64,000 nucleotides of DNA, from assembly GCA_965243025.1 (NCBI GenBank), contig CBDETY010000003.1:4224001-4288000 (forward strand). Direction: 5' to 3'. Both the position numbers and the translations under genes were made by a program. Within the stretch, counting starts at the first letter, position 1. Every line of letters begins with the position of its first letter. The DNA is from Candidatus Latescibacterota bacterium. GTDB lineage: Bacteria; Latescibacterota; UBA2968; UBA8231. This document shows positions 1-64,000 of this stretch, one piece after another. Below the pieces are notes generated by a model. The model saw only the letters and a list, made by a program, of their open reading frames with translations. It had not been told where the DNA came from and made no database searches.

Positions 1-447
1 ATCCTCGATGCGCAGCAGGTCGAGAGCTTCCCTGCGCCCCGCCGTGTCCGCCCAGCCGTACTCGTGCGGCGACAGCTTGCGCTCCTCGACGAATGCCAGG
101 GTTTCGGGCGGCGCCCCGGTGCCGATCTCCCGGAGGGCGAAGTCGACCTCGGGCGCCTCCGGGGGGCGGGGAACGAACTCGGTGCGAGTGACCTCTTCCG
201 CCATGGTTTCCGGCTCCGCTTCCCGCCGCAGGTATTCCATCCTCGACTCGGGGAGCCGTTTCGGTTCCGGGACGCGCATCCGCTGGGGCTCGAACCGCCG
301 CGCGGGGATGTTGGCGATCCTCGCCCGGAAAGCCCTGGCCTCTTCCGCCTCGCGCCAGGACAGGGCGATGTAGTTGACAGCGACCAGGTGCAGCAGAAAG
401 GAGATGATCAGGCACGGCCAGATTATCGGATCGCGTCGTCGTCGCAT
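1..447 (-). CDS. Hypothetical membrane-anchored protein (5' part; runs off the window)
   Basis: Manual translation from ATG 447: MRRRRDPIIWPCLIISFLLHLVAVNYIALSWREAEE..., open to position 1, with an N-terminal hydrophobic helix; divergent from aceE. Confidence 0.6.
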   Translation of the reverse strand, partial: MRRRRDPIIWPCLIISFLLHLVAVNYIALSWREAEEARAFRARIANIPARRFEPQRMRVPEPKRLPESRMEYLRREAEPETMAEEVTRTEFVPRPPEAPEVDFALREIGTGAPPETLAFVEERKLSPHEYGWADTAGRREALDLLRIED

Positions 448-667
448 TGCAGTGGCAGGCAATCAGTTGGGCAATCCTGTTGAAGGTCGCTTTCCGAGGG
501 AAGCGGGGCAATCGCAACTGGTTGATATCCCGAATTCGCGTAAATTCTGTGCCCTTCAGGAGTTTATACCATATGGGACTCGCGGCCGCGGGGATGGTTC
601 GCGGAACGGCGCCGCAGGCCGGCAAGGCGGCCTGTTCACAGCGGTTGCGCCCAGGTCAACCTCGACG

Positions 668-3331
<2,664 letters not shown>

Positions 3332-3335
3332 GCTG

Positions 3336-4994
3336 ATGGCGACCGAATTCAAGCTCCCCGACCTCGGGGAAAACGTCGAGGCCGGAGAGGTCATCAACGT
3401 CCTCGTTTCGGTTGGCGACTCCCTCGAAGAGGACCAGCCGGTCATCGAGCTCGAGACCGACAAGGCCGTCATCGAAGTCCCCTCCTCGGTCAGCGGCACC
3501 ATTGCCGAGATCAGGGTATCCGAAGGGGACACCGCGGCCGTGGGCCAGGTCATTCTCACGGTCGAAGGGTCTGCCGGAGGCCCCGGGCAGAAGCAGGAGG
3601 CGCCAGCGCGAAAAGACGGAACGCCTGCCCGCGAGGTCGAAGCCCCACAACCACCGGTGCCCCGGCAACCGCCTTCCCCTGCCGGAGAGGCGGCGGCTTC
3701 CCGGCCGATCGAGGTGAAACTTCCCGCCCTCGGCGAGGGGATCGAGAGCGGGGACATCGTCGCCGTGCTCGTGTCCCCGGGCAGCGACATCGCCGTCGAC
3801 GACCCGGTGCTGGAGATCGAGATCGACAAGGGTGTCGTCGAGATGCCTTCCCCCCTCGCCGGCAAGGTAACCGCCGTCCACGTGAGCGAAGGGGACAAGG
3901 CAGCCGTCGGGCAGTTGGTCCTCACCCTTGAAAGCGATGCTCCCGCCCCCGAATCCGGGCCTGCCGAACCGCTTCCAGCCCACGCGGAAAAAGAGGGGCC
4001 GCAGGCTGCGCCTGCCGCTCCCCCTCCAACCCCCGTCCCGGCTCCCGCGCCTCCGGCAGGCACCGATACACCCGCCCCGACGAAGCTGGTGCCAGCGGCC
4101 CCGTCGGTGCGCCGCCTTGCCCGGGAAATAGGGATCGACATCGCCGAGGTCCGGGGAACGGGTCCCGGGGGCCGCATCTCGGCGGACGACGTAAAGTCGC
4201 ATTCCCGCGCCGTCAACAGCCGGCGCGCCGCAGCTCCCGGGGCAGCGGGCGCGCAAGCGGAGGCCGCTCCGCTCCCGGACTTCTCGAAGTGGGGGGACGT
4301 CGAGCGCGAGCCGATGAGCAACGTGCGCCGCGTCACCGCCCGGCACATGGCGGGCGTCTGGGGGACCATTCCCCACGTCACGCAGTTCGACAAGGCGGAC
4401 GTCACCGATCTCGAGGCCTGGCGCAGGAAATACGGCAAGACGGTCGAGGCGGCCGGGGGCAAGCTGACGCCGACGGCGATCGCCATGAAGGTGGCGGCCG
4501 CAGCGCTGTCGAAGTTCCCGGCGTTCAACGCCAGCATCGACGTCGGCAGCGAGGAGGTGGTCTTCAAGAAGTACATCAACATCGGCGTCGCCGTGGATAC
4601 CGAGCGCGGGCTGCTGGTGCCGGTAGTCCGCGACGTCGACCGCAAGAACATCCTCGAGCTGTCGGTCGAGCTGACCGAGATCTCGGCAAGGGCGCGCAGC
4701 GGCAAGCTCGGTATCGAGGAGATGCAGGGCGGCACCTTCACCATCAGCAACCTCGGGGGGATCGGCGGCACCTCGTTCACGCCGCTGGTCAACGCTCCCG
4801 AGGTGGCGATTCTCGGAATCGCCCGCAGCAGCCAGGAGCCGGTTCTCGTCGACGGGGAATTCGCGCCGCGCCTGATGATGCCCCTGGCCCTGTCCTACGA
4901 CCACCGCCTGATCGACGGCGCCGACGGAGCCCGCTTTCTGCGCTGGTTCTGCGACGCCCTGGAAAACCCGTTTCTGCTCGCCCTCGGCGGGTAG
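3336..4994 (+). CDS. aceF: Dihydrolipoamide acetyltransferase E2 (two lipoyl domains)
   Basis: Lipoyl motifs ETDKA and EIDKG, E3-binding GTGPGGRI, catalytic SYDHRLIDG. Confidence 0.96.
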   Translation: MATEFKLPDLGENVEAGEVINVLVSVGDSLEEDQPVIELETDKAVIEVPSSVSGTIAEIRVSEGDTAAVGQVILTVEGSAGGPGQKQEAPARKDGTPAREVEAPQPPVPRQPPSPAGEAAASRPIEVKLPALGEGIESGDIVAVLVSPGSDIAVDDPVLEIEIDKGVVEMPSPLAGKVTAVHVSEGDKAAVGQLVLTLESDAPAPESGPAEPLPAHAEKEGPQAAPAAPPPTPVPAPAPPAGTDTPAPTKLVPAAPSVRRLAREIGIDIAEVRGTGPGGRISADDVKSHSRAVNSRRAAAPGAAGAQAEAAPLPDFSKWGDVEREPMSNVRRVTARHMAGVWGTIPHVTQFDKADVTDLEAWRRKYGKTVEAAGGKLTPTAIAMKVAAAALSKFPAFNASIDVGSEEVVFKKYINIGVAVDTERGLLVPVVRDVDRKNILELSVELTEISARARSGKLGIEEMQGGTFTISNLGGIGGTSFTPLVNAPEVAILGIARSSQEPVLVDGEFAPRLMMPLALSYDHRLIDGADGARFLRWFCDALENPFLLALGG

Positions 4995-5010
4995 GAACCC
5001 GGTCCGTGCC

Positions 5011-6420
<1,410 letters not shown>

Positions 6421-6469
6421 CCGCGGAGGGAGCCGCCCTTTCAGGACTGCATTTCGTCAGGCCTGGAAG

Positions 6470-7795
6470 ATGACCCGGAACCAGAAACCCCCCGCTGCTT
6501 CGGGAGCATCCATGACAACAGCTGCGTCGCCGGTCAGGCATTTCCCCCTGGTACTGGCGCTTCATTTTGCTGTTGGGCTGATTCCTCAGGTTCACCTGCA
6601 TGCCGAAGTCCTGTCGCGGGGCGATGCGGTGCGCATGGTCATCGAGCGCAACCCGGAAGTGGAAGCGGCTCGCAACGCCTGGGAGGGCGCCCGCGCCCGT
6701 GCGCGGCTGGACAGGGCCCCGCCAGATCCTGAATTCGAGTTCGAAGAACTCCCCAGGCTGGGAGGATCGCAACATCATGGCGAGCACACGATCGGCGTCA
6801 GCCAACGGGTTGAATTTCCCCTGAAGTGGTGGCATCGCCTGCGGGCCGGCCGCCGGCAGGCTGAGGCGGCCCGTCTCGCCCTCTACGAGACGGCAAAGCT
6901 CGACATGGGCATACGGGCAAAGAACGCCTATGACCGGATCGCCCTGCAGAGGTCGCTGCTCCGGCATGCGCGCCAGGACCTCGACCTGGCCCTGGAAATC
7001 CTGCGCCAGGCCAGGATCCGGTTCGAAGCGGGGGATGTGCCCCAGTTGGACGTCATGCGGGCCAGCGTCGAGGCCGGACGGGCAACCAATCGCCTGACCG
7101 CAGCGGAAAACGACCTCTCCGCGGCCAGGACCGGGCTCAATGCGCTCCTTGCCCGTCCGCTGCAGACCCGGTTTTCGATATCGGACAGCCTGTTCTACCA
7201 GCCCCATGATACCGACCTCGACCAACTGACCGATACCGCCCTGCGGCAACGGCCCGATCTGGCGGGGGTTTCGCTGCGGTTGAAAGCCATGGAGAACCGC
7301 CAGGGGGCGGCGACCGCCGCTCTTTTTCCGGATCTGAATCTGGGGCTGGCTCTCCAACAGCGGCATGGCCACGGGGAAGATTCCTGGCTTTTTCGTTTGG
7401 GAATGGAGATTCCGCTGTGGGCCTTCTCCCGCCAGCGCGGCGAACGGGCCGAAGCCAGGGCCGCGGTTGCCCGGACCGAGGCCGAACGCGAGGCGCTGCG
7501 CTACCGGGTCCTTCTCGAAACGCAACAGGCGTGGCTCGACCTCGGTACCGCCGGCAAGCAGGTGGTCCTGTTCCAGGACCGGATCCTTCCCGAAGCCGGG
7601 CGTGCGTTCGAGTTGGCGGGCCGCAGCTACGAGGAGGGCAAATCCTCCTACCTCGAGCTGCTGGAAACCCAGCGCACCTGGATCGAGACGCAGGTGGAAT
7701 ACGCCGAGGTCCTGTTCGAGTACCGGGCCGCCGAGGCTGCGCTGGAAAGGGCGGTCGGCAGTCCCCTGCCTGCAAGGAGCCCTTCGGGGAATTGA
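6470..7795 (+). CDS. czcC: TolC-family outer-membrane efflux channel (CzcC-like)
   Basis: OEP helical repeats (RFEAGDVPQLDV, YEEGKSSYLELLETQR); first gene of the RND operon. Confidence 0.85.
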   Translation: MTRNQKPPAASGASMTTAASPVRHFPLVLALHFAVGLIPQVHLHAEVLSRGDAVRMVIERNPEVEAARNAWEGARARARLDRAPPDPEFEFEELPRLGGSQHHGEHTIGVSQRVEFPLKWWHRLRAGRRQAEAARLALYETAKLDMGIRAKNAYDRIALQRSLLRHARQDLDLALEILRQARIRFEAGDVPQLDVMRASVEAGRATNRLTAAENDLSAARTGLNALLARPLQTRFSISDSLFYQPHDTDLDQLTDTALRQRPDLAGVSLRLKAMENRQGAATAALFPDLNLGLALQQRHGHGEDSWLFRLGMEIPLWAFSRQRGERAEARAAVARTEAEREALRYRVLLETQQAWLDLGTAGKQVVLFQDRILPEAGRAFELAGRSYEEGKSSYLELLETQRTWIETQVEYAEVLFEYRAAEAALERAVGSPLPARSPSGN

Positions 7796-7883
7796 CCGAC
7801 TGCCGCGGGGGGCAATGTTGAACAGTGAATTACCGGTGGGCTCCCATCAGGTACGCAGGAGTCCTCATCCGTCCCCGGGGAGA

Positions 7884-9080
7884 ATGAGAATGCGCATCTA
7901 CAAGTCGAGCCTGGGAATCACAGGTTTGCTGACCGGTCTCTTCGCGCTTGGAGAGGGCCTCTCGCTATTTGCCCAGAACCAGCCGGCCCGGGCTGCTGGC
8001 GAGCATCACGAGGAATCCGGGGAGAGGGTACGGCTGAGCGCAGCGGAACGGGCCGAGTTCGGCATCGAGGTCGCAAACGCCTCCCCGGGCAAGCTGGCGA
8101 TACAGGTGAATACACCCGGGGAAGTGCAGGTCAATCCCAATCTGCTTGCCCACATCGTTCCCCGGGTTCCGGGGGTCGCCAGCGAGATCTTCGCCAATGT
8201 CGGAGACCGGGTGAAGCAGGACGAGATCCTGGCAGTGCTGGAAAGCCAGGAGCTCTCCGAAATGAAGTCGGCATACCTGGTCGCCCAGGAGCGCCTGGAG
8301 CTGGCTCAGGCAACCTTCGACCGGGAAGAAACCCTGTGGGCCCAGTCGATCTCTTCGGAGCGGGTATTCCTCGAGGCCAGGACCAGGCTGGCGGAAGCGC
8401 GGATCGACCTGCGGGTGGCCGAGCAGAAGCTTCGCGCCCTCGGGTATTCCGTGTCCAGCCTGGAGAAGCTGTCCTTCGAGGGGGACGAGCGCTTTACCCG
8501 CTACGAAATAAGGGCCCCCTTCACGGGGACCATCATATACAAGCACATAACCCAGGGGGAAGTGCTGAAGGAGGATTCCGAGGCCTTCATCGTGGCGAAC
8601 CTGCGTTCCGTGTGGGTCCTGTTGACGGCTTACCAGACGGATCTGCCGTTCCTGCGCGTCGGCCAGGCCGTCCATATCCAGGGAAGCCAGGGCGGCCCTT
8701 CCACCACCGGAACCGTGGACTATATCAGCCCCATCATCAACGAGTCGCTGCGGACAGCTTCGGTTCGCACCGTCCTTCCCAACCCCGACGGCCGTTGGCG
8801 GCCCGGCTCCTTTGTCACCGCAACCATTGATGTGGAAGGCATCGATGTTCCCCTCCTGGTGCCGGGTTCCGCCGTCCAGATGCTGGAAGACCACCCGGTC
8901 GTCTTTGTCGAGACCGGCGGGGAATTCGTCCCCCGGCCGGTCCGCTTAGGCCGCGCCAACCCCACCCATGCCGAGATCGTCTCCGGGCTGGAACCGGGAC
9001 AGCCGTATGTCTCCCGGGGGGCCTTCGTCCTGAAAGCCCAGCTGGAAAAGGGCGCTTTCGGCGAAGGCCACGCCCACTGA
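7884..9080 (+). CDS. czcB: RND periplasmic adaptor (CzcB-like)
   Basis: PRVPGV...VGDRVK, IRAPFTGTI, LPNPDGRWRPG, His-rich ends; start uncertain (7815/7884/7890). Confidence 0.85.
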   Translation: MRMRIYKSSLGITGLLTGLFALGEGLSLFAQNQPARAAGEHHEESGERVRLSAAERAEFGIEVANASPGKLAIQVNTPGEVQVNPNLLAHIVPRVPGVASEIFANVGDRVKQDEILAVLESQELSEMKSAYLVAQERLELAQATFDREETLWAQSISSERVFLEARTRLAEARIDLRVAEQKLRALGYSVSSLEKLSFEGDERFTRYEIRAPFTGTIIYKHITQGEVLKEDSEAFIVANLRSVWVLLTAYQTDLPFLRVGQAVHIQGSQGGPSTTGTVDYISPIINESLRTASVRTVLPNPDGRWRPGSFVTATIDVEGIDVPLLVPGSAVQMLEDHPVVFVETGGEFVPRPVRLGRANPTHAEIVSGLEPGQPYVSRGAFVLKAQLEKGAFGEGHAH

Positions 9081-9102
9081 CCGCCGGGGGAAGGGCAGGC
9101 CG

Positions 9103-10634
9103 ATGGTAGACCGCATCATTCAGCTGTCGCTGCACAACCGGCTGCTCATGCTGGTCCTGGGAGCGGTGGTGGTGGGGAGCGGATACTACAGCTACCGGCA
9201 GCTTCCGGTCGATGCCTTTCCCGACGTCTCCCCCAACCTCGTGCAGGTATTCACCGTCACCGAGGGTCTGGCCCCCGAAGAGATCGAAACCTACGTCACC
9301 TACCCCATCGAGACGGTGATGAACGGCCTCCCCGGCATCGAGAACATCCGTTCGGTTTCGAACTTCGGCCTCTCTGTCGTCAACATCTACTTCGAAGACG
9401 GAATGGATATCTACTTCGCCCGCCAGCTGGTCAACGAACGGCTTCAGGAGGCCCGGGAACAGATCCCGGAAGGGTTCGGCGAACCGGCGCTGGGGCCGAT
9501 TTCCACCGGTATGGGGCTGGTGCTCTTCTACTACCTCGAAGACACCACCGGCGAGCACTCGCTCGAAGAGCTGCGCACGATCCAGGACTGGCTGGTCAAG
9601 TTCCACCTGCAGACCGTTCCGGGAGTCACCGAGATCCTCGGCATCGGCGGCCACGAGAAGCAGTTTCACGTAGTGGTCGATCCCCACGCCCTTTTGCGCT
9701 ACGGGGTGACCCTGCGCGACGTCATCGAACAGATCGCAGCCAACAACCTCAACGTCGGCGCCCAGTTCATACGGAAGGACGCCGAGGAATACGTCGTGCG
9801 CTCGGTCGGCCTGGCCTCCACCGTGGCCGATATCGAGAACATCGTCATCAAGGCAGCGGACGGAACTCCCATCTTCCTCAACCAGGTAGCGGAAGTGGGC
9901 ATCGGAGGGGCAGTGCGGCGGGGGGTGCAGACCCGCAACGGTGTGGAGGAAGTGGTTGCCGGCATGGTGATAAAGCTCTTCGGCGCCAATTCCTCGACGG
10001 TGATCGAGCGGGTCGAAGCGAAGATGGAGGAGATCAACCGCATTCTTCCCGACGGAGTGCGGCTGGTCCCCTACTACGAGCAGAAGACCCTGGTGGCGGC
10101 CTGCGTGGCCACGGTCACGAACGCCCTGATTCAGGGTATCGTCCTGGTCACCCTGGTGCTGATCCTGTTCATGGGCAGCGCCCGGCCAAGCCTGGTGGTG
10201 GCCCTCTCCATTCCCTTCTCCGTCCTGTTCGCCACCCTCGGCATGCGCTGTTTCGGCATCTCGGCCAATCTCATGTCCCTCGGGGGCCTGGCCATCGCCA
10301 TCGGCATGATGGTCGACGGCACCATCGTCGTCGTCGAGAACGTCGACCGCATCCTGCGGCAGGCGGATGCCGGCGAGGGACGCGTCCAGGCCGTTGCCCG
10401 CGCCTGCGCCGAAGTCGGCCGTCCCATCGTCTTCGCCATCCTCATCATCATTCTCGTCTTCCTGCCCCTGTTCACCCTCCAGGGTGTGGAGGGAAAGACC
10501 TTCCGGCCCCTGGCCTACACCGTGGCCATGGCGATGCTGGGCTCACTGGTCTTCGCCCTGTTACTCGCCCCGGTGCTGGCGAACCTTTTGCTGCGCTCAC
10601 CCGGATCCGGGGGAGACGGGGCGCCGCGACGCGA
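9103..10634 (+). pseudogene. czcA: CusA/CzcA RND transporter, 5' half (interrupted)
   Basis: LPVDAFPDVSP, GMMVDGTIVVVEN, EGKTFRPLA; only ~510 aa before running into the element end. Confidence 0.93.
10627..10634. repeat. 8-bp target-site duplication CGACGCGA (left copy)
   Basis: Identical 8-mer at 59180-59187; both copies abut the inverted repeats. Confidence 0.93.
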
Positions 10635-11244
10635 GGGAATTATCTAGATAACTGCGCAAGGGAATTTTAGTGATCTCACCCGCGAAATTAAAGAAAATCT
10701 GGTATAATATAGTAGAGAAATTGCAGAGAAACGGACATCCTTCGTCCCACTGTAATAGCCGGGAGATGGGGGATGTCGACTGGCTGGCAATTCCACATGA
10801 TTGCATGCTGACCGGAGAAGCCTGCCAGATTGGCACCATGGATCGACCCCCACTCTGATCGAGGAGTGGATGCGCGAGCCCCCTGGGTCTACAAAGCCGT
10901 CGTTGAGGTGAGAAGGATCATTCCGTTTGGTCGACAAGATGGCAAGGGGCAAGCTGGATCTGATTCCGGATCGGGAAGGCCACTCGGATCGAGGAGGGAA
11001 CCGGGACTCTTGCCTGATCTGAGTCGGGGACTGGCAGCGGCATATCATGGCGTTCTCAAAGTCAGGCAGTCTGCATCCTGCGATCTATCCGGACTCGCAG
11101 GTACCTCCCCCTGAAGTCGGCACCGTGGATCGAAAGGCCGCTTTCTGATGGAGGAGAGGATGCGCGAATGCCCCGGGTCTGCAAAGCCGTCGTCGCCGAG
11201 GTGAGGAGGAAGTCATCCCGTTTGGTCGACAAGATGGCAAGCAG
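10635..11244 (+). repeat. Left terminal inverted repeat (610 bp)
   Basis: Reverse complement of 58570-59179; the ORF track gives identical mirror peptides at both ends; begins GGGAATTATCTAGATAACT. Confidence 0.93.
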
Positions 11245-11432
11245 GATGACTGAGGATTCCTCGGGTACAGCCTGAGCTCCAGGCGCAACAGGGGAGGCAG
11301 CCGGCAGGGATGTCGCCTTGCCGACCATTCGGCATGATTCGCCGCTTCCCTCCACCAGATGAGAATCGATTCACAGTTCCGCCGGCGATGCGCAAGACGG
11401 CAGGCACCGGCAGCGGGATGTCGACTTGCTGA

Positions 11433-12437
11433 CTATTCGAACAGCTTCGCCCTTTCCTTCGACCGGTGATGAGTGTAGGGTTTCGGAGGAACCTCCGTCG
11501 CCAGCAGATCCCGGTAGGTCAGCCGTTTCCTCATCATCCGCGCCGTCAGATACCTAATCCGCTCCTCGGGGTCCAGGTTGCGGATGTTGTGCTTGCCTGT
11601 GATCTCCTTGAGGTATCGGGGCAGATACTTGGGAGACACGTGGTGGTGGGTCCCGTATATCGTTCGCTTCGCCTTGGCCCAGAACGATTCCATGCCGTTC
11701 GTATGGACCTCCCCTCTGACGTATTCCTCCTTGTGGTTGACGGTGTCGTGTCTTCCCGGCCATTCGAAACCATCGCGAAAGGTCGGGGCATTGTCGCTGA
11801 AAAGGGTGCCCTCCGGGCGTACGTTTTCCTCGGCGAAGGGGAACACGGTCTCGCGTGTCTCATCAGGGACCACCTTGGAGGCCACGTCGCCGGTTTCCCG
11901 GCAGCGCACTCCGCTCACGGGGGTACTGCCATACCTCCATTTCCAGTGAAACTTCTTGTCGGCGTGCCTGTTTTTATCGTCTCCGGCGAACCAGGCTTGA
12001 TCTATCTCGGCCATGCTGCTGCCCAGCGGTTGGGGAACCGGCCAGGCTTCCCGGAAGCGGTGCAGCATGAACAAGGCCGACGAATACGCAAGGTCGAGGT
12101 CGCTCGCAAGCTGCCTGGCGCTGATTCCCTTCGGTCTGGATTCGTACAGGTGGACGCCGATGGCCCATTTCCGCAAGGGGATCTTGGAGTGGGACATTCC
12201 CCCTTCCGTGCGCACGCTGAAGCGCTTTCGACAGCCGCCGCACCAGTAGGGCATGGGCTTGCGGCCGGGGCATTCCGATACCCTGTCGGAGCGGCCGCAG
12301 CGCGGGCAGTATATGAATTCGGGCAGGCCGTCTACGGTCTTCCCCCATCTTTTCTCTTCGAACCATTTTTCTGCGGTTGCGTCATCTGGAAACATGCTGA
12401 ACAAATCAATTAACGAGATGCTTTTACCATTACTCAT
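11433..12437 (-). CDS. IS1595-family transposase (left arm)
   Basis: Zn ribbon CPRCG...WCGGC, HTH, EIDQ / FSDN / HTNGMESFW, HHVSPKYLPRYL. Confidence 0.92.
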   Translation of the reverse strand: MSNGKSISLIDLFSMFPDDATAEKWFEEKRWGKTVDGLPEFIYCPRCGRSDRVSECPGRKPMPYWCGGCRKRFSVRTEGGMSHSKIPLRKWAIGVHLYESRPKGISARQLASDLDLAYSSALFMLHRFREAWPVPQPLGSSMAEIDQAWFAGDDKNRHADKKFHWKWRYGSTPVSGVRCRETGDVASKVVPDETRETVFPFAEENVRPEGTLFSDNAPTFRDGFEWPGRHDTVNHKEEYVRGEVHTNGMESFWAKAKRTIYGTHHHVSPKYLPRYLKEITGKHNIRNLDPEERIRYLTARMMRKRLTYRDLLATEVPPKPYTHHRSKERAKLFE

Positions 12438-12652
12438 CCTTACTGACCTTCGGGCCGTGGAATACCGAACTGGAGACCTGCGGCCCTTACAAAAACGATG
12501 TGATTCACGCTCCCATGGCTGTCCTTTCGGTTTCAGTGGGATGGTGACTCTGCCGGAATGTCACCGACAGATGGGACTGGGGACCGGCCGTGGATCCTGC
12601 CCGGCTCCCGTTGCATGTGCCTATAGTGTATTCCGCTGGATTAAAAAAGCAA
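12438..12652 (-). promoter_or_regulatory. Transposase promoter (TTGCTT...TACACT) and conserved structured leader
   Basis: Homologous to 44043-44257, 45624-45830 and 57260-57464. Confidence 0.55.
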
Positions 12653-13486
12653 GTCGGCTTTCGGAGAATTCAAAAACCCCGTAATAGCGACGGTAAACTT
12701 TAGTTTCTGGAAGGGGAGGAGGGGGCGGCACGGAAGGGGAGGGCGAGGAGGTCGGCGGGGGGTGCAGGAAGGCCCGATTCAAGGGGGATGGGCATCCAGA
12801 CGATCCCCGGGGGCTGAAGCCGGGGTGTAGCGGTCCCCGGCAACCGGCGAAAACGGAGTCGCGCTACGAGGCGGAGAAGACCGGGGGTCTGCGGATAATC
12901 GAGAGGACGCGGAAGGAGGCGCTTCGGAGGGGCAAAGATTCTGAAGCGGTCAATCGCCGGGTTATCCGAAAGATTTCAGGATCGGCGGGTCGAGGTGCAG
13001 CTGCGGAACTACGAGGCGAGGGTATCCCGCAAGCTGGCGAACCGGCAGGCCGTGAGCTCCCCTGAGGGTCGACGCTGGGAAGAGGGTATTTTCCCGTAGC
13101 GTAGGGAATACAGAAGCCGACGATTCGGGAGGGATCCTCTCGTTGCCTTTGCACACCCCCCTTGGGAAATCGGCACGGTGGATCGGAGCCCCCCGGCTTC
13201 TGAACGAGGAGGGGGTCTCAGTCCGGGATCGGTGTTCCTGGGGGATTCAGGGAACAGGGTGTCGAGGGTGCCGGCTGCCCGGAACTACGAGGCGAGGGGT
13301 ATCCCCTTCCCTGAAAGCCTGGCGAACCGGCAGGCCGTAAGTGCCCCCTGGTACGGTCCTTGCAGGACTACGCTGCGAAAAAGGGGGTATTCTCCTGCGG
13401 AGAATACTGAATGGAGGCAGCGGGCAGCGGGATTGTCAAGAACGGTTTAAAGTTGACAGTTCCAACGGTTTAAAGTGGACACTTTT

Positions 13487-14314
13487 CTACTCCACGCGGC
13501 TGGATTCTGTCCGCGCATGTGTTCTCCTTCCGGTTGACGAGGGGTATCTCCGGTGGTGAGTCCGGACTGGCGACGATGCCGCAGGCGGTAGCTGTCCCCC
13601 CGGATGTTGATGGTGGAGGAGTGGTGTAACAAGCGGTCCAGGAGCGCGGTGGCCAGCACCGGATCGGGAAAGATCTCGTTCCAGGTGCCATAGCTCTTGT
13701 TGCTGGTCAGGATGATGGACTTGAGCGCTTCGTAGCGCTTGCTGACCACTTCGAAGAGGAAGGTGGCGTCCTGGCGCTCCAGGGGCATGTAGCCGACCTC
13801 GTCCAGGACCAGCAGGTCGGGTCGGGTCAGCGTCTGGAGCAGGACGGACAGCCGGTTCTTCTCGCGAGCGCTGCGGGAGCGGGTGACCAGATCGTGCAGG
13901 GTCAGGAAATAGACGCGGTGGCCGCGCTCGATGGCCTTGAGGGCCAGGCCGAGAGCCAGGTGCGATTTGCCGACCCCGGGCGGTCCGAGGAACAGGACGT
14001 TGGTCCCCTGGTGCAGGAAGCGCAGCGTGGCGAGCTCGTCGATGGTCTGTTTGGGCACCTGGGCCTGGGCGTGGAAATCGAAGCTTTCCAAGGTCCTGGT
14101 CGCGGCCATGCCCGACAGTCTCAGGTTGGTGGCCACCCGGCGCTCCGAAGCGGTGGACGCGCTCGCGGTTGAGGAGTTCATCGATCACTTCCACCGGCAA
14201 CTGCTGCTTTTTTTGGCCCTCCTCCAGGACCGTATCCAAGTCGGTGCGGGCGGCGTTCAGGTCGAGTATTTCCAGGCGTTCCTGCACGCGCTCGTAACTG
14301 ACGGTCGCGCTCAT
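13487..14314 (-). CDS. istB: IS21 helper ATPase IstB (apparently frameshifted near 14150)
   Basis: N-terminus MSATVSYERVQERLEILDL in one frame; GPPGVGKS, LLVLDEVG and LLDRLLHH in the 13447-14181 frame. Confidence 0.8.
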   Translation of the reverse strand: MSATVSYERVQERLEILDLNAARTDLDTVLEEGQKKQQLPVEVIDELLNRERVHRFGAPGGHQPETVGHGRDQDLGKLRFPRPGPGAQTDHRRARHAALPAPGDQRPVPRTARGRQIAPGSRPGPQGHRARPPRLFPDPARSGHPLPQRSREEPAVRPAPDADPTRPAGPGRGRLHAPGAPGRHLPLRSGQQALRSAQVHHPDQQQELWHLERDLSRSGAGHRAPGPLVTPLLHHQHPGGQLPPAASSPVRTHHRRYPSSTGRRTHARTESSRVE

Positions 14315-14750
14315 GCGAGCACCTCCTGCGACGTTTCGATGAGGAGGTCCTCATACACCTCCAGCGACCGGACCTGGACCTCGAGATCCGGATGGGCCGC
14401 CCTCGGCGGCGGTGCCGTGAGCGCCAGGACCGGCTCGGGCGGCCTCTGCTCGAAGCGGAGGCGCCGTCCTTTCCGTCGGCTGTGCTGCCGGGCCGCTGCT
14501 CGCGTGAGCTGGCGGAGGGCGGCGGCGTGCTCGGGCAGGGTGACGGCGGCATGCCCCTGGACTCGCCGCTGATGACGAGCCACCGGGACGTCGCCCAGAT
14601 ACACCCAAAACAGTTCGCCGACCTCCTCGCCTTCGGGTCGCACTCTCACCGTGCGCCCCACCGCTTGCGGATCGACGCTGTAGCGGGTGCCCCCGTAACT
14701 GATATGACCGTCGGAGGGCACCTGTCGGAATTCGAATCGGCGCGGAAACC
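14311..14750 (-). pseudogene. istA: IstA transposase C-terminal fragment
   Basis: RQVPSDGHISYGGTRYSVDP...VQVRSLEVYE; DDE core absent. Confidence 0.8.
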
Positions 14751-15521
14751 GGGCGGAGAGGGGCTGAGGAGCACGGTGTGGATAACTTGCTGGAAGACGC
14801 TCACACCGGGTTATCCACATCTGAGTCCGGTACCTCCGAGAGGACGAGCGATTATCTCAGGAGATACGCACCCCGAAGTGTCCAACTTAATATCGGTGAT
14901 TTTGTCAAAGAAAAAACCGGCGGTGACAGGATGTCCACCCCTCCACAGAGGAGGTGGAGGCGGAGAGCGAGCCTGACCTCGTCACGCCACCGGATCCCGC
15001 CGGTACGTCAGGGGTCCCCCCCCCATTCGTGGCAGGGGAGAAGGCTATCCCCCGGAAAGGTCTGTTCCCGGCAATCGGCGAAAACGGAGTCGCGCTACGA
15101 TCCCGAGGCGGAAAAATCGCGGTCTGCGGATAGTCGAGAGGATTTCAGGAACGGCTGCGTCGAAGTGCCGGTGTCGATGAAACTGGCTGCGGGCTGAAGA
15201 AACGGGCAGCGGAACTGCGAGGGGAGTGCCGAGAACCCACAAGCCGGCCGCATTTCTGCAAGGATCCACTTGATGGTAGCGGTGTTTCACCCCACCCCGA
15301 CATCCAGTCAGGGGTGCGCGAATCTGGGTGTCCCGCCAAGTGGGGAACCTGGGGTGTCGTTTGACATGGGTGAGGTGCGGACGGGTGAGAGCAAGCCAAG
15401 CGGAGGCGGAGGAGCCGCCGAGGAAACCGCTTCCTATGCAGAAGTGGAACCTTCCATCCATAGGCGGAGGCCGGACGAGGTTTGAGCGTATTCATCGACG
15501 GCCGGTACCATGGGACGAGGG

Positions 15522-15743
15522 TCATGGCCCTGTAATCTGTATCTCCTCTCTGGCAGCCATTTTGAATTCCTCAAGGGATGCTGCCAGCCTGTTCAGACAG
15601 CCCAGTACCACCCGGTGGGCCTTATGGGTCTTGGGATACGGGGCAATTCCGTTCACTTCGGTTTTCAGGATGTTGAGTTTCTCTAGGTGAAGCCCGGATT
15701 CAATCACCACGGCCATCAGGTCGTGATGTTCACGTCGGTTCAT
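15522..15743 (-). CDS. Small hypothetical protein
   Basis: MNRREHHDLMAVVIESG..., with a GGAG RBS upstream. Confidence 0.45.
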   Translation of the reverse strand: MNRREHHDLMAVVIESGLHLEKLNILKTEVNGIAPYPKTHKAHRVVLGCLNRLAASLEEFKMAAREEIQITGP

Positions 15744-16159
15744 TGGTCTTTCTCCACACAACAGGGTCTTTAATGGTCGGTGAACGTCAGAAAATTCTCA
15801 TCCAGATCGTGGAGCAGTTCGCGCAGGCTCTCGCGAACCGTGTTCTCCTCCTGCCGAAACAAGGTTCCAGACCTGGTTGTAGTCCCTGCCGGAACCCTCG
15901 TCTCCGGTGACGCTTTCCGTTACGGATAGTTGAGGTCCCACCTGGTGGGGCCGGGGTTAATTATAGGGACCCCTTCCTCCATCCCTGTCTGGAACCGGGG
16001 TTCCGGTGCGGTGTTTTCGGTACCAACGAAAACGCCTGCAAATCAGGACCGCAGGACGGCACCTTCGAATTGCAGGCGTTTCCCAAACACCTTGCCGCTT
16101 TCCCCTTCAGGGGTTTCCGGCCACCCCTTCTGTTTCTTTTTCTGAATCCAACCAGGATG

Positions 16160-16337
16160 AGATCACCCGCGACTTCACCACCGGCAGGCCGACGTCGATG
16201 CACTCCCGGACCACCTCGGCGTAGGACAACCGGCCTCTTCGGCCAGCTCCTCAACGGCTTTGTTGTACGGAAGTGCTCACCGACGCCCTCAAATGGCCGG
16301 GGAAGTGGATCCTTCGCCTGTATGGTCTCCTGGGCAT
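16160..16337 (-). pseudogene. Third RHH-like paralog, frameshifted
   Basis: MPRRPYRRRIHFPGHL... then LSYAEVVRECIDVGLPVVK beyond a premature stop and two compensating shifts. Confidence 0.6.
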
Positions 16338-16355
16338 GCCAGAGGGGAATTTCAG

Positions 16356-16592
16356 CTAGGAAATGGAAGGCGAGCCGGGCCACCTTCCGGGATGGTGTGG
16401 GTGGTAGTTTCTTTTCACCCGCAACTTCACCACCGGCAGGCCGATCTCGATGCACTTCCGGACTGTTTCGGCCAACGACCAACCGGCCTGGTCGGCGATC
16501 TTCTCGACGGTTTCTCTCGTGGCCCCGTTCATGGATACACTCAGGTGCCCGGGGTAGTGGCTCCTTCGCCGGTAGGGTCTGGTTTGGGTCAT
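16356..16592 (-). CDS. Ribbon-helix-helix-like DNA-binding protein
   Basis: HYPGHLSVSMNGATRETVEKIADQAGWSLAETVRKCIEIGL. Confidence 0.65.
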   Translation of the reverse strand: MTQTRPYRRRSHYPGHLSVSMNGATRETVEKIADQAGWSLAETVRKCIEIGLPVVKLRVKRNYHPHHPGRWPGSPSIS

Positions 16593-16798
16593 GCCGAAGA
16601 GGGGATGTCGTTGCTCCTGCCCGCACTGGCCCGCACCTTCGGCAGGCCGGCCTCGATGCACTCCCGGACCGTTTCGGCGACCGACCACCCGGCCTGGTCG
16701 GCGACCTCCTCGACGGCTTCTTGTGTGGCCTGGGTCACGGCTACACTCAAATGCTCGGGATAGTGGCTCGGCCGCCTGTATTTTCTCTTCTTGGCCAT
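16589..16798 (-). CDS. Ribbon-helix-helix-like DNA-binding protein
   Basis: HYPEHLSVAVTQATQEAVEEVADQAGWSVAETVRECIEAGL; ATGA coupling to the next gene. Confidence 0.65.
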   Translation of the reverse strand: MAKKRKYRRPSHYPEHLSVAVTQATQEAVEEVADQAGWSVAETVRECIEAGLPKVRASAGRSNDIPSSA

Positions 16799-16955
16799 GT
16801 TCGTCTTATTTCACAGGGGAAAAAGAAAAAAGGAAGATGGGATGCCGATGTTCATTCCCCCTTTGACCTGGCGATGGAGGCCACCCCAAGAACCAGGTTT
16901 CAGGGGTTTTGCCGATCATCCCCAATCACATCCCATCTCCCCGAAATCTGAAATA

Positions 16956-17011
16956 GAAAGAGGGGTGGGAGGGAGACGACGAAATTGCCTCCTTTCCCAA
17001 CCCCCCTCTTT
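16956..17011 (-). terminator. Stem-loop after the giant FN3 gene
   Basis: AAAGAGGGGG-TTGGGA...TCCCACCCCTCTTT followed by a T-rich tail on the minus strand. Confidence 0.5.
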
Positions 17012-17023
17012 ACCAACCTGCTT

Positions 17024-20000
17024 CTACTTGAGCAACAGCATCTTTCGGACTTGGGCGAACTCTCCTGCCTGCAGGCGGTACAGGTAGATTCCCGAAGACA
17101 CCGCCTGGCCGCGGTCGTTGGTCGCGTCCCAGGTGAAGACGTAGCGGCCGATGCTCTGGCGCTCGTTCACGAGGGTTCGGACCACCTGTCCAATCGAGTT
17201 GTATACCACCAGCTTCACGTCAGACGCCTGTGGCAGCGCGTACTTGATCGTGGTTTCCGGATTGAAGGGGTTCGGGTAGTTGAACCCGAGCGCGTAGACC
17301 TCAGGTAGCGTCTCCATCTGCACCGGGGCCGGCAGGACCAGGGGATTGACGGCGAAGGCGCCGTCTCTGACCTGGCCCTCAGTGATCCTGATCCAACCGT
17401 CTTCGAACTCCCGCAGGGCGCGGAACACCAACTCCACCGCCACGGTGCCTTCGGACACTTCGTCTCCGTAGGCGACGATGGCTTGTTTCCCCTCCGCTAC
17501 GGCCAGGACTTGCGGGTTGGCGAGGATGCCCTCCCCGAGGCCGTTATCGGCGGCTACGGCGCGAACCACCTCCAGCTCCTCGCCGTCGAACTCGACCTGG
17601 AAGCCGTAGCCCTTGAGCAGACCGAAGTCGCTCAGGTGCAGGGTCAGGACGAACTCTTCACCGACTCGCGGAAGCGGTACGCCGCCGAAGAAGTCCAGCC
17701 GGGTCTGTTCGTTCCGGCCGGGCTCGAGCGGGATGACCTTGGCGGCCGAAGCGGTCTGACGGCCGAAGTTCTCGGCGAATACGTTGTATCCGTCGATGTC
17801 CACGGCCTGTTTGGCGGCCAGATCGAAGGCCGGTTCCCATTCCGTATCCTCCACCGACGAACCGTAGTGATCGGCGAAGTGGAAGTAGTCGTCGAAACCG
17901 ACGGTCTTGTCCGCCCCGAACAAGCCCTGGATGAGCTTGCCGTTGACGTCTTCCTCGCGGTTGCGGATGGACATGGCTTCCTCCTCCTCCGATACGGTCT
18001 CGTTGTCCTGATCGAAGGCGGAGACGACGTAGGTGAACCGTATTCCGGTGATGGCCGTCGTATCCACGAACCCGGTGACACCGGGACCGACCGTCCCGAG
18101 GAGAGCAAACCCTTCGGCCTCCTCCCGGTAGATACGATAGCCCACCACGCCGCGGCTCATGTCCGAGGTTACCGGACCTACGGCGCCCTCGACCATGCGG
18201 GTTATCGAGACGTCCGAGGTCGACTCGGTCCACGACAACTGGATTTGGCCTCCGTCGTCGTCCGGGACATCCACGGCCCGGAAAGACCCCGCCGCAGCCG
18301 GCGGCGTGTTGTCGATGGCGCGAGCCGAACCCGACTGCGTAATCGACGACATCAGAACGACGCTCGGTCGCTGGTCGGTCGCTCCGCCTACCGTGGCCTC
18401 GCCCCCGATGGCCAGTTCGAGACTGGGACAGTCGGACGGAGTCAGCTGTATACCGCGCCAGCTGGCTACCAACTCACCGTCCCTGCGGGCGGTGGCGGCA
18501 TAGGAGCTGGTGCGACCCGAGTTGTTGACACTCAGGCTGACCTGCCCGGTGGCGTCCGTGGTGCCTTTCCAGAGGATGTTGGAAGACCGGGGCGAACTGA
18601 CCCGGTTGCCCGAGCCGGTGCGCCAGACCAGTACCTCCAGTCCGTCCACGTCCGATCCGGTCACGACGATGTCGGCCATACAGGCCATATCGTCCATCAT
18701 GCTGCTGCCGCCGATCTGGCCCAGGACGCCCCATACAGAGGACATCGTGTCCAGGGTGGCTACTACTGCCCGGCCTTCCGTAGCGCCGGGAGCGGCGGCG
18801 ACGCTCCCCCATTCTCTGGCCGAACCCTCACCCCGGAAGATGCGGTACGTGTCCAGTATGGAATGATCGTCGGACAGATCCCAGGTGAGCAGGACGAATC
18901 CGCCCTCATCACCCGGGTTGTCGGCGGCGACCACTCGATCCGGTGCATCCAACGGCCGCACCGTCACCGATACCGAACTGCTCAGATCGCTGTCCTCCGA
19001 ATCCTCGAACGTCAGCACCAGAGCCGTGGCCGGTACCTCGTCGCTGCGTACCCAGAATCCGCCAGTCCCCTCCTCCAGCTCCACCGGGGAGGACGAACTG
19101 ACGTTCCTCGCATCGGTGGATATGGTGACCTCGCGGTCCTCGGTGCGGACGTTACCGTACGAATCCGTAGCCGAAACCTGGCCCCGGTACGCCCGGCCTA
19201 CGGCCAGCGTATCCGGCAATCCGGTGACCACCAACTGACTGGCCTCGCCCGGGTTGTACATGATCCCGGAGAGCCCGGCCAGGGAATCACCGTCCGTGTT
19301 GCGGAGCACGATGGACAGTACGTCCGGACCTACCGTGTCGTTCAGGACGACGGTGCGCTGTCCTTCAGACCAGGAGTCCGCATCCAACTGAGCCGAGCCG
19401 CCGCCCTGATCGGTTACCCCGTCTCCGCTCAGCGTGACGCCCCGGCCTCCGGTTACTTCGAGGACATGAGCGCCTTCCTCAGCCACCGATACCGTCAGGG
19501 AAATGGCCTGACCGACGGTGCGAGCCTCGTCCGGATCTTCTATGGCGAGGTTGTTCTTGGGTACGCCGCGCTTCGGAGTTGCCTCGCGGCTATCCGAAGG
19601 CGGGCCGTCCCCGTGCTGGTTATAGGCGATGACCCGTACCATGTGTTCGATTGTATAGTCCAGATCGCCAATGACGTGGTTGACCGCGAGCATTCCGCTT
19701 ACTCTGGCCTGGCGAGACGAGGAGAAATCCTGGTCTCCCGACTTCCACTGCACCTTGTATCCGGATGCTTTGGCCATCACCCGCCACTTCACCGCAAGCT
19801 GACCGCCTTCTGCTCCCGCCTTCACCGACGAGAGCACTACCTTGCCCGGTTTCGGGTCTTTGGGCGCAGTGGTGACAGGCGGCGTCGTAGGTTGCGCAGG
19901 CGGCGTTGTTGGCGGCTGAGGAGTGGGTGTAGAGGGTGTTGATGGTGTAGATGGTCGCCGCCGGGTCGGCGTGCCTGTGACTTCGTCTGAAGGTTGTCCG

Positions 20001-23000
20001 TAGACGGAGGCCACGCCGGCAACCACAAACACCGTGTACTGGGTGCCTACCGTCAGATTCGGAATCACATGGCGTGTACCGCTGGTCACCTCGGCTAGGC
20101 GGGAGGCGTCGAAATCCTGCGTGCCCGATTTCCAATAAACTCTATACATCGTGGCGTCAGGGACTGCCTTCCAGGATACCGTGAGGGCTTCTACGCCGGC
20201 AGCCCGCACGTTGGTTACCTGGCCCGGCTGCGGAGTGCCCGTGGCCGGAGCGGAAGCCGGTCCATCGTCGGCGTCTCCGGTCTCGATTATTGTAGCAATC
20301 ACCTGAATTGTGTATTCGATGCCTGCCGTCCGACCGCCAAGGCCAATCGAAGTATGACTGAAGCCAGGGTCGTCGCCGACTTCAATCAGCGCTTGGCGGT
20401 TCGTTTCGTCGTAGTCCTCGTCCCCCGACTTCCACTGCACCTTGTAGCCGGTGGCGCCCGTGACCTCGTCCCATGCTACGGAGAGATGGTACGGGCCGGG
20501 AGTTACCATCACGTTCGCGACCTGGCCCAGACGATCCGTCGGAGTCCCGAAGGCCTCATCCGAATCCGGTCCGTCGCCCGTGGAAAGGACAGCTATTACC
20601 CGTACCGTGTATTCGGTGTCCGGTTCCAGATCCGGAATCGTATAGCTCAAACCGGTCACTTCTTCTTCGCGGTCGTCGGTTGCCGCATTCGCGAACGTCT
20701 CCGATCCCGACTTCCACTGCACCTTGTAGCCGGTGGCGCCCGGGACCATGCTCCACGATACCGCGAGCCGCTCCGGGCCGGGGTCCACCATCACGTTCGC
20801 GACCTGGCCCTCAGCCACCGGCACCGGAGTGCCTGTTGCTTCGTCTGAAGGATCGCCGTTGCCGCTCGCATTGTAGGCGATCACCTGCACCGTGTACTGG
20901 GTCGCGGGGTCCGCCGTCAGACCCTCAATCGTATACCTCGTCCCCGTAATATCCGTGGCTTCGCGGTTGTCGGTTGCGGCATCCGCGAACGTCTGCTGAC
21001 CCGACCTCCACTGCACCGTGTAGCCGTCGGCCCCGGTAACCTCGTCCCACGACAGCAGGAGCTTCTCCGCCCCGGCCACCACATTCACGCTTGCCACCTT
21101 GCCCGGCAACGGCGTGCCTGTGGCTTCGTCTGAGGGAGCGCTGTCGTCGGTCTCCGGGGTGTTGGAGTTGCTCAGGTCCAGAGTGGCGATCACCTGCACC
21201 GTATACTCGGTGTCCGCCGAAAGGCTTTCGATGGTGTAACTCAGACCCGTCCTCCGGCCTTCGCGGGTTGCCGGGTCGTAGTCCTCTGACCCCGATTTCC
21301 ACTGGATCTTGTATCCAGCCGCCCCCGGGACCGCCGTCCACGATACCGTGAGCGCCCCCGAGCCGGCAGTCACCGTCACCCCCGTCACCGTGCCCGGCGC
21401 AGGGGTGCCTCTTTCTAGATCCGAGGCCGCCCCCAACCCGCCTGCGTTGGAAGCGAAAACCTGCACCGTGTACTGGGTGCCTGCGATCAGATTCTCAATC
21501 ACATAACCGAACCCATCTTCCAGCGTATAACTGGGCGCATCTTCCAGGCGCGCCGTTCTGGTGTCGGCCGCATCATCACTATCAAGCAAGTTGTCGAAAT
21601 CCTGGCTCCCCGACTTCCACTGCACCGTGTAGCCAGTGGCGCCCGGGACCAATTCCCACGTCACCTCGAGCTGCTGCGGGCCGCGAGTCACCGTCGGGTC
21701 CACCTTGCCCGGCAACGGGGTGCCGGTGACTTCCTCTGAGGGCGGACCATTACCTACAGTTTCGGTTGCGTGTTTGGCGTAAACCTGCACCCAGTACTTC
21801 TGACCCGGAGGCATCAGCATGCCAGGACCACGCAGGTCCGTCATTGTTAATGTTACCATCGTAGGTGGCGTTGCACCTGCAGCGACGTCTTTCATCCTTG
21901 ACCGGGAGCTGTACTCCTGCGAATCCTCCCTCCACTGCACGGTGTATCCATCAGTGGCTCCCGGTTCGGCATCCCACGATACGTCGAGGGTCCCCTGGCC
22001 GAGGGCTACCCTCACGTTCTCCACCTGGCCCGGCGCAGGAGTTCCTGCGACCCCGGTTGAAGGATCTCCTTCCGCGTCCCCGGCCAAGGTAGCAATCACC
22101 CGCACCTGGTACGCGGTTCCCCCTATCAGATCCGGAATCGTATAGTTCCTTGAGGATGCGGACACCGTCTTCTGGTTGGTGCCTTCGGTGGCTGTGAAAG
22201 GATCTGGGAACGATGCTTCCGTCGTCCACTGCACCTTGTATCCAGTGGCATTCGGGACCGCGTCCCAGGTCACCTCGAGCGCTTCCGAGGCGGATGTCAC
22301 CTCCACCTGCACCACCATATTATTTGTCGATGCTACCGGGGTGAAAGGCGAGCTTGCTGATGCCTGTCCATTGCCTCCTTTGGTTGTTGTGGCGTAAACC
22401 TGCACCGTGTAATTAGTGCCCGCCGTCAGCCCCATAATCCTATAGGAAGGGTCACCAGTTTCCGGCTGGTCAATCGTGGCCTGGCGGGTCTGGTCGTAAT
22501 TCACCTCCGTCGCCAACTTCCACTGCACCGTGTAGCTATCTGCCCCTCCGATCCGGGTCCATCCTACATTGGCCCCCCAGGCATATTCTGCGGTAGCGGT
22601 CACAGTCAGCGCCCCCACCTGGGCCGGCTTCGGGGTGCCTGTGGCATCGTCTGAAGGCGTGCCGTCGTCCGTCGCCGGGTCGTTGTTGGTGGGATCGCTG
22701 GTGGCAATCACCCGCACCGTATACTCGGTTCCCGCCGTCAGGCCCGTCGTAATCGTATGGCTCGTTGCGGTCACCGTTGCTTCGTTGGTGCCGTCGATGG
22801 GTGTGAAATCATCCGCATCCCAAGAGGCAACGCTAGTCGCATCCCTCCACTGCACCTTGTATCCAATTCCAGTTCCAGAAACCGCCCTCCACGATACCGT
22901 AAGCTGCGCCGCGGCCTCGGAAGTCACCGTCACTCCCGTTACCTGGCCCGGCTTGGGTGTTTCTGTGGCCTCGGCTGAGGGCGTGCCGTCCCCGCTCGTG

Positions 23001-26000
23001 TTCATGGCGATCACCCGCACCGTGTACGGGGTGCCCGCCGTTAAACGAGCGGAAATCTCATGACTGGTTTCGGTTCCCGCGACCACGTTTTGGCGGGTCC
23101 TCGGGTCCCAATCCTGGGTTCCCGACTTCCACTGCACTTTGTAGTTATCAGCCCCCGTCACCTCCCCCCACGCCACGGTGAGCTTCCCCTCACCGGGAGT
23201 CACGGGGCGCACGGGGGGATCTGCGGTTAGATCCTGAGTAACGAGAATCACCTGGCCCGGCGCCGGCATGCCTGTGGCGTCGGCTGAGGGTGCACCGTCC
23301 CCGCTCGCGTTTACCGGGACCACCCGCACCGTGTACTCAGTGTCCGCCGACAGACTTGGAATCGTATGGGTCGTTGCGGGTGCGGTCACCGTTGCTTCGT
23401 TGGTGCCGTCGGTGGGTGTGAAATCATCCGCACCCCAAGAGGCTACCTCCGGATCCCTCCACTGCACCTTGTAGCTGGTGGCGCCCGTGACCGCGTCCCA
23501 TTCCACCGTGAGCTGCTCCGGGCCGGGAGTCACCGTCGGGGTTCCCACCATGCCCGGCTCCGGCGTGCCTGTGGCGTCGCCTGAGGGTGTGCCGTCGCCG
23601 CCAGGATTGAAGGCGATCACCCGCACCGTGTACTCGGTGCCCCCCGTCAAACTACCAATCGTATATTCCGGGTCATCGAGACCATCGGTCACCGTTTTTT
23701 GGTTGGTACCTTCGGCCGGTGTGAAATTAGCCGCAGTCCAATCGCTATTAACACTCGCATCCCTCCACTGCACCTTGTAGCCGGTGGCCCCGTCAACCGG
23801 TTCCCATTCCGCCTTGAGCTCCACCGAGCCGGGAGTCAACGTCACGGTTCCCACCGTGCCCGGCGACGGCCTTCCTGTGGCCTCGGCCGAGGGGTCGCCG
23901 TCGCCGCCAGCATTGTAGGCGATCACCCGCACTCGGTAGAGGGTACCCCCCAGAGCCGTGTCCAAAGCAGGCGACGTGCCATCACCAATTGTCGTCGTCG
24001 CCGTACTCGCACCGGTCTCCACGACTTGACGGCTGTCGGGGTCCCAATTCTCTGACCCCGTCCTCCACTGCACCTTGTAACCGGTGACACCATCTAACGC
24101 GACCCAATTCACCGTGAGCTGTCCGGCCTGGCCGGTAGTGGCCTCCGCAGTCACGCCCGTCACCTGGCCCGGCTTGGTCCACCCGTCCGTAAACGGGGAA
24201 GCTTCTCCAGCCGCCCCGCCCACCGTAGCAGTCACCTGCACCGTATACTGGGTGTTCTCACTCAGGCTCCTGATCGTATACCGCGTACCGCGAATCCCTG
24301 AAGTAGCCTCGCTGTCGTCGGTAAACGCGGAGAGGTCTCCCTCTTCCCACTCTACCTTGTAGTCGGTGGCCCCGGTGACCGCGACCCAGTCCACCGTAAG
24401 CTGCTGCGAGCCGGGAGTCACCGTCACGCCCGTTACCTGGTTGTTCCCCGGGGGTCCCGGGGTTGCAGAAACTTCTGAGGGCGCCCCATTGCCCCCATCG
24501 TTTGTGGCTGTGGCGTACACCTGCACCGTGTGCGCGGGGCGCCCCAGCCCCGTAATCCTATGCGAAGGATTTTCCCCAGTGGGGGTCTGGTCGATCACCT
24601 TGGTGCGGGTCCCGGGCCCGGTCCCGTCGTAATTCACCTCCGTCGCCAACTTCCACTGCACCGTGTAACTCTCTGCCCCCTCCAACCGGGTCCATGTTAC
24701 CGTAACCTCCCCCGGTAGGGCGGGAGTAGACTGGGCCAAGCCCTGCACCGGGCCCGGCTTCGGGGCGCCTGTGGCGTCCTCTGAAGGCGTGCCGTCGGCT
24801 AGAAAAACGTCCTCGACCGCAACTGCGGCCGCATCGTGTGTGGCAATCACCCGCACCGTGTACTCGGTGCCCACCGTCAGAGGCGTTGAAGGAGAAATCG
24901 TATAGCTCGTTGCGGTCGCCGCTGCTTGGTTGGTGGCGTCGGGTGTGAATGCATCCCAAGTTGCAACACTAGTCGCATCCCTCCACTGCACCTTGTATTC
25001 AATTCCAGTTCCAGAAACCGCCGTCCACGATACCGTAAGCTCCGCCGCCGCGTCGGAGGTCACCGTCACCCCCGTTACCTGGCCCGGCTGCGGAGTGCCT
25101 GTGGCGGTGGCTGAGGGCGCGCCGGGGCCGCTCGTGTTCATGGCGAACACCCGCACCGTGTATTCGGTGCCCGCCACCAGATCACGCGTAATCTCATGAC
25201 TGGTTGCGTCCTGGTCTTCCATGCCTTGGCGGTCGCTCGGGTCCCAGTCCTGCGTCCCCGACTTCCACTGTATTTTGTACTCATCGGCCCCCGTGACCGC
25301 CTGCCACTTCACGGTGAGCTTTTCCTCACCGGGTTCCACCGTCAAGGCATCGGTATCACTGGTTTCATCCGGGCCGTTCACTTGGCCTGGCCTCGGCCTG
25401 CCTGTGGCGTCGTCTGAGGGCGTGCCGTCGCCGCCGTTGCTGGCGTCGGTGTTGTCGCCGTTGGTGGCGATCACCCGCACCGTGTACGTGTTCTCCGCCG
25501 ACAGACCTCCAGTAGTCGCCGTAATAGTATGGCTATAGGTTGTTGGGAGTGGGTCAGAGGTCGACGCGGCCACCGTTTCTTCGTTGTCCGGGTCCGTTCC
25601 GTCATCGTCGGGCTCGAAATCCTCCCAAGAGTCTACCTCATCCGGATCCCTCCACTGTACCTTGTAGTTAGTGGCGACATCTAACCCGTCCCAGGTCACC
25701 GTGAGCTGTCCCGCGGCGGCAGGAACGGTCACCGTCACGCCCGTCACCTGGCCCGGTGCCGGCGTGCCAGTGGTGGGCGTAGGATCAGTACCACCGGGCC
25801 CATCGGGATCATCCGAGGGATGGCTGTAGTCGCCGTACATGTCTTTGGCGAAAACCCGCACCTGATACGTGACGGCCGGATCCAGTCCCGAGATTATTTC
25901 CTCATATTTCATCTCCGTCCCAGCTTCAATGACCCGCTGGCGTTCGGCATCCCAAGCTTCATCTGGATCAGTATCAGCATCATCTCCATCGGCGGCATTC

Positions 26001-26194
26001 CTCCACTGCATCTTGTAGCCGGTTGCCCCCTCTACCTTGGGCCACTCCACCGTGAGCTGCTCCGGTCCGGATTTCACCGTCACTGTTGGAGGAGCAAACT
26101 GCGCTTGCAGCCCCCTTGGGAGAAACGAAATGGCCAGCAAGACGAGCATTCCCCCTCGCAACCATTTCATGGATACTTGGTGGCTATTTTTCAT
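17024..26194 (-). CDS. Giant secreted fibronectin type III repeat protein (3057 aa) with C-terminal FlgD-Ig/sorting domain
   Basis: Signal peptide (..LPRGLQA/Q), about 21 repeats of LTVxW..GATGYKVQW..YTVRVIA, Pro/Thr linker, NYPNPFNPETTIKY...KMLLLK tail; AGGAG RBS before ATG 26194. Confidence 0.9.
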   Translation of the reverse strand: MKNSHQVSMKWLRGGMLVLLAISFLPRGLQAQFAPPTVTVKSGPEQLTVEWPKVEGATGYKMQWRNAADGDDADTDPDEAWDAERQRVIEAGTEMKYEEIISGLDPAVTYQVRVFAKDMYGDYSHPSDDPDGPGGTDPTPTTGTPAPGQVTGVTVTVPAAAGQLTVTWDGLDVATNYKVQWRDPDEVDSWEDFEPDDDGTDPDNEETVAASTSDPLPTTYSHTITATTGGLSAENTYTVRVIATNGDNTDASNGGDGTPSDDATGRPRPGQVNGPDETSDTDALTVEPGEEKLTVKWQAVTGADEYKIQWKSGTQDWDPSDRQGMEDQDATSHEITRDLVAGTEYTVRVFAMNTSGPGAPSATATGTPQPGQVTGVTVTSDAAAELTVSWTAVSGTGIEYKVQWRDATSVATWDAFTPDATNQAAATATSYTISPSTPLTVGTEYTVRVIATHDAAAVAVEDVFLADGTPSEDATGAPKPGPVQGLAQSTPALPGEVTVTWTRLEGAESYTVQWKLATEVNYDGTGPGTRTKVIDQTPTGENPSHRITGLGRPAHTVQVYATATNDGGNGAPSEVSATPGPPGNNQVTGVTVTPGSQQLTVDWVAVTGATDYKVEWEEGDLSAFTDDSEATSGIRGTRYTIRSLSENTQYTVQVTATVGGAAGEASPFTDGWTKPGQVTGVTAEATTGQAGQLTVNWVALDGVTGYKVQWRTGSENWDPDSRQVVETGASTATTTIGDGTSPALDTALGGTLYRVRVIAYNAGGDGDPSAEATGRPSPGTVGTVTLTPGSVELKAEWEPVDGATGYKVQWRDASVNSDWTAANFTPAEGTNQKTVTDGLDDPEYTIGSLTGGTEYTVRVIAFNPGGDGTPSGDATGTPEPGMVGTPTVTPGPEQLTVEWDAVTGATSYKVQWRDPEVASWGADDFTPTDGTNEATVTAPATTHTIPSLSADTEYTVRVVPVNASGDGAPSADATGMPAPGQVILVTQDLTADPPVRPVTPGEGKLTVAWGEVTGADNYKVQWKSGTQDWDPRTRQNVVAGTETSHEISARLTAGTPYTVRVIAMNTSGDGTPSAEATETPKPGQVTGVTVTSEAAAQLTVSWRAVSGTGIGYKVQWRDATSVASWDADDFTPIDGTNEATVTATSHTITTGLTAGTEYTVRVIATSDPTNNDPATDDGTPSDDATGTPKPAQVGALTVTATAEYAWGANVGWTRIGGADSYTVQWKLATEVNYDQTRQATIDQPETGDPSYRIMGLTAGTNYTVQVYATTTKGGNGQASASSPFTPVASTNNMVVQVEVTSASEALEVTWDAVPNATGYKVQWTTEASFPDPFTATEGTNQKTVSASSRNYTIPDLIGGTAYQVRVIATLAGDAEGDPSTGVAGTPAPGQVENVRVALGQGTLDVSWDAEPGATDGYTVQWREDSQEYSSRSRMKDVAAGATPPTMVTLTMTDLRGPGMLMPPGQKYWVQVYAKHATETVGNGPPSEEVTGTPLPGKVDPTVTRGPQQLEVTWELVPGATGYTVQWKSGSQDFDNLLDSDDAADTRTARLEDAPSYTLEDGFGYVIENLIAGTQYTVQVFASNAGGLGAASDLERGTPAPGTVTGVTVTAGSGALTVSWTAVPGAAGYKIQWKSGSEDYDPATREGRRTGLSYTIESLSADTEYTVQVIATLDLSNSNTPETDDSAPSDEATGTPLPGKVASVNVVAGAEKLLLSWDEVTGADGYTVQWRSGQQTFADAATDNREATDITGTRYTIEGLTADPATQYTVQVIAYNASGNGDPSDEATGTPVPVAEGQVANVMVDPGPERLAVSWSMVPGATGYKVQWKSGSETFANAATDDREEEVTGLSYTIPDLEPDTEYTVRVIAVLSTGDGPDSDEAFGTPTDRLGQVANVMVTPGPYHLSVAWDEVTGATGYKVQWKSGDEDYDETNRQALIEVGDDPGFSHTSIGLGGRTAGIEYTIQVIATIIETGDADDGPASAPATGTPQPGQVTNVRAAGVEALTVSWKAVPDATMYRVYWKSGTQDFDASRLAEVTSGTRHVIPNLTVGTQYTVFVVAGVASVYGQPSDEVTGTPTRRRPSTPSTPSTPTPQPPTTPPAQPTTPPVTTAPKDPKPGKVVLSSVKAGAEGGQLAVKWRVMAKASGYKVQWKSGDQDFSSSRQARVSGMLAVNHVIGDLDYTIEHMVRVIAYNQHGDGPPSDSREATPKRGVPKNNLAIEDPDEARTVGQAISLTVSVAEEGAHVLEVTGGRGVTLSGDGVTDQGGGSAQLDADSWSEGQRTVVLNDTVGPDVLSIVLRNTDGDSLAGLSGIMYNPGEASQLVVTGLPDTLAVGRAYRGQVSATDSYGNVRTEDREVTISTDARNVSSSSPVELEEGTGGFWVRSDEVPATALVLTFEDSEDSDLSSSVSVTVRPLDAPDRVVAADNPGDEGGFVLLTWDLSDDHSILDTYRIFRGEGSAREWGSVAAAPGATEGRAVVATLDTMSSVWGVLGQIGGSSMMDDMACMADIVVTGSDVDGLEVLVWRTGSGNRVSSPRSSNILWKGTTDATGQVSLSVNNSGRTSSYAATARRDGELVASWRGIQLTPSDCPSLELAIGGEATVGGATDQRPSVVLMSSITQSGSARAIDNTPPAAAGSFRAVDVPDDDGGQIQLSWTESTSDVSITRMVEGAVGPVTSDMSRGVVGYRIYREEAEGFALLGTVGPGVTGFVDTTAITGIRFTYVVSAFDQDNETVSEEEEAMSIRNREEDVNGKLIQGLFGADKTVGFDDYFHFADHYGSSVEDTEWEPAFDLAAKQAVDIDGYNVFAENFGRQTASAAKVIPLEPGRNEQTRLDFFGGVPLPRVGEEFVLTLHLSDFGLLKGYGFQVEFDGEELEVVRAVAADNGLGEGILANPQVLAVAEGKQAIVAYGDEVSEGTVAVELVFRALREFEDGWIRITEGQVRDGAFAVNPLVLPAPVQMETLPEVYALGFNYPNPFNPETTIKYALPQASDVKLVVYNSIGQVVRTLVNERQSIGRYVFTWDATNDRGQAVSSGIYLYRLQAGEFAQVRKMLLLK

Positions 26195-26709
26195 CAGAAC
26201 AGTCCTTCTCCTTTGAGAAAACCGCATCTTCACACGGTTCGGACGAGGGTAGATTTTCGATATGGTGGGTTAAACGAACTATTGGCATGTCACGATTCTT
26301 AAAAGTAAGGGGCATTCTGCCATGGAGTCAAGCTTTTCGGGTGAGTCTTGTTGATGATTGAAGCATCTGAACCAATTACATATTACATATTCATATGTTC
26401 TTAACCGGAGAAATCGTGGCTTCCTTCTGTGTAAAAGAACCAAAGATCATTCGGGAATGTCAAGCTATTTTTGTGTCGATCCGAAACAGGCTGAACCCTT
26501 TCCGAGGGCGTCCCGCAAGGCCCCAAAAAGTTGCATGCGAAGAAAAAGTGCCCGATTTTCGCCGTCGCGTCAACATCTGGCCCCCCAAGGCGTCCTGAAC
26601 AGGCGGGGCCGCGGTTCGGCTGTTCCGCCGCCGGTTTTGCCCCTGACCTGATTATTCAATAAGAGCACGAAGGACCAAATAGTAAAGGACGAATAGGACG
26701 AATGGGATA

Positions 26710-27918
26710 ATGGATGATCTTTTCGAATCCCTGTTGGACGGATGCGCCGAGGGTTCCTCTGCGGACGGCATCTGCATCGACACCGAGCTGGAGCCGCTGA
26801 CCGGCCCGGGCGGGCCGGTCAAGCCGGCGGTATACGCCGGCGGCAGGTATCAGCAGGACCGCCGCTGGGCGAGCCCGGAAGCGGCCGAATCCACGCCGGT
26901 GCTGGTGATCGACAACGTGCCGTCGCAGGCCAACCGCCTGGAAGAGGCTTTGCAGGACCGCAACCGGGAATCGCCCTTTTTCCCGGAACTGGTCCTGGAT
27001 CTGTCCTGCGTGGCGCCTCTGCCGGCGCATCTGCCGCGCCGGCTTTCGAGTCTGGAGTTTCCCCACCGCAACGCGGATGCCTACCTGCGGGACGCCCGGC
27101 TCGAGGGCGTCGATTTCCTCCGAACCGACCTCGGGCGAGCGATTTTCGCGGCGACCCCGCAGGAGTGCGGAGCGCTGATGGCCTGGTTTCCGCAGGCGTT
27201 GCTGTTCGGCTTCTGGCAATCGCATCTGGGCAGGAAGCGGCACAGCACCAAGCACGCGCGGTCCTGGGTATCGGAGATCGTGGGCTGGAATCCGGGCGCG
27301 GTGGACACCCGGCTGCTGGGCATGAAGGGCGACCCGTTGAACCTGAACACCGACCAGGCGATCACCTCCAACCCCAACGACCGGATGAGCTGGGAGATCG
27401 GGGAGGGGGCCGCGGTAACGGGGGGCCGTAAGGACAAGCTGTCGGAGATCGGCCACGGCCGGGTGCCGTTCATGGGGGAGGAGGAAGCCGCCGCCGGGCC
27501 GGTGTCGTTTGCGCGGGTGACCCAGCGGGCAACGGTGTCGTTTGCGCAGCTTCGAAAGGTCGGTCTGGGCCCGGACCGGGCGGCGGCGGAACAGGCGGCG
27601 CGGGCGCTGCTGGTGGCCGTGGGGCTGTATGCCCACCTGCGGGCCTTCGGCCGGGGGTTCGCGCTGCGTTCCGGGGCCGAGTTGCGGCCCCGGGAAACGG
27701 CGGCGACGTGGCTGGGAAGCGACGGGGACGAGCCCTGCGCGATCGGCCCCGTCGAGGCCGCCGAACAGCTTTTGAGGCAGGCGCACGAGCACGCCGGGGC
27801 GGCCGGGGTGCCCCTGGACGGCTGGGGCCGGCCCCCGGTTCTGCTGACCCCGAAAAAAAACCTTCACGCCGCGATCCGGGCTACCTGGCCGGACTTCGAC
27901 GACAACGGGGGGACCTGA
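26710..27918 (+). CDS. csb1: Type I-G (I-U) Cas7 / Csb1
   Basis: VKPAVY, IDNVPSQANRLE, PHRNADAYLRD, LLFGFWQS, LSEIGHG, ALRSGAEL. Confidence 0.88.
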   Translation: MDDLFESLLDGCAEGSSADGICIDTELEPLTGPGGPVKPAVYAGGRYQQDRRWASPEAAESTPVLVIDNVPSQANRLEEALQDRNRESPFFPELVLDLSCVAPLPAHLPRRLSSLEFPHRNADAYLRDARLEGVDFLRTDLGRAIFAATPQECGALMAWFPQALLFGFWQSHLGRKRHSTKHARSWVSEIVGWNPGAVDTRLLGMKGDPLNLNTDQAITSNPNDRMSWEIGEGAAVTGGRKDKLSEIGHGRVPFMGEEEAAAGPVSFARVTQRATVSFAQLRKVGLGPDRAAAEQAARALLVAVGLYAHLRAFGRGFALRSGAELRPRETAATWLGSDGDEPCAIGPVEAAEQLLRQAHEHAGAAGVPLDGWGRPPVLLTPKKNLHAAIRATWPDFDDNGGT

Positions 27919-27922
27919 CCCG

Positions 27923-29344
27923 ATGCTGGCCGTCTCGGTGGAGTTGCTGCACGGGACCTTCCGCGCCGACCCGGACGGCAGCGCCGGCACCGGCCGCCTG
28001 GGGCGGGGCGAGTGGCCTCCGGCCCCGGCGCGCCTGTTGGCGGCCCTGGTCGCCGCCGACGGCACCGGAGCCCGCTGCCGGGGAACCGACGGGTCGGAAC
28101 TGGCCTGGTTCGAGGCCCTGCCGCCGCCGGTGATTTACGCGCATGGAGCCCCCTGGCATCAGGACCTAGAGCCCCGGTTTGTGGTCAAGCAGCACGGGGG
28201 GGCGGTAAAATCCACGTACCGGGAGTATGTGGGCCGCGCCCCCGTCGAGGTCCGGCCCGGGGTGCGCGTCACGCCGCGTTGGCCTCGGATCGTGTACCTG
28301 TGGCAGGCACGGGCGCCCGGGGCGATGCTGGCGGCGCTGCGCTACCGGGCCGCGCGCATCGGCTATCTGGGCGCGGCCGACTCGCCGGTGCGGGTTCGCG
28401 TTGAGACGCAGCCGCCCGATGGCCCGCCGGAGGACCCCTTCGTCGCGGCCGGCGACGGCGACGTACCGATCCGGGTTTCGGCCCCCGGCGACGTGGCCCT
28501 GCTCGACGGGATCTACCATGCCTGGTGCGAGCACGGGGCCGAGGTCGCCCGGTCCCGGTTCCCGGGGTTGCGCCACGAGCAATGGTACCGGTCGCCGCGG
28601 TTTGCGGACCGACCTGCCCCCCCGGTGGCCGCCTGGCTGCGCTTGGCCGAAGCGCTTCCGGGCCGTCGCGTGGCGGCGCTCACGGCCCTGTTCAAGCGGG
28701 CCGTTCTCCGGCAATACGAGGAGCTGTTCGGGGAGCCGCCGGCGGTGTTGCACGGCCATGGATTCCCCACAAAAGGCTTCGAGCTGGCCCGCTACCTGGC
28801 CCTTGCCGATGCGGGGTATGCCCGCTCGACCGGACGCATTCACGGCCTGGCGCTGTGGCTGCCGTCCGGACTGGATTCGGGCACACGCCTCAAGGCGCGC
28901 GATGCGGCCTGTGCCCTCCGACGGCTGACCGGCGGGGGCCTGGACGTGTCGGTGGCGCCGCGAGAGGACGAGCCCCGGCCGTGGGCCGCCCACCCTAACC
29001 GCTGGTGCGGTTCCGCCCGCCGGTGGGCGACGGTCTTTCCGGCGATTCACGAGCGGCGGGGCCGGCTCGATCTGGCCGAACTCACCCGCTGGTGCCGCCA
29101 TGCCGGGCTGCCGGGCGGCCCGGTCGCGTTCCGCACCGGGCGCGCCCCGCTGGTGCGCGGCGGCATCGATCTGGCACCGCCGGAAGTGAACCGCCCGGGC
29201 CGACCCGGCCAGCCCGGACTGCTCTACTCCCACCTCGAGCTGTTGTTCGAAGAACCCGTGGCCGGCCCGGTGGTCATCGGCGCCGGGCGGCAGCGCGGCT
29301 TCGGGCTGTGCGTGCCGGTTTCGGACAAAGCCGGACCCGGCTGA
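27923..29344 (+). CDS. csb2: Type I-G Cas5/Cas6 fusion Csb2
   Basis: EWPPAPARLLAALVA, GYLGAADS, C-terminal Cas6 G-loop GPVVIGAGRQRGFGLC. Confidence 0.88.
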   Translation: MLAVSVELLHGTFRADPDGSAGTGRLGRGEWPPAPARLLAALVAADGTGARCRGTDGSELAWFEALPPPVIYAHGAPWHQDLEPRFVVKQHGGAVKSTYREYVGRAPVEVRPGVRVTPRWPRIVYLWQARAPGAMLAALRYRAARIGYLGAADSPVRVRVETQPPDGPPEDPFVAAGDGDVPIRVSAPGDVALLDGIYHAWCEHGAEVARSRFPGLRHEQWYRSPRFADRPAPPVAAWLRLAEALPGRRVAALTALFKRAVLRQYEELFGEPPAVLHGHGFPTKGFELARYLALADAGYARSTGRIHGLALWLPSGLDSGTRLKARDAACALRRLTGGGLDVSVAPREDEPRPWAAHPNRWCGSARRWATVFPAIHERRGRLDLAELTRWCRHAGLPGGPVAFRTGRAPLVRGGIDLAPPEVNRPGRPGQPGLLYSHLELLFEEPVAGPVVIGAGRQRGFGLCVPVSDKAGPG

Positions 29345-32061
29345 TGCGATCGACGTTTGGCGAATTCTACCGGGCCCTGTACGGCCGCGAGCCGTTTCCC
29401 TGGCAAGCGCGACTGGCTGCCCAGGTCACCCAAACCGGGGACTGGCCCGACGAGATCGGCATCCCGACCGGGCTGGGCAAGACGGCGTGTCTGGACTTGG
29501 CCGTGTGGTGGCTGGCGCTGCAGGCCGAACGCGCCCCCGCCCGCCGCACGGCCCCGACCCGGATCTGGTGGGTGGGCGACCGGCCGCTGCTGGCCGAGAA
29601 GGCCAGCGACCGGGCCGAGGCCCTCAGCGCCGCGCTCCGCGAGCCGGCCACCGAGGCGGTCGCCGCCGTCGCCGACCGCCTGCGCTCGCTGCCCGCCGAC
29701 CCGGCCGGCGACCCCCTGGAGGTGATCGAGCTTTCCGGCATCGCCTCGCCCCGGCCGGCCGACCCGTCCCAACCCGCGGTGATTCTGTCCTCCCTTTCCC
29801 TGTACGGCTCCCGGTTGCTGTTCCGCGGCTACGGGACGACGCGGTCGATGCGCCCCGTCGAGGCCGCCCTGGCCGGCACCGACAGCCTCGTGTTCCTCGA
29901 CGAGACGCCCAGGGCCGCCCCCCTGCGGGGAGCCCTGGTGCCGGCCCTGGGCGAGTGCACGCCCCGGGCCCAGGCCGTTCTGGGAACGCCCCGCTCCCGG
30001 CCGCGATTCGTGGCCCTGACCGCCACCGGGGGCACCGGGGGGGAGGGCCGCTTCGGTCTGGATGCGGCCGACGAGGCGCATCCGGTCGTGAAACGGCGGT
30101 TGAATGCAGCCAAGCCGATGGACGTACGCTGTTGCCCGGACGACGTCGGAAGGACGTTGGCCGCCGAGACGCTGCATCTGGCCCAACAGGCGGCGGGGCC
30201 GGCGACGTTCCTGGTATTCGCCAATACCCCGGCGACGGCCCGGTCGGCGTTCGACCGCCTTCGAGACCGGCTGGCCGGCGAAGCGGCCGAGATCCTGCTG
30301 GTGACGGGCCGGTCCCGGCAGCGGGAAGCCGAACGGACGCGGCGCTTCCTCCTCGATCCGGACCAGGGCCTGTTTTCCTCCCGAGCCGCCGGGCCCCGTC
30401 TGCGTCACCTGATCGTGGTGGCCACCCCGGTTCTGGAGGCCGGGGCCGACCTCGACGCGGAGTACCTGGTCACCGAAGCCTGCGGGGTGCGGGCGCTCAC
30501 GCAGCGGCTCGGCCGCCTGAACCGGCTGGGCCGTTTCCGCCACGCCCGCGCCGTCTACGTCCATCCCGACGCCCGGGAATGCCCGGTCTACGGGGCCGAA
30601 CCGGCGCAGGTGCTGCACCGGCTGCAACAGGCCGGCGCGGGCGACGAGGCCCCCGTGAACCTGTCGTCGCGCCGCATCGCCGGCGTGTTGGGCTCCCCCG
30701 AAGACGATCCGGGCCGGGCCCCGGAGGTGTTGCCCGCCTTGGTGTGGGAATGGACGAAAACCGCCACGCCCCCCCAGGGCGAAGCCCCCGTCGAACCCTA
30801 CTTCGCCGGCATCGCCGGTACGCAGTACCGGGTGTCGCTGCTGTGGCGCGTCCATGTCCCGGGGCAAGGCCAGTACCTCTGGCCGCGGCTCGATGCGGGC
30901 GAACTCGTCGAGGTGCCCCTGGACGAGGCGCGCGAGGCGTTGGAGGAAACCGAAGGACTCCGGCGCCTGGGACCCGACGGGGTATCGGTGGAGGTCGTTT
31001 TCAAAGAGGCCCTCAAGCCCAGCGACGTGGTCGTGCTGCCGTTCGACCGCGGCCTGCTCGACGAGTTCGGCCAGTGGAATCGGCACGCCCGCCTCCCCGT
31101 CGCCGATTTGTCCATCGCCCGGCACGGGTTGCCCCTAAGCCGGACCGCGCTTTGGGGCCTGTGCGGCCTGTCCCTCCCGCAAAAGCTCATCGACCCGGTC
31201 GCAGGCATCGGCCCCGACCACGAGGCCCTCGACGAGGCTGACCGCATCGAGGCGGCCGACAAGATCCTGGATTTGGCGTCCCTTGCCGACCCTCCCCCCG
31301 GATGGCAGGACAGCCGGTGGCAGGGGTTCCTCGCCCGTTTGAAGAACCGGCCCCCGGTCGCCCCGCCCAAAGAGGTGCCCCGGGTGCCCCTGTCCGTGGA
31401 GCCGGAACCTTGCAGCGACGAGCTCGACGAGCTGTCCCTGGCCGAACAGGCCGTCCGGCTCGATGTCCACGGCCTGGCGGTAGGGGAGCGCGCGGGGGCC
31501 ATCGCCGAGCGCCTCGGCCTGCCGGCCGGTCTGGCCCGGACCGTGGAACGGGCCGGACGCCTGCACGACCTCGGCAAGGCCGACCGCCGCTTCCAGCGCT
31601 GGCTCGATCCCGGGGCGCACCACGACACCCCCCAGGCCAAGGCCCCCCTGCCGCGCCATCGCTGGACCGCCGCCCGGGCCGCCGCCGGATGGCCCCGCTC
31701 AGGCCGCCACGAAGCCCTGTCGGCACGGCTGGTTCAGCAGGGGCTCAAACAGGCCACCCAGGGCGATCCGGTGCTGGAAGACCTGCTCCTTCATTTGGTC
31801 GTCAGCCATCACGGCCACGGCCGCCCCCTCGTGCGGCCCGTACCCGACGAGACCGCCGGCCGCGTGTCCGGAGACGTCGAACACGCCCACCATGCGGTGT
31901 CGGCCGACCTGTTCCACGTCGATTGGGAACAGCCGACCCGGTTCAAAAAACTCAACGACCGGTTCGGGCCGTGGGGGCTGGCCCTGCTGGAAACCATCGT
32001 ACGGCAAGCCGACCATGCGGTGTCGGCCGGGACCCGAACAGGCCGCCTCGAGGTGCGCTGA
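29344..32061 (+). CDS. cas3: Type I-G Cas3 (N-terminal helicase, C-terminal HD), motif II atypical
   Basis: PFPWQ, IPTGLGKT, GSRLLFRGYG, FLDETP, QRLGRLNR; HD motifs LHDLGKAD, RHE, SHHG, ADH. Confidence 0.9.
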   Translation: MRSTFGEFYRALYGREPFPWQARLAAQVTQTGDWPDEIGIPTGLGKTACLDLAVWWLALQAERAPARRTAPTRIWWVGDRPLLAEKASDRAEALSAALREPATEAVAAVADRLRSLPADPAGDPLEVIELSGIASPRPADPSQPAVILSSLSLYGSRLLFRGYGTTRSMRPVEAALAGTDSLVFLDETPRAAPLRGALVPALGECTPRAQAVLGTPRSRPRFVALTATGGTGGEGRFGLDAADEAHPVVKRRLNAAKPMDVRCCPDDVGRTLAAETLHLAQQAAGPATFLVFANTPATARSAFDRLRDRLAGEAAEILLVTGRSRQREAERTRRFLLDPDQGLFSSRAAGPRLRHLIVVATPVLEAGADLDAEYLVTEACGVRALTQRLGRLNRLGRFRHARAVYVHPDARECPVYGAEPAQVLHRLQQAGAGDEAPVNLSSRRIAGVLGSPEDDPGRAPEVLPALVWEWTKTATPPQGEAPVEPYFAGIAGTQYRVSLLWRVHVPGQGQYLWPRLDAGELVEVPLDEAREALEETEGLRRLGPDGVSVEVVFKEALKPSDVVVLPFDRGLLDEFGQWNRHARLPVADLSIARHGLPLSRTALWGLCGLSLPQKLIDPVAGIGPDHEALDEADRIEAADKILDLASLADPPPGWQDSRWQGFLARLKNRPPVAPPKEVPRVPLSVEPEPCSDELDELSLAEQAVRLDVHGLAVGERAGAIAERLGLPAGLARTVERAGRLHDLGKADRRFQRWLDPGAHHDTPQAKAPLPRHRWTAARAAAGWPRSGRHEALSARLVQQGLKQATQGDPVLEDLLLHLVVSHHGHGRPLVRPVPDETAGRVSGDVEHAHHAVSADLFHVDWEQPTRFKKLNDRFGPWGLALLETIVRQADHAVSAGTRTGRLEVR

Positions 32062-32065
32062 CCCC

Positions 32066-32968
32066 ATGCAGAAAGCCCGTGAGAGGTGTCCGGGGTTGCC
32101 CGGCTTTTGGATCAACGGCTGGCTGGCGGCGGTGGGAACCACGGTGCTGAACCCGCGAATCCGGCTGGGCTGGACCGAAGAAGGCGCGCCCCGGGCGCTG
32201 CTGTCCTGCCCGCCGCGCCTCGACCCAGTCGAGGCCCTCGCCGCCGCCTGGCCCGACGCCGAACAGATAGCCGGGCTGCCGATCGCCGAACAGTGGCAGC
32301 ACACCCCCCCCTTGCAGCGCAAGGTTTCCCTGGAAACCTTTGCCCAGCGTGCCCGCGCCGCCCGAGGCCACCCCCAGGCGTGGGCCCTGTCGTCGACCCT
32401 GACCGATCTCTGCGTCGACGAGAACGGCCAGGTCGCCCATGCCCCCTTCGATCCGGCCGGGCCCGGATCCGTCAAGTGGCTGCATCACCGACTGAAGAAA
32501 GTGCACGCCCTGGGGGACCCCGACCGCATCGCAGACTCCTTGGCCGGCAGGGGAAACCGGGTCAAAAACCACGGCCTGGGATTCGATCTGACCCGGCTGG
32601 GCTCCCTGTCGGATTCGACCTCGGCATGGGTCGATCCGGTAATCGAGGTGCTGGCCTTCTTCGGCCTCGCCCTCCTGCCGGTGCGCGGAGCCGGGACCGA
32701 CCGGCGCAGGGCTTTTCCGGCTCCGGCCCGCGAAATCCAGAAAGGATGGGTTGCGGAAAACCGGTGGGAGCGCCGCTTCACCTGGCCGGCATGGCGCCAG
32801 CCCCTGGACAGCACCGGCATCGATGCGCTGCTGGACGCCTGGATGACCGTCCGCAACGACAAAAACCAGTGGCCGACCATGGGAGTGCATGCCGCATGGC
32901 AGACCGTACAGTTCAAGCCCAGAGGCACCGCCGACATTACCCGGGCCTTTGGCGCCGAGCGAGTGTGA
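32066..32968 (+). CDS. Type I-G large subunit (Cas8u2/Csb3-like)
   Basis: Directly after cas3; NGWLAAVG, DPVIEVLAFFGLALLPV, FTWPAWRQPL. Confidence 0.7.
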   Translation: MQKARERCPGLPGFWINGWLAAVGTTVLNPRIRLGWTEEGAPRALLSCPPRLDPVEALAAAWPDAEQIAGLPIAEQWQHTPPLQRKVSLETFAQRARAARGHPQAWALSSTLTDLCVDENGQVAHAPFDPAGPGSVKWLHHRLKKVHALGDPDRIADSLAGRGNRVKNHGLGFDLTRLGSLSDSTSAWVDPVIEVLAFFGLALLPVRGAGTDRRRAFPAPAREIQKGWVAENRWERRFTWPAWRQPLDSTGIDALLDAWMTVRNDKNQWPTMGVHAAWQTVQFKPRGTADITRAFGAERV

Positions 32969-32997
32969 AGAAATTCCAGGGGCAGGCAAAGCCCCGT

Positions 32998-33187
32998 GTC
33001 GCCGGAAGAGGAAAACCCCCGGTCTTTGTTGAGCGGATTGTCAAGCCCTTTTTTCACCCCAGCCCACCGGGGTCGTCGCCGGGGTCGATCCCCCGGCCTT
33101 CGTTGAGCGGGTGTCAAGCCTTTTTTTAGCTGAGGCCCTCACCGGGTCCCGTCGCCGGGGAGGATCCCCCCCGGCCTTCGTTGAGCC
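32998..33187 (+). CRISPR. Degenerate mini-array: 3 repeats, 2 spacers
   Basis: Repeats GTCGCCGG(G/A)...CCCCCGG(C/T)CTT(C/T)GTTGAGC at 32998-33035, 33075-33109 and 33151-33187 with a CCGG(GG)/(CC)CCGG stem; spacers 39 and 41 nt; 29 bp after the last cas gene. Confidence 0.8.
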
Positions 33188-33826
33188 GCTCGAAGAACAC
33201 CCCCCCTTTGGAGATGGGAAGAATTGCCGCCGGTCCCCCGGATCGGACCGGGCCATCGAGGTGCGCGACCCTTCGGTGGTCCCCTTTGAGGAGATCGAGG
33301 AGGTGGTTTCGATTCGAGTCGGTCCGGGACGTGGTGCAGGAACTCTGCAAGGTGCACCAAGAGTTCTCCCTGGCCGAGTTTCGCTCCCGGTTCCTGCATT
33401 ATTTCAAGGACGCCAGCCTGGAAGCCCAAACCCGGCACCGTATCAGCGACAAAGCCTACGAGGTGGGCCTGCTGGGCCTGCGCAAGATCGGGGACCTGAA
33501 GTTCATGGGCGACGAGGACCCGCCCAAGTGGGGAGATTCCGCAGACTGAAGTGATTGAACGTGAGGTGGGGATGGATCATGGCGGATGGATAAAGTTGGC
33601 CACCCGACTAACAATCCGAACCCGAGAAGGGCAAAGTGCAGCCCCGATATGACAATCATCGAAGCTTCTCGTTTGGCGGAAATCAGGCGGATCCTTACCA
33701 GCTAAAGGATAGGCGCAACGCATTGCACCTACCCCCTGGTCGGCATCTACCGGCTGCGCCAGTGGTTCAGGACGATCTGAATCACCTCCAGCGCGACTTC
33801 CAGCAGAATCGCCAACCATCGTGGCA

Positions 33827-34216
33827 TCATGAGCTATCACCCCCTTCCCGTGGTGGGTCTTTCCGGACGAACTTCCCGGTCTCGTCCCGCACTCTGCGCT
33901 GGGCAGCCCGCTGGGCCGCCCGACTTCTCGGGCTCGGTCCTTCCGGGTCTACACCGTTCTGGATGTCGTTGTCAGGGATACCGGTGGTGTCCCGTGGATC
34001 GGGCTCCGGTTTCATCCCGAAGTCGCGACGGACAACCGACAGCTTGTCCTTCACCTTGGCCTTGATCCATTCGGTGTGGACCTTGTTGAGGGCCAGCTTG
34101 TAGAGGTACACCCCCGCTTCCCTGGCCGCGACCACGGCGACGATTTTGACCACGGGTTTCAGGGAGTTCAGCAGTTTCCGCTGTTCCCCGTTGCCTTTCA
34201 TGGGATTGGGAATCAT
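33827..34216 (-). CDS. Hypothetical protein
   Basis: AAGGAG RBS, coding-like composition, RDETGKFV motif. Confidence 0.5.
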   Translation of the reverse strand: MIPNPMKGNGEQRKLLNSLKPVVKIVAVVAAREAGVYLYKLALNKVHTEWIKAKVKDKLSVVRRDFGMKPEPDPRDTTGIPDNDIQNGVDPEGPSPRSRAAQRAAQRRVRDETGKFVRKDPPREGGDSS

Positions 34217-34234
34217 GATGCTGCTCCTTTCGGG

Positions 34235-34444
34235 TCAAATGTCCTTCGGACGCCCGGGGGTCTTTCCTCCGGCCTCCCGGGACAGCAGTTCGATGAGTTG
34301 CCTTGCCCGGCCTACGGGCAGGATGATTTCGTAGGTGCCGCCTCCCTGGCGGTCGCCTTGAACGGAGATTCCCGGTATCTGAAGTCCCGAAAGGAAGGTG
34401 CATTCCTCTACGGTCTGGATCTCCACCGTGCGATGTTCGACCAT
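34235..34444 (-). CDS. Small hypothetical protein
   Basis: AAAGGA RBS; MVEHRTVEIQTVEEC... Confidence 0.45.
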   Translation of the reverse strand: MVEHRTVEIQTVEECTFLSGLQIPGISVQGDRQGGGTYEIILPVGRARQLIELLSREAGGKTPGRPKDI

Positions 34445-34486
34445 GCGGTTTCCTTTGTTTGAGCGATTTGATGTTGGGGAGAGCAA

Positions 34487-34520
34487 CAAAAAAGCCCCCG
34501 GCCTTCGAAGAGGCGGGGGG
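34487..34520 (-). terminator. Intrinsic terminator after the central transposase
   Basis: GC stem followed by TTTTTT on the minus strand. Confidence 0.55.
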
Positions 34521-34543
34521 AGCGGCGAAGGGCCTGGCTGTTT

Positions 34544-35536
34544 CTATTTGACCAGATCCCGATACAACAGCCGTTTCCCCACCATCCGCGCCACCAGGTC
34601 CTCCATCTGCTCGAGGGTGTCCTTGTCGCGGATGTTGTGCCGGCCGACGAATTCGTCGATGTACCGCTGCAGGTGCTTGGGGGACATGGAGTGATAGGTT
34701 CCCTTGTAGGCTCGCTTGATCATCGACCAGAAGCTTTCGATGCCGTTGGTGTGGGACCCATCGGTTGAGAACTGGCCTTTCGAGTGAATGACGAACTCGG
34801 ATTTTCCCGGCCACTTGAAATCCTTCAAGGCACTGGCCCCGTCGCTGTAGAGGGTGCCGTTTGCTCTCAGGTGCTTCCGGGCGAACGCCCTCAGAATGTC
34901 GGCAGTCTCTCCAGGAACCACGCTCGCGGCGACCTTGCCGGTTTTTCGGTCCTTCATGCCCACCACGATGGTTTTTCCCTCCATCCACCGTTCCCGCAGC
35001 CTCTTGTCGGCGTGCTTGTTGGCCTCCTTTCCGCCAAAATAGGCCTGGTCGATCTCGCCTCTCCTGCTTGAGAGCTTCTCCTGGTCCGACCAGGCCTCGC
35101 GGATGCGGTGGCCCATGAACCAGGCCGTTGCATGCGTTACCTGGAGGTCCCGGTGCAGCTTCATGCTGGACACGCCCTTGAGGCTGGACAGGTGCAGGTA
35201 GATGGCGATGACCCATTTCTGCAGGGGGACCTTGGAGTGGGACAGCACCGTTCCGGTGCGAACGCTGAAGCGCTTTCGGCAGTCCCCGCACCAGTAGGGC
35301 ATGGATTGTCGGTCGGGACATTCCGATATCATGCCGTAACAGCCGCAGTGCGGGCAGTGGATCTGCTTGCTCCACCGGGTTTCTTCGAACCAGCGTTCGG
35401 CCGCGATGTCGTCGGGGAACCTGGCGAACAGCTCGATCAGGGACAGGCCGTTCCGGTCGTTCCTTCCCGGCCCTTCGGGGACGAGCCCCCTGCCGGCCTT
35501 CGACCAGCGGCCCAGGAATCGTTTCAGTCTTTTCAT
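34544..35536 (-). CDS. IS1595-family transposase (central, divergent copy)
   Basis: CPHCG..WCGDC, EIDQAYFGG, LYSDG, HTNGIESFW, MSPKHLQRYIDEF; AAGGA RBS. Confidence 0.9.
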   Translation of the reverse strand: MKRLKRFLGRWSKAGRGLVPEGPGRNDRNGLSLIELFARFPDDIAAERWFEETRWSKQIHCPHCGCYGMISECPDRQSMPYWCGDCRKRFSVRTGTVLSHSKVPLQKWVIAIYLHLSSLKGVSSMKLHRDLQVTHATAWFMGHRIREAWSDQEKLSSRRGEIDQAYFGGKEANKHADKRLRERWMEGKTIVVGMKDRKTGKVAASVVPGETADILRAFARKHLRANGTLYSDGASALKDFKWPGKSEFVIHSKGQFSTDGSHTNGIESFWSMIKRAYKGTYHSMSPKHLQRYIDEFVGRHNIRDKDTLEQMEDLVARMVGKRLLYRDLVK

Positions 35537-36055
35537 GGTTTCCTTTCTGGTGAGAAGGGGAGGAGCGGGTTGTCGGGACCGATCCCCCCGCGCAGGCCGT
35601 TCCGTGACCCCATGGCAGGTTGAAAACGGCTGCAACGGGTACCCCCGCTGCCTCCCCACTGCCTTATTCAATTATATATATAGAGTCTCAAGCCCTTTCA
35701 TGGATCGAACCGCCCCGAGGCCCATGCACTGTCCGGCCTGCCGAGGTAAACCGTATGCAAGGTCGATGTCGTCTGTGGAAAGGCGCCGCCCGCGGCTTGG
35801 CCTGATCCCCAAAAACCTCTGGGAGGCCGGATTTCGGTGTCCACCTCTGTCCGTCCGTACCCGGTTCGATTCTGCCTGGCTGGATGCCCTCGCTTCCGAG
35901 CGCACGGCACGGGTGAGCCGCGATTCGACGCCTCCTGCGCGTCGGCAGTTCCTACGGGATCGACATGGACCGGGTTCTTCGGCAAGGGCAGACGATACGG
36001 CCTGACCGACCCCGGCCACGACCCTTCCGGTACCCGGACGGGAGAGGACTCAGAA

Positions 36056-36493
36056 TCAGAGAATCCCGAGCTCCTTCATGGACACGCTTTCGCCAGCAGG
36101 AGCGACGACGACATGATCGAGCACCTGAATCCCCATAAGGCCACCTGCCTCGACAAGACGGTGGGTGAGATCGATGTCTTCCTTGGATGGGGCCGGATCT
36201 CCGGAGGGGTGGTTATGGGCCAGTATGATGCTGGTGGCTCCCTTCAGGATCGCTGCCTTGAACACCTCTCGGGGATGGACCAGAGAAGCGTTCTGGCTGC
36301 CGATGGAGGTCGTCTCATGCGCGACTACGCGATTGCGCGTGTCGAGGTGGAGGACGACGAACACCTCCCGGTCGGCTGAGACTATGTCGAGGGTATCCAG
36401 GTAGGCGAGCACCTCGTTGGGACTGGTGAGCGGCTCGGAGCATACGTCCTGCCAGATTTGCCGCACCTTGCGTTCTACGACTTCGAGTTTCAT
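36056..36493 (-). CDS. radC: RadC-like JAB domain protein
   Basis: REVFVVLHLD, VHPREVFK, AHNHPSGDPAPSKED, LDHVVV. Confidence 0.88.
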   Translation of the reverse strand: MKLEVVERKVRQIWQDVCSEPLTSPNEVLAYLDTLDIVSADREVFVVLHLDTRNRVVAHETTSIGSQNASLVHPREVFKAAILKGATSIILAHNHPSGDPAPSKEDIDLTHRLVEAGGLMGIQVLDHVVVAPAGESVSMKELGIL

Positions 36494-36832
36494 CGGGTTC
36501 CTTTCATTATATAGAAGGCTACTCTGACTGATTGAGGGGGTGTGGGGCGCTTCGGCAGCCAGTGTGACGAGCCGGCTGCACTCGTTTCGACCCTCCTTCC
36601 CCCAGCCCGGGAGTCGAAGCCGGGTGGGGGGGGACATCGGAGAACGGTTTTCAGGACGGAGGAACCGGCGAAGGATTCAGGCCGAGGACTGTTTCGGAAG
36701 CATCCTCAGCCGGCAAGGATCAGATGATTTCGAGTTGATCAGGCGGGGTCCAACCACCCGGCTGGAGGCAAACTCTCCGAATTATCCAGGCAGGTGCCCC
36801 CTGACCGCTTCGATCAGACAGGGAGCCCCGGA

Positions 36833-37144
36833 CTACCGCACCGGAACCAGCGAGGATACCAGATCGTTATACACCTGAAGGAGGGCCTCTTTCGCCCTGG
36901 CCTGTGCCTCGTCGGAGCTGATTTCGGGGGCATCATGGTACACCAGCATCGTCAGCTTTTCCTGGCGCGGATAGATTTCGAAGTCGAAAGAGGGTCCCGG
37001 CTGAAGCGGCGGCTGGTAGAGGACCAGGACCACCTCCACCTCGGTAACGTACTTCCCTGCCGGCGGGGCGAAGATGCCGTCTGCGAATCGGTTGGGGTTC
37101 ACCCTCTCCGTCTGGCCCGGGAGGGCACGGATTCGTTCGGTCAT
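36833..37144 (-). CDS. Hypothetical protein
   Basis: AAGGA RBS; MTERIRALPGQ...; divergent from the SWIB-DnaJ gene. Confidence 0.45.
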   Translation of the reverse strand: MTERIRALPGQTERVNPNRFADGIFAPPAGKYVTEVEVVLVLYQPPLQPGPSFDFEIYPRQEKLTMLVYHDAPEISSDEAQARAKEALLQVYNDLVSSLVPVR

Positions 37145-37174
37145 GGCAAGTCCTTTTCTTTGAAGGGGGAGATT

Positions 37175-37771
37175 TTGGAGCGGCTGCTGCAGCCGTCTGA
37201 AGAACTGGCTGCCTTGGTCGGGCACGAGCCGATGTCACAGGCTCAGGTCGTCCAAGAACTGTGGGGTTACATCCGGGAGAACGGGTTGCAGGACCCGGGG
37301 AATCCGCGAAGGATCAAGGCCGACGACCATCTCGGGAGGATCTTCGCGGGCAAGGATCGGGCGACCCTTGTGGAGTTGGCCAAGCGGGTCAGCAGACACC
37401 TGATGGCCGGCGCTCAAGGCGAACAGGCAGAGGAGGAAGTGCTCTGGAGGGAGTTCGAAAAGGAGATGCTGGCGTCGTGTTTCGAGACGCTGGGATGCTC
37501 GCCGGAAAGGTCCGACGAGGACCTGAAACGGGAATTCAGGGAGCTATGCCAGGAATATCATCCGGACAGGCTGGCCGGCGAGGAGATTCCCGCGGGTATC
37601 ATCAGGCTGGCGGAGGAAAGGTTTCAGGAGATTCAGAGCGCGTACGAAGTCGTGGTGAAATCCCGGACCCAATCCTCGTCCGCCCCTACCCGTCTCTGGA
37701 CCCTGGGAGAGCTTTTGAAACTAGCGGATCCCCCGGCATCTTGCGAACCTGAAGGAGGGATGGCCCGATGA
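37175..37771 (+). CDS. SWIB/MDM2-domain plus DnaJ-domain protein
   Basis: PSEELAALVG..VVQELWGYIRENGLQDP..IKADDHL (SWIB), then LGCS..EYHPDRL..EERFQEIQSAYE (J domain); TTG start after GGGGGAG. Confidence 0.78.
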   Translation: MERLLQPSEELAALVGHEPMSQAQVVQELWGYIRENGLQDPGNPRRIKADDHLGRIFAGKDRATLVELAKRVSRHLMAGAQGEQAEEEVLWREFEKEMLASCFETLGCSPERSDEDLKREFRELCQEYHPDRLAGEEIPAGIIRLAEERFQEIQSAYEVVVKSRTQSSSAPTRLWTLGELLKLADPPASCEPEGGMAR

Positions 37772-37860
37772 GAAGGTTCCTTTTGGCCGCTCTGGTTGCC
37801 GTGGTGGTGGCCTTTGCTCTTACGATGCTGCGAGTGATTCCATAAGGGTGTTCCATGTGG

Positions 37861-38133
37861 TCATCCTTTCTTCACCGCCATTTTCCTGATCTCCTCCAGG
37901 GCGGTGTCCAGATACGGATCCATGATACCCTCGGATTCTCCGAACAACTCCAGCAGTGCGAAGGTGAGGCATATAGCCTGCACTGCCGACACCGGGAGGG
38001 CGATCCCCCCCATCTCGGGGTGCCGGAAGAAGATGGCAATACAGGCTGGATCTACGTCCGCCATCAGGTGAACCTTCTCGAAGGCCACGTCCTGATATAC
38101 GGATTCGATTTTGCTTCTCGTTTTCTGGTTCAT
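37861..38133 (-). CDS. Hypothetical protein
   Basis: ATGA-coupled to the upstream ORF, AAGGA RBS. Confidence 0.5.
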   Translation of the reverse strand: MNQKTRSKIESVYQDVAFEKVHLMADVDPACIAIFFRHPEMGGIALPVSAVQAICLTFALLELFGESEGIMDPYLDTALEEIRKMAVKKG

Positions 38134-38327
38134 GGACTGTTCCTTTCCCGGAAAAGGGTCTTGACCTCGGACAGACGGAACACGAGCTCGCGAACTTCCC
38201 CTCCGTGCTTCTGGCGGTGTGCGGTTGCTTCGGGAAGGGTTTCGAACCGGTCAACCTTCTTGTCCTTGATCACGGCATATCGGCGGATGACCCACCGTGG
38301 TAGATCACTTCGTCGGACATGGGGCAT
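38130..38327 (-). CDS. Small hypothetical protein
   Basis: AAGGAG RBS; MPHVRRSDLPRW... Confidence 0.5.
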   Translation of the reverse strand: MPHVRRSDLPRWVIRRYAVIKDKKVDRFETLPEATAHRQKHGGEVRELVFRLSEVKTLFRERNSP

Positions 38328-39336
38328 TCTCCTTTGTCGGTGGGTCACCGACAGTTCATTTGAAGGGGTCGTTTTGTCGATGGGAGCATGGAGCCAGGCT
38401 GAAAAGCTGATCCGGGAGGGTGCCGGGATGATGGGGCGGCTGGCTCAATTCATAAGGGTTTTCTCGCCCGTCCGCTTCTCTCCAACCCTGCATGTGCTTT
38501 GAAGTCGAGCCGGAAAAACCGATGGGCTGTCTGCAGCCGCAATCGCGATTACCTTTCCTCGATCTGTGTGGGAGGAGAAACGGGAATGGGGGAATTCGGG
38601 TGCCGAAGCCCGAAGGAACGGAATCGACCCGGTGCCCCGCGATCACCCCGGGTACGTCTACATGCGGGACGCGGGCGACGGATGGGTCGGTGAGTGATCG
38701 AAAGCAGAAGTCAGTTCGGCGGGGGGGATGGAGGGGAGTTGGAAACCGTGATTCGAAACCGCTGAAGCGCGCAGGGGCAGATCCTGCAGGGAATGGGGAT
38801 AAATCCATTCCACTATCAGGTATACCAGATTTTCGGCGAAATCGAGCCTTTTGGTCCGGCATCCCCCCGTCGCAGCAGCAAGAAGGGACTTTTTAGCCGG
38901 TCGTTCTCACCCCAGTTCGGCTGTCCTACGGAGGTAAATAACCCAATTTGGGTTAAATCATACCTCCTTGAGATCCAGAGATCCTCTACCGGAGGAACCT
39001 CCTCGATCTTGTGGGACGACAGCGGAAACGAGTGGATTGCGTGTGCTCAGGCCAGAAGGCACGGAATCGCCCCGGTATACCCCGCGATCATCCGTCTACG
39101 TCTGCATGCACAACGGAGACGGGGGCGGTTGGGTCTGGGAGTGAACAGGAACAGCCTGTAGTAGAACGGTGAGAAGATCAGCGGCAGAGGGAACCGAAGC
39201 CGGGTCTTGACGAATCGGCAAAATGCGGGAGTGCTTTTTCCGGCTCAAGAGGACTACGCTCGGGGCATAGCTCAATAGACGGACAAGAGGCTCCAGCCCA
39301 TTGCCTCCCAGCCTGCTCGATTCCCCCTGCCACGAA

Positions 39337-39492
39337 CTATCCGTCATCATCGTCGGCAGATCTCTTTTCCTCTCCGGGGTCTTCCTTCTCGCTGCAGGGG
39401 ATGCAGATGTGCTCGCCGGGGGTGGGCATCCAGAACAGGTGCCAGGGCCTGATTTCCTGGCCGCATACGCAGCAGACCGGCTTGAAAACCAT
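39337..39492 (-). CDS. Small Zn-finger protein (51 aa; not in the ORF track)
   Basis: MVFKPVCCVCGQEIRPWHLFWMPTPGEHICIPCSE...; abuts the upstream stop. Confidence 0.5.
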   Translation of the reverse strand: MVFKPVCCVCGQEIRPWHLFWMPTPGEHICIPCSEKEDPGEEKRSADDDDG

Positions 39493-39723
39493 TTACTCCC
39501 TCGTGTCCCGGATTCGGCCCTCCTCGTCCACGAAGATCCGGAAGGGGGAAGCCACCATTTTTCGGGAGGACTTGGTAAGGCCGTGCACGCACTCGATGCA
39601 GATATCCAACTTCCTCCCCTCGGCCATCATGCTGGCCGTTCCGACCTTGAGTTGGCCGCGTAAATCGTCTTCGGATACGACCCCGTTGCAGATATCACAG
39701 ATTGTGGTGGCCATTTCGAGCAT
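39493..39723 (-). CDS. Small Zn-finger protein
   Basis: CDICNG...DICIEC; AAGGAG RBS. Confidence 0.55.
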   Translation of the reverse strand: MLEMATTICDICNGVVSEDDLRGQLKVGTASMMAEGRKLDICIECVHGLTKSSRKMVASPFRIFVDEEGRIRDTRE

Positions 39724-39943
39724 TCTCCTTTCCGGGTGGATTGAATGCCTTGTAGGACAGGATCAAGCCCCGTTCCTGGTGGTGGATGATGGCTCCCATG
39801 AGCCGGAGATACCTTTCCGGCATGGTTCGCTTTCCCTTCTCCCACAGGCACACCTCGGCCTCACTGACGCCCAGGGCGAGGCCCAGCTCCCATTGCTTCA
39901 TGCCCAGGGCGTCTCTGGCCCTTTTCAGCTGATCCTGCTTCAT
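39695..39943 (-). CDS. XRE-family HTH regulator
   Basis: LKRARDALGMKQWELGLALGVSEAEVCLWEKGKRTMP. Confidence 0.8.
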   Translation of the reverse strand: MKQDQLKRARDALGMKQWELGLALGVSEAEVCLWEKGKRTMPERYLRLMGAIIHHQERGLILSYKAFNPPGKENARNGHHNL

Positions 39944-40650
39944 CTTTATTCTCTCCATTTGGGGGGGTTGACTGTCGGTGGTCACCGGCAGAAAGGCACA
40001 GACTGGCCCTGAACCGGGCTTGAAACGGAAAGCCGGCAGCAGGGTGTTGAGAGGGTATTCGGGTTCCCGGTGAAGCCGGGATTGGAGGGAGAAACCCGCG
40101 ACGGAATTCAGCGAGCCGGTAGCCGGAGCTACCTCCGCTCTCACTACCTTCCCGTTATCTGCAAAAAGGGATCAGAAGGGACTCAGCGTGGTACGAATTC
40201 GGCAACCTTCGCGGCGTCGGTGTATAACTGAACTGAGTGATGAAAACCTGGAATCGCAACTGATTCGGTTGCAGTCCCTCGGGTCGTTGAAGCGGGCAGT
40301 CGCAGGTCCTCCAGGGCAGGAGTAAATCTTCCTCTATAAGGTTATACCAGTTTTTTTCGAAAATCGCGCTTTTGGTCAGGCATTCTACCGTAATGTTCCT
40401 CACCGCGGTCCTTCTCGGAATGCTGGCCATCGGCTACCTTGTAGTCGCCATTGTGATGATGTATGTCTGCACCGTCGTATTCCCGGAGAATCCGGCATCA
40501 CTCATCCTAAATCGTATTTTGCGTAGATAGGGGCGGGAAGAGCCATGTATGGCTTTGCTGCCACGATGGGTTTCCCTTTCCCAAATGGTCCGCGAGGCCG
40601 TCAGCCTGCCACAAACCGGGCAACGTAACAACCGCAACGGATGCGTAACG

Positions 40651-40974
40651 ATGGAAAAGCCGAAAGGCCGGCTGGCCAAACACACCCTCTTCACGACCCT
40701 TTTTTCGTTCTGGATCACCGGTTTCCTCGCCGGACTCATCTTCCAGACCACCCCGGGCGACATGGCGGTCCTTCTGATCCTTGGGAGCTTCGCTATCCCG
40801 ACCATCGTATCGCTTCCGATCTACGGGATCCTGGTGCGCAAGACACCGAACAGGGTCTTGGTCGTGGAGAACAAGTGGGATCTGCGAAATGTTGGGGCCG
40901 TGGCCTCCCTGAGCAATATCCTGATCACCTTCGGGCTGACGGTGTTCATCTACTGGAAGCTGTTTGGAGGGTGA
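40651..40974 (+). CDS. Small membrane protein (3 TM)
   Basis: Three hydrophobic segments. Confidence 0.55.
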   Translation: MEKPKGRLAKHTLFTTLFSFWITGFLAGLIFQTTPGDMAVLLILGSFAIPTIVSLPIYGILVRKTPNRVLVVENKWDLRNVGAVASLSNILITFGLTVFIYWKLFGG

Positions 40975-41391
40975 TCCCCAGATGAGGTTAAACCAGGTCC
41001 GCCTTCCCTTGTCGGCTACTTCTCAACCGCTGGGGATCAGACACCGGATGGCTTCGATGGGCCTCCCATCTCGACCCGAGGGGGGCTTTTTTCCCGATCC
41101 ACGGGGCCGATTCCAGGGAGGTGTTTTCCTGCTTCGGTGTCCGGATAGCCTGTGCTGCTTCGCCTGAGATCGGGGACGGTGCCAGACCGGGAAGAAAGCA
41201 TGAAGGATCGCTTCGTCCCCAAAGCCCTTTCCGTCGAGAAACAGCGCCATCAGGTCGATGCTTGCAGAAATTTCGGCCAGCTTGCGGGATACCCTCGCAA
41301 AAGACCTCGCATTTCGCGTAGCGGCCTCCTCGACGCGCGGTTCCTGAAATCTCCCGGATAACCCGGCGATTGCATCTTCGCCGACTTGACC

Positions 41392-41999
41392 TCGCAGCGC
41401 GACCCCGTTTTCGCCGATTGCCGGGAACAGACCTTTCCGGGGGATAGCCTTCTCCCCTGCCACGAATGGGGGGGACCCCTGACGTACCGGCGGGATCCGG
41501 TGGCGTGACGAGGTCAGGCTCGCTCTCCGCCTCCACCTCCTCTGTGGAGGGGTGGACATCCCGCTGCCCGCTGCCTCCATTCAGTATTCTCCGCAGGAGA
41601 ATACCCCCTTTTTTCGCAGCGTAGTCCTGCAAGGACCGTGCCAGGGGGCACTCACGGCCTGCCGGTTCGCCAGGCTTTCAGGGAAGGGATACCCCTCGCC
41701 TCGTAGTTCCGGGCAGCCAGCACCCTCGACACCCTGTTCCCTGAATCCCCCAGGAACACCGATCCCGGACTGAGACCCCCTCCTCGTTCAGAAGCCGGGG
41801 GGCTCCGATCCACCGTGCCGATTTCCCAAGGGGGTGTGCAAAGGCAACGAGAGGATCCCTCCCGAATCGTCGGCTTCTGTATTCACTACGCTACGGGAAA
41901 ATACCCTCTTCCCAGCGTCGACCCTCAGGGGAGCTCACGGCCTGCCGGTTCGCCAGCTTGCGGGATACCCTCGCCTCGTAGTTCCGCAGTTGCACCTCG
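41392..41999 (-). repeat. Inner inverted-repeat arm (right copy, uninterrupted)
   Basis: Reverse complement of 12991-15100 minus the IS21. Confidence 0.88.
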
Positions 42000-42621
42000 C
42001 CGCTCAGTTTCTGAATCTCCCAGGCACCCCGATCCGGACTGAGATCCCTCCTCGATCAGAAGCCGGGGGCCTACGATCCACGGTGGCTCTTCGGTCTACT
42101 TATTTGCGGCCCCTTGCGGCTTCGAAGGGGGCTGGACCAGACCCTCTTCATACCCTGATTCAAGGAGGTTAAATTACCCAATTTGGGTAAAATCAGAGCT
42201 CTTTGAGGTCCAGATCCATCGATGAGACGTGCTTCTGGCGATGCCGGCAGACTCCAGCCGTTTCGCAGGCCGTGTCCCCGGAAGATACGTCTGCCCTCTC
42301 TCTGATCGTCTTCGCGCCGAAATTACACCGCTGAGTATCTGCTGGAGGGACTGCCCCTGCGGTATTGGAGTTCGTCAGGTCCGGGCTCGGCCTGTGCAGC
42401 CCCACTCGTTCACCGTCCTTACCCTCCAACTCCGCCTGACCTGAGGGCATCCTTCAGCGTAATCGCATCCCCCCGGTAGCTGTCCTTCTTCACCGGCAGA
42501 CCCTGGAGCCCGGGTCGGGTCCTGAAGCCCCCGATTTCCACTACCGGGTGACTGTAAATCACGGATTCTCCCATCCTACTCAAGTACGGCGTCGGCCTCG
42601 TCGGCCGGCGCCTGATCAAAC

Positions 42622-43672
42622 TCATTCGACACCGAAATGCACGCTAGCTCGTCCGGGAACCGGAATCCGTTCTCGCTTTGCCATGGATAGGACAATCCTA
42701 CCACAGAGCGTCAATGCCTCTTGACCCAAGGCGTGAAGCTCGGATTCCTCCAAATGTTCGCCCCGCTGCTCGCCGCCGTCCTTCCTTCCACCGTGGAACA
42801 AGCGGCTCCGCTTCCCGTACAGGGCGTCCCAATCCGGCCACAAGTCCGACAGGTCATTTGAATCAAGCATCTTCCGTATCCGCTGACGGATGCTCTCGCG
42901 TTGTATTCCGCGAATCGCCTTGGCGACCTGGCCGACCTCTTCGCCGTCGCGATGCGTGCGCTCAAGCCAAGCGGCGGCACTTTCGATCAGTCCCTTCTGT
43001 GCGTCCGTCCACGGCGGATCGGTCGCCAACCCTTCGACGGTGGAAACCGCTATCACGATCTTCATGATCGGGTCGGTATTCATCTCGGCCAAATTCAGCA
43101 CCCTCACCGCCCGCCGAATCGAGGGGGAAATCGCCCGCGGGCTCATCGCTCTTCGGCAACGCGTCCTGAAGAGCCTGCACGAAATCACCGGCATTCGAGC
43201 ATACCGACCCCGTCGCCCGCCCCAGGCGAACGAACACCGTCTTCTCGTCGTCCGGCAGGACCTGGAGGCCATGGATGTCGGATCCGAGTCGTGTATCGGG
43301 ATCCAGGGCACCGGTTTCTCGCAAGAACTCCGGATTGACCCATGAGACCGTGCGGTCTTCGCCCGGGTCGCCCGCGTCGACACCCACTCGGGCGCACAAC
43401 CCGGCCATATGGGCGGCTCGCCGGAGCTTCTCGCCGAAATCCCGTGCCTCGTCTTCGGCCTCGAATCCGCGACATCCGATCAACAACCATGACGCCTCTT
43501 TGAGCGGTTGCGACCTACTTTCGGACTCGATCACGACTTCCCTGCCGGCCACCGATGCCGTCAGGGCAGCTTCTTCCGTTCCCAGCGTCGTACCCACCCG
43601 AAGCTTCAACCAGAGGCGATAGCCCGTACTACTCTCCACTGAATCAGCCTCCTCTTCATTCTGTTGGCCCAC
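42622..43672 (-). pseudogene. HEPN-like protein, frameshifted near 43125
   Basis: Two overlapping coding-like frames; C-terminal LYGKRSRLFHGG (RxxxxH). Confidence 0.6.
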
Positions 43673-43699
43673 CGTTGACGGGTTAAGCCTAACGCGAAG

Positions 43700-43865
43700 C
43701 CGCTACAGAATGTAGTCGTTCCATGCCTGTAGCACTTGCTTGCGGCGCGCCATCAGGTCGATTGTTGCAGAAGTTCGGCCATGCTTGCGGATTCTCGGCG
43801 CAGGCCCTTCGCAGTTCCGCTCCTCCTTCTTCAGCACCCGCAGCGGGTTTTCGGACATCGGCACC
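43700..43865 (-). pseudogene. Possible tyrosine-integrase C-terminal remnant
   Basis: DLMARRKQVLQAWNDY resembles the C-terminal helix of P4-type integrases; no catalytic core visible. Confidence 0.35.
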
Positions 43866-44042
43866 CCGACCCAGCCGTTCCTGAAATCTCCTGGAAACCC
43901 GATCCGAACTGAGATCGCTCCTCGATCAGCCCGGCAACCTCCTCGCCCTCCCCCAGTCCTGCCGCCCCTCTCCCCCTTGCAGAAGGCGGATAAAGTTTTA
44001 CGCCGTCATTACGAGATTTTTAAAATTTACCCGGACGCCGAT

Positions 44043-44278
44043 TTGCTTTTTTAGTCTATCCAGGTACAATAGAGGCACATGCAACGGGAATCCGGCAGGA
44101 CCCACTGCCGCTTCCCCAGTCCCTTCTGCCGGTGCCACACCGACAGAGTCACATCCCACTGAAACCCGAAAGGACTGCCATGGGAGCGTGAATCACATCG
44201 TTTTGTAAGGGCCGTCTGGTTTCAACACGGTACTCCACGGCCCGAAGATCAGTAAGGATGAGTAATGGTAAAAGCATC
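44043..44278 (+). promoter_or_regulatory. Transposase promoter, leader and first 7 codons (MSNGKSI) of a truncated IS1595 transposase
   Basis: TTGCTT-16-TACAAT; ATGAGTAATGGTAAAAGCATC is identical to the start of the left-arm transposase. Confidence 0.75.
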
Positions 44279-44355
44279 GGGAATTATATACATAACTCAG
44301 CAGGTAATTTAAGTAATCTCCTCCGCGAATTTAAAGAAATTCTGGTATAACCATA
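44279..44355 (+). repeat. Internal IS1595-type end
   Basis: GGGAATTATATACATAACT...CCGCGAATTTAAAGAAATTCTGGTATAA is a diverged copy of the element terminus. Confidence 0.8.
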
Positions 44356-44699
44356 TGGAAAGAAAATGCAGAGAACCGGACTTCCCCTGTCCCACTGCTT
44401 TAGCCCTGAGACACGGAAGAATGCCAGATTGACCCCGTGGGATCGAAAAGGCCGGGCTCTGATGGAGAGAAACCGGGACTCCTGCCCTGATCTGATGTCG
44501 GCGACTGGCAACGGTTTCTGCATCGGGCATTTCCCCATCTCGGTTGACGGCTCACCTCGCTGACTGGATACGAGAATCCCCCCGGCACGTTTCACGTCAG
44601 ATCTCCCTGGAGGCCGGCACTGTGGATCGGAGAGCCTCCGCCTGCATCGAGCAACGGGAAGGTCCTTCAGGGACCAGGAGAGCATCCCTGCATCCGGGA

Positions 44700-45623
44700 T
44701 CAGGCGAGCAGGGTTGCCGTCGTTGATTTCACCTGGGGGTTCGTCATCCTGCTGACCTTTCGGAAGGGTTCGCCCTCTCTCCACCGATGATGAGTGTAGG
44801 GGGTCGGAGGGATCTCCGTCGCCTGCAGATTCCGATAGGTCAGCCGTTTCCTCATCATCCCTGCGGTCAGATACCTCATCTTCTCCTCGGGGTCCAGGCG
44901 ACGGATATTGAACCTCCCTGTTATTTCGTTGAGGTACCGGGGGAAATACTTGGGAGACAGGTGACGAAAGAGCTCGCGGATCGTTCGCTTCGCCTTAGCC
45001 CAGAACGATTCAATGCCGTTCGTATGCGCGTCTCCCCGGACGTATTCGCCGGAACTGTGATTTACGATTTCGTGCCTCCCCTGCCATCCGAAACCACGAT
45101 AGACCGTGACATAGCCATACCACCATTCGTGACCAAATTTCTTCTTGCGGTGCCTCTTCTTGTCGTCTCCGCCGAAATAGGCTTCGTCTATCTCGGCTAT
45201 CCTGCTGCGTAGCGGTTCGGGATCCGACCACCCTTCCCGGATGCGGTGCAGCAGAAACCAGGCCGTTTTCTGCGTCATGCCGAGGTCGCGGGAAAGCTGC
45301 ATGCTGCTGATTCCCTGCGGACGGGACAGGTCCAGGTGGATTGCGATGGCCCATTTCTGCAAAGGGACCTTGGAGTGGGACATCACCGTTCCGGTGCGGA
45401 CGCTGAAGTGGTTTCGACAGTCGCCGCACCAGAAGGGCCTGTGCGCGCGGTTGCGACACGGGGTTATCATGCCGAAGCATCCGCAGTGCGGGCAATACAT
45501 GGATTCGGGAAGGCCATCTACCGTCTTCCCCCATCTGAGTTCTTCGAACCATTTTTCTGCTGCTGCATCATCTGGAAGCATTCTGAACAAATCGATTAAC
45601 GAGATACTTTTGCCATTTTTCAC
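44700..45623 (-). pseudogene. IS1595-family transposase with internal deletion
   Basis: Paralog of the arm transposases, but it jumps GYVTV|YRGFGW and loses the second catalytic Asp region. Confidence 0.8.
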
Positions 45624-46449
45624 TTCCGATACCTTCGGGCCGTGGAATACCGAACTGGAGACCTGCGGCCCTTACCAAAACGATGTGATTCACGCTCCCA
45701 TGGCGGTCCTTTCGGGATGGTGACTCTGTCGGTACTCCCCGACAGAAGGAACTGGGGAAGCGGCAGCGGATGCTACCGGGTTTCCCCTCGATTTACCGTT
45801 ATTATACCTGGATACACTAAAAAAGCAAATCGGCTTTCCGGGCAATTCGGTAAATGCTCGTAAGGAAGGAGGGAAACTTTGGTTTCTGGGAGTGGAGGAG
45901 GCTTGCAGGAGTGGGGGAGCGAAGAGGTCGGCGGGGGGTGCAGGAAGGGGAGCCCGGTGAGCAGCGGTTCCCGGCAGTCGGCGGAAACGGAGGCGCGCTG
46001 GGAGGTCGAGACGGGAAGACGGGGGTCTCGGATATCGGGAGGAGGCTGAGGCTACGCGTTTGGGAGACGGCAATCCCGGGTGTTTACCCGGGAGGCTCAC
46101 GAAACTGGGCGTCTGTGATGGCGGTTACGGATGGGCTCTGGTGGCGATGTGCCTCGGCGCAAGGCCTTCGCCGATGATCAGGAGATCCTTGATCCCTAGG
46201 GGGTTCCATGCAGGCAGCATCGGAAAACGAGCGAGCCGCCGATTACCCTGGTTTTTGCCCCGTCCCATCGGGGTCAGCGGGAGGGGGATGTTGTGCTCGC
46301 TATCTATTCTTTCGCTTGCGTCTGCGTCGCCACAACCAAGAAAAAAACAGGGTATCCAAAACAACGAAAGCTATCAGGATGAGAATCCAATAATCCATCT
46401 TTTTCCTGCTTCCCCAACGGATGGTACTTCATGGCCGACGAGATCGCGG

Positions 46450-46598
46450 TTATCGGAGCCCTCCGCCCAGGCCCCGGGCAAACAGGCACATCTGCTCGAC
46501 GGTGTCGCAGTCCCGGATGTTGTGCCGTCCTTGGAACTCGTTCACGTATCGCTGCAGGTGCTTGAAACTCATGCGATGGAAGGTGCCGTGATAGCCCC
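46450..46598 (-). pseudogene. IS1595 transposase C-terminal remnant
   Basis: GYHGTFHRMSFKHLQRYVNEFQGRHNIRDCDTVEQM. Confidence 0.75.
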
Positions 46599-46742
46599 GT
46601 TATTATAGCATTGCCCAGAAAATCCGCAAAAAAAGATAAAGGTCCTGGACAAACGGACAGAGGTTGTCCTCTTGGCGGTTATCTTGTGGTATGGAAGTAC
46701 AGCCATCCGCATGGGCAGTGATGCCCAGAGGCGTGGAGGGGG

Positions 46743-49385
46743 ATGAAAGCAGCCGTCATCTGTATCATCGGATCGCTGGTATCAGCAGGCCATGCAGGGG
46801 CCAAGCCCCTGATCGAGGGCTGGGTGCGGCTGCCCTCGGGGGCCCCCGCGGCCGGGGCGCAGGTGGGGCTGTTCGACCTGGGCGATCTGCGCGCAGCTCC
46901 GATTGGGGCGACTACGGATCAGTCAGGCAACTTCACCCTTTCCGTGGGGGCCTTGCCGGGCACCGCCCTGCAGGAGCGCTTCGAGCTGGGGTCGAACTAT
47001 CCCAATCCGTTCAACCCTTCTACCTTCATTCCGTACCAGTTGCCCTCATCGATGCATGTGCGCCTGGAGGTGTTCAACCTCCTGGGACAGCGCATTGCCA
47101 CGCTGGTCGACGGGGAGCAGCCGGCCGGTTTTCACACGGCGGAGTGGGACGCCACGGATGCGGCGGGTCAGGCGGTGTGGGCGGGGGTGTATCTGTATCG
47201 CCTGAGCGGGGACGCGGGGATGATCACGGGGCGTATGCTGCTGGTCCACGGGCAGGCGGGGTCCGCTTCGGCAGGTTGGGCGGCCTCCGCGAGGGACGAG
47301 GCCGGACCCGCCGGGGAGACAGCCCTCGCCTACGGTTTGACCGTCTCAGGTCCGGGGGTGGTTCCCTACGTGGACCCGGCCTTCCAGGTGACGGCGGGCA
47401 TGTCGCCGCTGGATGTCGTGGCGGAGACGCCGTCCAGTGCCCCTCGCGCAAAAGTGGCTTCCGACAGGATCCTGGGCGACGTGGACAACACCGGCCGGGT
47501 GGATTTCCTCGACGCCCTGCTGGTGGCCCTGTACAGCCGGGACTCCAGCATCGTCATGCCCAACAGCGGCGACATCTCTCTGGGGGACGTCAACGCCGAC
47601 GGCCGGGTCGACCTGTCCGATGTCTGGGTCATTGCGGCGTACCTCAACGATCCCACCGATCCGACGCTTCCGGCAGGGATCGCCCAATCGGTGGGTCCGG
47701 CCGCATCGTTGTCCCCGGACCCTGCGACCGTGACGTTTGCCGACAACGGGGCTTGGCACCGGTTTTCAGTGGAGGCTCGGGAGCCGGTCTCGGTGGTTGT
47801 CAACCCGGCGGAGACCACCCCAAGGTTGCAGATTACCACGCGCGGCCACCAGGGCAACTCCTGCCCCGCCGAAGCAGACGCCGACGCTTCTCGCGAGGAC
47901 GGCCAAACGATCTATCTATCCGGGTGTGCCGCGGGCCAAGCCACGGTGGAGCTGCGGCGGGAGGCGGACGGCACCGTCCTGCGGCGCTACACCTTCGAGG
48001 TGACCGGCAGCCCGGCGGACCTGGTGGTGCAGTCGGTTTCTGTCAGCGACAGCAGTCTGAGGCCCCGGCAATCCTTCACGCTCAGAGCCACGGTGCGCAA
48101 CCAGGGCACGGGTCAGTCGGCGGCGACCACCCTGCGCTACTACCGCTCGACGGACCGGACGATTTCCACACAGGATACACAGGTCGGCACCGGCCCGGTG
48201 AGTGCTCTTGCCGCTTCTCGTACCAGTCCCGACTCGATCCGCCTGACGGCCCCGTCGAGCGAAGGCACCTACTACTACGGCGCTTGTGTGGCCGGCGTCA
48301 GCGGCGAGAGCGATACACGCAACAACTGCTCTCCGGAAGTAAACGTGATGGTGGAGGATACGTCCGTGGATCTTTTTTCGATCCCCACGAACGGAGGAGT
48401 CACGTTCGTCGTCGGCCCGCAGGACACCACTGGCAAGGCGACGCTTACGGCGCACCCGAACTACGGCTACGATTTCGAAAAGTGGACGGAGGACGGGGTC
48501 ACCTTGTCCACCGATCGTGTGTACGTCATGGACGTCACGGGCACACACGAGGTCTCCGCCCACTTCTCTGTCAACCAGGACCGCAGTGGGATCTGGAACG
48601 GGGGCCAAACGTATACCGACTACTACTTCCCGGAAGGACCCTACGAGAGCTTGGCATGGACCTTCGTGTCGGTTGCCGATCCGCCGGAGAGTCTTGCGGA
48701 GGAAGGTCTTCTCCACTACTACGCCTACAACTTCTCCCTTGAGAACCATACCGCAAATCAGGGGGGAGGGTACGCCGGATTTCAGTCCAACGGCCTCATT
48801 CACGGCCAGCAACAGGGGAAGGTCATCAATTTTTCCATATGGGGCTCGAACGGGGCCCGAACCGACGGGCTGCTCGAATCCGCCAACACGGAATGCAACT
48901 GCTATCAGATCATGTATCCGTTCGAGTGGGTGGAAGGACGGGCTTATCGCTTCGTCTTGGGCCAAGGGCCGGGGGGAGTCGACAGCCGAGGAAAATGGTG
49001 GGGGCTATGGGTGACGGACCAGCAAACCGGAGAGACGACCTTTATCGGGGAGTCGCGGCTACCCACCTCCCTCTCCGGGCGAAGATCGACGATGTTGAGT
49101 GCGAAGACCTACCTCTTCGGGGAGGACCTGCACTGGTGGAGATCCTCCCGCATCGGTTATGTCTGCAGCGACTTTCAGCCCTCTTCGCTCGCCGTTCTGG
49201 ATGTGACCGCTGGGCAAGGGGTCCGGCCCCGGAAAGTTCGCAGCTTCGTCAACAGCGGCCAGATCGAAAAGGCAGGGGGAAGAAAAAGAACCAACTGTCA
49301 TGTGACCCTGTTCGAGAACGACCAAGGGGACGTGCAGCACAACTTGGGCTTCTGGCCCGAGCCGCCGCCGAATATCCTCGACTGA
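46743..49385 (+). CDS. Secreted multidomain protein (FlgD-Ig, dockerin-like, CARDB, unknown C-terminal domain)
   Basis: Signal peptide, NYPNPFNP, GDVDNTGRVD/GDVNADGRVD, ADLVV..VRNQGTG..YYYGACV. Confidence 0.8.
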   Translation: MKAAVICIIGSLVSAGHAGAKPLIEGWVRLPSGAPAAGAQVGLFDLGDLRAAPIGATTDQSGNFTLSVGALPGTALQERFELGSNYPNPFNPSTFIPYQLPSSMHVRLEVFNLLGQRIATLVDGEQPAGFHTAEWDATDAAGQAVWAGVYLYRLSGDAGMITGRMLLVHGQAGSASAGWAASARDEAGPAGETALAYGLTVSGPGVVPYVDPAFQVTAGMSPLDVVAETPSSAPRAKVASDRILGDVDNTGRVDFLDALLVALYSRDSSIVMPNSGDISLGDVNADGRVDLSDVWVIAAYLNDPTDPTLPAGIAQSVGPAASLSPDPATVTFADNGAWHRFSVEAREPVSVVVNPAETTPRLQITTRGHQGNSCPAEADADASREDGQTIYLSGCAAGQATVELRREADGTVLRRYTFEVTGSPADLVVQSVSVSDSSLRPRQSFTLRATVRNQGTGQSAATTLRYYRSTDRTISTQDTQVGTGPVSALAASRTSPDSIRLTAPSSEGTYYYGACVAGVSGESDTRNNCSPEVNVMVEDTSVDLFSIPTNGGVTFVVGPQDTTGKATLTAHPNYGYDFEKWTEDGVTLSTDRVYVMDVTGTHEVSAHFSVNQDRSGIWNGGQTYTDYYFPEGPYESLAWTFVSVADPPESLAEEGLLHYYAYNFSLENHTANQGGGYAGFQSNGLIHGQQQGKVINFSIWGSNGARTDGLLESANTECNCYQIMYPFEWVEGRAYRFVLGQGPGGVDSRGKWWGLWVTDQQTGETTFIGESRLPTSLSGRRSTMLSAKTYLFGEDLHWWRSSRIGYVCSDFQPSSLAVLDVTAGQGVRPRKVRSFVNSGQIEKAGGRKRTNCHVTLFENDQGDVQHNLGFWPEPPPNILD

Positions 49386-49541
49386 AAAAGGGGAAAGCTG
49401 TTCCGCCATCAAAGAAGAAAGGCTCTCTTCTGCCAACAAGGTGGGAAATCACATGAGGAAAGGAGTCGAGCGTCAGGAAGGCAATCCTTTGCAGTGTTCT
49501 TTGCCTACCGTTCGAGGCGGCAGGAGAGGATTGGAGCGAGC

Positions 49542-49750
49542 CAGGACCGCGTCCGGTTTTCCTGGGCTGTCATTTTCTTGAAAAATCGATTAGGCACCGT
49601 TGCGAAATAGAGGCTGTACTTTCTGAGGGAGGGTGTTATCCTTGAAGCGCGGACGTCGAGACTACCCTGCGGGCCACATGCGGCGAAGCCTTGGTGCCCG
49701 TGTTGAACGAGCGGACCCAGCGCCTGTGGGCCGCCGCCGAGGCGCACGGT
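49542..49750 (+). mobile_element. ISAzo13-like left-end fragment
   Basis: Frame from 49688 reads ALVPVLNERTQRLWAAAEA (ISAzo13-type transposase N-terminus); candidate end CAGGACCGCGTCCGG. Confidence 0.5.
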
Positions 49751-51342
49751 TTGCATTAATCGCAGTTACGCTCTCGGTAATTCTTGGCACACAAGTCACG
49801 GGTCATGCCGATACTACCCCTGTAAGCGAGCGTACGCCGCAGGTGCGTGATGCAATTGTAGCTGCGGTACCAGAGGCAAACAATGCTGCAGATGTGACCG
49901 CAGCACACCTCGCCGCAATTACCGGACTTTCCTTATACAGGAAGGGAATACAAGCCCTGAAAGCAAGTGACTTTGACGGACTCACCGCACTGACAACGTT
50001 GTACTTGGGCGATAACCAGTTGCGCTCATTGCCGGCGGGCTTATTTGATAATCTCACCGCACTGACATGGTTGAGCCTGACCCACAACCAATTGAGTTCG
50101 CTGCCGGCGGGGATATTTGACGATCTCACCGCACTGACAGGGTTGAGCCTGACCCACAACCAATTGAGTTCGTTGTCGTTGCCGGCGAACCTATTTGACG
50201 ATCTCACCGCACTGACAGGTTTGGGCCTGGGCGATAATCAGTTGAGTTCGTTGCCGGCGGGGATATTTGACAATCTCACCGCACTGACAGGGTTGGACCT
50301 GGGCGCCAACCAGTTGAGTTCGTTGCCGGCGGGCTTATTTGATAATCTCACCGCACTGACATGGTTGGGTCTGGGCGGTAACCAGTTGAGTTCGTTGCCG
50401 GCGGGGATATTCGACGGACTCACCGCACTGACATGGTTGAGTTTGTCCGGCAACCAGTTGAGTTCGTTTCCGGCGGGGGTATTCGACGGACTCACCGCAC
50501 TGACATGGTTGAGCTTGTCCGGCAACTCAGTAAGTCCCCTACTCCTTACCGTTTCTTTGGAGAAAGTTGGAACGGAGCAATTCAAGGCAGCGGCACCTGC
50601 AGGTGCACCGTTCAGTATGGTATTGCCGATCAGCGTTTCGAACGGTAGCATTGCTGGGGGTGCAACATCGGTCACAATACCCGCGGGTGGTGTGGAAAGC
50701 GAACCTCTCACCGTGAGCCGAACTTCCGGCACGACACTTGCCGTCACCGTGGATATCGGTGCTTTGCCGGAGTCGCCCAATAGCCATAGCGGCTATACCC
50801 TCGTCAAGTCCGCCGACCTTCCTCTAAAGGTTCTCGGTGACACCGCTGCGGAGCAAACCACGACGGATTTCAACGGGGATGGCAGGACCGATTTCGCCGA
50901 CTTCTTCCAGTTCGTCGACGCCTACGGGGGCACCGACGCACGCTTTGATCTCGACGGCAGCGGCACCGTCGATTTCGTCGACTTCTTCCAGTTCGTCGAT
51001 GCCTTCGACCAGCCGGGGCAGGCCAAGCTGGTGGCTCTTGCCCGGGAGATGTTCGGGCTGCCGGCGGGGCCGGAGTTGCACCAGAACCAGCCCAATCCCT
51101 TCAACAGCGAAACCGTGATTTCCTGGTTCCTGCTGGAACCGGGTCCGGCGCGAGTGGAGGTGTTCGCCCTTACCGGGCAGCGGGTGGCGGTGCTGCACCA
51201 GGGTCCGAAGAAGGCGGGCGTCCACCGTGTTCACTGGGACGGCCGCCACAGCGAAGGGCGCCCCTTGGCCAGCGGAGTGTACCTGTACCGGCTGGTTACT
51301 TCGGAAAGCGCTCAGACTCGCAAGCTTACTCTATTGCGATAG
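49678..51342 (+). CDS. Leucine-rich-repeat secreted protein with EF-hand/dockerin-like and FlgD tail
   Basis: About 8 24-aa repeats LTALTWLxLxxNQLSSLPAGIFD; DFNGDGRTDF; PNPFNSET...RKLTLLR; start uncertain. Confidence 0.85.
   Translation: MRRSLGARVERADPAPVGRRRGARFALIAVTLSVILGTQVTGHADTTPVSERTPQVRDAIVAAVPEANNAADVTAAHLAAITGLSLYRKGIQALKASDFDGLTALTTLYLGDNQLRSLPAGLFDNLTALTWLSLTHNQLSSLPAGIFDDLTALTGLSLTHNQLSSLSLPANLFDDLTALTGLGLGDNQLSSLPAGIFDNLTALTGLDLGANQLSSLPAGLFDNLTALTWLGLGGNQLSSLPAGIFDGLTALTWLSLSGNQLSSFPAGVFDGLTALTWLSLSGNSVSPLLLTVSLEKVGTEQFKAAAPAGAPFSMVLPISVSNGSIAGGATSVTIPAGGVESEPLTVSRTSGTTLAVTVDIGALPESPNSHSGYTLVKSADLPLKVLGDTAAEQTTTDFNGDGRTDFADFFQFVDAYGGTDARFDLDGSGTVDFVDFFQFVDAFDQPGQAKLVALAREMFGLPAGPELHQNQPNPFNSETVISWFLLEPGPARVEVFALTGQRVAVLHQGPKKAGVHRVHWDGRHSEGRPLASGVYLYRLVTSESAQTRKLTLLR
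49960..50530 (+). repeat. 72-bp tandem LRR-coding repeats
   Basis: CTCACCGCACTGACA recurs about every 72 bp. Confidence 0.85.
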
Positions 51343-51722
51343 TCCCCATTAAGGACGGGGAATTATGTACTTGACCGCACAAGCCTGGGGCCGGCACGGC
51401 TTGCAATGCCTCGCCAAAAACCGGGAAAGACTCGGAAACATCGGTCCCCGGCCTACTCAGGGTAGGAAAAACGGAGGTAAAGCTATGGGCTTGGCATTGG
51501 ACTACTACAGCAAGAGGAAATCTGGACCGCATACTGCAGGAGGTCCACCCGGCAGGTCGCCCAAGGTGTCCGCCTGCGTTTCACTGATCCAAACGTTCGT
51601 GCTGGTCGGTGTGTCGGTTCTCTCACAGGGTTGCTTGCCCGTCTTCCAGCAATACCAAGGCGCTAGGACGCAGGAGCCGGGTACGCTTGAATTCACGCCG
51701 AACGTCGCGACCGTGTCCTTCA

Positions 51723-52383
51723 AGCGCCGCTCGCATTGTCTTAGCACCGACCCGGAATTCGCCGCCAAAGCGGCCGACATCGTCGGCCTGTATCTCGACC
51801 CGCCGGACAACGCGGTGGTGGTGTGTGTCGACGAGAAACCGTCCACCCAGGCGCTGGAGCGCGCCCAGGGCTATTTGCGTCTGGCCCCGGGGTGCGGCGC
51901 TGAGCGGCTTCAGCCATCGCTACCAACGCCACGGCACCACGACCCTGTTTGCCGCCCTCGAGGTGGCCACCGGCCACATCAAGGCCGGGCATGCCAAGAG
52001 ACGCCGGCGCCGGGAGTTCCTCGAATTCATGAACGACGTGGTGGCCGCCTATCCGGCCGACCAGGCCCTCCATGTGATCCTGGACAACCTCAACACCCAC
52101 AAGCCCAAGCGCGACCGCTGGTTGGCGCGCCATCCCAACGTCCACTTCCACTTTACGCCCACCAATGCGTGCTGGCTCAACCTGATCGAAATCTGGTTCA
52201 GCATCCTCAGCCGTCGTGCCTTGCACGGAGCCAGCTTTACTTCGCCCCGACAGCTGGGCAACGCCATCGACGCCTTCATCGCCGCTTACAATTCCAAGGC
52301 ACACCCCTTCGAGTGGAAAAAAGAGAAGGTCTATCAGGGCCGGCTCCATGATACATGCGCGGAATTGTGCAATTAATCACTAG
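51723..52383 (+). mobile_element. IS630-family 3' fragment, frameshifted
   Basis: STDPEF..VCVDEKP, RHGTTTLFAAL, ILDNLNTHK, WLNLIEIWF; ends CACTAG. Confidence 0.85.
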
Positions 52384-52418
52384 AAGAACGGAAGAAAAGA
52401 AAGAATCCAAATATCTCC

Positions 52419-55400
52419 ATGAAAAAGCTTATTCTTCACACCGCTTTCTTGGTCCTCCCTCTCTCACCACCAACCGCCGTCGATGCTTCGCTCACGGGGG
52501 CCGACAGCTTGCACTTCTGCGCGCCGTTCGATTACGAGCAGTGGCGGCGCGATCACCCCCGCCCCGGGGGAAAGCGGCTGGCGGATCTGAACGTCGGTGA
52601 ACCGCGCACCGTGCGGATGATCTACTTTCTGCCCAACGACCGTCCGTTTCGCCAGGAAGTGGTCGATTCGATAAAGGTCACGATTCGAGAGGTGCAGAAC
52701 TTCTTTGTCGACCAGATGGAGGTGCACGGTTACGGCAAGCGAACGTTTCGCATCGAAACCGACGCCCAGGGAGAACCGCTAGTTCATCGCGTCGACGGGC
52801 GTGAACCCGACAGCAGCTACCTTGACGACACCTTGGGTAATGTGCTCGACGAGATAGAACAGGTATTTGATCTGAAAGCGAACATTTACCTCGTTGTCAT
52901 TGACAACAGTGCCAATCGGATTGTAGACAAAGCAACAGAAATAACCGGTGTAGGTGTAGCAACCCGAATCCAAAAAACCGGCGGATTCGCATTGATAACC
53001 GCCGGGTTCAGCTTTTTCACGGCAGCCCATGAACTGGGACATACTTTCGGATTGGAGCACGATTTCCAAAATCGAAAGTTCATCATGTCGTACGGTGATC
53101 CGAACCAACCTATACTATCGCCGTGTCATGCAGAGTTTCTAACGGTTCATCCCTACTTCAATCTTTCTGTTTTTATTGAAGCGGGGGAGTCGCCAGTTAT
53201 CGAACTCCTTTCGTCCCCCGAATATCCGGCAGGATCAAAGAGTGTCGCCGTCCGACTCAAACTCCAGGACGCGGAGGGACTGCATCAGGTCTTTCTCCTG
53301 GCGGAAGCACGTGGCCCGGGCTACGAAGTGTTGGCGTGCCGCAACCTGGCGGGTAAACGAGATGGCGAAGTGGTATTCGAATACGACGGGTACAGCCCCT
53401 CGCACGCTGATTGGGGAAAGGTCACAAGCCTGTCCGATAAGAAGGTGCATCCAATGCGTGTCGAGGCCGTTGATTTGTCCGGGAATGTTGGGGAAACGTT
53501 GTTTCAGCTATCGGCGGAGGCTTCCCCTGATGAACCACGTGCGTCCACGATTGAGATTATCGCTGGAGACCACCAGCAGGGCGCACCGGGACGCACACTG
53601 GAGAACGCCCTCGTCGTCGAGGTGAAGGATCAGAACGGGGATCTGTTATCGGACGAGACAATCCAGTTTGGAGTCACCGAGGGCGGGGCGAGGCTCAGCG
53701 GGCGGTACCTGGTCGAGAATGCGACGACCGATGCGAACGGACGGGCCGAGCTGACCCTCACCCTCGGCTCCAATCCGGAAACCATCGTCGTCCGTGTGTC
53801 TGCGCCTGAAGTCCCGGAGTGCCAGCCCGTTTTCTTCAGAGCGACGGCCGTCGGCGTGCACGTGGCCTCTTTGCCGGGTGATGCCGAGACGTGGCACCTT
53901 CCAGATCACGCCATCGCGCGCCTAGGTAGAGGTCACATTGGCGAGGGCGACCGAGCGGTATCGTTTTCGCCCAACGGTCAACACGTCGCCGTGGCCAGTG
54001 GCATCGGCGTGTGGCTGTACGATCTGGCGGCGTCTCGTGCCATCGCGCTGTTTCCCACTAGAAGCCCGGTCCATTCTGTAGCGTTTTCCCCAGAGGGAAA
54101 CCGGCTCGCCTCGAGCAGGGAAGGGGGGATCGACCTGTGGGATGTGGCGACCGGGACAAGGAGCGCGGAACTCATCGGGCACAATACCCTCGGCTTCTAT
54201 GTAGATGTCACCGCCGTGGCGTTCTCGCCGGACGGGACACGGCTCGCATCCGGGTCAATAGACCAGGTCGTCAAGTTGTGGGACGTGGCAACCGGAGGCG
54301 ACATCTACACTTGGGAGTTCGAACCAAGCGTCTCGGATTTCATCACGGTGGCGTTTTCGCCAGATGACGCCATGCTCGCCGTGGGACTTCAGGATGGGTC
54401 GGTGCGGCTGTTGGATGTCGCAACTCACGAAGTCAGCGCCACGCTTTTCGGGCATCGACTGGGTGTCCGTTCCGTAGCGTTTTCAAGGGATGGGAGGACG
54501 CTCGCGACCAGCTCGGACGATGGCGTGGTCAGACTATGGGACATGGCGCGGCGGGAGACCGTAATGGACCTTACGGGGCACGGGGGTCCGGTCACTTCGG
54601 TTTCGTTTTCGAGGGATGGCAATACCCTCGCATCCGCATCAAACGATAGCGATGTCAAGCTGTGGGATGTCGGGACGGGCACATCCGTCGCCACGCTTGC
54701 CGGAGGGCATACGTCCTGGGCTACATCGGTGTCGTTTTCTCCGGAGGGGACAACCGTTGCGTCCGGATCGACGGAGGATGGTTCTATCCTATTGTGGGAT
54801 GTAGCCACGAGAAACGCCGCTGCCATCCCCGGGCTTCACGTGGATGTCGGCAGTTCCGTGTCGTTCTCTCCGGATGGCAAGATACTGGCTTCCAGTTCGG
54901 AGGATGGCACCCCCAAGATTTGGGATGCCGAGACAGGACGGCTTATAAGGAGTTTCGGGCTTCGTCCCTGGGGAATACAAGCCGTGGCGTTCTCGCCCGA
55001 CAGCACCACGCTCGCCGCAGGATCGTTAGATAACACAATCGACCTATGGAATGTCGTGACGGGCGCCAGGATCGCTTCCTTCAAGAGAGGCCAGGGTCAG
55101 ATCCTGTCCCTGGCGTTCTCGCCGGACGGGAAAAGGCTCGCCGCAGGAGATCCTCAAGGGATCGCCCTTTGGGACGTTGCAACTGTTTCCGCTGCAAGCG
55201 CAACCCTTCGTGATGTAGTCTTTGGTGACATGGCAACGGACCATTATATCAGCACACCGTTGGGGTATGCGTGGGTGTGGTCTTTAGCGTTTTCAGTGGA
55301 TGGGAAGACGCTCGCGTCCTGCTCAAGCGATGGCACGGTCACGCTGTGGGACGCGTCAACGCTGACCCATCTCGCCACACTCGGGGGAGACCGTAGCTTC

Positions 55401-56831
55401 GGGGGAGACCGTATATCGTTTTCGCCCGACGGTACAACGCTTGCTGCCACGACGTGGGACGGGGTCGAGCTGTTGGAAGTGGCAACACGCGAACGAACCG
55501 CCATCTTGCCGGTGGGTTCTGTCACTTCGGTGAAGTTCTCACCCGATAGGACCACACTGGCCTCAGGCCTCGGGGATGGCACGGTCACCCTGTGGGACAT
55601 CGCGACCCTGGGCAAGATTGCTACCCTGGAGGGTCATGCGGGGGCAGTTCGATCCCTGTCGTTTTCTCGCGACGGGAAAATCCTCGCCTCAGGTTCGGGT
55701 TTTAATTTTGGAGATGGCACGGTTTTGTTGTGGGATCTGCAGCTTCTGGAACCTCGGCCCCATACCCTGATCAAGGTCGCCGGCGACGAACAGGAAGGAC
55801 CGGCAGGTGGGGACCTGGCCGAACCGTTTGTGGTTTCGGTGCTCGATCAAAACGGCGACCCTCTTGCCGGTACGACGGTCACCTTCGCGGTCACGGCCGG
55901 TGAGGGAACCCTCTCGGCAACCGCCGACACCACCGATGAAAACGGCTTGGCTGCCGCCACTCTGACCCTGGGTAGCGGTCCCGGGGGAAACACCGTGGAT
56001 GTAACGGTGGCCGGGCTGAATCGGACGACCTTTACCGCTCTCGGGATTGCCATTCCCCGGACCCTGAGCAGGATTTCCGGCGACCAGCAGCAGGGAGCTC
56101 CCGGCACTACGCTGCCGGGCCCGTTCGTGGTTTCGGTGCTGGATCAAAACGGGACGGCACTTGCCGGGGTCGCCGTCACCTTCGCGGTCACAGCCGGGGA
56201 CGGGACCCTTTCCACAACTACCGCTACCACCGATGCCAACGGTAGCGCCTCAAGCATCCTGACCCTGGGCAACCTGCCGGGGGCAAGCACTGTCACCGTA
56301 TCGGTAGCCGGCCTCGAGCCGGTGACCTTCACTGCCACCGCCGAGGCCAGCCCCGACTTCGACGGAGACGGCGAAACCGGTTTCTCCGACTTCTTCCTGT
56401 TCGCCGACGCCTTCGGCAGCAGCGACCCCCGCTTCGACCTGGACGGCAGCGGCACCGTCGATTTCGGCGACTTCTTCCTTCTGGCCGACCATTTCGCGAA
56501 TCCGGCCCGGGGCAAGCTGCTGGCCCTAGCCCGGGAAATTATCGGCCTGCCCGAGGGATCCAAGCTGCAGCAGAACGTCCCCAACCCCTTCAACAGCCAG
56601 ACCGTCATCTCCTGGTTTCAGATTAAGCCCGGGCAGTCGCGCGTGGAGGTGTTCGCCCTGACCGGGCAGCGGGTGGCGGTGCTGTACCAGGGGCCGACGA
56701 AGGCGGGAGTCCATCAGGTGCACTGGAACGGCCGCGATGACAAGGGCCGTACCTTGGCCAGCGGCGTCTATCTGTACCGGCTGTCGACGAACGAGAGCCT
56801 ACAGACGCGCAAACTCACCTTGCTCCAGTGA
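52419..56831 (+). CDS. Secreted WD40-repeat protein with HExxH metallopeptidase-like, Ig-like and FlgD domains
   Basis: AHELGHTFGLEH, more than 12 FSPDG..LAS..LWD repeats, Big_1-like repeats, PNPFNSQT tail. Confidence 0.88.
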   Translation: MKKLILHTAFLVLPLSPPTAVDASLTGADSLHFCAPFDYEQWRRDHPRPGGKRLADLNVGEPRTVRMIYFLPNDRPFRQEVVDSIKVTIREVQNFFVDQMEVHGYGKRTFRIETDAQGEPLVHRVDGREPDSSYLDDTLGNVLDEIEQVFDLKANIYLVVIDNSANRIVDKATEITGVGVATRIQKTGGFALITAGFSFFTAAHELGHTFGLEHDFQNRKFIMSYGDPNQPILSPCHAEFLTVHPYFNLSVFIEAGESPVIELLSSPEYPAGSKSVAVRLKLQDAEGLHQVFLLAEARGPGYEVLACRNLAGKRDGEVVFEYDGYSPSHADWGKVTSLSDKKVHPMRVEAVDLSGNVGETLFQLSAEASPDEPRASTIEIIAGDHQQGAPGRTLENALVVEVKDQNGDLLSDETIQFGVTEGGARLSGRYLVENATTDANGRAELTLTLGSNPETIVVRVSAPEVPECQPVFFRATAVGVHVASLPGDAETWHLPDHAIARLGRGHIGEGDRAVSFSPNGQHVAVASGIGVWLYDLAASRAIALFPTRSPVHSVAFSPEGNRLASSREGGIDLWDVATGTRSAELIGHNTLGFYVDVTAVAFSPDGTRLASGSIDQVVKLWDVATGGDIYTWEFEPSVSDFITVAFSPDDAMLAVGLQDGSVRLLDVATHEVSATLFGHRLGVRSVAFSRDGRTLATSSDDGVVRLWDMARRETVMDLTGHGGPVTSVSFSRDGNTLASASNDSDVKLWDVGTGTSVATLAGGHTSWATSVSFSPEGTTVASGSTEDGSILLWDVATRNAAAIPGLHVDVGSSVSFSPDGKILASSSEDGTPKIWDAETGRLIRSFGLRPWGIQAVAFSPDSTTLAAGSLDNTIDLWNVVTGARIASFKRGQGQILSLAFSPDGKRLAAGDPQGIALWDVATVSAASATLRDVVFGDMATDHYISTPLGYAWVWSLAFSVDGKTLASCSSDGTVTLWDASTLTHLATLGGDRSFGGDRISFSPDGTTLAATTWDGVELLEVATRERTAILPVGSVTSVKFSPDRTTLASGLGDGTVTLWDIATLGKIATLEGHAGAVRSLSFSRDGKILASGSGFNFGDGTVLLWDLQLLEPRPHTLIKVAGDEQEGPAGGDLAEPFVVSVLDQNGDPLAGTTVTFAVTAGEGTLSATADTTDENGLAAATLTLGSGPGGNTVDVTVAGLNRTTFTALGIAIPRTLSRISGDQQQGAPGTTLPGPFVVSVLDQNGTALAGVAVTFAVTAGDGTLSTTTATTDANGSASSILTLGNLPGASTVTVSVAGLEPVTFTATAEASPDFDGDGETGFSDFFLFADAFGSSDPRFDLDGSGTVDFGDFFLLADHFANPARGKLLALAREIIGLPEGSKLQQNVPNPFNSQTVISWFQIKPGQSRVEVFALTGQRVAVLYQGPTKAGVHQVHWNGRDDKGRTLASGVYLYRLSTNESLQTRKLTLLQ

Positions 56832-57464
56832 CCCTTGCCTACGTCCTGAACTGAAATATCCTCCCCTTCCCCAAGGGGGTGTGCAAGGCACCGAGAGGAT
56901 CCCTCGTAGCGTAATCCGGCAAAGACCACGCCAGGGCCCACTCACGGCCTGCCGATTTCGCCAGCTTTCGGGATACCCTCCCCTCGTAGTACCGTAGCGC
57001 CACCTCGACCGTTCCCGAATCGCCCGTATCCCCGACGTAGCCGGGGCCTCCGAAGCGCCTCCTTCCCGATATCCGAATCCCGCTTCTTCTCCCCCTCGGT
57101 CTCGTAGCACCGACTCCGTTCCCCCGATTGCCGGGGACCGCTGCTCACCGGCTCCCCTTCCTGCACCCCCCTTCCCCCTCTCCACCCCCTCCCCCGCTCC
57201 CAGAAAACCAAAGTTTCCCGCCGCCCTTACGGGTGTTTTCGAACGCACTTGGAAGCCCGCTTTACTTTTTTATTTTCCCGATACATTAATCAATAGAGCG
57301 GGGACGCCGGCAGCATCCGCTGCCACCTCCCCCAGTTCCCTTCTGTCGGTGAGTACCGACAGATCACATCCCACCGAAAGGAATCCCATGGGAGCGTGAA
57401 TCACACTATTTGTTGAGGGCCGCTGGTCTCAAGTACGGTATTCCGCGGTCCGAAGGTAATCGGA

Positions 57465-58481
57465 GTGAAAAATGGTAAAAGCATCTCGTTAATCGATTTA
57501 TTCAGGATGTTTCCAGATGATGCAGCAGCAGAAAAATGGTTCGAAGAAGAAAGATGGGGGAAGATGGTAGACGGCCGGCCCGAATCCATATACTGCCCGC
57601 ACTGCGGATGCTGCGACAGGATAACCCCGTGTCGCAACCGCGCCCACATGCCCTTCTGGTGCGGCGACTGTCGAAACCACTTCAGCGTCCGCACCGGAAC
57701 GGTGATGTCCCACTCCAAGGTCCCCTTGCAGAAATGGGCCATCGGCGTCCACCTGTACGAATCCAGACCGAAGGGAATCAGCGCCAGGCAGCTTGCGAGC
57801 GACCTCGACCTGGCGTATTCGTCGGCCTTGTTCATGCTGCACCGCCTCCGGGAAGCCTGGCCGGTTCCCGAACCGCTGCGCAGCGGGATGGCCGAGATAG
57901 ACCAAGCCTATTTCGCCGGAGACGATAAGAACAGGCACGGCAACAGGAAGTTTCGCCGGAAATGGAGGTATGGCACTACCACCGTGAACGGAGTGCGCTG
58001 CCGCGAAACCGGCGACGTGGGCACCAAGGTGGTCCCTGACGTGACCCGCGAGACCGTGTTCGCCTGCGCAGAGGAACACGTAGGCCAGGGGGGCGCCCTT
58101 TTCAGCGACAATGCCCCGACCTTTCGCGATGGTTTCGGATGGCCGGGAAGACACGAAACCGTCAACCACAAGGATGAATACGTCAGAGGGGAGGTCCATA
58201 CGAACGGCATTGAATCGTTCTGGGCCAAGGCGAAGCGAACGATATACGGGACCCACCACCACGTGTCTCCCAAGTATCTGCCCCGATACCTCAAGGAGAT
58301 CACAGGCAAGCACAACATCCGCAACCTGGACCCCGAGGAGCGGATAAGGTATCTGACGGCGCGGATGATGAGGAAACGGCTGACCTACCGGGATCTGCTG
58401 GCGACGGAGGTTCCTCCGAAACCCTACACTCATCACCGGTCGAAGGAAAGGGCGAAGCTGTTCGGATGGCCAGGAAGATGA
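57465..58481 (+). CDS. IS1595-family transposase (right arm)
   Basis: EIDQ / FSDN / HTNGIESFW; C-terminal third near-identical to 11433-12437. Confidence 0.92.
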   Translation: MKNGKSISLIDLFRMFPDDAAAEKWFEEERWGKMVDGRPESIYCPHCGCCDRITPCRNRAHMPFWCGDCRNHFSVRTGTVMSHSKVPLQKWAIGVHLYESRPKGISARQLASDLDLAYSSALFMLHRLREAWPVPEPLRSGMAEIDQAYFAGDDKNRHGNRKFRRKWRYGTTTVNGVRCRETGDVGTKVVPDVTRETVFACAEEHVGQGGALFSDNAPTFRDGFGWPGRHETVNHKDEYVRGEVHTNGIESFWAKAKRTIYGTHHHVSPKYLPRYLKEITGKHNIRNLDPEERIRYLTARMMRKRLTYRDLLATEVPPKPYTHHRSKERAKLFGWPGR

Positions 58482-58569
58482 AAACCGCTGCCCGTTGCCT
58501 CCGGTCCGAACTGAGTCTGTGGATGGTAAGCGGGAACTCTTCTCGTATGGTCAGCAAGGCGACATCCCG

Positions 58570-59179
58570 CTGCTTGCCATCTTGTCGACCAAACGGGATG
58601 ACTTCCTCCTCACCTCGGCGACGACGGCTTTGCAGACCCGGGGCATTCGCGCATCCTCTCCTCCATCAGAAAGCGGCCTTTCGATCCACGGTGCCGACTT
58701 CAGGGGGAGGTACCTGCGAGTCCGGATAGATCGCAGGATGCAGACTGCCTGACTTTGAGAACGCCATGATATGCCGCTGCCAGTCCCCGACTCAGATCAG
58801 GCAAGAGTCCCGGTTCCCTCCTCGATCCGAGTGGCCTTCCCGATCCGGAATCAGATCCAGCTTGCCCCTTGCCATCTTGTCGACCAAACGGAATGATCCT
58901 TCTCACCTCAACGACGGCTTTGTAGACCCAGGGGGCTCGCGCATCCACTCCTCGATCAGAGTGGGGGTCGATCCATGGTGCCAATCTGGCAGGCTTCTCC
59001 GGTCAGCATGCAATCATGTGGAATTGCCAGCCAGTCGACATCCCCCATCTCCCGGCTATTACAGTGGGACGAAGGATGTCCGTTTCTCTGCAATTTCTCT
59101 ACTATATTATACCAGATTTTCTTTAATTTCGCGGGTGAGATCACTAAAATTCCCTTGCGCAGTTATCTAGATAATTCCC
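58570..59179 (-). repeat. Right terminal inverted repeat (610 bp)
   Basis: Ends AGTTATCTAGATAATTCCC; followed by the TSD at 59180-59187. Confidence 0.93.
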
Positions 59180-60775
59180 CGACGCGAAGGCTGGCTGATG
59201 CGACGCCTGGTGCCGGCGTACCGGCCCATGGTCGCCGGTTTCGTCGCCCACCGCTTCCGGGCCCTGGGTTCGGCCGGCATCCTTCTGCTCATCGGGCTGG
59301 CGGTCTTCCCGCGCCTCGGGTCGGAGTTCACCCCGGCCCTGCAGGAGGGGACCATGGTCCTGAGACTGACCATGGCTCCGTCGATCTCCCTCGAGGAGAG
59401 CACCCGCATCACCATGCTGGTGGAGCGCCGTCTGCTGAAAATCCCGGAAATCGCCGGGGCTGTCTCGCGAATCGGCCGCGGCGAGGTCGGCGCCCATACC
59501 GATCCGATCAACAGCGCCGAGATGTTCCTCCTGCTCGAGCCGAAGGACCAGTGGCGCCAGGCCGACGACCAGGAAGAGCTTCAGGAGACCATTCGCGCCG
59601 AGCTGGGGGAGATACCCGGTGTGCTGACCAACTTCACGCAGCCGATCGCCATGACGGTGGACGAGCTGCTCGAAGGGGTGCGGGCGGAGCTGGCCATCAA
59701 GCTCTTCGGGGACGACCTCGACCTGCTGAAACAGAAGGCGGACGAAATCGCCCGGGTGGTCGACACGGTTTCCGGGGCCGCCGACGTCCAGGTGGACCAG
59801 GTAGGCGGGGCCCCCCAGCTGCTGATCAGGGTCGACCGCCGGGCCATCGCCCGTTACGGCGTCAACGTAGCCGATGTTCAGGAAGTGGTTGAGGCGGCCG
59901 TCGGCGGTGAGATGGTCGGGCAGGTGTTCGAGGGGATTCGCCGCTTCGACATCCTGGTGCGTTTCGCCCCCCGATTCCGCAGCAGTCCGGAGGCCATCGC
60001 CCGGATCCTGGTCCAGTCCCCCATGGGCGTCCAGATTCCCCTGGTTCAGCTGGCCCGGATCGAAGAGGTGGTCGGACCGCGCCAGATCACCCGGGAAAAG
60101 AGCCAGCGCTTCATCACCGTCCAGTGCAACGTCACCGACCGGGATATCGGCTCCTTCGTCGAGGAGGCCCGGGAGGCGATAGATGGCCGGGTGGCGCTGC
60201 CGCCGGGCTACCTCGTGACGTGGGGGGGCCAGTTCCGACTGCAGCAGGAAGCCAACAAGCGGCTGGCGATAGTCGTGCCGATCACCCTCTTCGCCATCTT
60301 CCTGCTCCTGTTCTCCAGCTTCAACTCGCTGAAAAACGCGATTCTCGTCCTGCTCAACATTCCCCTCGCCCTCGTCGGCGGGGTGGTCGCCCTGTGGATT
60401 ACCGGACAGAACCTGTCCGTGCCCGCCTCGGTCGGCTTCATCGCCCTGTTCGGGATCGCCCTGGGAAACAGCATGGTGATGGTGACCTGCTTCAACCAGC
60501 TCGTCCGCGAGGGAGTCGACCTGGACGAAGCCTCGGTTCAGGGCGCATGCCTGCGGGTGCGGCCGGTGCTGATGACCGCCCTGACGACCGCCCTGGGGCT
60601 GCTTCCGCTGCTGTTTTCAAGCGGGACGGGCAGCGAAGTACAACGGCCGCTTGCCACGGTAGTCGTCGGCGGCCTCGTCAGCTCGACCGTGCTGACCCTG
60701 CTGGTTCTGCCGGCGCTCTACAAGTGGTTCGCCGTGCAGTTCAACCACGGAGAAGAGGAAAGTTCATTTGGCTGA
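59180..60775 (+). pseudogene. czcA: CusA/CzcA RND transporter, 3' half
   Basis: LGSEFTPALQEG, RVRPVLMTAL, GSEVQRPLATVVVGG; joins the 5' half as ..GAPRREGWLMRRLV.. Confidence 0.93.
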
Positions 60776-61020
60776 TACGGAAAAAACGCTCCAAAAAGCG
60801 CCAGAAGGCTCAGTCGAGGAGGATGCAGGGGAGTATCGGCAAATTAACCAGGCTTCCTTTTCAGGCCCGGCCCCGGGGGCTGTTTCAAGCCGGTCGCAGT
60901 TGTGCCCATTTTCTTGACTTGCCTGTGACCCTTGGCTTAGGATTGCCGCATCCTGCCACGAGTTTCCCCGCATCGTCCCAATGCCCGGGAGGCTGTTGAG
61001 TGATATTTGAACCCCTGACA

Positions 61021-63324
61021 ATGGTGACCGGGTTTTTCGATTTCCTGTGGTCATCCTTCCTGCTGCTGGCCCCCATGCTGTTGCTCGGGCTTTTCCTTTC
61101 CGGCCTGATTCACGTTTTCATCTCCCGCCAGGCCATTCTGCGGTGGCTCCGTGACGACAGCCTGAAATCCGTTGCCACGAGCTCGGCCATAGGCGTACCG
61201 GTTCCCCTTTGCAGCTGTTCGGTCGTTCCAGTGGTAGCCGAAATGCGCAGGAAGGGCGCCTCCCGCTCCTCCTGCATGTCCTTCCTGATAACCGCGCCTG
61301 AAACCGGCGCGGACTCGATCCTGGTCACCAACGCTTTCTTCGGCTTCATCGCCGCCGTCGTCCGGCCCGTCATCAGCTTCATCACGGCTGTCGTCGCCGG
61401 CATCTTCTGTATCGGCCTCATCAGAAACGGCGACGATGCGGCGGCGAGCCACCATGATCACGATCACGACCACGACCATGGGCACGACCACGATCACGAC
61501 CACGACCATGGACACGACCACGATCACGACCACGACCATGGACACGAGCCGCTGATTTCCGAAAGCGACGACTGCTACGTCAGCCCCACGCACCTGAAGG
61601 CGATGTTCTCCCACTGGGTACGGGAGACCGCGGCGGCGGCCGGCCGATGGAGATTCGGTTCGTGGGTAAAACCGGACTTTTACCGCCAATCACTCCGCGA
61701 GAAGCAATCGCCGGATGAGGCTCCTTCAGGCCGGCCGGCGGGGTACCAGGAGCTCGACTTCAAGAAGCTGGTCAAGCACATATTCAGCTACGGCTTCGTC
61801 GAGATCGCCGACGACATCCTTTTTGCCTTGCTGGTGGGGGTCGCCCTTGGAGGAGTGCTCTTCCTTGCCATCCCGACCGACCTGATGTCCCACGAGTATG
61901 CCCGCTGGTTGTCCTACCCGGTCATGGTACTGGTCGGGATTCCCCTTTATATCTGCGCCTCCGCGAGCACCCCGATAGCGGCGGCCCTGGTCGCAAGGGG
62001 ATTCAGCCCCGGTGCGGCGCTGATCTTCCTGATGACCGGACCGGCGACCAACACCGGCACCATCGCCATCATCGTCAGCCAGTTCGGGGCCCGTTTCGCC
62101 TCGATCTACGTCGCCTCGGTCATCGTGGTCACCGCCATCCTCGGCATAGCCATCGACGCCCTGCTTCTCGCCACCGGCCTGACGATCTCGGTAAACCTCG
62201 GTGCCTCGGAATCGCCGACCCTCCAGTTCCTCCAGTGGGGGGGCGCTTTCCTCCTGATCGCCCTGATCGTCTGGCGCTTCCGGGCGGGGGCCTTGAAGAG
62301 CGGCTGGGAGGACCTGATGCTCAATATCCGTCCCCTCTCGAGTCGCTGGTGGCAGGTGTGGGGGGGGATGACCCGCAGCCGCTCCTTCCGGGGTCTCATC
62401 TCTCCGGCGGCCCCGATGGGCCTGATTCTCTGGGCCCTGCTCTTCGTCATGTTCATCGGCAGCGGGTTCACGATGGTTCCTCCCGGCCACGTCGGCTACG
62501 GCCGCCTGTTGGGCGAAGTCTACTGGCGCGACCTGCAGCCCGGGCTGCACTACCTCGCCCCCCGGCCTTTCGTCCAGGTCGACAAGTGGCCGGTGCGGGA
62601 GGTGAAGTCCATCATGGGCGACACACCCGGCGATTATGTGTCAGGGGATCTCAACCTTCTTTCCCTGACCGTAAACGTGCAGTACAGCGTCAAGGATCCC
62701 TACCGCTACCACTACCGGACAACGGACCCGCAAAAGATCATCTCGGACGTCGTCAAGGGTCACATCCGTGCCTTCGTGTCGGCCCGGGATCTCGAGCAAC
62801 TGCTCAACGTCCACCGCGTCACCCTGGAAGAGCATATCACCGAGTCGTTCGACCACGACGTCCACCTGTCGAACCAGGTGCTCAAAACCGTCGACCTGAT
62901 CAAGGTCAACCTGTTGGACATCAGTCCCGTGGCCGAAACCCTCAGCGCCTTCAGGGACGTGTCGAGCGCCCAGGAGGACCGGGAGCGGATCATCGTCAAC
63001 GCCCAGCGTTTCCTGGTGGAGCTCACCCCCCAGGCGCACGGCAACGCCGCCTGGGAAGTGGAGCAGGCCGACGGGGAAGCCTACCGGAAGGTGGCGACGG
63101 CAGCGGCCGAATCCGAGGCGATCTCGATGGTCTCGGCGGCCGTGCGCCAGGCCCCAGGCGTCCTGCGCAACATGCTGTGGCGGGAAAAGCTCGAGACGGC
63201 GTTGTCGGGCAATCCCAAAATCATCGTACCCAACAGAAAGAGCCTGGACAAGGTTGCGCTGTGGAAGCGGAATCAGACCGCGGCCGGCAACGGGGCGGAA
63301 CATCACCAGGGGAAAAAGCAATGA
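61021..63324 (+). CDS. His-rich metal permease (SO_0444/DUF318-like) fused to an HflK-like SPFH domain
   Basis: PLCSCSVVP, YICASASTP, GPATN; C-terminal PGLHY..AFRDVSSAQEDRER; alternative GTG start at 61000. Confidence 0.82.
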   Translation: MVTGFFDFLWSSFLLLAPMLLLGLFLSGLIHVFISRQAILRWLRDDSLKSVATSSAIGVPVPLCSCSVVPVVAEMRRKGASRSSCMSFLITAPETGADSILVTNAFFGFIAAVVRPVISFITAVVAGIFCIGLIRNGDDAAASHHDHDHDHDHGHDHDHDHDHGHDHDHDHDHGHEPLISESDDCYVSPTHLKAMFSHWVRETAAAAGRWRFGSWVKPDFYRQSLREKQSPDEAPSGRPAGYQELDFKKLVKHIFSYGFVEIADDILFALLVGVALGGVLFLAIPTDLMSHEYARWLSYPVMVLVGIPLYICASASTPIAAALVARGFSPGAALIFLMTGPATNTGTIAIIVSQFGARFASIYVASVIVVTAILGIAIDALLLATGLTISVNLGASESPTLQFLQWGGAFLLIALIVWRFRAGALKSGWEDLMLNIRPLSSRWWQVWGGMTRSRSFRGLISPAAPMGLILWALLFVMFIGSGFTMVPPGHVGYGRLLGEVYWRDLQPGLHYLAPRPFVQVDKWPVREVKSIMGDTPGDYVSGDLNLLSLTVNVQYSVKDPYRYHYRTTDPQKIISDVVKGHIRAFVSARDLEQLLNVHRVTLEEHITESFDHDVHLSNQVLKTVDLIKVNLLDISPVAETLSAFRDVSSAQEDRERIIVNAQRFLVELTPQAHGNAAWEVEQADGEAYRKVATAAAESEAISMVSAAVRQAPGVLRNMLWREKLETALSGNPKIIVPNRKSLDKVALWKRNQTAAGNGAEHHQGKKQ
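61451..61545 (+). repeat. (His-Asp)n coding repeat, 30-bp units
   Basis: HHDHDHDHDHGHDHDHDHDHGHDHDHDHDHGH. Confidence 0.85.
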
Positions 63325-64000
63325 AGTTGAAGGGAACCACGATCAAGGCAGTCATTGCCGTAGTCCTCGGCGCTGTCGTCTACGACAGCTTCTACATCAT
63401 CAACGAAACCCAACAGGGGGTGCTGACCCACTTCGGGAAGATATCGCCGCCCGTCAGGCAGCCCGGATTCCACCTGAAGTGGCCCCGCCCCATATCGAAA
63501 ATCTACAAGGTCGACCGCCGCATTCACACGCTCACCGGGATACCCCATGAGCTGATAACCGAAGACCAGAAGAGCATCCTCGTCGACGGCTACCTGCTGT
63601 GGCGCACGGAAGACCCGATTCTCTTCGTCGAGGCGATCCGCACCGGTCAGAACGCGGTCGAGCGGCTGCAGGATCTGTACCTGTCGAGCAGCGGCATCAT
63701 CATCAGCAACAAGTCTTTGGACGCATTCATCGGCCTGGGGCTGGAACACGAGGACCTCAACGAGGCCTCCCGTGAGATTCTCGCCAGAATCGCGCCGATT
63801 GCAGAGGAGAGCTACGGAATCGAGGTGATCGAGGCGGGAATCGTCGAGTACACCCTCCCTGTGGAGAACCGGCCGAGCGTCATTCAGCGCATGATCGCCG
63901 AGCGCGCCCGCATCGCCGCCCGCTACCGCAGCGAAGGGGAAGAGCGGGCCCTGCGCATCGAGGCCCTGGCAATCAACGAACACGAGAAGCTGATCGCCGA
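63321..64000 (+). CDS. hflC: HflC-like SPFH protein (partial)
   Basis: ATGA overlap; SFYIINETQQGVLTHFG..PGFHLKWP..RMIAERARIAARYRSEGEE. Confidence 0.85.
   Translation, partial: MKLKGTTIKAVIAVVLGAVVYDSFYIINETQQGVLTHFGKISPPVRQPGFHLKWPRPISKIYKVDRRIHTLTGIPHELITEDQKSILVDGYLLWRTEDPILFVEAIRTGQNAVERLQDLYLSSSGIIISNKSLDAFIGLGLEHEDLNEASREILARIAPIAEESYGIEVIEAGIVEYTLPVENRPSVIQRMIAERARIAARYRSEGEERALRIEALAINEHEKLIA

Follow-up and report, generated by a model that had tools for sequence, protein, structure and literature searches.

The 48.5-kb stretch that splits a czcA-like RND gene in the window (the 64,000 nucleotides of a Candidatus Latescibacterota genome analysed here) belongs, with a probability of about 0.8, to a family of very large, lineage-specific DDE transposons that derive from an IS1595-family (ISNwi1-like) insertion sequence (IS). 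This element, E3, measures 48,545 bp from tip to tip and resides in a contig of 6.78 Mb. Its outline is given by the following features.

9103..10634, + strand: N-terminal half of the RND (czcA-like) gene (ACR_tran profile 1-492, match 9103-10644)
10627..10634, unstranded: left copy of the target-site duplication CGACGCGA
10635..59179, unstranded: element E3 (tip matrix, mirror-image arms, flanking 8-mers)
10635..11244, + strand: 610-bp stretch, inverse-identical to 58570-59179
58570..59179, - strand: 610-bp stretch, inverse-identical to 10635-11244
59180..59187, unstranded: right copy of the target-site duplication CGACGCGA
59188..60775, + strand: C-terminal half of the RND (czcA-like) gene (ACR_tran profile 511-1020, match 59198-60772)

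The borders proposed in an earlier note on this DNA were borne out. The 8-mer at 10627-10634 recurs exactly at 59180-59187, and the mirror-image ends (10635-11244 and 58570-59179) are 100% complementary over 610 nt; beyond these terminal inverted repeats (TIRs), a further 1041 nt (11396-12436 and 57466-58506) are 91% complementary. Removal of E3 restores the czcA reading frame, as had been claimed: the part from 9103 to 10634 comprises 1532 nt, 2 nt over, and with the first 10 nt behind the right duplication (59188-59197) whole codons are obtained. Intact alleles, which the note had proposed to look for, were detected both in relatives and in reads. The orthologues in the genomes G001, G002 and G004 were continuous and in frame (3/3), and an unoccupied site was found in metagenome run X1 from another study, where a contig of 1,891 nt covers 9974-10634 with 8 mismatches and then continues with 30 letters of window 59188-59217; stretches of X1 without long contigs carry no weight as absence.

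The arms are multi-copy. In runs X17, X18 and X20 their word depth reached 3-7 times the depth of the flank, and assemblies can go wrong in places of this kind. It is nevertheless hardly credible that repeats were simply misjoined and that czcA carries no insertion. In the comparison with read contigs, which covers the left junction, identical contigs of 582 nt were found at 10083-10664 without any mismatch in three runs, those of X17, X18 and X20 extending 30 letters into the left tip, one fewer than the 31 needed to count as bridging. Moreover, the flanks match exactly and carry the 8-bp duplication, and the same geometry was observed in five elements with clean empty sites in relatives, here within a contig of 6.78 Mb. 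The reads showed neither excision products nor new insertions, and transposition is deduced from sequence comparison.

A matrix of the 26-nt tip was run over the 6.78-Mb contig, with 2 Mb of shuffled sequence as control. It detected 16 sites in the contig and none in the control, and all 16 tips start with GGGAWWTAT or GAGAATTAT. Ten of the 16 form five pairs flanked by a duplication, and thus the genome-wide TIR search that the note had suggested did recover other large elements; four tips were unpaired. Besides the five pairs of this genome (G000), two were found in the congeneric genome G001 and one in the congeneric genome G002.

34,446 bp, this genome: duplication-flanked element, 8-mer GAACGAGG
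44,915 bp, this genome: duplication-flanked element, 8-mer CTCGTAGC
48,545 bp, this genome: duplication-flanked element E3, 8-mer CGACGCGA
40,424 bp, this genome: duplication-flanked element, 8-mer ACCAGAAC
185,993 bp, this genome: duplication-flanked element, 8-mer CCAACATC
25,871 bp, G001: element, 8-mer AACGCCAC
4,574 bp, G001: element, 8-mer ATCGAGGC
24,863 bp, G002: element, 8-mer GGTCGATC

All five insertion sites are unoccupied in both congeners, and for E1, E2, E4 and E5 the flanks abut with an 8-bp overlap in G001 and G002 (8/8 comparisons). The two-armed layout together with a common core occurs at four sites in the genome plus a congener, each with its own 8-bp duplication and each empty in relatives. 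E3 and E4 have more than 20 kb in common (84-98% identity) at different sites, the 186-kb element contains three cores and decayed arms, and the 4.6-kb G001 element consists of tips and an arm only. Together the elements account for ~354 kb or 5.2% of the 6.8-Mb genome. In G004, which belongs to another genus, the element family was not found: RadC and a 72-aa ORF were present, with no tips and no close transposase. As a separate observation, one duplication pair is split in G002, its copies lying 2.28 Mb apart.

The arms of E3 are built as follows.

10635..12758, + strand: left arm, consisting of tip, subterminal region, transposase gene and upstream region
11433..12437, - strand: left-arm IS1595-family transposase, 334 aa, directed toward the left tip (PF12762, 3.9e-30; NF033547, 136 bits)
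57170..59179, - strand: right arm, mirror image of the left
57465..58481, + strand: right-arm IS1595-family transposase, 338 aa, 84% amino acid identity to the left copy

In agreement with the note, each arm holds one DDE_Tnp_IS1595 gene that is transcribed toward its own tip. The subterminal region of the left arm is ~800 bp of non-coding DNA with two ~290-bp repeat units, and the ~320 bp upstream of the transposase gene end in a purine-rich tract without an inverted end. Each ~2.1-kb arm corresponds to an IS1595-family unit that lacks the transposase-proximal end. The right arm is a mosaic, with outer 610 bp that are 100% identical to the left arm and a transposase part at 91%. No Rfam family reached the gathering score anywhere in the window, and thus the subterminal repeats do not represent any known RNA; when the left arm was scanned for promoters and terminators, one promoter-like site was returned, with 0.8 expected. 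No Pfam match was obtained for the ORFs in the subterminal repeats or for the long ORFs that run antisense to the arm transposase genes. The antisense ORF is codon-aligned and best read as a by-product of a sense gene without TTA, CTA and TCA codons.

As in Tn5 or Tn10, the arms are inverted, of IS origin and equipped with one transposase gene apiece, which could also mean an ordinary composite, in which two complete, independently mobile ISs bracket 44 kb of chromosome. We regard this as very unlikely, in line with the note, which had argued against a composite of two intact ISs. An inner end within 6 kb was found in 0 of 12 arms: the best tip-like sequence scored 20.2, compared with a maximum of 21.8 in shuffled sequence and 24.9-33.9 for true tips. 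A search for complete IS copies with inner TIRs found none among the 16 tips of the genome, which included neither an IS-sized (~2-kb) unit with two ends nor a solo arm. In addition, three relatives lack the bracketed DNA at the orthologous site; it is not chromosomal backbone, and the same core recurs in other elements. What E3 does have in common with a composite is that the outer ends of its inverted arms are used together, with one duplication around the whole.

Two further claims of the note held in part only. That no GGGAATTAT-like end lies upstream of either arm transposase was true within 6 kb, but two deeper tips, at 44279 and 51358, were found. Accordingly, the description 'without inner ends' applies to the left arm, which has no inner partner, whereas on the right side both deeper tips are so oriented that they could pair with the right tip. 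These tips belong to the following features.

43899..44278, + strand: remnant of an earlier right arm (inner part), truncated behind about codon 7 of the transposase gene
44279..46050, + strand: nested left-type arm, tip at 44279
44700..45623, - strand: dead transposase gene in the nested arm, without the stretch holding the second catalytic D
51358..51383, + strand: short solo tip, 26 nt, pairing in orientation with the right tip

The left-type tip at 44279 lies within the first codons of the remnant right-arm transposase gene, and the tip at 51358 is identical in 22 of 26 nt to a proven tip of a relative. Measured to the right tip, the sub-units are 14.9 kb (from 44279) and 7,822 bp (from 51358) long. 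As both extra tips point inward, the present E3 is a nest and has grown by nesting.

The note had further concluded that a large two-armed cargo transposon moved as a unit. The two-armed layout recurs, which supports the first half of this statement, and a single move of all 48.5 kb is plausible; the nested tips, however, also allow growth in place. The 8-bp duplication proves just one insertion between the outer tips, and later growth in place would look alike. E3 may thus have had either of two histories. A fused nest may have transposed by its outermost tips, or a two-armed element of ~35 kb, with its right arm from ~43.9 kb, may have entered czcA and been enlarged there: a second element would have landed in codon 7 of the right-arm transposase gene, the tandem right arms would have been collapsed by recombination, and the 48.5 kb would never have moved whole. 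We give the latter course somewhat less than an even chance. It is suggested by the remnant right-arm part at 43899-44278, which directly adjoins the left-type tip at 44279, and by the mosaic right arm, which is expected from a crossover between incoming and resident arms. Growth inside a duplication-flanked frame is displayed by the 186-kb element with its three cores, for which enlargement in place is the likelier history. On the other hand, a fused nest that moved to czcA by its outermost tips fits the same data equally well, and the backbone of more than 20 kb that E3 and E4 carry at different sites implies that copying does occur for units tens of kb long. Furthermore, the similarity between the nested left arm and the transposase part of the right arm is only 82-85%, which does not single them out as one incoming pair.

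The core common to the four elements of 34-49 kb in this genome and to the 25.9-kb G001 element has a length of roughly 7 kb.

33692..40400, unstranded: core
33827..34216, - strand: ORF of 129 aa without family match; substitutions follow a third-codon-position pattern
34544..35671, - strand: paralogous internal IS1595 transposase of 330 aa, with a likely start near 35536
36056..36637, - strand: RadC-like JAB protein
36794..37771, + strand: SWIB and DnaJ-domain protein, domains at ~37187-37660
37861..38133, - strand: ORF of 90 aa, 97-98% amino acid identity between elements
38130..38348, - strand: ORF of 72 aa, which also adjoins RadC in G004
39695..40144, - strand: Xre/MqsA-like HTH protein, weak matches

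For the 90-aa ORF only 13 homologues were present in the protein collection. The internal transposase has ~50% amino acid identity to the arm copies and keeps the DDE residues, and with a dN/dS of 0.07-0.11 it is under strong purifying selection; no convincing inverted repeat was found around its gene. The arm copies, in contrast, evolve almost neutrally: their substitutions are spread evenly over the codon positions and dN/dS is 0.53-0.83, while the reading frames stay open. As even substitutions and these ratios fit decaying genes, the arm genes may not encode the active enzyme.

RadC, SWIB-DnaJ and HTH genes are of a kind often met on integrative elements, and their presence in the core could indicate a genomic island that was moved by a different recombinase, an integrase or conjugative machinery, and carried the IS arms along at its ends. 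This is highly improbable, since the ORFs scanned in E1-E4 included no relaxase, no conjugation gene and no recombinase of the tyrosine or serine type. Insertion is exact at the tips and produces 8-bp duplications at varied sites without a tRNA or att-like target, and the 4.6-kb G001 element moves with tips and an arm only.

Outside arms and core, E3 carries an IS21 remnant and variable cargo.

13434..14938, - strand: IS21 remnant inserted in a repeated sub-arm module (IstB 13447-14181, IstA C-terminal part 14311-14820; joint 13429->14929)
17024..26233, - strand: protein of 3069 aa, 17 fibronectin-III stretches plus T9SS sorting tail, also present in E4
26710..33129, + strand: type I-G (I-U) CRISPR effector genes cas7g, cas5-6g and cas3g, with a weak cas8g match
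46743..49385, + strand: CARDB/dockerin/FlgD-Ig protein
49633..51342, + strand: leucine-rich-repeat (LRR) protein
52419..56831, + strand: WD40/Big_1 protein, 1470 aa

The CRISPR effector block has a GC content of 0.69-0.75 and is missing from the otherwise collinear E4. No CRISPR array was found in the window; a 74-nt tandem repeat at 33016-33186 was rejected as such, being 80% alike throughout and hence not of repeat-plus-spacer type. Across the family, the cargo includes restriction-modification, Dnd, GmrSD and CRISPR effector modules as well as WD40, ankyrin, LRR and fibronectin-III proteins. Such defence modules and repeat proteins have been described as typical of sponge symbionts.

The transposases belong to the IS1595 family by profile scores, with 136 bits (arm) and 159 bits (internal) for NF033547 at a cut-off of 75, and 105 and 116 bits for PF12762 at a cut-off of 27. 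When 11 element proteins were aligned with 6 relatives from outside, the motifs EID..,.SD/TD.. and HTNG.ES/AFW were kept in all arm and internal copies. Catalytic D, D and E(N) and an N-terminal CxxC...CxxC zinc ribbon are present, the zinc-ribbon profile PF12760 being matched in E4L and the nested copy only. The ISNwi1 group has the end consensus ggnnatTAT, and TIRs of this type occur at both ends of E3, together with the 8-bp duplication of the family and group. Canonical relatives in other genomes are ISs of 1.5-3.3 kb that start with GGGGATTAT, have GGGGATTATATAC-type ends on both sides and are flanked by 8-bp duplications.

L059/L060: canonical relative, 2.8 kb
L088/L091: canonical relative, 1.5 kb
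L139:3305-6599: canonical relative, 3.3 kb

These ISNwi1-like ISs share with the E3 family the zinc-ribbon DDE transposase (PF12762, NF033547), ends of the form GGGRWTTAT and the 8-bp duplication. Whereas they possess an inverted end ~80-120 bp upstream of the transposase start and a single transposase gene, the E3 family lacks the proximal end and mostly has two arm copies plus the paralogue and a conserved core. IS1595-family elements reach up to ~8 kb with passenger genes; a compact IS of ~0.7-8 kb with one closely bracketed transposase differs clearly from the elements described here, which span 4.6-186 kb and contain three transposase genes per element.

Tn5 and Tn10 likewise have inverted arms of IS origin, each encoding a transposase, that mobilise the interior, and one arm may decay. 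However, IS50 and IS10 keep both ends and also move alone, while the E3 family has no inner end and no solo arm, and its interior, unlike that of Tn5 and Tn10, contains a conserved core that encodes a transposase paralogue of its own. The Merlin transposase is related to that of IS1595, and Merlin makes duplications of 8-9 bp. Merlin elements are eukaryotic, single-gene and small, whereas the E3 family is bacterial and giant. One paper on Merlin contains the term 'IS1595 family' 8 times (PMC8101967). Tn7560 (ISApl4, IS1595 family) is a pseudo-compound transposon that mobilises cargo; it comprises 5,765 bp and is bordered by two complete ISs of 712 bp that lie in the same direction and have 14-bp inverted repeats of their own, the IS has 8-bp direct repeats, and a translocatable unit is the proposed route of movement (PMC12561309). 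Tn7560 resembles E3 in the mobilisation of cargo by the IS1595 family and differs in being small, with direct, complete ISs that have their own inverted repeats. Full-text literature searches found no description of elements like E3.

In the proposed mechanism, the cis-acting parts would be the tips, that is the 26-nt GGGAWWTAT... terminus, behind which full arms also have a conserved subterminal box and the ~290-bp repeats. Any inverted pair of tips could define a mobile unit, the insertion of which would duplicate 8 bp of target. Each arm would have retained just the end downstream of its transposase gene; because only this end is kept, an arm could not move alone and everything between two tips would travel together. 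Growth would occur when an element inserts into an element, and by recombination between elements. The payload consists of the common core (the second, paralogous IS1595 transposase, RadC, SWIB-DnaJ, HTH and small orphan proteins) and variable cargo, namely defence systems and eukaryote-like repeat proteins. Cutting is presumably performed by an IS1595-type transposase of the element, probably in a cut-and-paste or a copying mode and with one or the other paralogue at work. A bolder reading, which we hold to be doubtful, sees, in place of decayed composites, a distinct class of self-organised, accretive giant transposons with a two-part system. The fast-evolving arm transposase would recognise, and co-vary with, the variable 26-nt terminus, the strongly conserved core paralogue (dN/dS about 0.1) would provide a function required by every element, e.g. 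catalysis or synapsis over tens of kb via the subterminal box that all full arms conserve, and nesting would fuse elements that are then moved by their outermost tips.

To our knowledge, IS1595-family elements are small ISs that, passenger genes included, measure a few kb at most; here, units of 25-186 kb are framed by the same chemistry. An arm transposase that evolves almost neutrally yet never loses its reading frame contrasts with an internal paralogue under strong constraint, a difference that is amenable to experiment. For the host, a bacterium found in sponge metagenomes, the family offers a concrete mechanism for the spread and reshuffling of defence and eukaryote-like genes within a genome, and the elements also mark sites of large rearrangements. 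If the two-part class were real, it would be the main vehicle that shuffles defence islands and eukaryote-like proteins in these bacteria and a driver of megabase inversions.

A repeat search of the window (contig C3 of the source genome, 4224001-4288000) showed that the 48,545-bp element E3 (10635-59179), which splits an RND (czcA-like) gene, is bounded by an inverted pair of 610 nt with 100% complementarity (10635-11244 / 58570-59179), followed inwards by a second inverted pair of 1041 nt (11396-12436 / 57466-58506; 91% complementary). The same 8 bases, CGACGCGA, precede the left tip (10627-10634) and follow the right tip (59180-59187). ORFs 9103-10644 and 59198-60772 matched positions 1-492 and 511-1020 of the ACR_tran profile, respectively. 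Removal of 10635-59187 restored the frame of the split gene, the N part of which ends with 2 nt beyond the last full codon, with 10 nt before 59198; orthologues in the congeneric genomes G001 and G002 and in G004, from another genus of the same family, read ...GAPAGEGWMM... uninterrupted across the insertion site. Each arm, i.e. the ~2.1-kb terminal unit, carries one DDE_Tnp_IS1595 gene transcribed toward its own tip. Altogether, the exact 8-bp duplication, the mirror-image 610-bp ends, the restored czcA frame and the end-directed transposase in each arm, all claimed in the earlier note, were confirmed. Downstream of czcA, a CACGAC-type hexamer/30-mer repeat (61451-61547) within an ArsP-like permease/SPFH gene would code for a His/Asp-rich stretch.

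Reads of four metagenome runs were compared with one stretch, 7000-19000, which includes the left junction; X17, X18 and X20 are three samples of a single study, and X1, labelled sponge metagenome, is from another. In each of X17, X18 and X20, a 582-nt contig covered 10083-10664 with 0 mismatches. These contigs extend 30 letters into the tip, one below the 31-letter criterion for bridging, to the point at which a word-graph contig has to stop at a repeat. The 1,891-nt contig of X1 covered 9974-10634 with 8 mismatches and then continued as AGGCTGGCTGATGCGACGCCTGGTGCCGGC, which equals 59188-59217; therefore a close strain carries the unoccupied gene with a single CGACGCGA. Intact czcA alleles, suggested earlier as a check, were thus present in reads as well as in the three related genomes. 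Contigs of three runs also joined 13429 to 14929, without the IS21 remnant.

With the left arm as query, many copies were found in the source genome, and all full arm copies start with GGGAATTAT or GGGATATAT. A matrix of the 26-nt tip, built from 12 tips and used at a threshold of at least 22 bits, detected 16 sites in contig C3 and 0 in 2 Mb of shuffled sequence. Ten of these tips pair by identical flanking 8-mers into five elements (E1-E5), so that the search for further large duplication-flanked elements proposed in the earlier note yielded four besides E3; in total the five comprise 354 kb, or 5.2% of the genome. Two of the remaining tips lie inside E3 and four are unpaired (C3 421246, 3013101, 3298967, 3354081). 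A tip pattern search gave 9 sites in G001, 11 in G002 and 0 in the reversed control, and three further duplication-flanked elements were obtained from these genomes.

Duplication-flanked elements of the source genome and its congeners
E1: C3 1304677-1339122; 34,446 bp; duplication GAACGAGG
E2: C3 1941107-1986021; 44,915 bp; duplication CTCGTAGC
E3: window 10635-59179; 48,545 bp; duplication CGACGCGA
E4: C3 6017644-6058067; 40,424 bp; duplication ACCAGAAC
E5: C3 852184-1038176; 185,993 bp; duplication CCAACATC
G001 element: 25,871 bp; duplication AACGCCAC
G001 element: 4,574 bp; duplication ATCGAGGC
G002 element: 24,863 bp; duplication GGTCGATC

When the right flank was taken from the duplication onward, the flanks of E1, E2, E4 and E5 overlapped by exactly 8 bp at the empty sites of G001 and G002 (8/8 comparisons). 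The observation made on E3 is real, and larger than first reported. Two G002 tips (C1:958103 and 3233153) with the common flanking 8-mer ATGCAATC are separated by 2.28 Mb and point away from one another, the outcome expected of a large inversion running through an element. The solo tip of 32 nt at C3 3298967 and the full arm at 3354081 are of the same tip type and face each other 55 kb apart, with different flanking 8-mers (AATCGCGG and CGGCGAAC); this pair may be a rearranged element.

In an alignment of 12 arms, conservation reached ~2.1 kb from the tip (window ~12720-12758); beyond it come a purine-rich tract and a patchwork of short repeated modules. When a 40-nt tip matrix was applied in inverse orientation within 6 kb of each of the 12 tips, nothing tip-like was found: the best score was 20.2, compared with maxima of 18.3 on average and 21.8 at most in shuffles, and with 24.9-33.9 for true tips. 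The closest outside relatives of the arm transposase share no more than 44% identity with it and occur in MAGs of many phyla. MAGs that contain multiple copies show a unit of IS size, 1.5-2.8 kb, with an 8-bp duplication; such ISs carry a GGGGATTATATAC-type end on each side, and the proximal end precedes the gene by ~80-120 bp. A two-ended example of 3.3 kb is present in G010, of the same bacterial family. Since these relatives are two-ended and the arms one-ended, the arm is an IS1595-type unit that kept the distal end alone. A box at tip positions 44-75 (..CCGCGAATTTAAAGAAAATCTGGTATAAT..; window 10678-10712), including an inward-directed TGnTATAAT-like motif, is near-invariant in all full tips, though the terminal 26 nt differ; the short tips (window 51358; C3 1038176, 3298967) do not have it. 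Short repeated modules (12851-13433, 14929-15155, 41328-42085, 56908-57170) are found at the inner borders of the arms and between blocks of cargo, and also occur in E2 and E4; an IS21 remnant (13434-14938) is located within one of them.

By every test run, the transposases and ends of the elements are assigned to the IS1595 family, and E3 is neither an IS nor a classical composite transposon. The 5.8-kb IS1595-family transposon Tn7560 (PMC12561309) has complete 712-bp ISs in direct orientation, whereas E3 has inverted arms without a proximal end and spans 48.5 kb. Tn7560 was the sole IS1595-family transposon found in print, and no description of large two-armed IS1595 elements was found, in the full-text literature outside subscription journals.

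A 9-mer scan combined with the matrix revealed that the two tips inside E3 share the + strand, an orientation in which either could pair with the right tip. Tip 44279 heads a full but dead arm, the transposase gene of which (44700-45623) is without the stretch carrying the second catalytic D. The sequence before this tip, ...ATGAGTAATGGTAAAAGCATC, comprises the opening codons of a transposase gene belonging to a remnant inner part of a right arm (43899-44278); here, one element has integrated into another element's arm. Tip 51358 (26 nt) shows a 22/26 match to the right tip of G001's 4.6-kb element, in which a single arm is matched, at the opposite side, by no more than an 86-bp inverted repeat; ~26-86 nt of tip are therefore enough for one end. 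On paper, the inner tips thus delimit two nested units, 44279-59179 (14.9 kb) and 51358-59179 (7.8 kb). Directly after the short tip, ORF 51365-52351 weakly matched an IS630-family transposase (7e-6, below cut-off) and resembles a DDE_3 gene region of E1. The earlier claim that the arm transposases have no inner ends held within 6 kb of the 12 tips and failed deeper inside E3, at 44279 and 51358; its main point, a large two-armed transposon and not an ordinary composite, was right.

Two histories of E3 fit the data equally. Either a fused nest transposed into czcA from its outermost tips, or a ~35-kb element entered czcA and was enlarged afterwards; in the latter scenario, the identity of the outer 610 bp to the left arm, as against only 91% for the gene part, would be explained by recombination between tandem right arms. 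A single-step move of the entire 48.5 kb, as proposed earlier, is thus one of two fitting histories.

The cargo of E3 comprises a 3069-aa fibronectin-III protein with a T9SS tail, CARDB, LRR and WD40 proteins and, at 26710-33129, a type I-G (I-U) effector set (cas7g, cas5-6g, cas3g with C-terminal HD, weak cas8g match) with a GC of 0.69-0.75 vs ~0.60 around; cas1, cas2, cas4 or a CRISPR array were not found beside it in the window. Just after this Cas block, a 74-nt unit occurs 2.2 times (33016-33186; 80% matches); as a repeat-spacer array it was rejected. In E1, a type I restriction-modification system and a methylase are accompanied by an ORC/kinase protein and three WD40 proteins; E2 has dndA-E, GmrSD, PLD-helicase, NYN and ankyrin proteins, and E4 two T9SS proteins, the fibronectin-III giant and a C25 peptidase. 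In E5, a single full arm and a single short tip occur together with three complete cores, a partial core and decayed arms. E3 and E4 have the fibronectin-III region and the core in the same order at 84-98% identity; the Cas block lies between the two in E3 and is absent from the otherwise collinear E4. The arms of E3 and E4 are only ~74% alike, and therefore backbones and arms were reshuffled by recombination.

The core (window 33.7-40.4 kb) is common to E1-E4 and also present in the 25.9-kb G001 element; its reading frames are backed by substitution patterns by codon position.

Contents of the core
129-aa ORF
internal IS1595 transposase
RadC
SWIB-DnaJ protein (as such absent from E1)
90-aa and 72-aa ORFs
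Xre/MqsA-like HTH protein

The 90-aa protein had 13 homologues in a collection of 5.8 billion proteins, 0/13 of them named. RadC and the 72-aa ORF occur together in G004 (C1 ~3133400-3134500 and two other sites) without tips and without the internal transposase; the pair therefore predates the element family. Within 39496-40144, the MqsA/HipB-like HTH gene precedes a 76-aa ORF whose substitution pattern is of the coding type, and the two may be a toxin-antitoxin pair stabilising the element.

In a tree of 34 proteins (8 arm, 5 internal and 21 outside; for the latter 26/79 loci were hand-picked for taxon spread and 5 dropped for in-frame stops), arm and internal transposases were each monophyletic and formed sister groups (100/100), with longer arm branches. 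Judging from substitution patterns, selection is sharply different between the two.

Substitutions in the two transposase genes (L and R, left and right arms)
Internal: dN/dS 0.07-0.11 among E1-E3, 0.35 against E4; differences at codon positions 1, 2, 3: 10, 4, 47 (E3 vs E1)
Arm: dN/dS 0.53-0.83; differences at codon positions 1, 2, 3: 23, 31, 30 (E3L vs E3R) and 86, 83, 103 (E3L vs E4L)

ORF scans found intact arm genes (331-362 aa) in 7/8 paired arms, and the E4R frame, open over 351 codons, reads as arm transposase. Under random placement of the observed substitutions, three pairs would remain free of stops with probabilities of 0.001, 0.03 and 0.07. The arm genes (11433-12437, 57465-58481; arms of E1, E2, E4) show even differences at the three codon positions and 0 stops, and a codon-aligned antisense frame of ~315 codons is open in all of those of E1-E4. 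DDE residues are present in both kinds of transposase, and the arm proteins have an extra conserved C-terminal tail; either paralogue is a candidate for the DNA-cutting enzyme of the elements. We read the arm gene as being under weak or diversifying selection, yet having to remain translatable, and the core paralogue as performing something needed by every element.

Follow-up and report, generated by a model that had tools for sequence, protein, structure and literature searches.

The 64,000-nucleotide window analysed here, from a Candidatus Latescibacterota genome, carries a CRISPR unit that may now turn genes off instead of cutting DNA. Judged by its sequence, the locus is a derived type I-G CRISPR-Cas module in which Cas7g, Csb2 and Cas3g can all be recognized. 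Its spacer-acquiring genes and most of its array have been lost and the two look-alike guides that remain resemble the promoter of the giant surface-protein genes, one of which lies beside the operon, which makes a role in switching genes off possible. The explanation considered best, though held tentatively and at somewhat less than even chances, is a fixed-guide, RNA-guided DNA-binding module that is impaired in degradation and has lost adaptive immunity.

The cas operon

Four genes make up the operon:

26710..27918, + strand: csb1 / cas7g (402 aa; PF09617 E 3.8e-33; TIGR02570 60.4 bits against a cut-off of 38)
27923..29344, + strand: csb2, a Cas5-Cas6 fusion (473 aa; TIGR02165 166 bits, E 1.8e-48, against a cut-off of 45, full length)
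29344..32061, + strand: cas3g, with a C-terminal HD domain (905 aa; TIGR02621 546.5 bits against a cut-off of 400)
32066..32968, + strand: fourth gene, encoding a "Cas3-extension family" protein, short Cas8g-like by fold (300 aa)

The original prediction had named the first three genes csb1-csb2-cas3, and the profile matches (PF09617/TIGR02570, TIGR02165 and TIGR02621) bear out these calls. All four reading frames are intact, with stops and starts that overlap or adjoin (the cas3g start at 29344 overlaps the csb2 stop), and dN/dS is 0.14-0.35 across the four genes. Csb2 has no changes at 86 invariant columns, and the fourth protein has none at 12 columns conserved in ≥95% of sequences. Csb1 has 3 changes at 116 invariant columns and 13 at 205 columns conserved in ≥95%, where other sequences have a maximum of 7.

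The fourth gene had been labelled cas8u2. Its sole NCBIfam match, NF049934 (type I-G, Cas3-extension family), scores 64.5 bits, just short of the cut-off of 65. An AlphaFold model of the protein (pLDDT 94.9) has a single Foldseek match at E≤0.001, the "type I-G CRISPR effector" 8b2x (E 1.1e-4, TMq 0.57), and this match falls on a 649-residue chain that, from its length, is probably Cas8g. The best matches therefore suggest a short Cas8g-like subunit by fold. Given the NF049934 and 8b2x matches, the cas8u2 label fits the role approximately but names the wrong family, the HMMs giving no Csx17/Cas8u2 call. The Csx17 HMM had zero matches in the operon and the 6.8-Mb genome, yet the Csx17 control was equally silent.

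The mini-array and the lost adaptation module

The array that follows the operon is very short:

32996..33035, + strand: repeat R1 (degenerate, badly degraded; weak hairpin, -7.1 kcal/mol)
33036..33072, + strand: spacer S1 (37 nt)
33073..33109, + strand: repeat R2 (hairpin -15.7 kcal/mol, followed by CTTC and the 8-nt handle GTTGAGCG)
33110..33148, + strand: spacer S2 (39 nt; between the two well-formed repeats R2 and R3)
33149..33187, + strand: repeat R3 (hairpin -17.5 kcal/mol; handle altered at its last base)
33188..33700, + strand: tail of the cas-specific insert (no second copy in the genome; contains an ORF at 33214-33554)

The mini-array starts 27 nt past the fourth cas gene and is without a leader of its own. 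The three degenerate repeats that had been predicted are recovered by TRF (period 74, 2.2 copies, 80% matches, at 33016-33186) and by alignment to the 37-nt repeat of the relative G047, with identity in 32/41 (R1), 33/38 (R2) and 31/39 (R3) aligned columns; on this alignment they are true homologues of the 37-nt repeat in the arrays of relatives. R2 (-15.7 kcal/mol) and R3 (-17.5 kcal/mol) fold as well as canonical repeats do (about -17 kcal/mol), and in both the spacing of 4 nt and 8 nt is kept; hairpin, 4-nt gap and 8-nt handle form the geometry and processing rule reported for type I-G in the portion of the source used here (PMC9638904). The runs of four studies include contigs that cover the mini-array and show few differences. 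S1 and S2 are homologous spacers, and their alignment shows identity at 16 of its first 20 columns and at 13 of the other 21. The reverse complement of the 5' part of the spacers reads as an A-tract with GGCTTGACA, with no -10 at 17 nt, so the description of these parts as mirrors of an A-tract and -35 box holds as originally quoted.

Cas1, Cas2 and Cas4 had zero matches in the whole 6.8-Mb genome (96% complete), with positive controls for all three, and the module is thus adaptation-less, as predicted, even genome-wide. No other CRISPR array was found in the 6.8-Mb genome; the 15 candidates from a k-mer scan are all whole-unit tandem repeats (76-98% matches over the full period). The mini-array itself is not an ordinary array of identical repeats and diverse spacers, as it consists of three degenerate repeats and two homologous spacers. 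G047 and G001, relatives that belong to other species, have the order csb1-csb2-cas3-ext-cas4-cas1-cas2-leader-array with the same 37-nt repeat, and their arrays are long with diverse spacers unrelated to S1 and S2. Compared with these relatives, the locus is without cas4-cas1-cas2, the leader and nearly all of the array, and four tightly coupled genes remain. Homologous loci with unrelated spacers and a normal array had been named as evidence against a regulatory role, and this is in part what the two loci show; since both come from other species, lineage-specific repurposing is still compatible with them. The terminal repeats of the G047 array carry 1, 1, 1, 2, 2, 4 and 7 differences and the last repeat of G001 carries 4. 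[quoted passage not shown] The search for a mini-array of this kind in other genomes was negative, with 0 of 49 pattern matches lying in a repeat context.

Changes in Cas3

Cas3 has 17 changes at the 167 columns that are invariant among 119 homologues, whereas leave-one-out counts for the other Cas3 sequences range up to 3 with a median of 0. Compared with Csb1 and Csb2 together, the difference in changes at invariant columns has a Fisher p of 0.0003. By region, the changes number 16/113 in residues 1-500, 0/15 in 501-700 and 1/39 in 701-905, so that the helicase half differs from the rest (16/113 vs 1/54, Fisher p=0.013). Helicase motif II reads DETPR where 119/119 homologues have DEAHL, and motif V reads TPVLEAGAD against TQTLEVGAD, with P in place of a Q that is invariant in 119/119. 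Cas3 keeps the HD, H, HH and DH motifs, so that its HD nuclease motifs are intact. Walker A is retained as well, as are D and E in motif II, and for this reason a loss of helicase activity can be inferred but is not certain.

When the helicase half was simulated under neutrality with substitutions only, indels being uncounted, 16 such changes accumulated free of stop codons in just 13 of 200 runs, which suggests that the Cas3 frame is probably under selection. Its substitutions show signs of a shift away from DNA degradation. The available part of the report on type I-G describes Cas3 as an integral effector subunit required for stable target binding, and its helicase mutants as still able to bind and nick (PMC9638904).

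The composite transposon and the giant surface-protein gene

The CRISPR locus and its divergent neighbor lie between two insertion sequences:

10627..10634, strand not applicable: target-site duplication, left copy (8 bp, CGACGCGA)
10635..12770, - strand: left IS1595-family element (transposase 11433-12437; PF12762 E 3.9e-30; inner boundary approximate)
17024..26233, - strand: giant surface-type protein gene, repeat-rich (3069 aa; divergent from the cas operon; one of four genome paralogues)
26260..26272, + strand: 13-bp repeat ATATGGTGGGTTA, the exact point where homology to the cas-less paralogous locus flips orientation
57060..59179, + strand: right IS1595-family element (transposase 57465-58481; inner boundary approximate)
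59180..59187, strand not applicable: target-site duplication, right copy (8 bp, CGACGCGA)

The outer 610 bp of the left and right IS1595 ends are 100% identical and inverted (self-BLAST), and the insertion splits an AcrB-type gene, with profile positions 1-492 on the left and 511-1020 on the right. These features confirm 10635-59179, at the sequence level, as a 48.5-kb IS1595 composite transposon carrying the CRISPR locus. The module is therefore transposon-borne, as had been proposed, in the form of an IS1595 composite with an 8-bp duplication and not of a Tn7-like element. A Tn7-like CRISPR-associated transposon was rejected, as there is no TnsA/B/C or TniQ and Cas3 is present. Transposition genes in the window comprise four IS1595 transposase genes and IS21 fragments, the latter being an IstA C-terminal fragment (PF22483) and an IstB-like ORF. 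The cas-less paralogous locus has ATATGGTGGGTTA as an inverted pair (6035330 / 6035547).

Promoter-like sites, seed matches and PAM

Two promoter-like sites lie between the giant gene and csb1:

26324..26340, - strand: site A (reverse complement AAAAGCTTGACT, 17 nt, TTACTT; faces the giant gene)
26458..26473, - strand: site B (reverse complement CAAAAATAGCTTGACA; second intergenic copy, ~240 nt upstream of csb1; faces the giant gene)

S1 pairs with site B at positions 1, 2, 4-11 and 14-18, and S1 and S2 have seed mismatches with these two sites beside the cas operon, at position 3 or positions 1-2. A scan found no promoter-like site on the cas strand. S2 has a single non-self genome site with 12/12 seed positions, C3:6035410, where 16/17 unflipped positions in the first 20 agree; it pairs at positions 1-11 and 13-17, mismatches only at the flipped positions 12 and 18, and the match ends after position 17. 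The site coincides with the -35/A-tract of a promoter-like element and lies ~175 nt upstream of one paralogue of the giant gene beside the cas operon; in this assembly the element faces away from that paralogue. From its pattern (TTGACA, 17 nt, TTACTT) it may be an active promoter. In the upstream regions of the paralogues (2.7 kb), 71 foreign spacers reached a maximum of 13, and 0/300 shuffles reached 16. The promoter of a Rho-like gene (named from its N-terminal sequence) gave 13/17 by hand count. As the seed resembles a consensus A-tract/-35, a good match at some strong promoter is expected, and together with the Rho-like promoter this makes the paralogue match less surprising than the raw statistics suggest. 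The best match of S1 is 24/27 at C3:5933656, and foreign spacers give similar matches (12 at E≤0.008, from 11/71 spacers).

Genome sites with at least 11/12 seed positions, self included, number 16 for S1 and 9 for S2, against means of 15.7 and 18.8 for shuffled seeds. Promoter targeting as originally proposed thus finds support in the S2 seed at one -35/A-tract (C3:6035410) and none in the number of seed matches, which is not above chance; the extension to a whole class of strong promoters is not borne out by these counts. The expected TTN PAM is absent from all such seed sites in the host genome (0/16 for S1, 0/9 for S2). The PAM position reads CAT at 6035410 and site A, CGG at site B and CGT at 5933653. 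TTN is the PAM reported for T. sulfidiphilus I-G (PMC9638904) and TAT/TAC for B. lactis I-G (PMC9335239) in the parts of these sources drawn upon, and either may not be that of the short-Cas8g variant. A search of 75 genomes of the family gave no match of 30 nt with ≤3 mismatches to either spacer. A full-length phage or plasmid match, which would have spoken for immunity, did not appear: there were 0 exact 20-nt matches in IMG/VR and no phage matches to the mini-array, and plasmid matches occurred only by chance, over the repeat. The view that the module serves control rather than immunity gains from the Cas3 helicase changes with HD kept and loses from the PAM and seed counts.

Comparison with known systems

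According to the sections available of the cited reports, the Thioalkalivibrio sulfidiphilus type I-G system (PMC9638904) is alike in Cas7g/Csb1, Csb2 and a Cas3g with C-terminal HD that is part of the effector, and in a ~37-nt repeat with hairpin, 4-nt gap and 8-nt handle. It differs in having a ~650-aa Csx17 where a 300-aa Cas8g-like protein is found here, whereas the present locus is without Cas4-Cas1 and Cas2, has an array of 3 degenerate repeats, and has DETP in motif II and TPV in motif V of Cas3. Mini-arrays are present in 4% of 235 I-G loci (Table 1 in PMC10120712). With CreR/CreA (PMC10120712) the locus shares degenerate repeats around a spacer-like sequence at a cas locus, partial PAM-proximal pairing of the spacer 5' part with a promoter-like site, and a proposed outcome of repression without cleavage. 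CreR/CreA, however, occur alongside a full immune system with its array, act on cas or toxin promoters that have a cognate PAM, and show conservation across related loci. The present mini-array is the sole array, the candidate is a cargo or paralogue promoter with no known PAM, and no conserved relatives were found, the two relatives having ordinary arrays. Plasmid-borne type IV-A3 CRISPR-Cas, in the account used, likewise combines a mobile element, no adaptation module and silencing rather than degradation (proposed here), although it has CasDinG and real arrays that acquire spacers in trans, in contrast to the present locus, which derives from type I-G and has an altered Cas3. CRISPR-associated transposons (I-F3, I-B, I-D, V-K) also have an effector without adaptation genes on a transposon and a short or atypical array; they differ from this locus, which has no TnsA/B/C or TniQ, retains Cas3 and owes its mobility to flanking IS copies and not to guided insertion.

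Possible function and alternative explanations

In the proposed mechanism, the mini-array would be transcribed by read-through from the cas operon. Csb2 would cut 4 nt past the R2 and R3 hairpins to give at least one crRNA, comprising the handle GUUGAGCG, S2 and the R3 hairpin. The complex would bind DNA through ~17 nt of seed-proximal pairing without processive degradation, with Cas3 retained for its structural part in the effector, which in type I-G requires it to form stable R-loops. Among candidate targets the A-tract/-35 in the promoter-like element preceding giant surface-protein genes ranks first; it is most strongly matched in the cas-less paralogous copy at C3:6035410, where binding would occlude RNA polymerase. 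The choice of bound promoter and its purpose are the least secure step of the mechanism. Points counted against this explanation are the degraded R1, the mildly aberrant Csb1, the PAMs of the candidate sites, the chance-level seed counts, the orientation of the matched element away from the paralogue, the seed mismatches at sites A and B, a best S1 match of a kind that foreign spacers also give, the lack of a second such mini-array among the genomes searched, the retained Walker A and motif II residues and a cell-free result in which Bifidobacterium I-G Cascade without Cas3 gave no GFP repression, as given in part of PMC9335239.

The main rival, itself rather doubtful, is an inert relic: the IS-rich region would have lost cas4-cas1-cas2 by deletion, together with the leader and the bulk of the array. 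What remains would be degenerate repeats of the trailer type, an operon heading to pseudogenization and a promoter likeness of the spacers that has no function now. The progressively degenerate terminal repeats of the relatives fit such a history, as do the four IS1595 transposase genes and IS21 fragments in the window, the degenerate Cas3 helicase motifs, the mildly aberrant Csb1, the lack of any PAM-compatible target among the sites found and of a homologous mini-array elsewhere. Against a decaying operon speak four intact ORFs (402, 473, 905 and 300 aa) whose stops and starts overlap or adjoin, an unchanged Csb2 (0/86), Cas3 changes concentrated in the helicase half (16/113 vs 1/54) and the avoidance of a stop codon in only 13/200 neutral runs, indels uncounted. 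Repeat degeneracy also has no distal gradient, because R1 is the worst repeat, and the best genome match of S2 adjoins a paralogue of the neighboring gene.

The intact HD motifs would alternatively allow retained interference, in which a minimal transposon-borne defense or inter-element weapon directs its spacers against an unsampled phage, plasmid or rival transposon copy with such a promoter. Adaptation-less CRISPR on mobile elements is known for inter-element conflict (type IV-A3, in the account cited above), and the best S2 match lies in an older, cas-less copy of the same segment family. This is distinctly unlikely given the absence of ≤3-mismatch matches over 30 nt in 75 genomes of the family, of exact 20-nt IMG/VR matches and of phage or more than chance plasmid matches; the genome match also ends after position 17, and the motif II and V changes speak against processive degradation. 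Highly improbable is a self-serving role of the CreR/CreTA type, with crRNA-like RNAs repressing the promoter of the cas operon or an adjacent small toxin gene, so that the module regulates itself or addicts its host. Mini-arrays with degenerate repeats and partial matches to cas or cargo promoters are described as widespread in the part used of PMC10120712, site B is ~240 nt upstream of csb1, and an ORF (33214-33554) follows the array. Sites A and B, however, face the giant gene and not csb1, their seed pairing with S1 and S2 is imperfect (position 3, or 1-2), the cas strand has no promoter-like site by scan, and known CreR/CreA accompany a working array, of which there is none here.

The DNA-binding module can also be cast in a more specific form, which is unlikely as it stands. 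A transposon bearing a giant gene and a helicase-impaired effector would use its fixed guide to pair with the -35/A-tract of the orientation-switching promoter of a resident paralogue, and not with that of its own copy. If true, a mobile element would be carrying out RNA-guided paralogue exclusion, in concert with a DNA-inversion switch.

The cas operon and its transposon

Four closely packed genes in one orientation occupy positions 26710-32968.

Genes of the cas operon
26710-27918, plus strand, csb1/cas7g (PF09617, TIGR02570)
27923-29344, plus strand, csb2 (TIGR02165)
ATG at 29344, overlapping the csb2 stop codon, plus strand, cas3g (TIGR02621, 546.5 bits)
32066-32968, plus strand, 300-aa gene; sole NCBIfam match NF049934, "type I-G, Cas3-extension family" (64.5 bits against a cut-off of 65)

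The family of the 300-aa protein comprises 246 cluster representatives (E<=0.001) in a library of 1.84 billion proteins. Its structure model (pLDDT 94.9, pTM 0.93; alignment of 101 sequences) has a single Foldseek match at E<=0.001, a 649-residue chain of 8b2x (E 1.1e-4, TMq 0.57), the entry for the solved type I-G effector; large subunits of type I-B and I-A Cascades follow. Judged by this modelled fold, the protein is a short Cas8g-like subunit. The label cas8u2 in the original prediction is thus right in spirit and wrong as to family, since HMM searches did not place the protein in Csx17. A 113-aa ORF (33214-33554) lies inside the cas-specific insert, directly 3' of the mini-array, and has no match in Pfam or NCBIfam.

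The operon had been described as transposon-borne, which is borne out. An AcrB-family gene is split into two parts (profile positions 1-492 at 9103-10647 and 511-1020 at 59198-60775) separated by 48,545 bp, which are bounded by inverted IS1595-family elements with 100% identical outer 610 bp, and the 8-bp direct repeat CGACGCGA is found on both sides of the whole 48.5-kb element. The element is a composite transposon inserted as a single unit. Lacking Tn7 machinery, it was rejected as a CRISPR-associated transposon; its further transposition genes are limited to other IS1595 transposases and an IS21 IstA/IstB remnant. The split AcrB/RND efflux pump gene follows genes for OEP and HlyD-type partners (6470-9080), and the pump is presumably inactive. 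Between the two bounding IS copies, identity is 100% over 10635-11244/58570-59179 and 87% in the transposase part (11398-12728/57182-58503), a pattern that points to gene conversion or a mosaic origin.

Loss of adaptation and intact relatives

The absence of adaptation genes, first noted for the element, extends to the whole genome: Cas1, Cas2 and Cas4 profiles had no match in 6.8 Mb (96% complete), and positive controls were detected. A k-mer scan for other arrays of spaced repeats returned 15 loci, every one consisting of whole-unit tandem repeats. In two relatives, one in the same genus (G001) and one in another (G047), the four genes recur at 57-72% amino acid identity, with cas4, cas1 and cas2 behind them and then a leader and long arrays; the loci occupy chromosomal contexts unrelated to that in the window. 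Their array repeat is 37 nt long (GTGTCGCCGGGGTGAACGCCCCGGCCTTCGTTGAGCG or a 3-nt variant of it), and 47 (G047) and 24 (G001) spacers, mostly 34-38 nt and mutually unrelated, were recovered. The cas genes of the two relatives (74-80% amino acid identity) are nearer to each other than either is to those in the window (59-72%), and the closest database Cas3 is 62% identical to the window's. The module sits on a long branch, with horizontal transfer possibly behind it. For the short Cas8g-like gene of G001, the N-terminal part is spread over two reading frames and one TAG is reported (L014 ~5840-5920), a possible frameshift or assembly error.

The mini-array

The mini-array begins 27 bases 3' of the stop codon of the 300-aa gene.

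Repeats and spacers of the mini-array
32996-33035, plus strand, repeat R1, weak hairpin (-7.1 kcal/mol)
33036-33072, plus strand, spacer S1
33073-33109, plus strand, repeat R2, hairpin (-15.7 kcal/mol)
33110-33148, plus strand, spacer S2
33149-33187, plus strand, repeat R3, hairpin (-17.5 kcal/mol)

Tandem Repeats Finder (TRF) reports a period of 74, 2.2 copies and 80% matches. A 7-bp G+C hairpin survives in R2 and R3 (canonical repeats are at about -17 kcal/mol), followed 3' by CTTC and then GTTGAGCG or GTTGAGCC. In type I-G, Csb2 is reported to cleave 4 nt 3' of the hairpin to leave an 8-nt handle (PMC9638904), and the geometry predicted for R2 and R3 fits this rule. R1-R3 are genuine CRISPR repeats. 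The predicted crRNA would start with the 8-nt handle GUUGAGCG and continue with S2. S1 and S2 agree in 16 of the 20 leading alignment columns and in 13 of the 21 trailing ones; they are homologous and therefore the unit was duplicated, which excludes independent spacer acquisition.

The array sequence occurs once in the genome and is covered, with few differences, by contigs in sequencing runs from four studies. An 860-nt contig of run X5 is identical to the window, that of X6 differs from 32210-33408 by 7 substitutions and 6 gaps, and that of X7 from 32460-33751 by 2 substitutions and 3 gaps. The X6 contig departs from the window at 33408, within the 113-aa ORF. Homologous mini-arrays were sought with the pattern "handle + G + 1-2 nt + TGTCAAGCC", and a CRISPR repeat preceded the match in none of the 49 loci retrieved (34 metagenome, 15 genome-collection). 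A terminator or other RNA structure was rejected, with a fold z-score of 0.50 and no terminator-like site in 32969-33200; Rfam gave no significant match, only two sub-threshold chance matches.

Conservation of the Cas proteins

All four genes have pairwise dN/dS values of 0.14-0.35 against the relatives. Each protein was also compared with its 119 closest homologues for changes at otherwise invariant columns, the others being left out one by one for reference.

Conserved columns changed in the window's proteins
Cas3: 17 of 167 invariant columns (others: median 0, maximum 3)
Csb1: 3 of 116 invariant columns (others: maximum 3)
Csb2: 0 of 86 invariant columns (others: maximum 2)
Short Cas8g-like protein: 0 of 12 columns conserved at >=95% (others: maximum 6)

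With the 95% criterion, Cas3 is extreme (37/319, maximum 18 in others), Csb1 mildly aberrant (13/205, maximum 7) and Csb2 normal (2/168). The Cas3 changes cluster in the helicase half (16/113, compared with 1/54 elsewhere; p=0.013) and affect its catalytic signatures. Motif II reads DETPR where all 119 homologues have DEAHL, and motif V reads TPVLEAGAD where homologues have TQTLEVGAD; Walker A, motifs III and VI and every HD-domain histidine and aspartate are retained. In a neutral simulation of the helicase half (substitutions only), about 114 changes were needed for the observed pattern and 13 of 200 runs stayed free of stop codons; therefore the Cas3 open frame is probably maintained by selection. 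The simplest reading is an effector without processive degradation that still requires the Cas3 body.

The cas-less paralogous locus and the giant genes

Divergent from the operon lies a giant gene (17024-26233, minus strand) for a 3069-aa repeat-rich surface-type protein. Much of the transposon cargo is also present in the genome (C3 coordinates) as an older copy without cas genes. Window 13434-26272 matches C3:6048675-6035547, at 89% identity in the giant-gene block (~10 kb) and 95-98% in flanking blocks, and 33701-41319 matches C3:6034738-6027100; about 810 bp stand in place of 26272-33701, the cas operon and mini-array. A RadC-like JAB gene and a SWIB-DnaJ fusion gene accompany an IS1595 copy in both segments (36056-37771; C3:6030594-6032287).

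Paralogous giant genes (~3000-3200 aa)
C3:234781
C3:4241024-4250233 (window 17024-26233)
C3:5937695-5947288
C3:6035585-6044863

All except that at C3:234781 were compared and share a 25-residue C-terminal tail. The paralogue at C3:6035585-6044863 is 81% identical to the window's giant gene over the first 411 residues, and G001 has an orthologue at 75% identity. Upstream of this paralogue, a promoter-like segment has a perfect 13-bp inverted repeat at both edges (6035330/6035547); the segment measures ~215 bp (window 26260-26340; C3:6035330-6035560). Homology between the loci reverses exactly at the gene-proximal repeat (26260-26272), turning the element toward the giant gene in the window, so the segment has opposite orientations relative to the giant gene at the two loci. 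The distal repeat is absent in the window, where the cas insert starts. By its layout the segment looks like a candidate DNA-inversion (phase-variation) switch. Between the giant gene and csb1 are two promoter-like copies, site A (26324-26340) and site B (26458-26473). The motif TGTCAAGC..TTTTT is an unlikely att site flanking the insert, since site B lies ~90 bp inside the homology block, off the junction.

Spacer seeds and candidate targets

As first noted, the 5' parts of both spacers mirror an A-tract and -35 box: their reverse complement is an A-tract plus GGCTTGACA, with no -10 in place. The spacers are ruled out as promoters themselves, as the minus strand has no -10 at 16-18 nt. Intergenic GCTTGACA sites in the genome often show TTGACA, 17 nt and TAnnnT, so the organism employs such promoters; 11 of 15 are co-directional with the next gene, for example that of a Rho-like gene.

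Full-length phage or plasmid matches, which the original prediction named as evidence against it, did not appear: no protospacer with <=3 mismatches over 30 nt in 75 family genomes, no exact spacer 20-mer in IMG/VR and no match in the phage collection. The 13 plasmid matches all cover query positions 90-138, the G+C-rich repeat R2 and its edges. The relatives' spacers yielded no PAM either; arrays searched against the family gave other arrays only, their 71 spacers gave short partial matches to this genome, and the G047 array had no match in phages. A TTN PAM is reported for type I-G in PMC9638904. A genome-wide scan did not support the proposal that a whole class of strong promoters is targeted: seed sites matching at >=11 of 12 positions (16 for S1, 9 for S2, self included) compare with shuffled-seed means of 15.7 and 18.8, and TTN occupies the PAM position at none of them.

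One site stands apart. At C3:6035410, S2 is matched through positions 1-11 and 13-17, with no pairing beyond 18; within the first 18, the only mismatches are the flipped positions 12 and 18. It is the sole non-self site in the genome with 16/17 for S2. It forms the -35/A-tract of AAAAATGGCTTGACA, followed by 17 nt and TTACTT, ~175 nt upstream of the giant-gene paralogue, and in this assembly the promoter-like element faces away from that paralogue. The PAM-position flank is CAT; the type I-G PAMs on record are TTN and TAT/TAC. In 2.7 kb of giant-gene upstream regions, 13 was the highest score among the 71 foreign spacers, and no shuffle (0/300) reached 16. The same-genus relative, which lacks the mini-array, has AAAAACGGCTTGAGA upstream of its giant-gene orthologue; therefore the motif is native to the gene family, and it is the spacer that does the mimicking. 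The best matches of a promoter-like seed are bound to fall among the few consensus-like promoters anyway. The best S1 match is 24/27 at C3:5933656, ~4 kb from the third giant paralogue, and 12 matches of this kind also come from 11 of the 71 foreign spacers. That site lies beside a tyrosine-recombinase-like ORF (assigned by eye from its N-terminal sequence); in this region (C3:5932164-5934203), a 1.1-kb A+T-rich, non-coding stretch next to the ORF holds the S1-like motif and a degenerate giant-gene promoter core.

Competing readings and their meaning

The locus, on an IS1595 composite transposon, holds a type I-G variant that lacks adaptation genes and has a short Cas8g-like subunit, an anatomy of more interest than a plain remnant. 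At the sequence level, its Cas3 helicase is selectively degraded, and the seed carried by the two duplicated guides resembles the promoter of the giant-gene family next door. We tentatively favour retained non-degrading, guide-directed DNA binding, for which the giant-gene promoter would be the most likely candidate target. An inert relic is the main alternative and somewhat less likely. Residual interference is improbable; the intact HD residues belong on one side of it and the altered helicase motifs and protospacer searches on the other. Self-regulation is less probable still: sites A and B lie next to the operon, and both have seed mismatches with the spacers.

Conversion of type I systems to non-degrading, fixed-guide use has been described where Cas3 is lost (CRISPR-associated transposons) or swapped (type IV), whereas the module described here keeps Cas3 with altered helicase motifs. 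A literature search found no type I-G effector that retains such a Cas3. If the module is a relic, it would still be a clean case of stepwise CRISPR decay on an IS composite transposon, one that can be compared with an intact relative and with the paralogous locus that lacks cas genes. If the favoured DNA-binding module is active, Cas3 can persist purely as a structural or R-loop subunit, crRNA-like regulation would extend to cargo or host promoters beyond the cas locus, and programmable repression would gain a compact I-G variant whose large subunit has 300 aa.

Follow-up and report, generated by a model that had tools for sequence, protein, structure and literature searches.

A three-repeat mini-array behind a type I-G cas operon without adaptation genes, and its possible role as a source of two regulatory guides

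The known regulatory mini-CRISPRs, such as CreR and CreA, are accessories to immune systems that still work. CreTA, reportedly presented in Science in 2021, is said to belong with these elements, and the Racr work of 2023 is said to deal with RNA anti-CRISPRs of phages. In the parts of the CreR preprint that we draw on here (10.1101/2023.03.10.532045), CreR and CreA, or crlRNAs, are degenerate mini-CRISPRs that act as repressors at the promoters of cas or toxin genes; in CreR the 8-nt 5' handle is conserved in the first repeat and the hairpin in the repeats that follow. The same parts mention creA-like elements for subtype I-U, now I-G, and the preprint may already show examples from this subtype.

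Here we describe a locus that shares several properties with these elements. The window, that is, the whole stretch of 64,000 nucleotides that was analysed (G000:C3:4224001-4288000), belongs to a Latescibacterota genome of 6.8 Mb that is 96% complete. As can be seen in the sequence, it holds a mini-array of three repeats and two spacers, R1-S1-R2-S2-R3, on the same strand as the cas operon and starting 27 nt past the last cas gene. As in CreR and CreA, the mini-array adjoins cas genes, its first repeat keeps the 8-nt handle and the later ones the hairpin, a guide resembles a site at or by a -35 element in its PAM-proximal part only, and one of the candidate sites is upstream of the cas operon. 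On the other hand, the window has two paralogous guides where CreR and CreA have one, its genome has neither a canonical array nor an adaptation module, so that there is no competitor for the guides, and the mini-array has no leader or promoter of its own in view. Furthermore, the best seed match (S2 to a site that we call P3) lies by a paralog of a giant gene and not by the cas operon, the cas-proximal seed (S1 to site P2) is imperfect, and motif II of Cas3 is altered. We put the probability that we are dealing with a CreR- or crlRNA-like regulatory mini-CRISPR, in a type I-G system without adaptation or other guides, at roughly 45%.

Judging from its genes, the locus is a type I-G CRISPR-Cas system of a sub-variant. 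The first gene, cas7g (Csb1/Cas7g; 26710..27918, plus strand), is intact and encodes 402 aa that match Pfam Cas_GSU0053 (3.8e-33), TIGR02570 and PADLOC Cas7g and are 70% identical, over the full length, to the ortholog in G001, a genome of the same genus. It is followed by csb2 (27923..29344, plus strand), an intact gene of 473 aa for the Cas5-Cas6 fusion that is the crRNA-processing subunit; it covers positions 1-466 of the 492 of TIGR02165 (1.8e-48) and matches PADLOC Cas56g (1.4e-70). The third gene, cas3g (29350..32061, plus strand, start approximate), encodes a helicase with a C-terminal HD nuclease (TIGR02621, 1.7e-163; PADLOC Cas3g). The scores for all three TIGR profiles exceed their cut-offs. 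The fourth gene, adj (31892..32968, plus strand; 358 aa, with homology to its relatives from about 32087), is a Cas3 extension or a short Cas8g-like gene: it reaches 64.5 bits against NF049934, for which the cut-off is 65, has a weak match to PADLOC Cas8g (2.4e-6) and is 64-66% identical to its orthologs in G001, L015 and G165; no relatives of its protein were found in metagenome contigs. The four effector genes, about 6.2 kb in all, are open and full length. Compared with the canonical I-G systems of Thioalkalivibrio and Geobacter, as far as the cited part of their description goes (10.1101/2022.08.08.503147), the locus shares Cas7g, Csb2, a Cas3g with a C-terminal HD domain, and a repeat with a 7-bp stem, 4 nt and an 8-nt handle. 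It differs in having the short adj gene instead of the large subunit Csx17, which we did not find, in lacking cas4, cas1, cas2 and a leader, and in having just three repeats with related spacers.

A search of the whole genome with the Pfam models for Cas1 (PF01867) and Cas2 (PF09827) gave no match, and tblastn with Cas4, Cas1 and Cas2 of G001 found no homolog in it; one match, of a long ORF in an overlapping frame, falls on the adj gene. A leader is absent too: between the stop codon of adj and R1 there are just 27 nt (32969..32995, plus strand), which contain the stem GGGGC...GCCCC and may be the tail of an older spacer. The leaders of related loci end in TTAGCA, ATAGCA or TTGGCA right before the first repeat, and no such end is seen in the window. 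Since only these 27 nt are left between adj and R1 and the leader end is missing, we conclude that cas4-cas1-cas2 were lost in a deletion, together with the leader and the greater part of the array. The 3' half of the repeat occurs in the genome at R1, R2 and R3 only; other matches to repeat halves, at two or three mismatches, are no more numerous than in the reversed control, and the repeat search found no second array in the genome. Pfam searches of the ORFs past the array returned nothing, and the neighbouring ORFs had no match to phage families.

We were able to find three loci of the same sub-variant, namely in G001, in G165 (same family) and in L015, a MAG labelled Vicinamibacterales, with Cas proteins that are 58-72% identical to those of the window. 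All three have the order cas7g-csb2-cas3g-adj-cas4-cas1-cas2, followed by a leader and by an array in the direction of the cas genes, with 25, at least 109 and about 50 repeats and unrelated spacers of 33-45 nt; no extra mini-array was found within these sister cas loci. Among the loci of the sub-variant examined the window is the exception. That its effector genes are full length in a genome with no detectable cas1, cas2 or cas4 and no other copy of the repeat, and that all three sister loci are complete with long arrays, argues for a regulatory role.

The boundaries between repeats and spacers of the mini-array were set by the repeats of the three sister arrays, which are ordinary arrays of the same repeat family. 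The repeat of this family consists of a 5-nt tail, a 7-bp stem (GCCGGGG/CCCCGGC), CTTC and then GTTGAGCG, and it is invariant over seven genomes bar five loop positions. By sequence, the geometry GCCGGGG-loop-CCCCGGC-CTTC-GTTGAGCG is present in R2, in R3 and in every sister array. It equals the processing geometry published for I-G, where Csb2 is reported, in the part of the source that we cite, to cut 4 nt past the 7-bp stem and to leave an 8-nt handle (10.1101/2022.08.08.503147), so that we count it as a type I-G repeat with predicted cleavage; this fit, too, speaks for a regulatory role. R1 (32996..33035, plus strand) is degenerate: there is damage to its 5' arm (GG to AA), it has a bigger loop and there are two changes in the 3' arm and CTTC, and yet its 8-nt handle is unchanged in all 8 bases. 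In R2 (33072..33109, plus strand) the stem, CTTC and the handle equal the family consensus; its 5' tail is longer by one base, and its loop reads TCGATC. R3 (33148..33187, plus strand) keeps the stem and CTTC, and the sole change in its core is that of the last handle base from G to C; its 5' tail is CCCGTC and its loop AGGATCCC. Tandem Repeats Finder reports the array as positions 33016-33186, with a unit of 74 nt, 2.2 copies and 80% matches.

We compared R2 and R3 by parts. In the core (both stem arms, CTTC and the handle) 1 of 26 positions differs, as opposed to 6 of the 14 columns of tail and loop (Fisher p = 0.004) or, with the spacers added, 17 of 54 (p = 0.005). By these counts the processing core of R2 and R3 is kept while loops, tails and spacers have drifted. 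Together with the kept handle of R1, this pattern of decay is CreR-like and favours a regulatory role; on the other hand, the conservation of R2 and R3 could predate the loss and be inherited from a position at the trailer end of a once-working array. There was no match to Rfam at gathering thresholds within the 64-kb window, and a scan for intrinsic terminators called none in the array. As far as can be told from the letters, the mini-array can be transcribed only by read-through or from an unseen promoter. We also considered whether the motif shared by the spacers (see below) is a minus-strand promoter within the array and rejected this, as there is no -10-like hexamer 16-18 nt past TTGACA in R1 or R2.

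The first spacer, S1 (33036..33071, plus strand), is a 36-nt guide, GATTGTCAAGCCCTTTTTTCACCCCAGCCCACCGGG, with TGTCAAGCCCTTTTTTCACCC at positions 4-24; the second, S2 (33110..33147, plus strand), is a 38-nt guide, GGTGTCAAGCCTTTTTTTAGCTGAGGCCCTCACCGGGT, with GGTGTCAAGCCTTTTTT at positions 1-17. The preliminary description of this DNA had noted that both spacers share a 5' sequence and a T-tract as well as their ends, and the sequence bears this out: each has TGTCAAGCC, then six or seven T, and each ends in CACCGGG. It had also called them paralogous, arisen by duplication of a unit, and had stated that acquired spacers are normally unrelated, and our comparisons agree with it on all these points. 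The global alignment of S1 and S2 scores 15, with 29 identical residues in 40 aligned columns. As a control we took all 8256 pairs among 129 ordinary spacers from two sister arrays, which have a mean score of 3.65 (sd 1.87), so that spacers in ordinary arrays of the repeat family are indeed unrelated as a rule. The single control pair that reaches 15 is a near-identical duplicate, and unit duplications thus occur in ordinary arrays as well. When S1 and S2 were compared with 172 control spacers, neither exceeded a score of 9. It is beyond doubt that S1 and S2 are related, far above chance; the best explanation is one old duplication of a repeat-spacer unit, from which both units descend. In a canonical adaptive array the spacers are mutually unrelated, and those of the mini-array are not.

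The shared half of the spacers looks like part of a promoter on the opposite strand. There, TGTCAAGCC(C)TTTTTT reads AAAAAA-GG(G)C-TTGACA, that is, an A-tract and a -35 hexamer. The pattern TGTCAAGC-NN-TTTTT has five occurrences in the genome, namely S1, S2 and, outside the array, the three sites P2, P3 and P4, where simple arithmetic on the base composition gives an expectation of about 0.01. This excess argues for a regulatory role, although P2 was first noticed by eye and the pattern was defined afterwards. Of 76 genomes of the family, 50 contain the pattern, with 94 matches in all as against 10 for the reversed control, and most of the 11 contexts printed read TTGACA-17-TAnnnT; it is therefore a local strong-promoter signature. 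A motif so generic also weakens the case for regulation, as the likeness to P2-P4 could reflect a source promoter elsewhere and not targeting.

P2 (26455..26490, plus strand) is an intergenic site before the cas operon and a candidate for partial targeting by S1. Its motif, TGTCAAGCTATTTTT, lies at 26458-26472, 252 nt 5' of the ATG of cas7g, in the 476-bp region upstream of cas7g that is shared with an opposite-strand gene for a protein of 3069 aa with fibronectin repeats (the giant fn3 gene, 17024-26233, minus strand). Facing this giant gene there is a further promoter-like module, P1 (26259..26340, minus strand; GCTTGACT-17-TTACTT ... ATAGTTCGTTTAACC), which is a paralog of P3 and P4. P3 (C3:6035410-6035447, motif at C3:6035412) is a promoter-like module beside a paralog of the giant gene and has an ORF of 171 aa behind it, and P4 (C3:5933653-5933688, motif at C3:5933656) is in an AT-rich intergenic stretch beside a tyrosine recombinase/integrase. 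About 60-75 nt further on, P1 (26296-26340 in this comparison), P3 and P4 share ATAG(T/C)T(C/T)GTTTAACC, of which these are the sole three copies in the genome.

According to the part of the published account that we use, every sixth guide base is flipped out in type I complexes (10.1101/2022.08.08.503147), and we scored the guide matches at the pairing positions alone, with every sixth base skipped. Within its first 18 nt, S2 matches P3 at all 15 pairing positions and departs from it just at the unpaired positions 12 and 18. Apart from S2 itself this is the only 15/15 site in the genome, and none of 120 composition-matched shuffles of the first 18 nt of S2 reaches 15/15. For S1 and P4, 18 of the 20 pairing positions in the first 24 nt match (mismatches at 1 and 3); 20 of 21 contiguous nt are identical (34.2 bits), a score that 0 of 300 shuffles of S1 attain. 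For S1 and P2, the first 18 nt agree at 13 of the 15 pairing positions, the mismatches being at 3, in the seed, and at 13; no control spacer (0/172) has a site of at least 13/15 in the 476-bp region, and the median number of such sites genome-wide is 28 per control spacer. All three matches count in favour of regulation.

There are several points on the other side. The seeds of S1 at both P2 and P4 are imperfect, and real GC-rich control spacers often score alike by chance: 13 of 172 reach 15/15 somewhere in the genome and 28 of 172 reach at least 34.2 bits. Over its whole length, S1 has its best site in its own genome at 26/36, which is equalled by 2 of 60 shuffles; just the contiguous 5' part is unusual. 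The PAM-distal halves of both spacers match none of the P sites, and the PAM-proximal 17-24 nt alone resemble genomic sites. Finally, the PAM-side flanks, CGG (P2), CAT (P3) and CGT (P4), have no motif in common and differ from the published I-G PAMs, which in the parts cited are TTN and TAT/TAC (10.1101/2022.08.08.503147; PMC9335239, Bifidobacterium) and may not be the PAM of this sub-variant.

Cas3g retains Walker A, motif VI and all HD motifs, but its helicase motif II reads DETP in place of DEAH (codons at 29899-29910). We compared it with 21 other Cas3g proteins that cover this site, taken from the Latescibacterota phylum and L015; 20 of them have DE[AV]H and one has DEAQ. Unique substitutions are most numerous in the window's genome for all four Cas proteins (in Cas3, 111 vs 65, 31 and 22), but a count made without an outgroup says nothing on relative rates. 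In the parts of the literature cited here, the Cas3 of I-G is described as an integral subunit of Cascade that is perhaps needed for its function (10.1101/2022.08.08.503147; PMC9335239). Loss of the DExH histidine would further blunt cleavage by Cas3g, which would be kept as a structural subunit. The change is one of the points for regulation by binding, but a Cas3g that is blunted and yet retained fits a binding-only role and early decay equally well.

From these observations we propose the following course of events. A type I-G locus would have been domesticated when the deletion of cas4-cas1-cas2, the leader and most of the array left behind a mini-array that has no leader and consists of two units, duplicates of one another that are old and have diverged. 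The mini-array would be transcribed, presumably, by read-through from the cas operon, and Csb2 would cleave 4 nt past each 7-bp stem. The products would be two crRNAs of about 74 and 78 nt that start, at 33028 and 33102, with the 8-nt handle GUUGAGCG and end 4 nt past the stems of R2 and R3. In the PAM-proximal 17-24 nt these crRNAs would be the reverse complement of the host A-tract/-35 promoter signature, so that Cascade, through partial complementarity, would settle on a few host promoters and act as a repressor there, much as with CreR/CreA and crlRNAs, without degradation by Cas3. The candidate targets are P2, by the locus's own operon, P3, by the paralog of the giant surface-protein gene, and P4, by the tyrosine recombinase.

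The strongest alternative is that the locus is a decaying remnant. The deletion, perhaps linked to IS1595, would have taken the leader and the adaptation genes as well as most repeats and spacers; the oldest units at the trailer end would have chanced to be an old tandem duplicate, their promoter likeness would be just a trace of the spacer source, and the system would be on its way to being lost. We regard this as quite possible, though somewhat less probable than regulation. Like orphan or remnant arrays, the mini-array has few and mutated repeats, its adaptation genes are gone, and there is an IS element nearby, a Pfam-identified IS1595 transposase at 34544-35671. Remnants of the repeat family without effector genes are also frequent in the phylum, which weakens the case for regulation: G042 has three repeats, the first one truncated, and elsewhere one repeat with cas2 and cas fragments, and G013 has a partial cas2 and three repeats. 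There are short arrays in G059 and G166, and the spacer order A,B,A,B in G166 is, like the one duplicate among the 8256 control pairs, an example of unit duplication in an ordinary array. The damaged stem of R1, the lost helicase residue and the imperfect seeds and PAM-side flanks fit decay as well. Unlike in such remnants, however, the interference module of the window is whole, and the sole spacers kept resemble host promoters, one of them adjoining the cas operon. The conserved processing core of R2 and R3 speaks against decay, too, and so do the copies of the locus in other samples. The mini-array and its flanks are also found in contigs of three further studies, with no differences in X5 (32397-33256), two other letters and three gaps in X6 (32460-33751) and seven other letters and six gaps in X8 (32210-33408), that is, 5-13 differences or gaps per about 1.2 kb in the latter two. 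The mini-array locus is thus stable in the species, although these copies give no evolutionary depth; a search with the repeat-spacer junction pattern had no matches in genome contigs and none in metagenome contigs.

It is rather improbable that S1 and S2 are ordinary immune spacers, that is, separate acquisitions at one and the same PAM, made where two variants of a mobile element have homologous strong promoters, in a system that defends without adapting. The motif, being a family-wide strong-promoter signature, is of a kind often shared by mobile elements, P4 lies by a tyrosine integrase, and S1 and S2 start within 1 nt of the same register, all of which would suit this explanation. We found, however, no full-length target for either spacer in its own genome (the best site being the 26/36 given above); three exact-pattern scans of viral contigs gave 0 matches, and BLAST searches of phages and plasmids gave chance-level partial matches only (E >= 0.002). 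The loss of the DExH histidine also speaks against efficient interference. Searches for the PAM with the ordinary arrays yielded, for L015, no match in phage records and one chance match in plasmids and, for G165 against 168 genomes, other arrays and repeats only.

The preliminary description had drawn a hairpin in the 3' half of each spacer and had suggested that it limits the usable guide to about 20 nt, favouring binding without cleavage by Cas3. The hairpins can be drawn, but they are no stronger than expected by chance and differ in register. The stem ACCCC...GGGGU of S1 belongs to the minimum-energy fold (-8.2 kcal/mol, z = -1.94), whose stability is equalled by 10 of 200 shuffles; the stem is also present in the minimum-energy and centroid folds of crRNA1, which is the one point in favour of a hairpin-limited guide. 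For the stem GGCCC...GGGUC of S2, z is -0.41, with 63 of 200 shuffles folding equally well, and this stem is missing from the minimum-energy fold of the whole crRNA2; the z values of the whole crRNAs are -0.54 and -1.24. Ordinary spacers with 6 nt of repeat fold equally well or better, with means of -11.0 kcal/mol (n = 23) and -12.7 kcal/mol (n = 106) as compared with -8.2 kcal/mol for S1 and -11.8 kcal/mol for S2 by the same measure. Furthermore, the two stems sit in non-homologous columns of the alignment, so there is no covariation, and Cas7 is reported, in the part of the source cited, to keep the guide stretched in Cascade (10.1101/2022.08.08.503147). A conserved hairpin that shortens the guide is therefore very improbable, and the hairpins give no basis for binding without cleavage, which is nevertheless plausible from the 5'-only promoter matches and the histidine loss in Cas3g.

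The other suggestion made there, an RNA anti-CRISPR decoy in the form of a solitary repeat unit or a viral crlRNA, is hardly credible: while the short array, the degenerate repeats and the missing adaptation genes would fit, and while phage RNA anti-CRISPRs and viral crlRNAs are likewise short repeat-spacer units that load Cas proteins without cleavage, those are, in the cited part of their description, encoded by phages or mobile elements and directed against the host (10.1101/2024.10.29.618823), whereas the unit in the window is chromosomal, in cis to its own intact and cognate cas operon, 27 nt behind it on the same strand, with no phage genes around, no other array in the genome to compete with, and copies in the three further studies that have the same flanks and are near-identical, at 0-13 differences or gaps per about 0.9-1.3 kb.

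A more far-reaching idea, which we consider unlikely but worth stating, is that the whole I-G system is now an RNA-guided transcription factor. With no adaptation, no ordinary array and a crippled helicase motif in Cas3, its two paralogous guides would direct it to the A-tract/-35 region of a small family of host promoters, among them one for giant surface proteins with fibronectin repeats, which looks invertible (phase-variable), and the module by the cas operon, and the expression of surface proteins and of the cas genes would be coupled by partial-match binding. If the regulatory interpretation is true, then regulatory guides are all that remains in this genome, with an intact effector, a blunted Cas3 and no adaptation, unlike in the accessory mini-CRISPRs. 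It would be a type I system that nature has turned for good to CRISPRi-like work at host promoters, and a testable case of the exaptation of immunity genes. If, on the other hand, the locus is a mere remnant, it would be a clean snapshot of the decay of a I-G system, in which the adaptation module and the leader go first and helicase motif II goes next.

Upstream of one paralog of the giant fibronectin type III gene, we find an apparent promoter switch of the invertible, phase-variable kind. At L036 6331-6560 (G000:C3:6035330-6035559), ATATGATGGGTTA and TAACCCATCATAT form perfect inverted repeats of 13 nt on either side of a 204-nt segment, and the promoter module P3 sits inside this segment, with the paralog, 88% identical to the giant gene, directly downstream. 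The orientation of the module is different at the two sites: the P3 promoter faces away from the giant-gene paralog, whereas the homologous module P1 in the window faces the giant gene itself. In the window a single arm of the 13-nt inverted repeat is kept, at 26259-26271.

The giant gene in the window (17024-26233, minus strand) is an open reading frame of 3069 aa, in which a domain scan of the first 500 residues has shown fibronectin type III repeats; the frame also has internal repeats. At least three further paralogous regions are present in the same genome, near C3:0.235-0.241 Mb, 5.94 Mb and 6.04 Mb.

A candidate for the invertase of such a switch is a tyrosine recombinase of 312 aa (Pfam Phage_integrase; L013 4165-5103, that is, G000:C3:5932164-5933102, minus strand), which lies about 560 nt downstream of a further promoter module, P4, where the intergenic stretch is AT-rich. 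The recombinase could instead belong to an integrated element. In the sister genome G002, too, the P4 module is conserved. Genes for IS1595-family transposases are found both near the mini-array (window 34544-35671, minus strand) and close to P3 and to the paralog of the giant gene (L036 3831-4934, plus strand), and elements of this family may have driven the rearrangements.

In G136, one of the genomes scanned for the motif shared by the 5' halves of the spacers, 14 of the 16 motif matches are the variant TGTCAAGCCTTTTTT, spread over many contigs. Five of these 14 copies sit 50-115 nt from a contig end, and the variant probably lies in the end region of a multicopy mobile element.

The I-G family of the mini-array can be seen at two stages of its decay within a single genome, G042. 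One site (L038, G042:C2, about 8360-9030, minus strand) holds cas2, a 36-aa tail of Cas1, the leader and a single repeat, with fragments of Cas3 and Csb2 7 kb away; the other (L037, about 8518-8700) is a separate orphan array of three repeats, the first of which is without its 5' half. In the array of G166 two spacers, A and B, follow one another as A,B,A,B (L041, G166:C388, 1532-1789, on a contig of 1789 nt), either because a block of two units was duplicated or because the assembly contains a loop.

In the window, helicase motif II of Cas3g reads DETP instead of DEAH (29899-29910), and two stretches that its three closest orthologs have, one of 8 and one of 13 residues, are missing from the protein.

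At the mini-array, CCGGGGTCG is present twice within 33067-33087, the copies being 12 nt apart: the first comprises the end of spacer S1 and the start of repeat R2, the second the 5' arm and loop of R2. Because of this doubling across the junction, the CACCGGG conserved at the 3' end of each spacer may be a slipped copy of the repeat 5' arm (CGCCGGGG) and not guide. If so, the true guides would shrink to about 26-28 nt.

Follow-up and report, generated by a model that had tools for sequence, protein, structure and literature searches.

A recurrent, probably structured leader upstream of IS1595-family transposase genes in a Latescibacterota bacterium

Few means by which insertion sequences restrain themselves are known. 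Structured leaders of transposase genes are among them, and a handful of cases (IS10, IS200 and ISPpu9) have been dissected. The transposase of IS200 is an HUH enzyme, IS110 elements use a DEDD enzyme, and an 8-bp target-site duplication is a trait of the IS1595 family. In IS10 the transposase mRNA is controlled by pairing between RNA-IN and RNA-OUT and by fold-back inhibition, the fold-back pairing acting on read-through transcripts that originate outside the element. Binding of Hfq at the ribosome-binding site of IS10 has been reported as well (PMC5006887). For IS200, the structure of the tnpA 5' UTR is described as repressing transposase expression and keeping transposition rare (PMC4513863), and the same UTR as being processed into regulatory RNAs and yielding a stable small RNA (PMC5435999; PMC12594629). 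[quoted passage not shown] The bridge RNA of IS110 is described as a structured RNA of about 180 nt from the non-coding end 5' of the recombinase gene, in elements without terminal inverted repeats; according to the same source, long non-coding ends were the lead to the bridge RNAs, and the small RNAs of ISPpu9 had first been read as regulators of expression (PMC11208160).

Here we describe a segment of 175-190 nt that occurs four times in the window (the whole 64-kb stretch of DNA that was analysed), each time between a promoter-like site and the start of a transposase gene of the IS1595 family. The segment is likely a structured 5' UTR, and nothing stronger is supported. As an explanation, which we hold tentatively and at somewhat less than an even chance, we propose that it is a cis-acting structured 5' UTR that limits translation of the transposase, like the leaders of IS200 and ISPpu9, with which it shares no sequence. 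It would be a new and unrelated case from a barely studied phylum, in a clade whose relatives with located ends are compact.

As in IS200 of Salmonella and E. coli (IS200/IS605), a structured leader lies inside the element and precedes the transposase start. In contrast to the HUH enzyme of IS200 the elements here encode a DDE enzyme, and the two leaders have no sequence or Rfam similarity. IS200 also has the antisense RNA art200, whereas no conserved antisense promoter was seen at the leader here, the one promoter-like site being in copy c4 only, and sequestration of the ribosome-binding site, shown for IS200, is weakly predicted here. Where the ISPpu9 element of Pseudomonas putida has its genes for non-coding RNAs, on both sides of tnp, the element here has long non-coding regions, but the ISPpu9 enzyme is placed in IS110 by PMC11208160, whereas that of the element here is an IS1595 DDE transposase. 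Unlike in ISPpu9, the analysis here turned up neither an antisense RNA upstream nor, downstream, an RNA complementary to the leader; the one 8-9-mer in common is not conserved among the copies (by eye). IS10 resembles the brake proposed here in that a DDE transposase is restrained at the level of translation by RNA pairing at the ribosome-binding site. The IS10 pairing acts on read-through from outside, whereas the candidate anti-Shine-Dalgarno sequence here lies inside the element's own transcript, and there is no homology between the two. Finally, the IS110 bridge RNA has a similar place to the structured RNA candidate here, at the 5' non-coding end of an insertion sequence. In contrast to IS110, the element here has a DDE transposase, a family-typical right inverted repeat and an 8-bp duplication, and loops complementary to target and donor, as in the bridge RNA, were not found in the leader. 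The long non-coding ends do recall IS110, where such ends hid an unexpected RNA function.

A covariance model (R1) was built from the four window copies and then searched back for copies. The leaders and the transposase genes that follow them are listed below.

12438..12620, minus strand: leader copy c1, 5' UTR of an intact transposase gene (R1 match 12430-12625, 198.9 bits)
44075..44257, plus strand: leader copy c2, a solo leader (R1 match 44070-44265, 197.8 bits)
45624..45800, minus strand: leader copy c3, before an internally deleted transposase gene (R1 match 45615-45801, 203.2 bits)
57290..57464, plus strand: leader copy c4, 5' UTR of an intact transposase gene (R1 match 57284-57473, 191 bits)
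11433..12437, minus strand: transposase gene of c1, 334 aa, intact (Pfam DDE_Tnp_IS1595, 3.9e-30)
57465..58481, plus strand: transposase gene of c4, 338 aa, intact (Pfam DDE_Tnp_IS1595, 4.2e-30)
44700..45623, minus strand: transposase gene of c3, 307 aa, with an internal deletion (PF12762, 3.8e-16; protein alignment)

A sequence-only reading of the window had already placed four copies at these coordinates, and R1 recovers all of them, at 191-203 bits and in agreeing positions. All four share a 20-nt core, CCATGGGAGCGTGAATCACA, without mismatch (0.02 matches on average in shuffles of the window), and an 18-nt core, AUGGGAGCGUGAAUCACA, is invariant in the six leaders now known, which include two from related genomes and in which about 25% of the positions differ elsewhere. 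The observed segment is real and beyond chance. As the window copies are paralogous copies of one mobile element, their four-fold recurrence alone is no evidence of function.

In all six known copies the leader lies immediately 5' of the start codon and on the same strand as the transposase. The assignment of the transposases to IS1595/ISXO2, made earlier from the letters, is confirmed by an ISXO2-like DDE domain (PF12762), with E values around 1e-30 for c1 and c4; the domain is also present in a further gene, c5 (2e-33). The zinc ribbon PF12760 is listed for c3 only, at 23.6 bits against a cut-off of 25.4, and CPxCG...WCGxCR cysteine pairs are visible in all transposase copies. The same reading had put the copies ahead of four IS1595 transposase starts, which is correct for their position at the starts, but intact genes follow only c1 and c4. 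The c3 transposase is without some 45 residues, the region of the second catalytic Asp among them (protein alignment). Behind the c2 leader, seven transposase codons (44258-44278) remain before the c3 element cuts in with its right end at 44278/44279, the junction with GGGAATTAT being at 44279. Including the two elements from other genomes, one frameshifted (L001) and one in at least three pieces (L030), the transposase genes of four of the six leader-bearing elements are dead.

Two further loci in the window touch on this family. The c5 gene (34544-35536) is a fifth and more distant transposase gene, 51% identical; its product is extended at the N-terminus and lacks a C-terminal tail. Its leader of about 130 nt (35537-35680, minus strand) is unrelated to the one studied here, to which no homology was found by covariance-model search, and is 84% identical over 99 nt to positions 2248-2340 of L034, the leader of an Aminicenantes MAG locus; its purine-rich site is able to pair locally with CCUUCU (by eye). 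A sixth promoter-like box together with the first leader bases (TGCTATAATAACGGGG) is fused to a C-terminal fragment of an IS1595 transposase at 46489-46650 (minus strand), and this is a deletion derivative upstream of c3.

Upstream of the leaders, the following sites were read from the sequence.

12625..12652, minus strand: promoter-like TTGCTT-16-TACACT, upstream of c1
44043..44070, plus strand: promoter-like TTGCTT-16-TACAAT, upstream of c2
45801..45828, minus strand: promoter-like TTGCTT-16-TATAAT, upstream of c3
57261..57288, plus strand: degenerate promoter-like TTTACT-16-TACATT, upstream of c4

A promoter had been assigned to three of the copies, and TTGCTT-16-TAYAMT is indeed found before c1, c2 and c3. 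The -35 box of the TTGCTT sites is weak, with three of six positions matching TTGACA, and a consensus promoter scan called none of the listed sites in the two scanned regions, which cover c2, c3 and c4. The weak -35 box and the missing consensus call count against a leader transcribed from this site.

The distribution of the leader among relatives was assessed by scanning representative genomes once with the transposase alignment, which yielded 34 related loci. The leader model matches two of these, the two closest, both from Latescibacterota MAGs: L001 (leader 155.8 bits, transposase 58% identical) and L030 (119.1 bits, 47% identical). A second model, R2, made from all six leaders (c1-c4, L001 and L030) and run without filters, matched none of the other 32 loci, in which the transposase is 36-48% identical over the best segment; the best hit was a 27-nt hairpin of 12 bits. 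In compact relatives, the left end is 57-67 nt from the ATG where repeated copies located it (two groups, six loci), and it carries the inverted repeat typical of the family, GGGAATTATATAC, as in L005/L006 and L017/L020. Since the relatives with located ends are compact, the 170-nt leader is an addition specific to one subclade, and judging from the sequences it appears confined to a small, mainly Latescibacterota, subfamily of IS1595. The leader DNA had no match in plasmid and phage collections, nor did the transposase in a tblastn search of plasmids at 1e-40. About 300 nt upstream of the L001 leader there is a fragment of a group II intron (L001 1834-1971; Rfam group-II-D1D4-4, 94.5 bits); as no intron signal is present in the window copies, it was treated as a neighbour of L001 and a link with the leader was dropped.

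That the leader is undescribed, as had been supposed, is supported by searches of Rfam and of the literature. At the gathering threshold, Rfam 15 has no match in the whole 64-kb window. A scan at E<=10 around two copies gave nothing above 21.2 bits, and E-value scans around c2/c3, c4 and L001 gave nothing relevant to the leader; the best sub-threshold match that overlaps a leader is Fibrobacter-1, at 20.7 against 77.9 bits and on the opposite strand. A full-text literature search found no RNA associated with IS1595 or ISXO2.

The leader is able to fold into four or five hairpins, and the same hairpins recur in separate minimum-energy folds. The four stems named in the sequence-only reading (GGCAG/CTGCC, CTGTCGG/CCGACAG, TCAC-CCC...CCGAAAGG...GGG-GTGA and GGGCCG/CGGCCC) are present both in the sequences and in the RNAalifold consensus. 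Compared with dinucleotide shuffles, the single-sequence z-scores of the six leaders are -1.2, -2.8, -3.8, -2.3, -2.5 and -2.7 on the sense strand, and -0.5, -1.5, -1.8, -3.2, -1.2 and -0.5 on the antisense strand. The consensus folding energy of the alignment is -41.1 kcal/mol, against -22.6 +/- 3.5 for column shuffles (z = -5.2), and none of 200 shuffles is as low. These values support the proposed structured leader to the extent that it folds better than chance both in single sequences and as an alignment.

The distribution of variation over the fold points in the same direction. Varying columns make up 27 of 82 paired and 67 of 95 unpaired columns, and gap columns 10 of 82 and 28 of 95, respectively. 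As this comparison is partly circular, it was repeated with structures predicted from single sequences, in which stems are depleted of variation for four of six references (odds ratio 0.39-0.42, p = 0.004-0.012); among control windows from the coding region, 2 of 48 reached p<0.02. The antisense strand of the alignment also folds better than shuffles (z = -4.4), which leaves room for an explanation by palindromes at the DNA level. G.U cells (11) outnumber A.C cells (5), favouring the sense strand, that of the transposase.

These observations have to be weighed against the main rival explanation, which we regard as unlikely but serious: the leader would have no RNA function and be neutral non-coding filler of a decaying family, for instance an old insertion into a formerly compact 5' end, with hairpins that are incidental or palindromes in the DNA. 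A folding energy far beyond that of shuffles argues against such filler, as does the avoidance of stems by variation and indels in four of six references, compared to the 2 of 48 control windows. In addition, the same 170-nt architecture is found in three genomes, although the relatives with a located left end are compact.

Conservation, on the other hand, speaks for neutrality. The leader had been presented as conserved, which is not supported: between the window copies and L001, identity is 0.74-0.81 over the leader, compared with 0.77-0.80 for the four-fold degenerate sites of the transposase genes, so that leader identity is no higher than at neutral sites and conservation alone shows nothing. 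Between c1 and c4 the leaders are 0.72 identical, and the coding sequences 0.91-0.93. Conservation is the same at codon positions 1, 2 and 3 (0.76/0.79/0.74 between c4 and L001, 0.93/0.91/0.91 between c1 and c4), which means that almost no purifying selection is visible, despite the intact frames of c1 and c4; by this measure these copies drift almost neutrally. Such flat codon-position identities and a leader identity equal to that of four-fold sites are in line with filler in a decaying family, as are the four dead carrier elements out of six and the good folding of the antisense strand.

Significant covariation, too, was not found among the six leaders, as expected for neutral filler, though six sequences this close give too little power. 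Pairing cells amount to 95.0% versus 94.6% in shuffles, with 182 of 500 shuffles reaching the observed value, and changes on both sides of a pair occur in 1 of 41 pairs, a count reached by 271 of 500 shuffles; 25 of the 41 pairs are invariant. The compensatory change that had been noted in the last stem concerns its seventh pair, which is U-A in c2 and C-G in c4 as described, but is a C.A mismatch in the other four of the six sequences.

Returning to the reading that we prefer, in which the structured 5' UTR limits translation, transcription from the element's own promoter-like site would give the transposase mRNA a 5' untranslated leader of about 170 nt. Its 5' hairpin domain, in which GGGA..UCCC encloses GGCAG..CUGCC, would be followed by the CUGUCGG hairpin and then by an interrupted hairpin capped by a C-GAAA-G tetraloop, and the GGGCCG hairpin would finish directly at the purine-rich GAAGG, which lies 8-9 nt upstream of the start codon. 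In this way the folded leader could keep translation of the transposase low, either because the ribosome-binding region is occluded, possibly by a weak CCUUC:GAAGG helix that closes the whole junction, or because the time for translating the nascent transcript is shortened; both routes may combine.

The CCUUC:GAAGG helix is part of the consensus and of several leader-only minimum-energy folds, and L030 has a one-base deletion on each of its strands, leaving CCUC/GAGG. When the folded sequence is extended by 40 nt into the coding region, GAAGG is unpaired with a mean probability of 0.42, 0.95, 0.83 and 0.48 in c1 to c4 (four of the six leaders were computed), and among these four long-range pairing of GAAGG occurs, at a probability of 0.3, in c4 only. 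Robust sequestration of the Shine-Dalgarno sequence by a long-range helix did not hold up, as ensemble folding leaves GAAGG 0.42-0.95 unpaired. A multi-hairpin junction with invariant unpaired stretches beside the start region could also suggest a riboswitch or an RNA thermometer, either of which would expose the ribosome-binding region when a ligand binds or the temperature changes. We consider this very unlikely, in view of the lack of an Rfam riboswitch match and the weakness of the closing helix; an alternative conformer was not established either, and riboswitches are not known to us from DDE transposase genes.

Two other roles for the leader were considered and rejected. No terminator-like site was called between leader and start codon in the three copies scanned (c2, c3 and c4), which speaks against an intrinsic terminator or attenuator there; the U-run after the third hairpin begins 6 nt from the helix (by eye). 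A small protein encoded in the leader was rejected because the copies differ in the length of the interrupted hairpin by amounts not divisible by three, and because their frames differ; the antisense reading frames of the leader differ between copies as well. There is a conserved mini-ORF in the leader, AUG GGA GCG UGA, preceded by GAAAGGA.

The leader might instead be an RNA bound by protein, such as a transposase operator for autoregulation or cis-preference, or be processed into a trans-acting small RNA like that from the IS200 tnpA 5' end; from the sequences we judge this improbable. The invariance of the 18-nt core in all six leaders, together with the exact 20-nt core of the window copies, would fit such a role, although an invariant 18-mer among six related sequences is possible by chance descent. 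A U-rich single-stranded linker after the third hairpin, and the processing into regulatory RNAs reported for the tnpA 5' UTR of IS200 (PMC5435999; PMC12594629), are likewise compatible with it.

The transposase itself provides a further point in favour of protein binding. The leader-bearing transposases have a common basic C-terminal tail ending in ...THHRSKERAKLFE. The tail, ATEVPPxPYTHHRSKERAKLFE, is encoded at 11433-11500 and at 58415-58481 and also occurs among the proteins P0005-P0034. A protein search gave about 30 clusters at least 50% identical to c1, most of which carry the tail; it is absent from c5 and, in the few clusters with readable ends, from the tier of at most 45% identity. 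In contrast, a second form of the tail, WREGEPFRK..., is a frameshift of the first in which the DNA is still similar (by eye), which suggests that what is conserved at this end of the gene may be the nucleic acid, and this counts against the protein-binding reading.

The ends of the carrier element bear on a different set of functions. The 3' regions and the duplicated target are given below.

58482..59179, plus strand: non-coding 3' region of c4, about 700 nt, up to the right inverted repeat ...ATAATTCCC
10635..11432, minus strand: non-coding 3' region of c1 and right inverted repeat
44279..44699, minus strand: shortened 3' region of c3 and right inverted repeat
10627..10634, plus strand: 8-bp target duplication CGACGCGA, left copy
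59180..59187, plus strand: 8-bp target duplication CGACGCGA, right copy

The right ends of c1, c3, c4 and L001 are sharp, all finishing in ...ATAATTCCC, which read inward is the inverted repeat of the family. The right end has the form GGGAATTAT(C/A/G)TA in these four and matches the inverted repeats of the relatives L005, L017 and L021. Positions 10635-11244 of c1 are 100% identical to 58570-59179 of c4. The 3' region of c4 contains a terminator-like hairpin (59067-59081), some 100 nt short of the element's end, and an inward extended -10 box, TGGTATAAT, is found on the opposite strand of the right-hand region. That the 3' region is a gene was rejected, since its ORFs appear to be of low complexity and since three homologues differ by gaps of 1, 2 and 8 bases, which interrupt any single frame. 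No similarity was found between the 3' and 5' regions of the element.

At the other side, no convincing left inverted repeat was found in any of the four window copies within 1.2 kb upstream by local alignments and mismatch scans; isolated matches at 9 of 13 positions lie 0.7-0.8 kb upstream of the window copies, and L001 has a 9/13 candidate at 2255, 30 nt upstream of its leader. The carrier element was thus not found to have matching inverted repeats at its two ends. A C-rich stretch of 150-250 nt upstream is common to the window copies. The non-coding ends are unusually long for the IS1595 family, the left one measuring 220 nt or more and the right one roughly 700 nt.

The arrangement of c1 and c4 indicates that the right end is nevertheless functional. 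The two are inverted with their right ends outward, and CGACGCGA is located immediately outside both. The flanking ORFs, 9103-10647 and 59198-60775, are halves of one AcrB-type RND efflux gene (Pfam ACR_tran 1-492 and 511-1020), and these halves are in frame once the insert and one copy of the repeat are removed (by hand). The outward right ends, the duplicated CGACGCGA and the split RND gene together identify 10635-59179 as a composite transposon of 48.5 kb, mobilized by way of two right ends; both the right end and the 8-bp duplication are therefore functional. Mobilization on two right ends is consistent with a defective left end. The 8-bp duplication is found for the composite, at the outer ends of c1 and c4, and was not seen for a single copy: searches at c3 and, by eye, at L001 gave no target duplication.

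With a left inverted repeat found in none of the four window copies, the leader might be thought to act as a guide-like RNA in transposition, as the IS110 bridge RNAs do, and to make up for the missing repeat; the unusually long non-coding ends recall the feature that was the lead to bridge RNAs (PMC11208160). We consider this extremely unlikely. The DDE transposase, the normal right inverted repeat and the 8-bp target duplication argue against it, the loop sequences do not track ends or targets, and stretches of the leader identical or complementary to the right end or flank are at most 5-7 nt long, a length reached by 24-100 of 100 shuffles. As complementarity of the leader to the right end or the flanks does not go beyond chance, nothing suggests a guide role. 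It is also conceivable, but highly improbable, that the long non-coding ends (the 170-nt leader, and the right region of about 700 nt with its inward extended -10 box) encode RNAs that are working parts of transposition, for example a transposase-bound RNA that replaces or licenses the missing left end. If true, this would be the first DDE insertion sequence of the IS1595 family with an RNA cofactor.

Several other features of the window were observed. The 3' region of c4 contains two direct repeats of about 120 nt, 81% identical (58573-58695 and 58868-58982), which are likewise present in c1 (10832-10946 and 11119-11241) and twice in L001, and the motif GTCAGCAAGGCGACATCCCGCTGC recurs near them. 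Identity between copies is a mosaic: c4 is 97-100% identical to c3 over approximately 57622-57710 and to c1 over 57711-57830 and 58188-58428, reaching 100% over 58570-59179, with values of 70-90% elsewhere. As far as can be judged from such a pattern, it suggests gene conversion among the copies.

The window is dense in insertion-sequence remnants. Inverted repeats at 12975-13433 and 41558-42015, 94-100% identical, adjoin an IstB-type helper gene of IS21 (13447-14181). The sequence GGGGAATTATGTAC, one mismatch from an IS1595-type inverted repeat, occurs just before overlapping ORFs at 51357-52376 (plus strand), one of which has a DDE_3 (IS630-like) domain, placing an IS1595-type repeat beside a transposase of another family.
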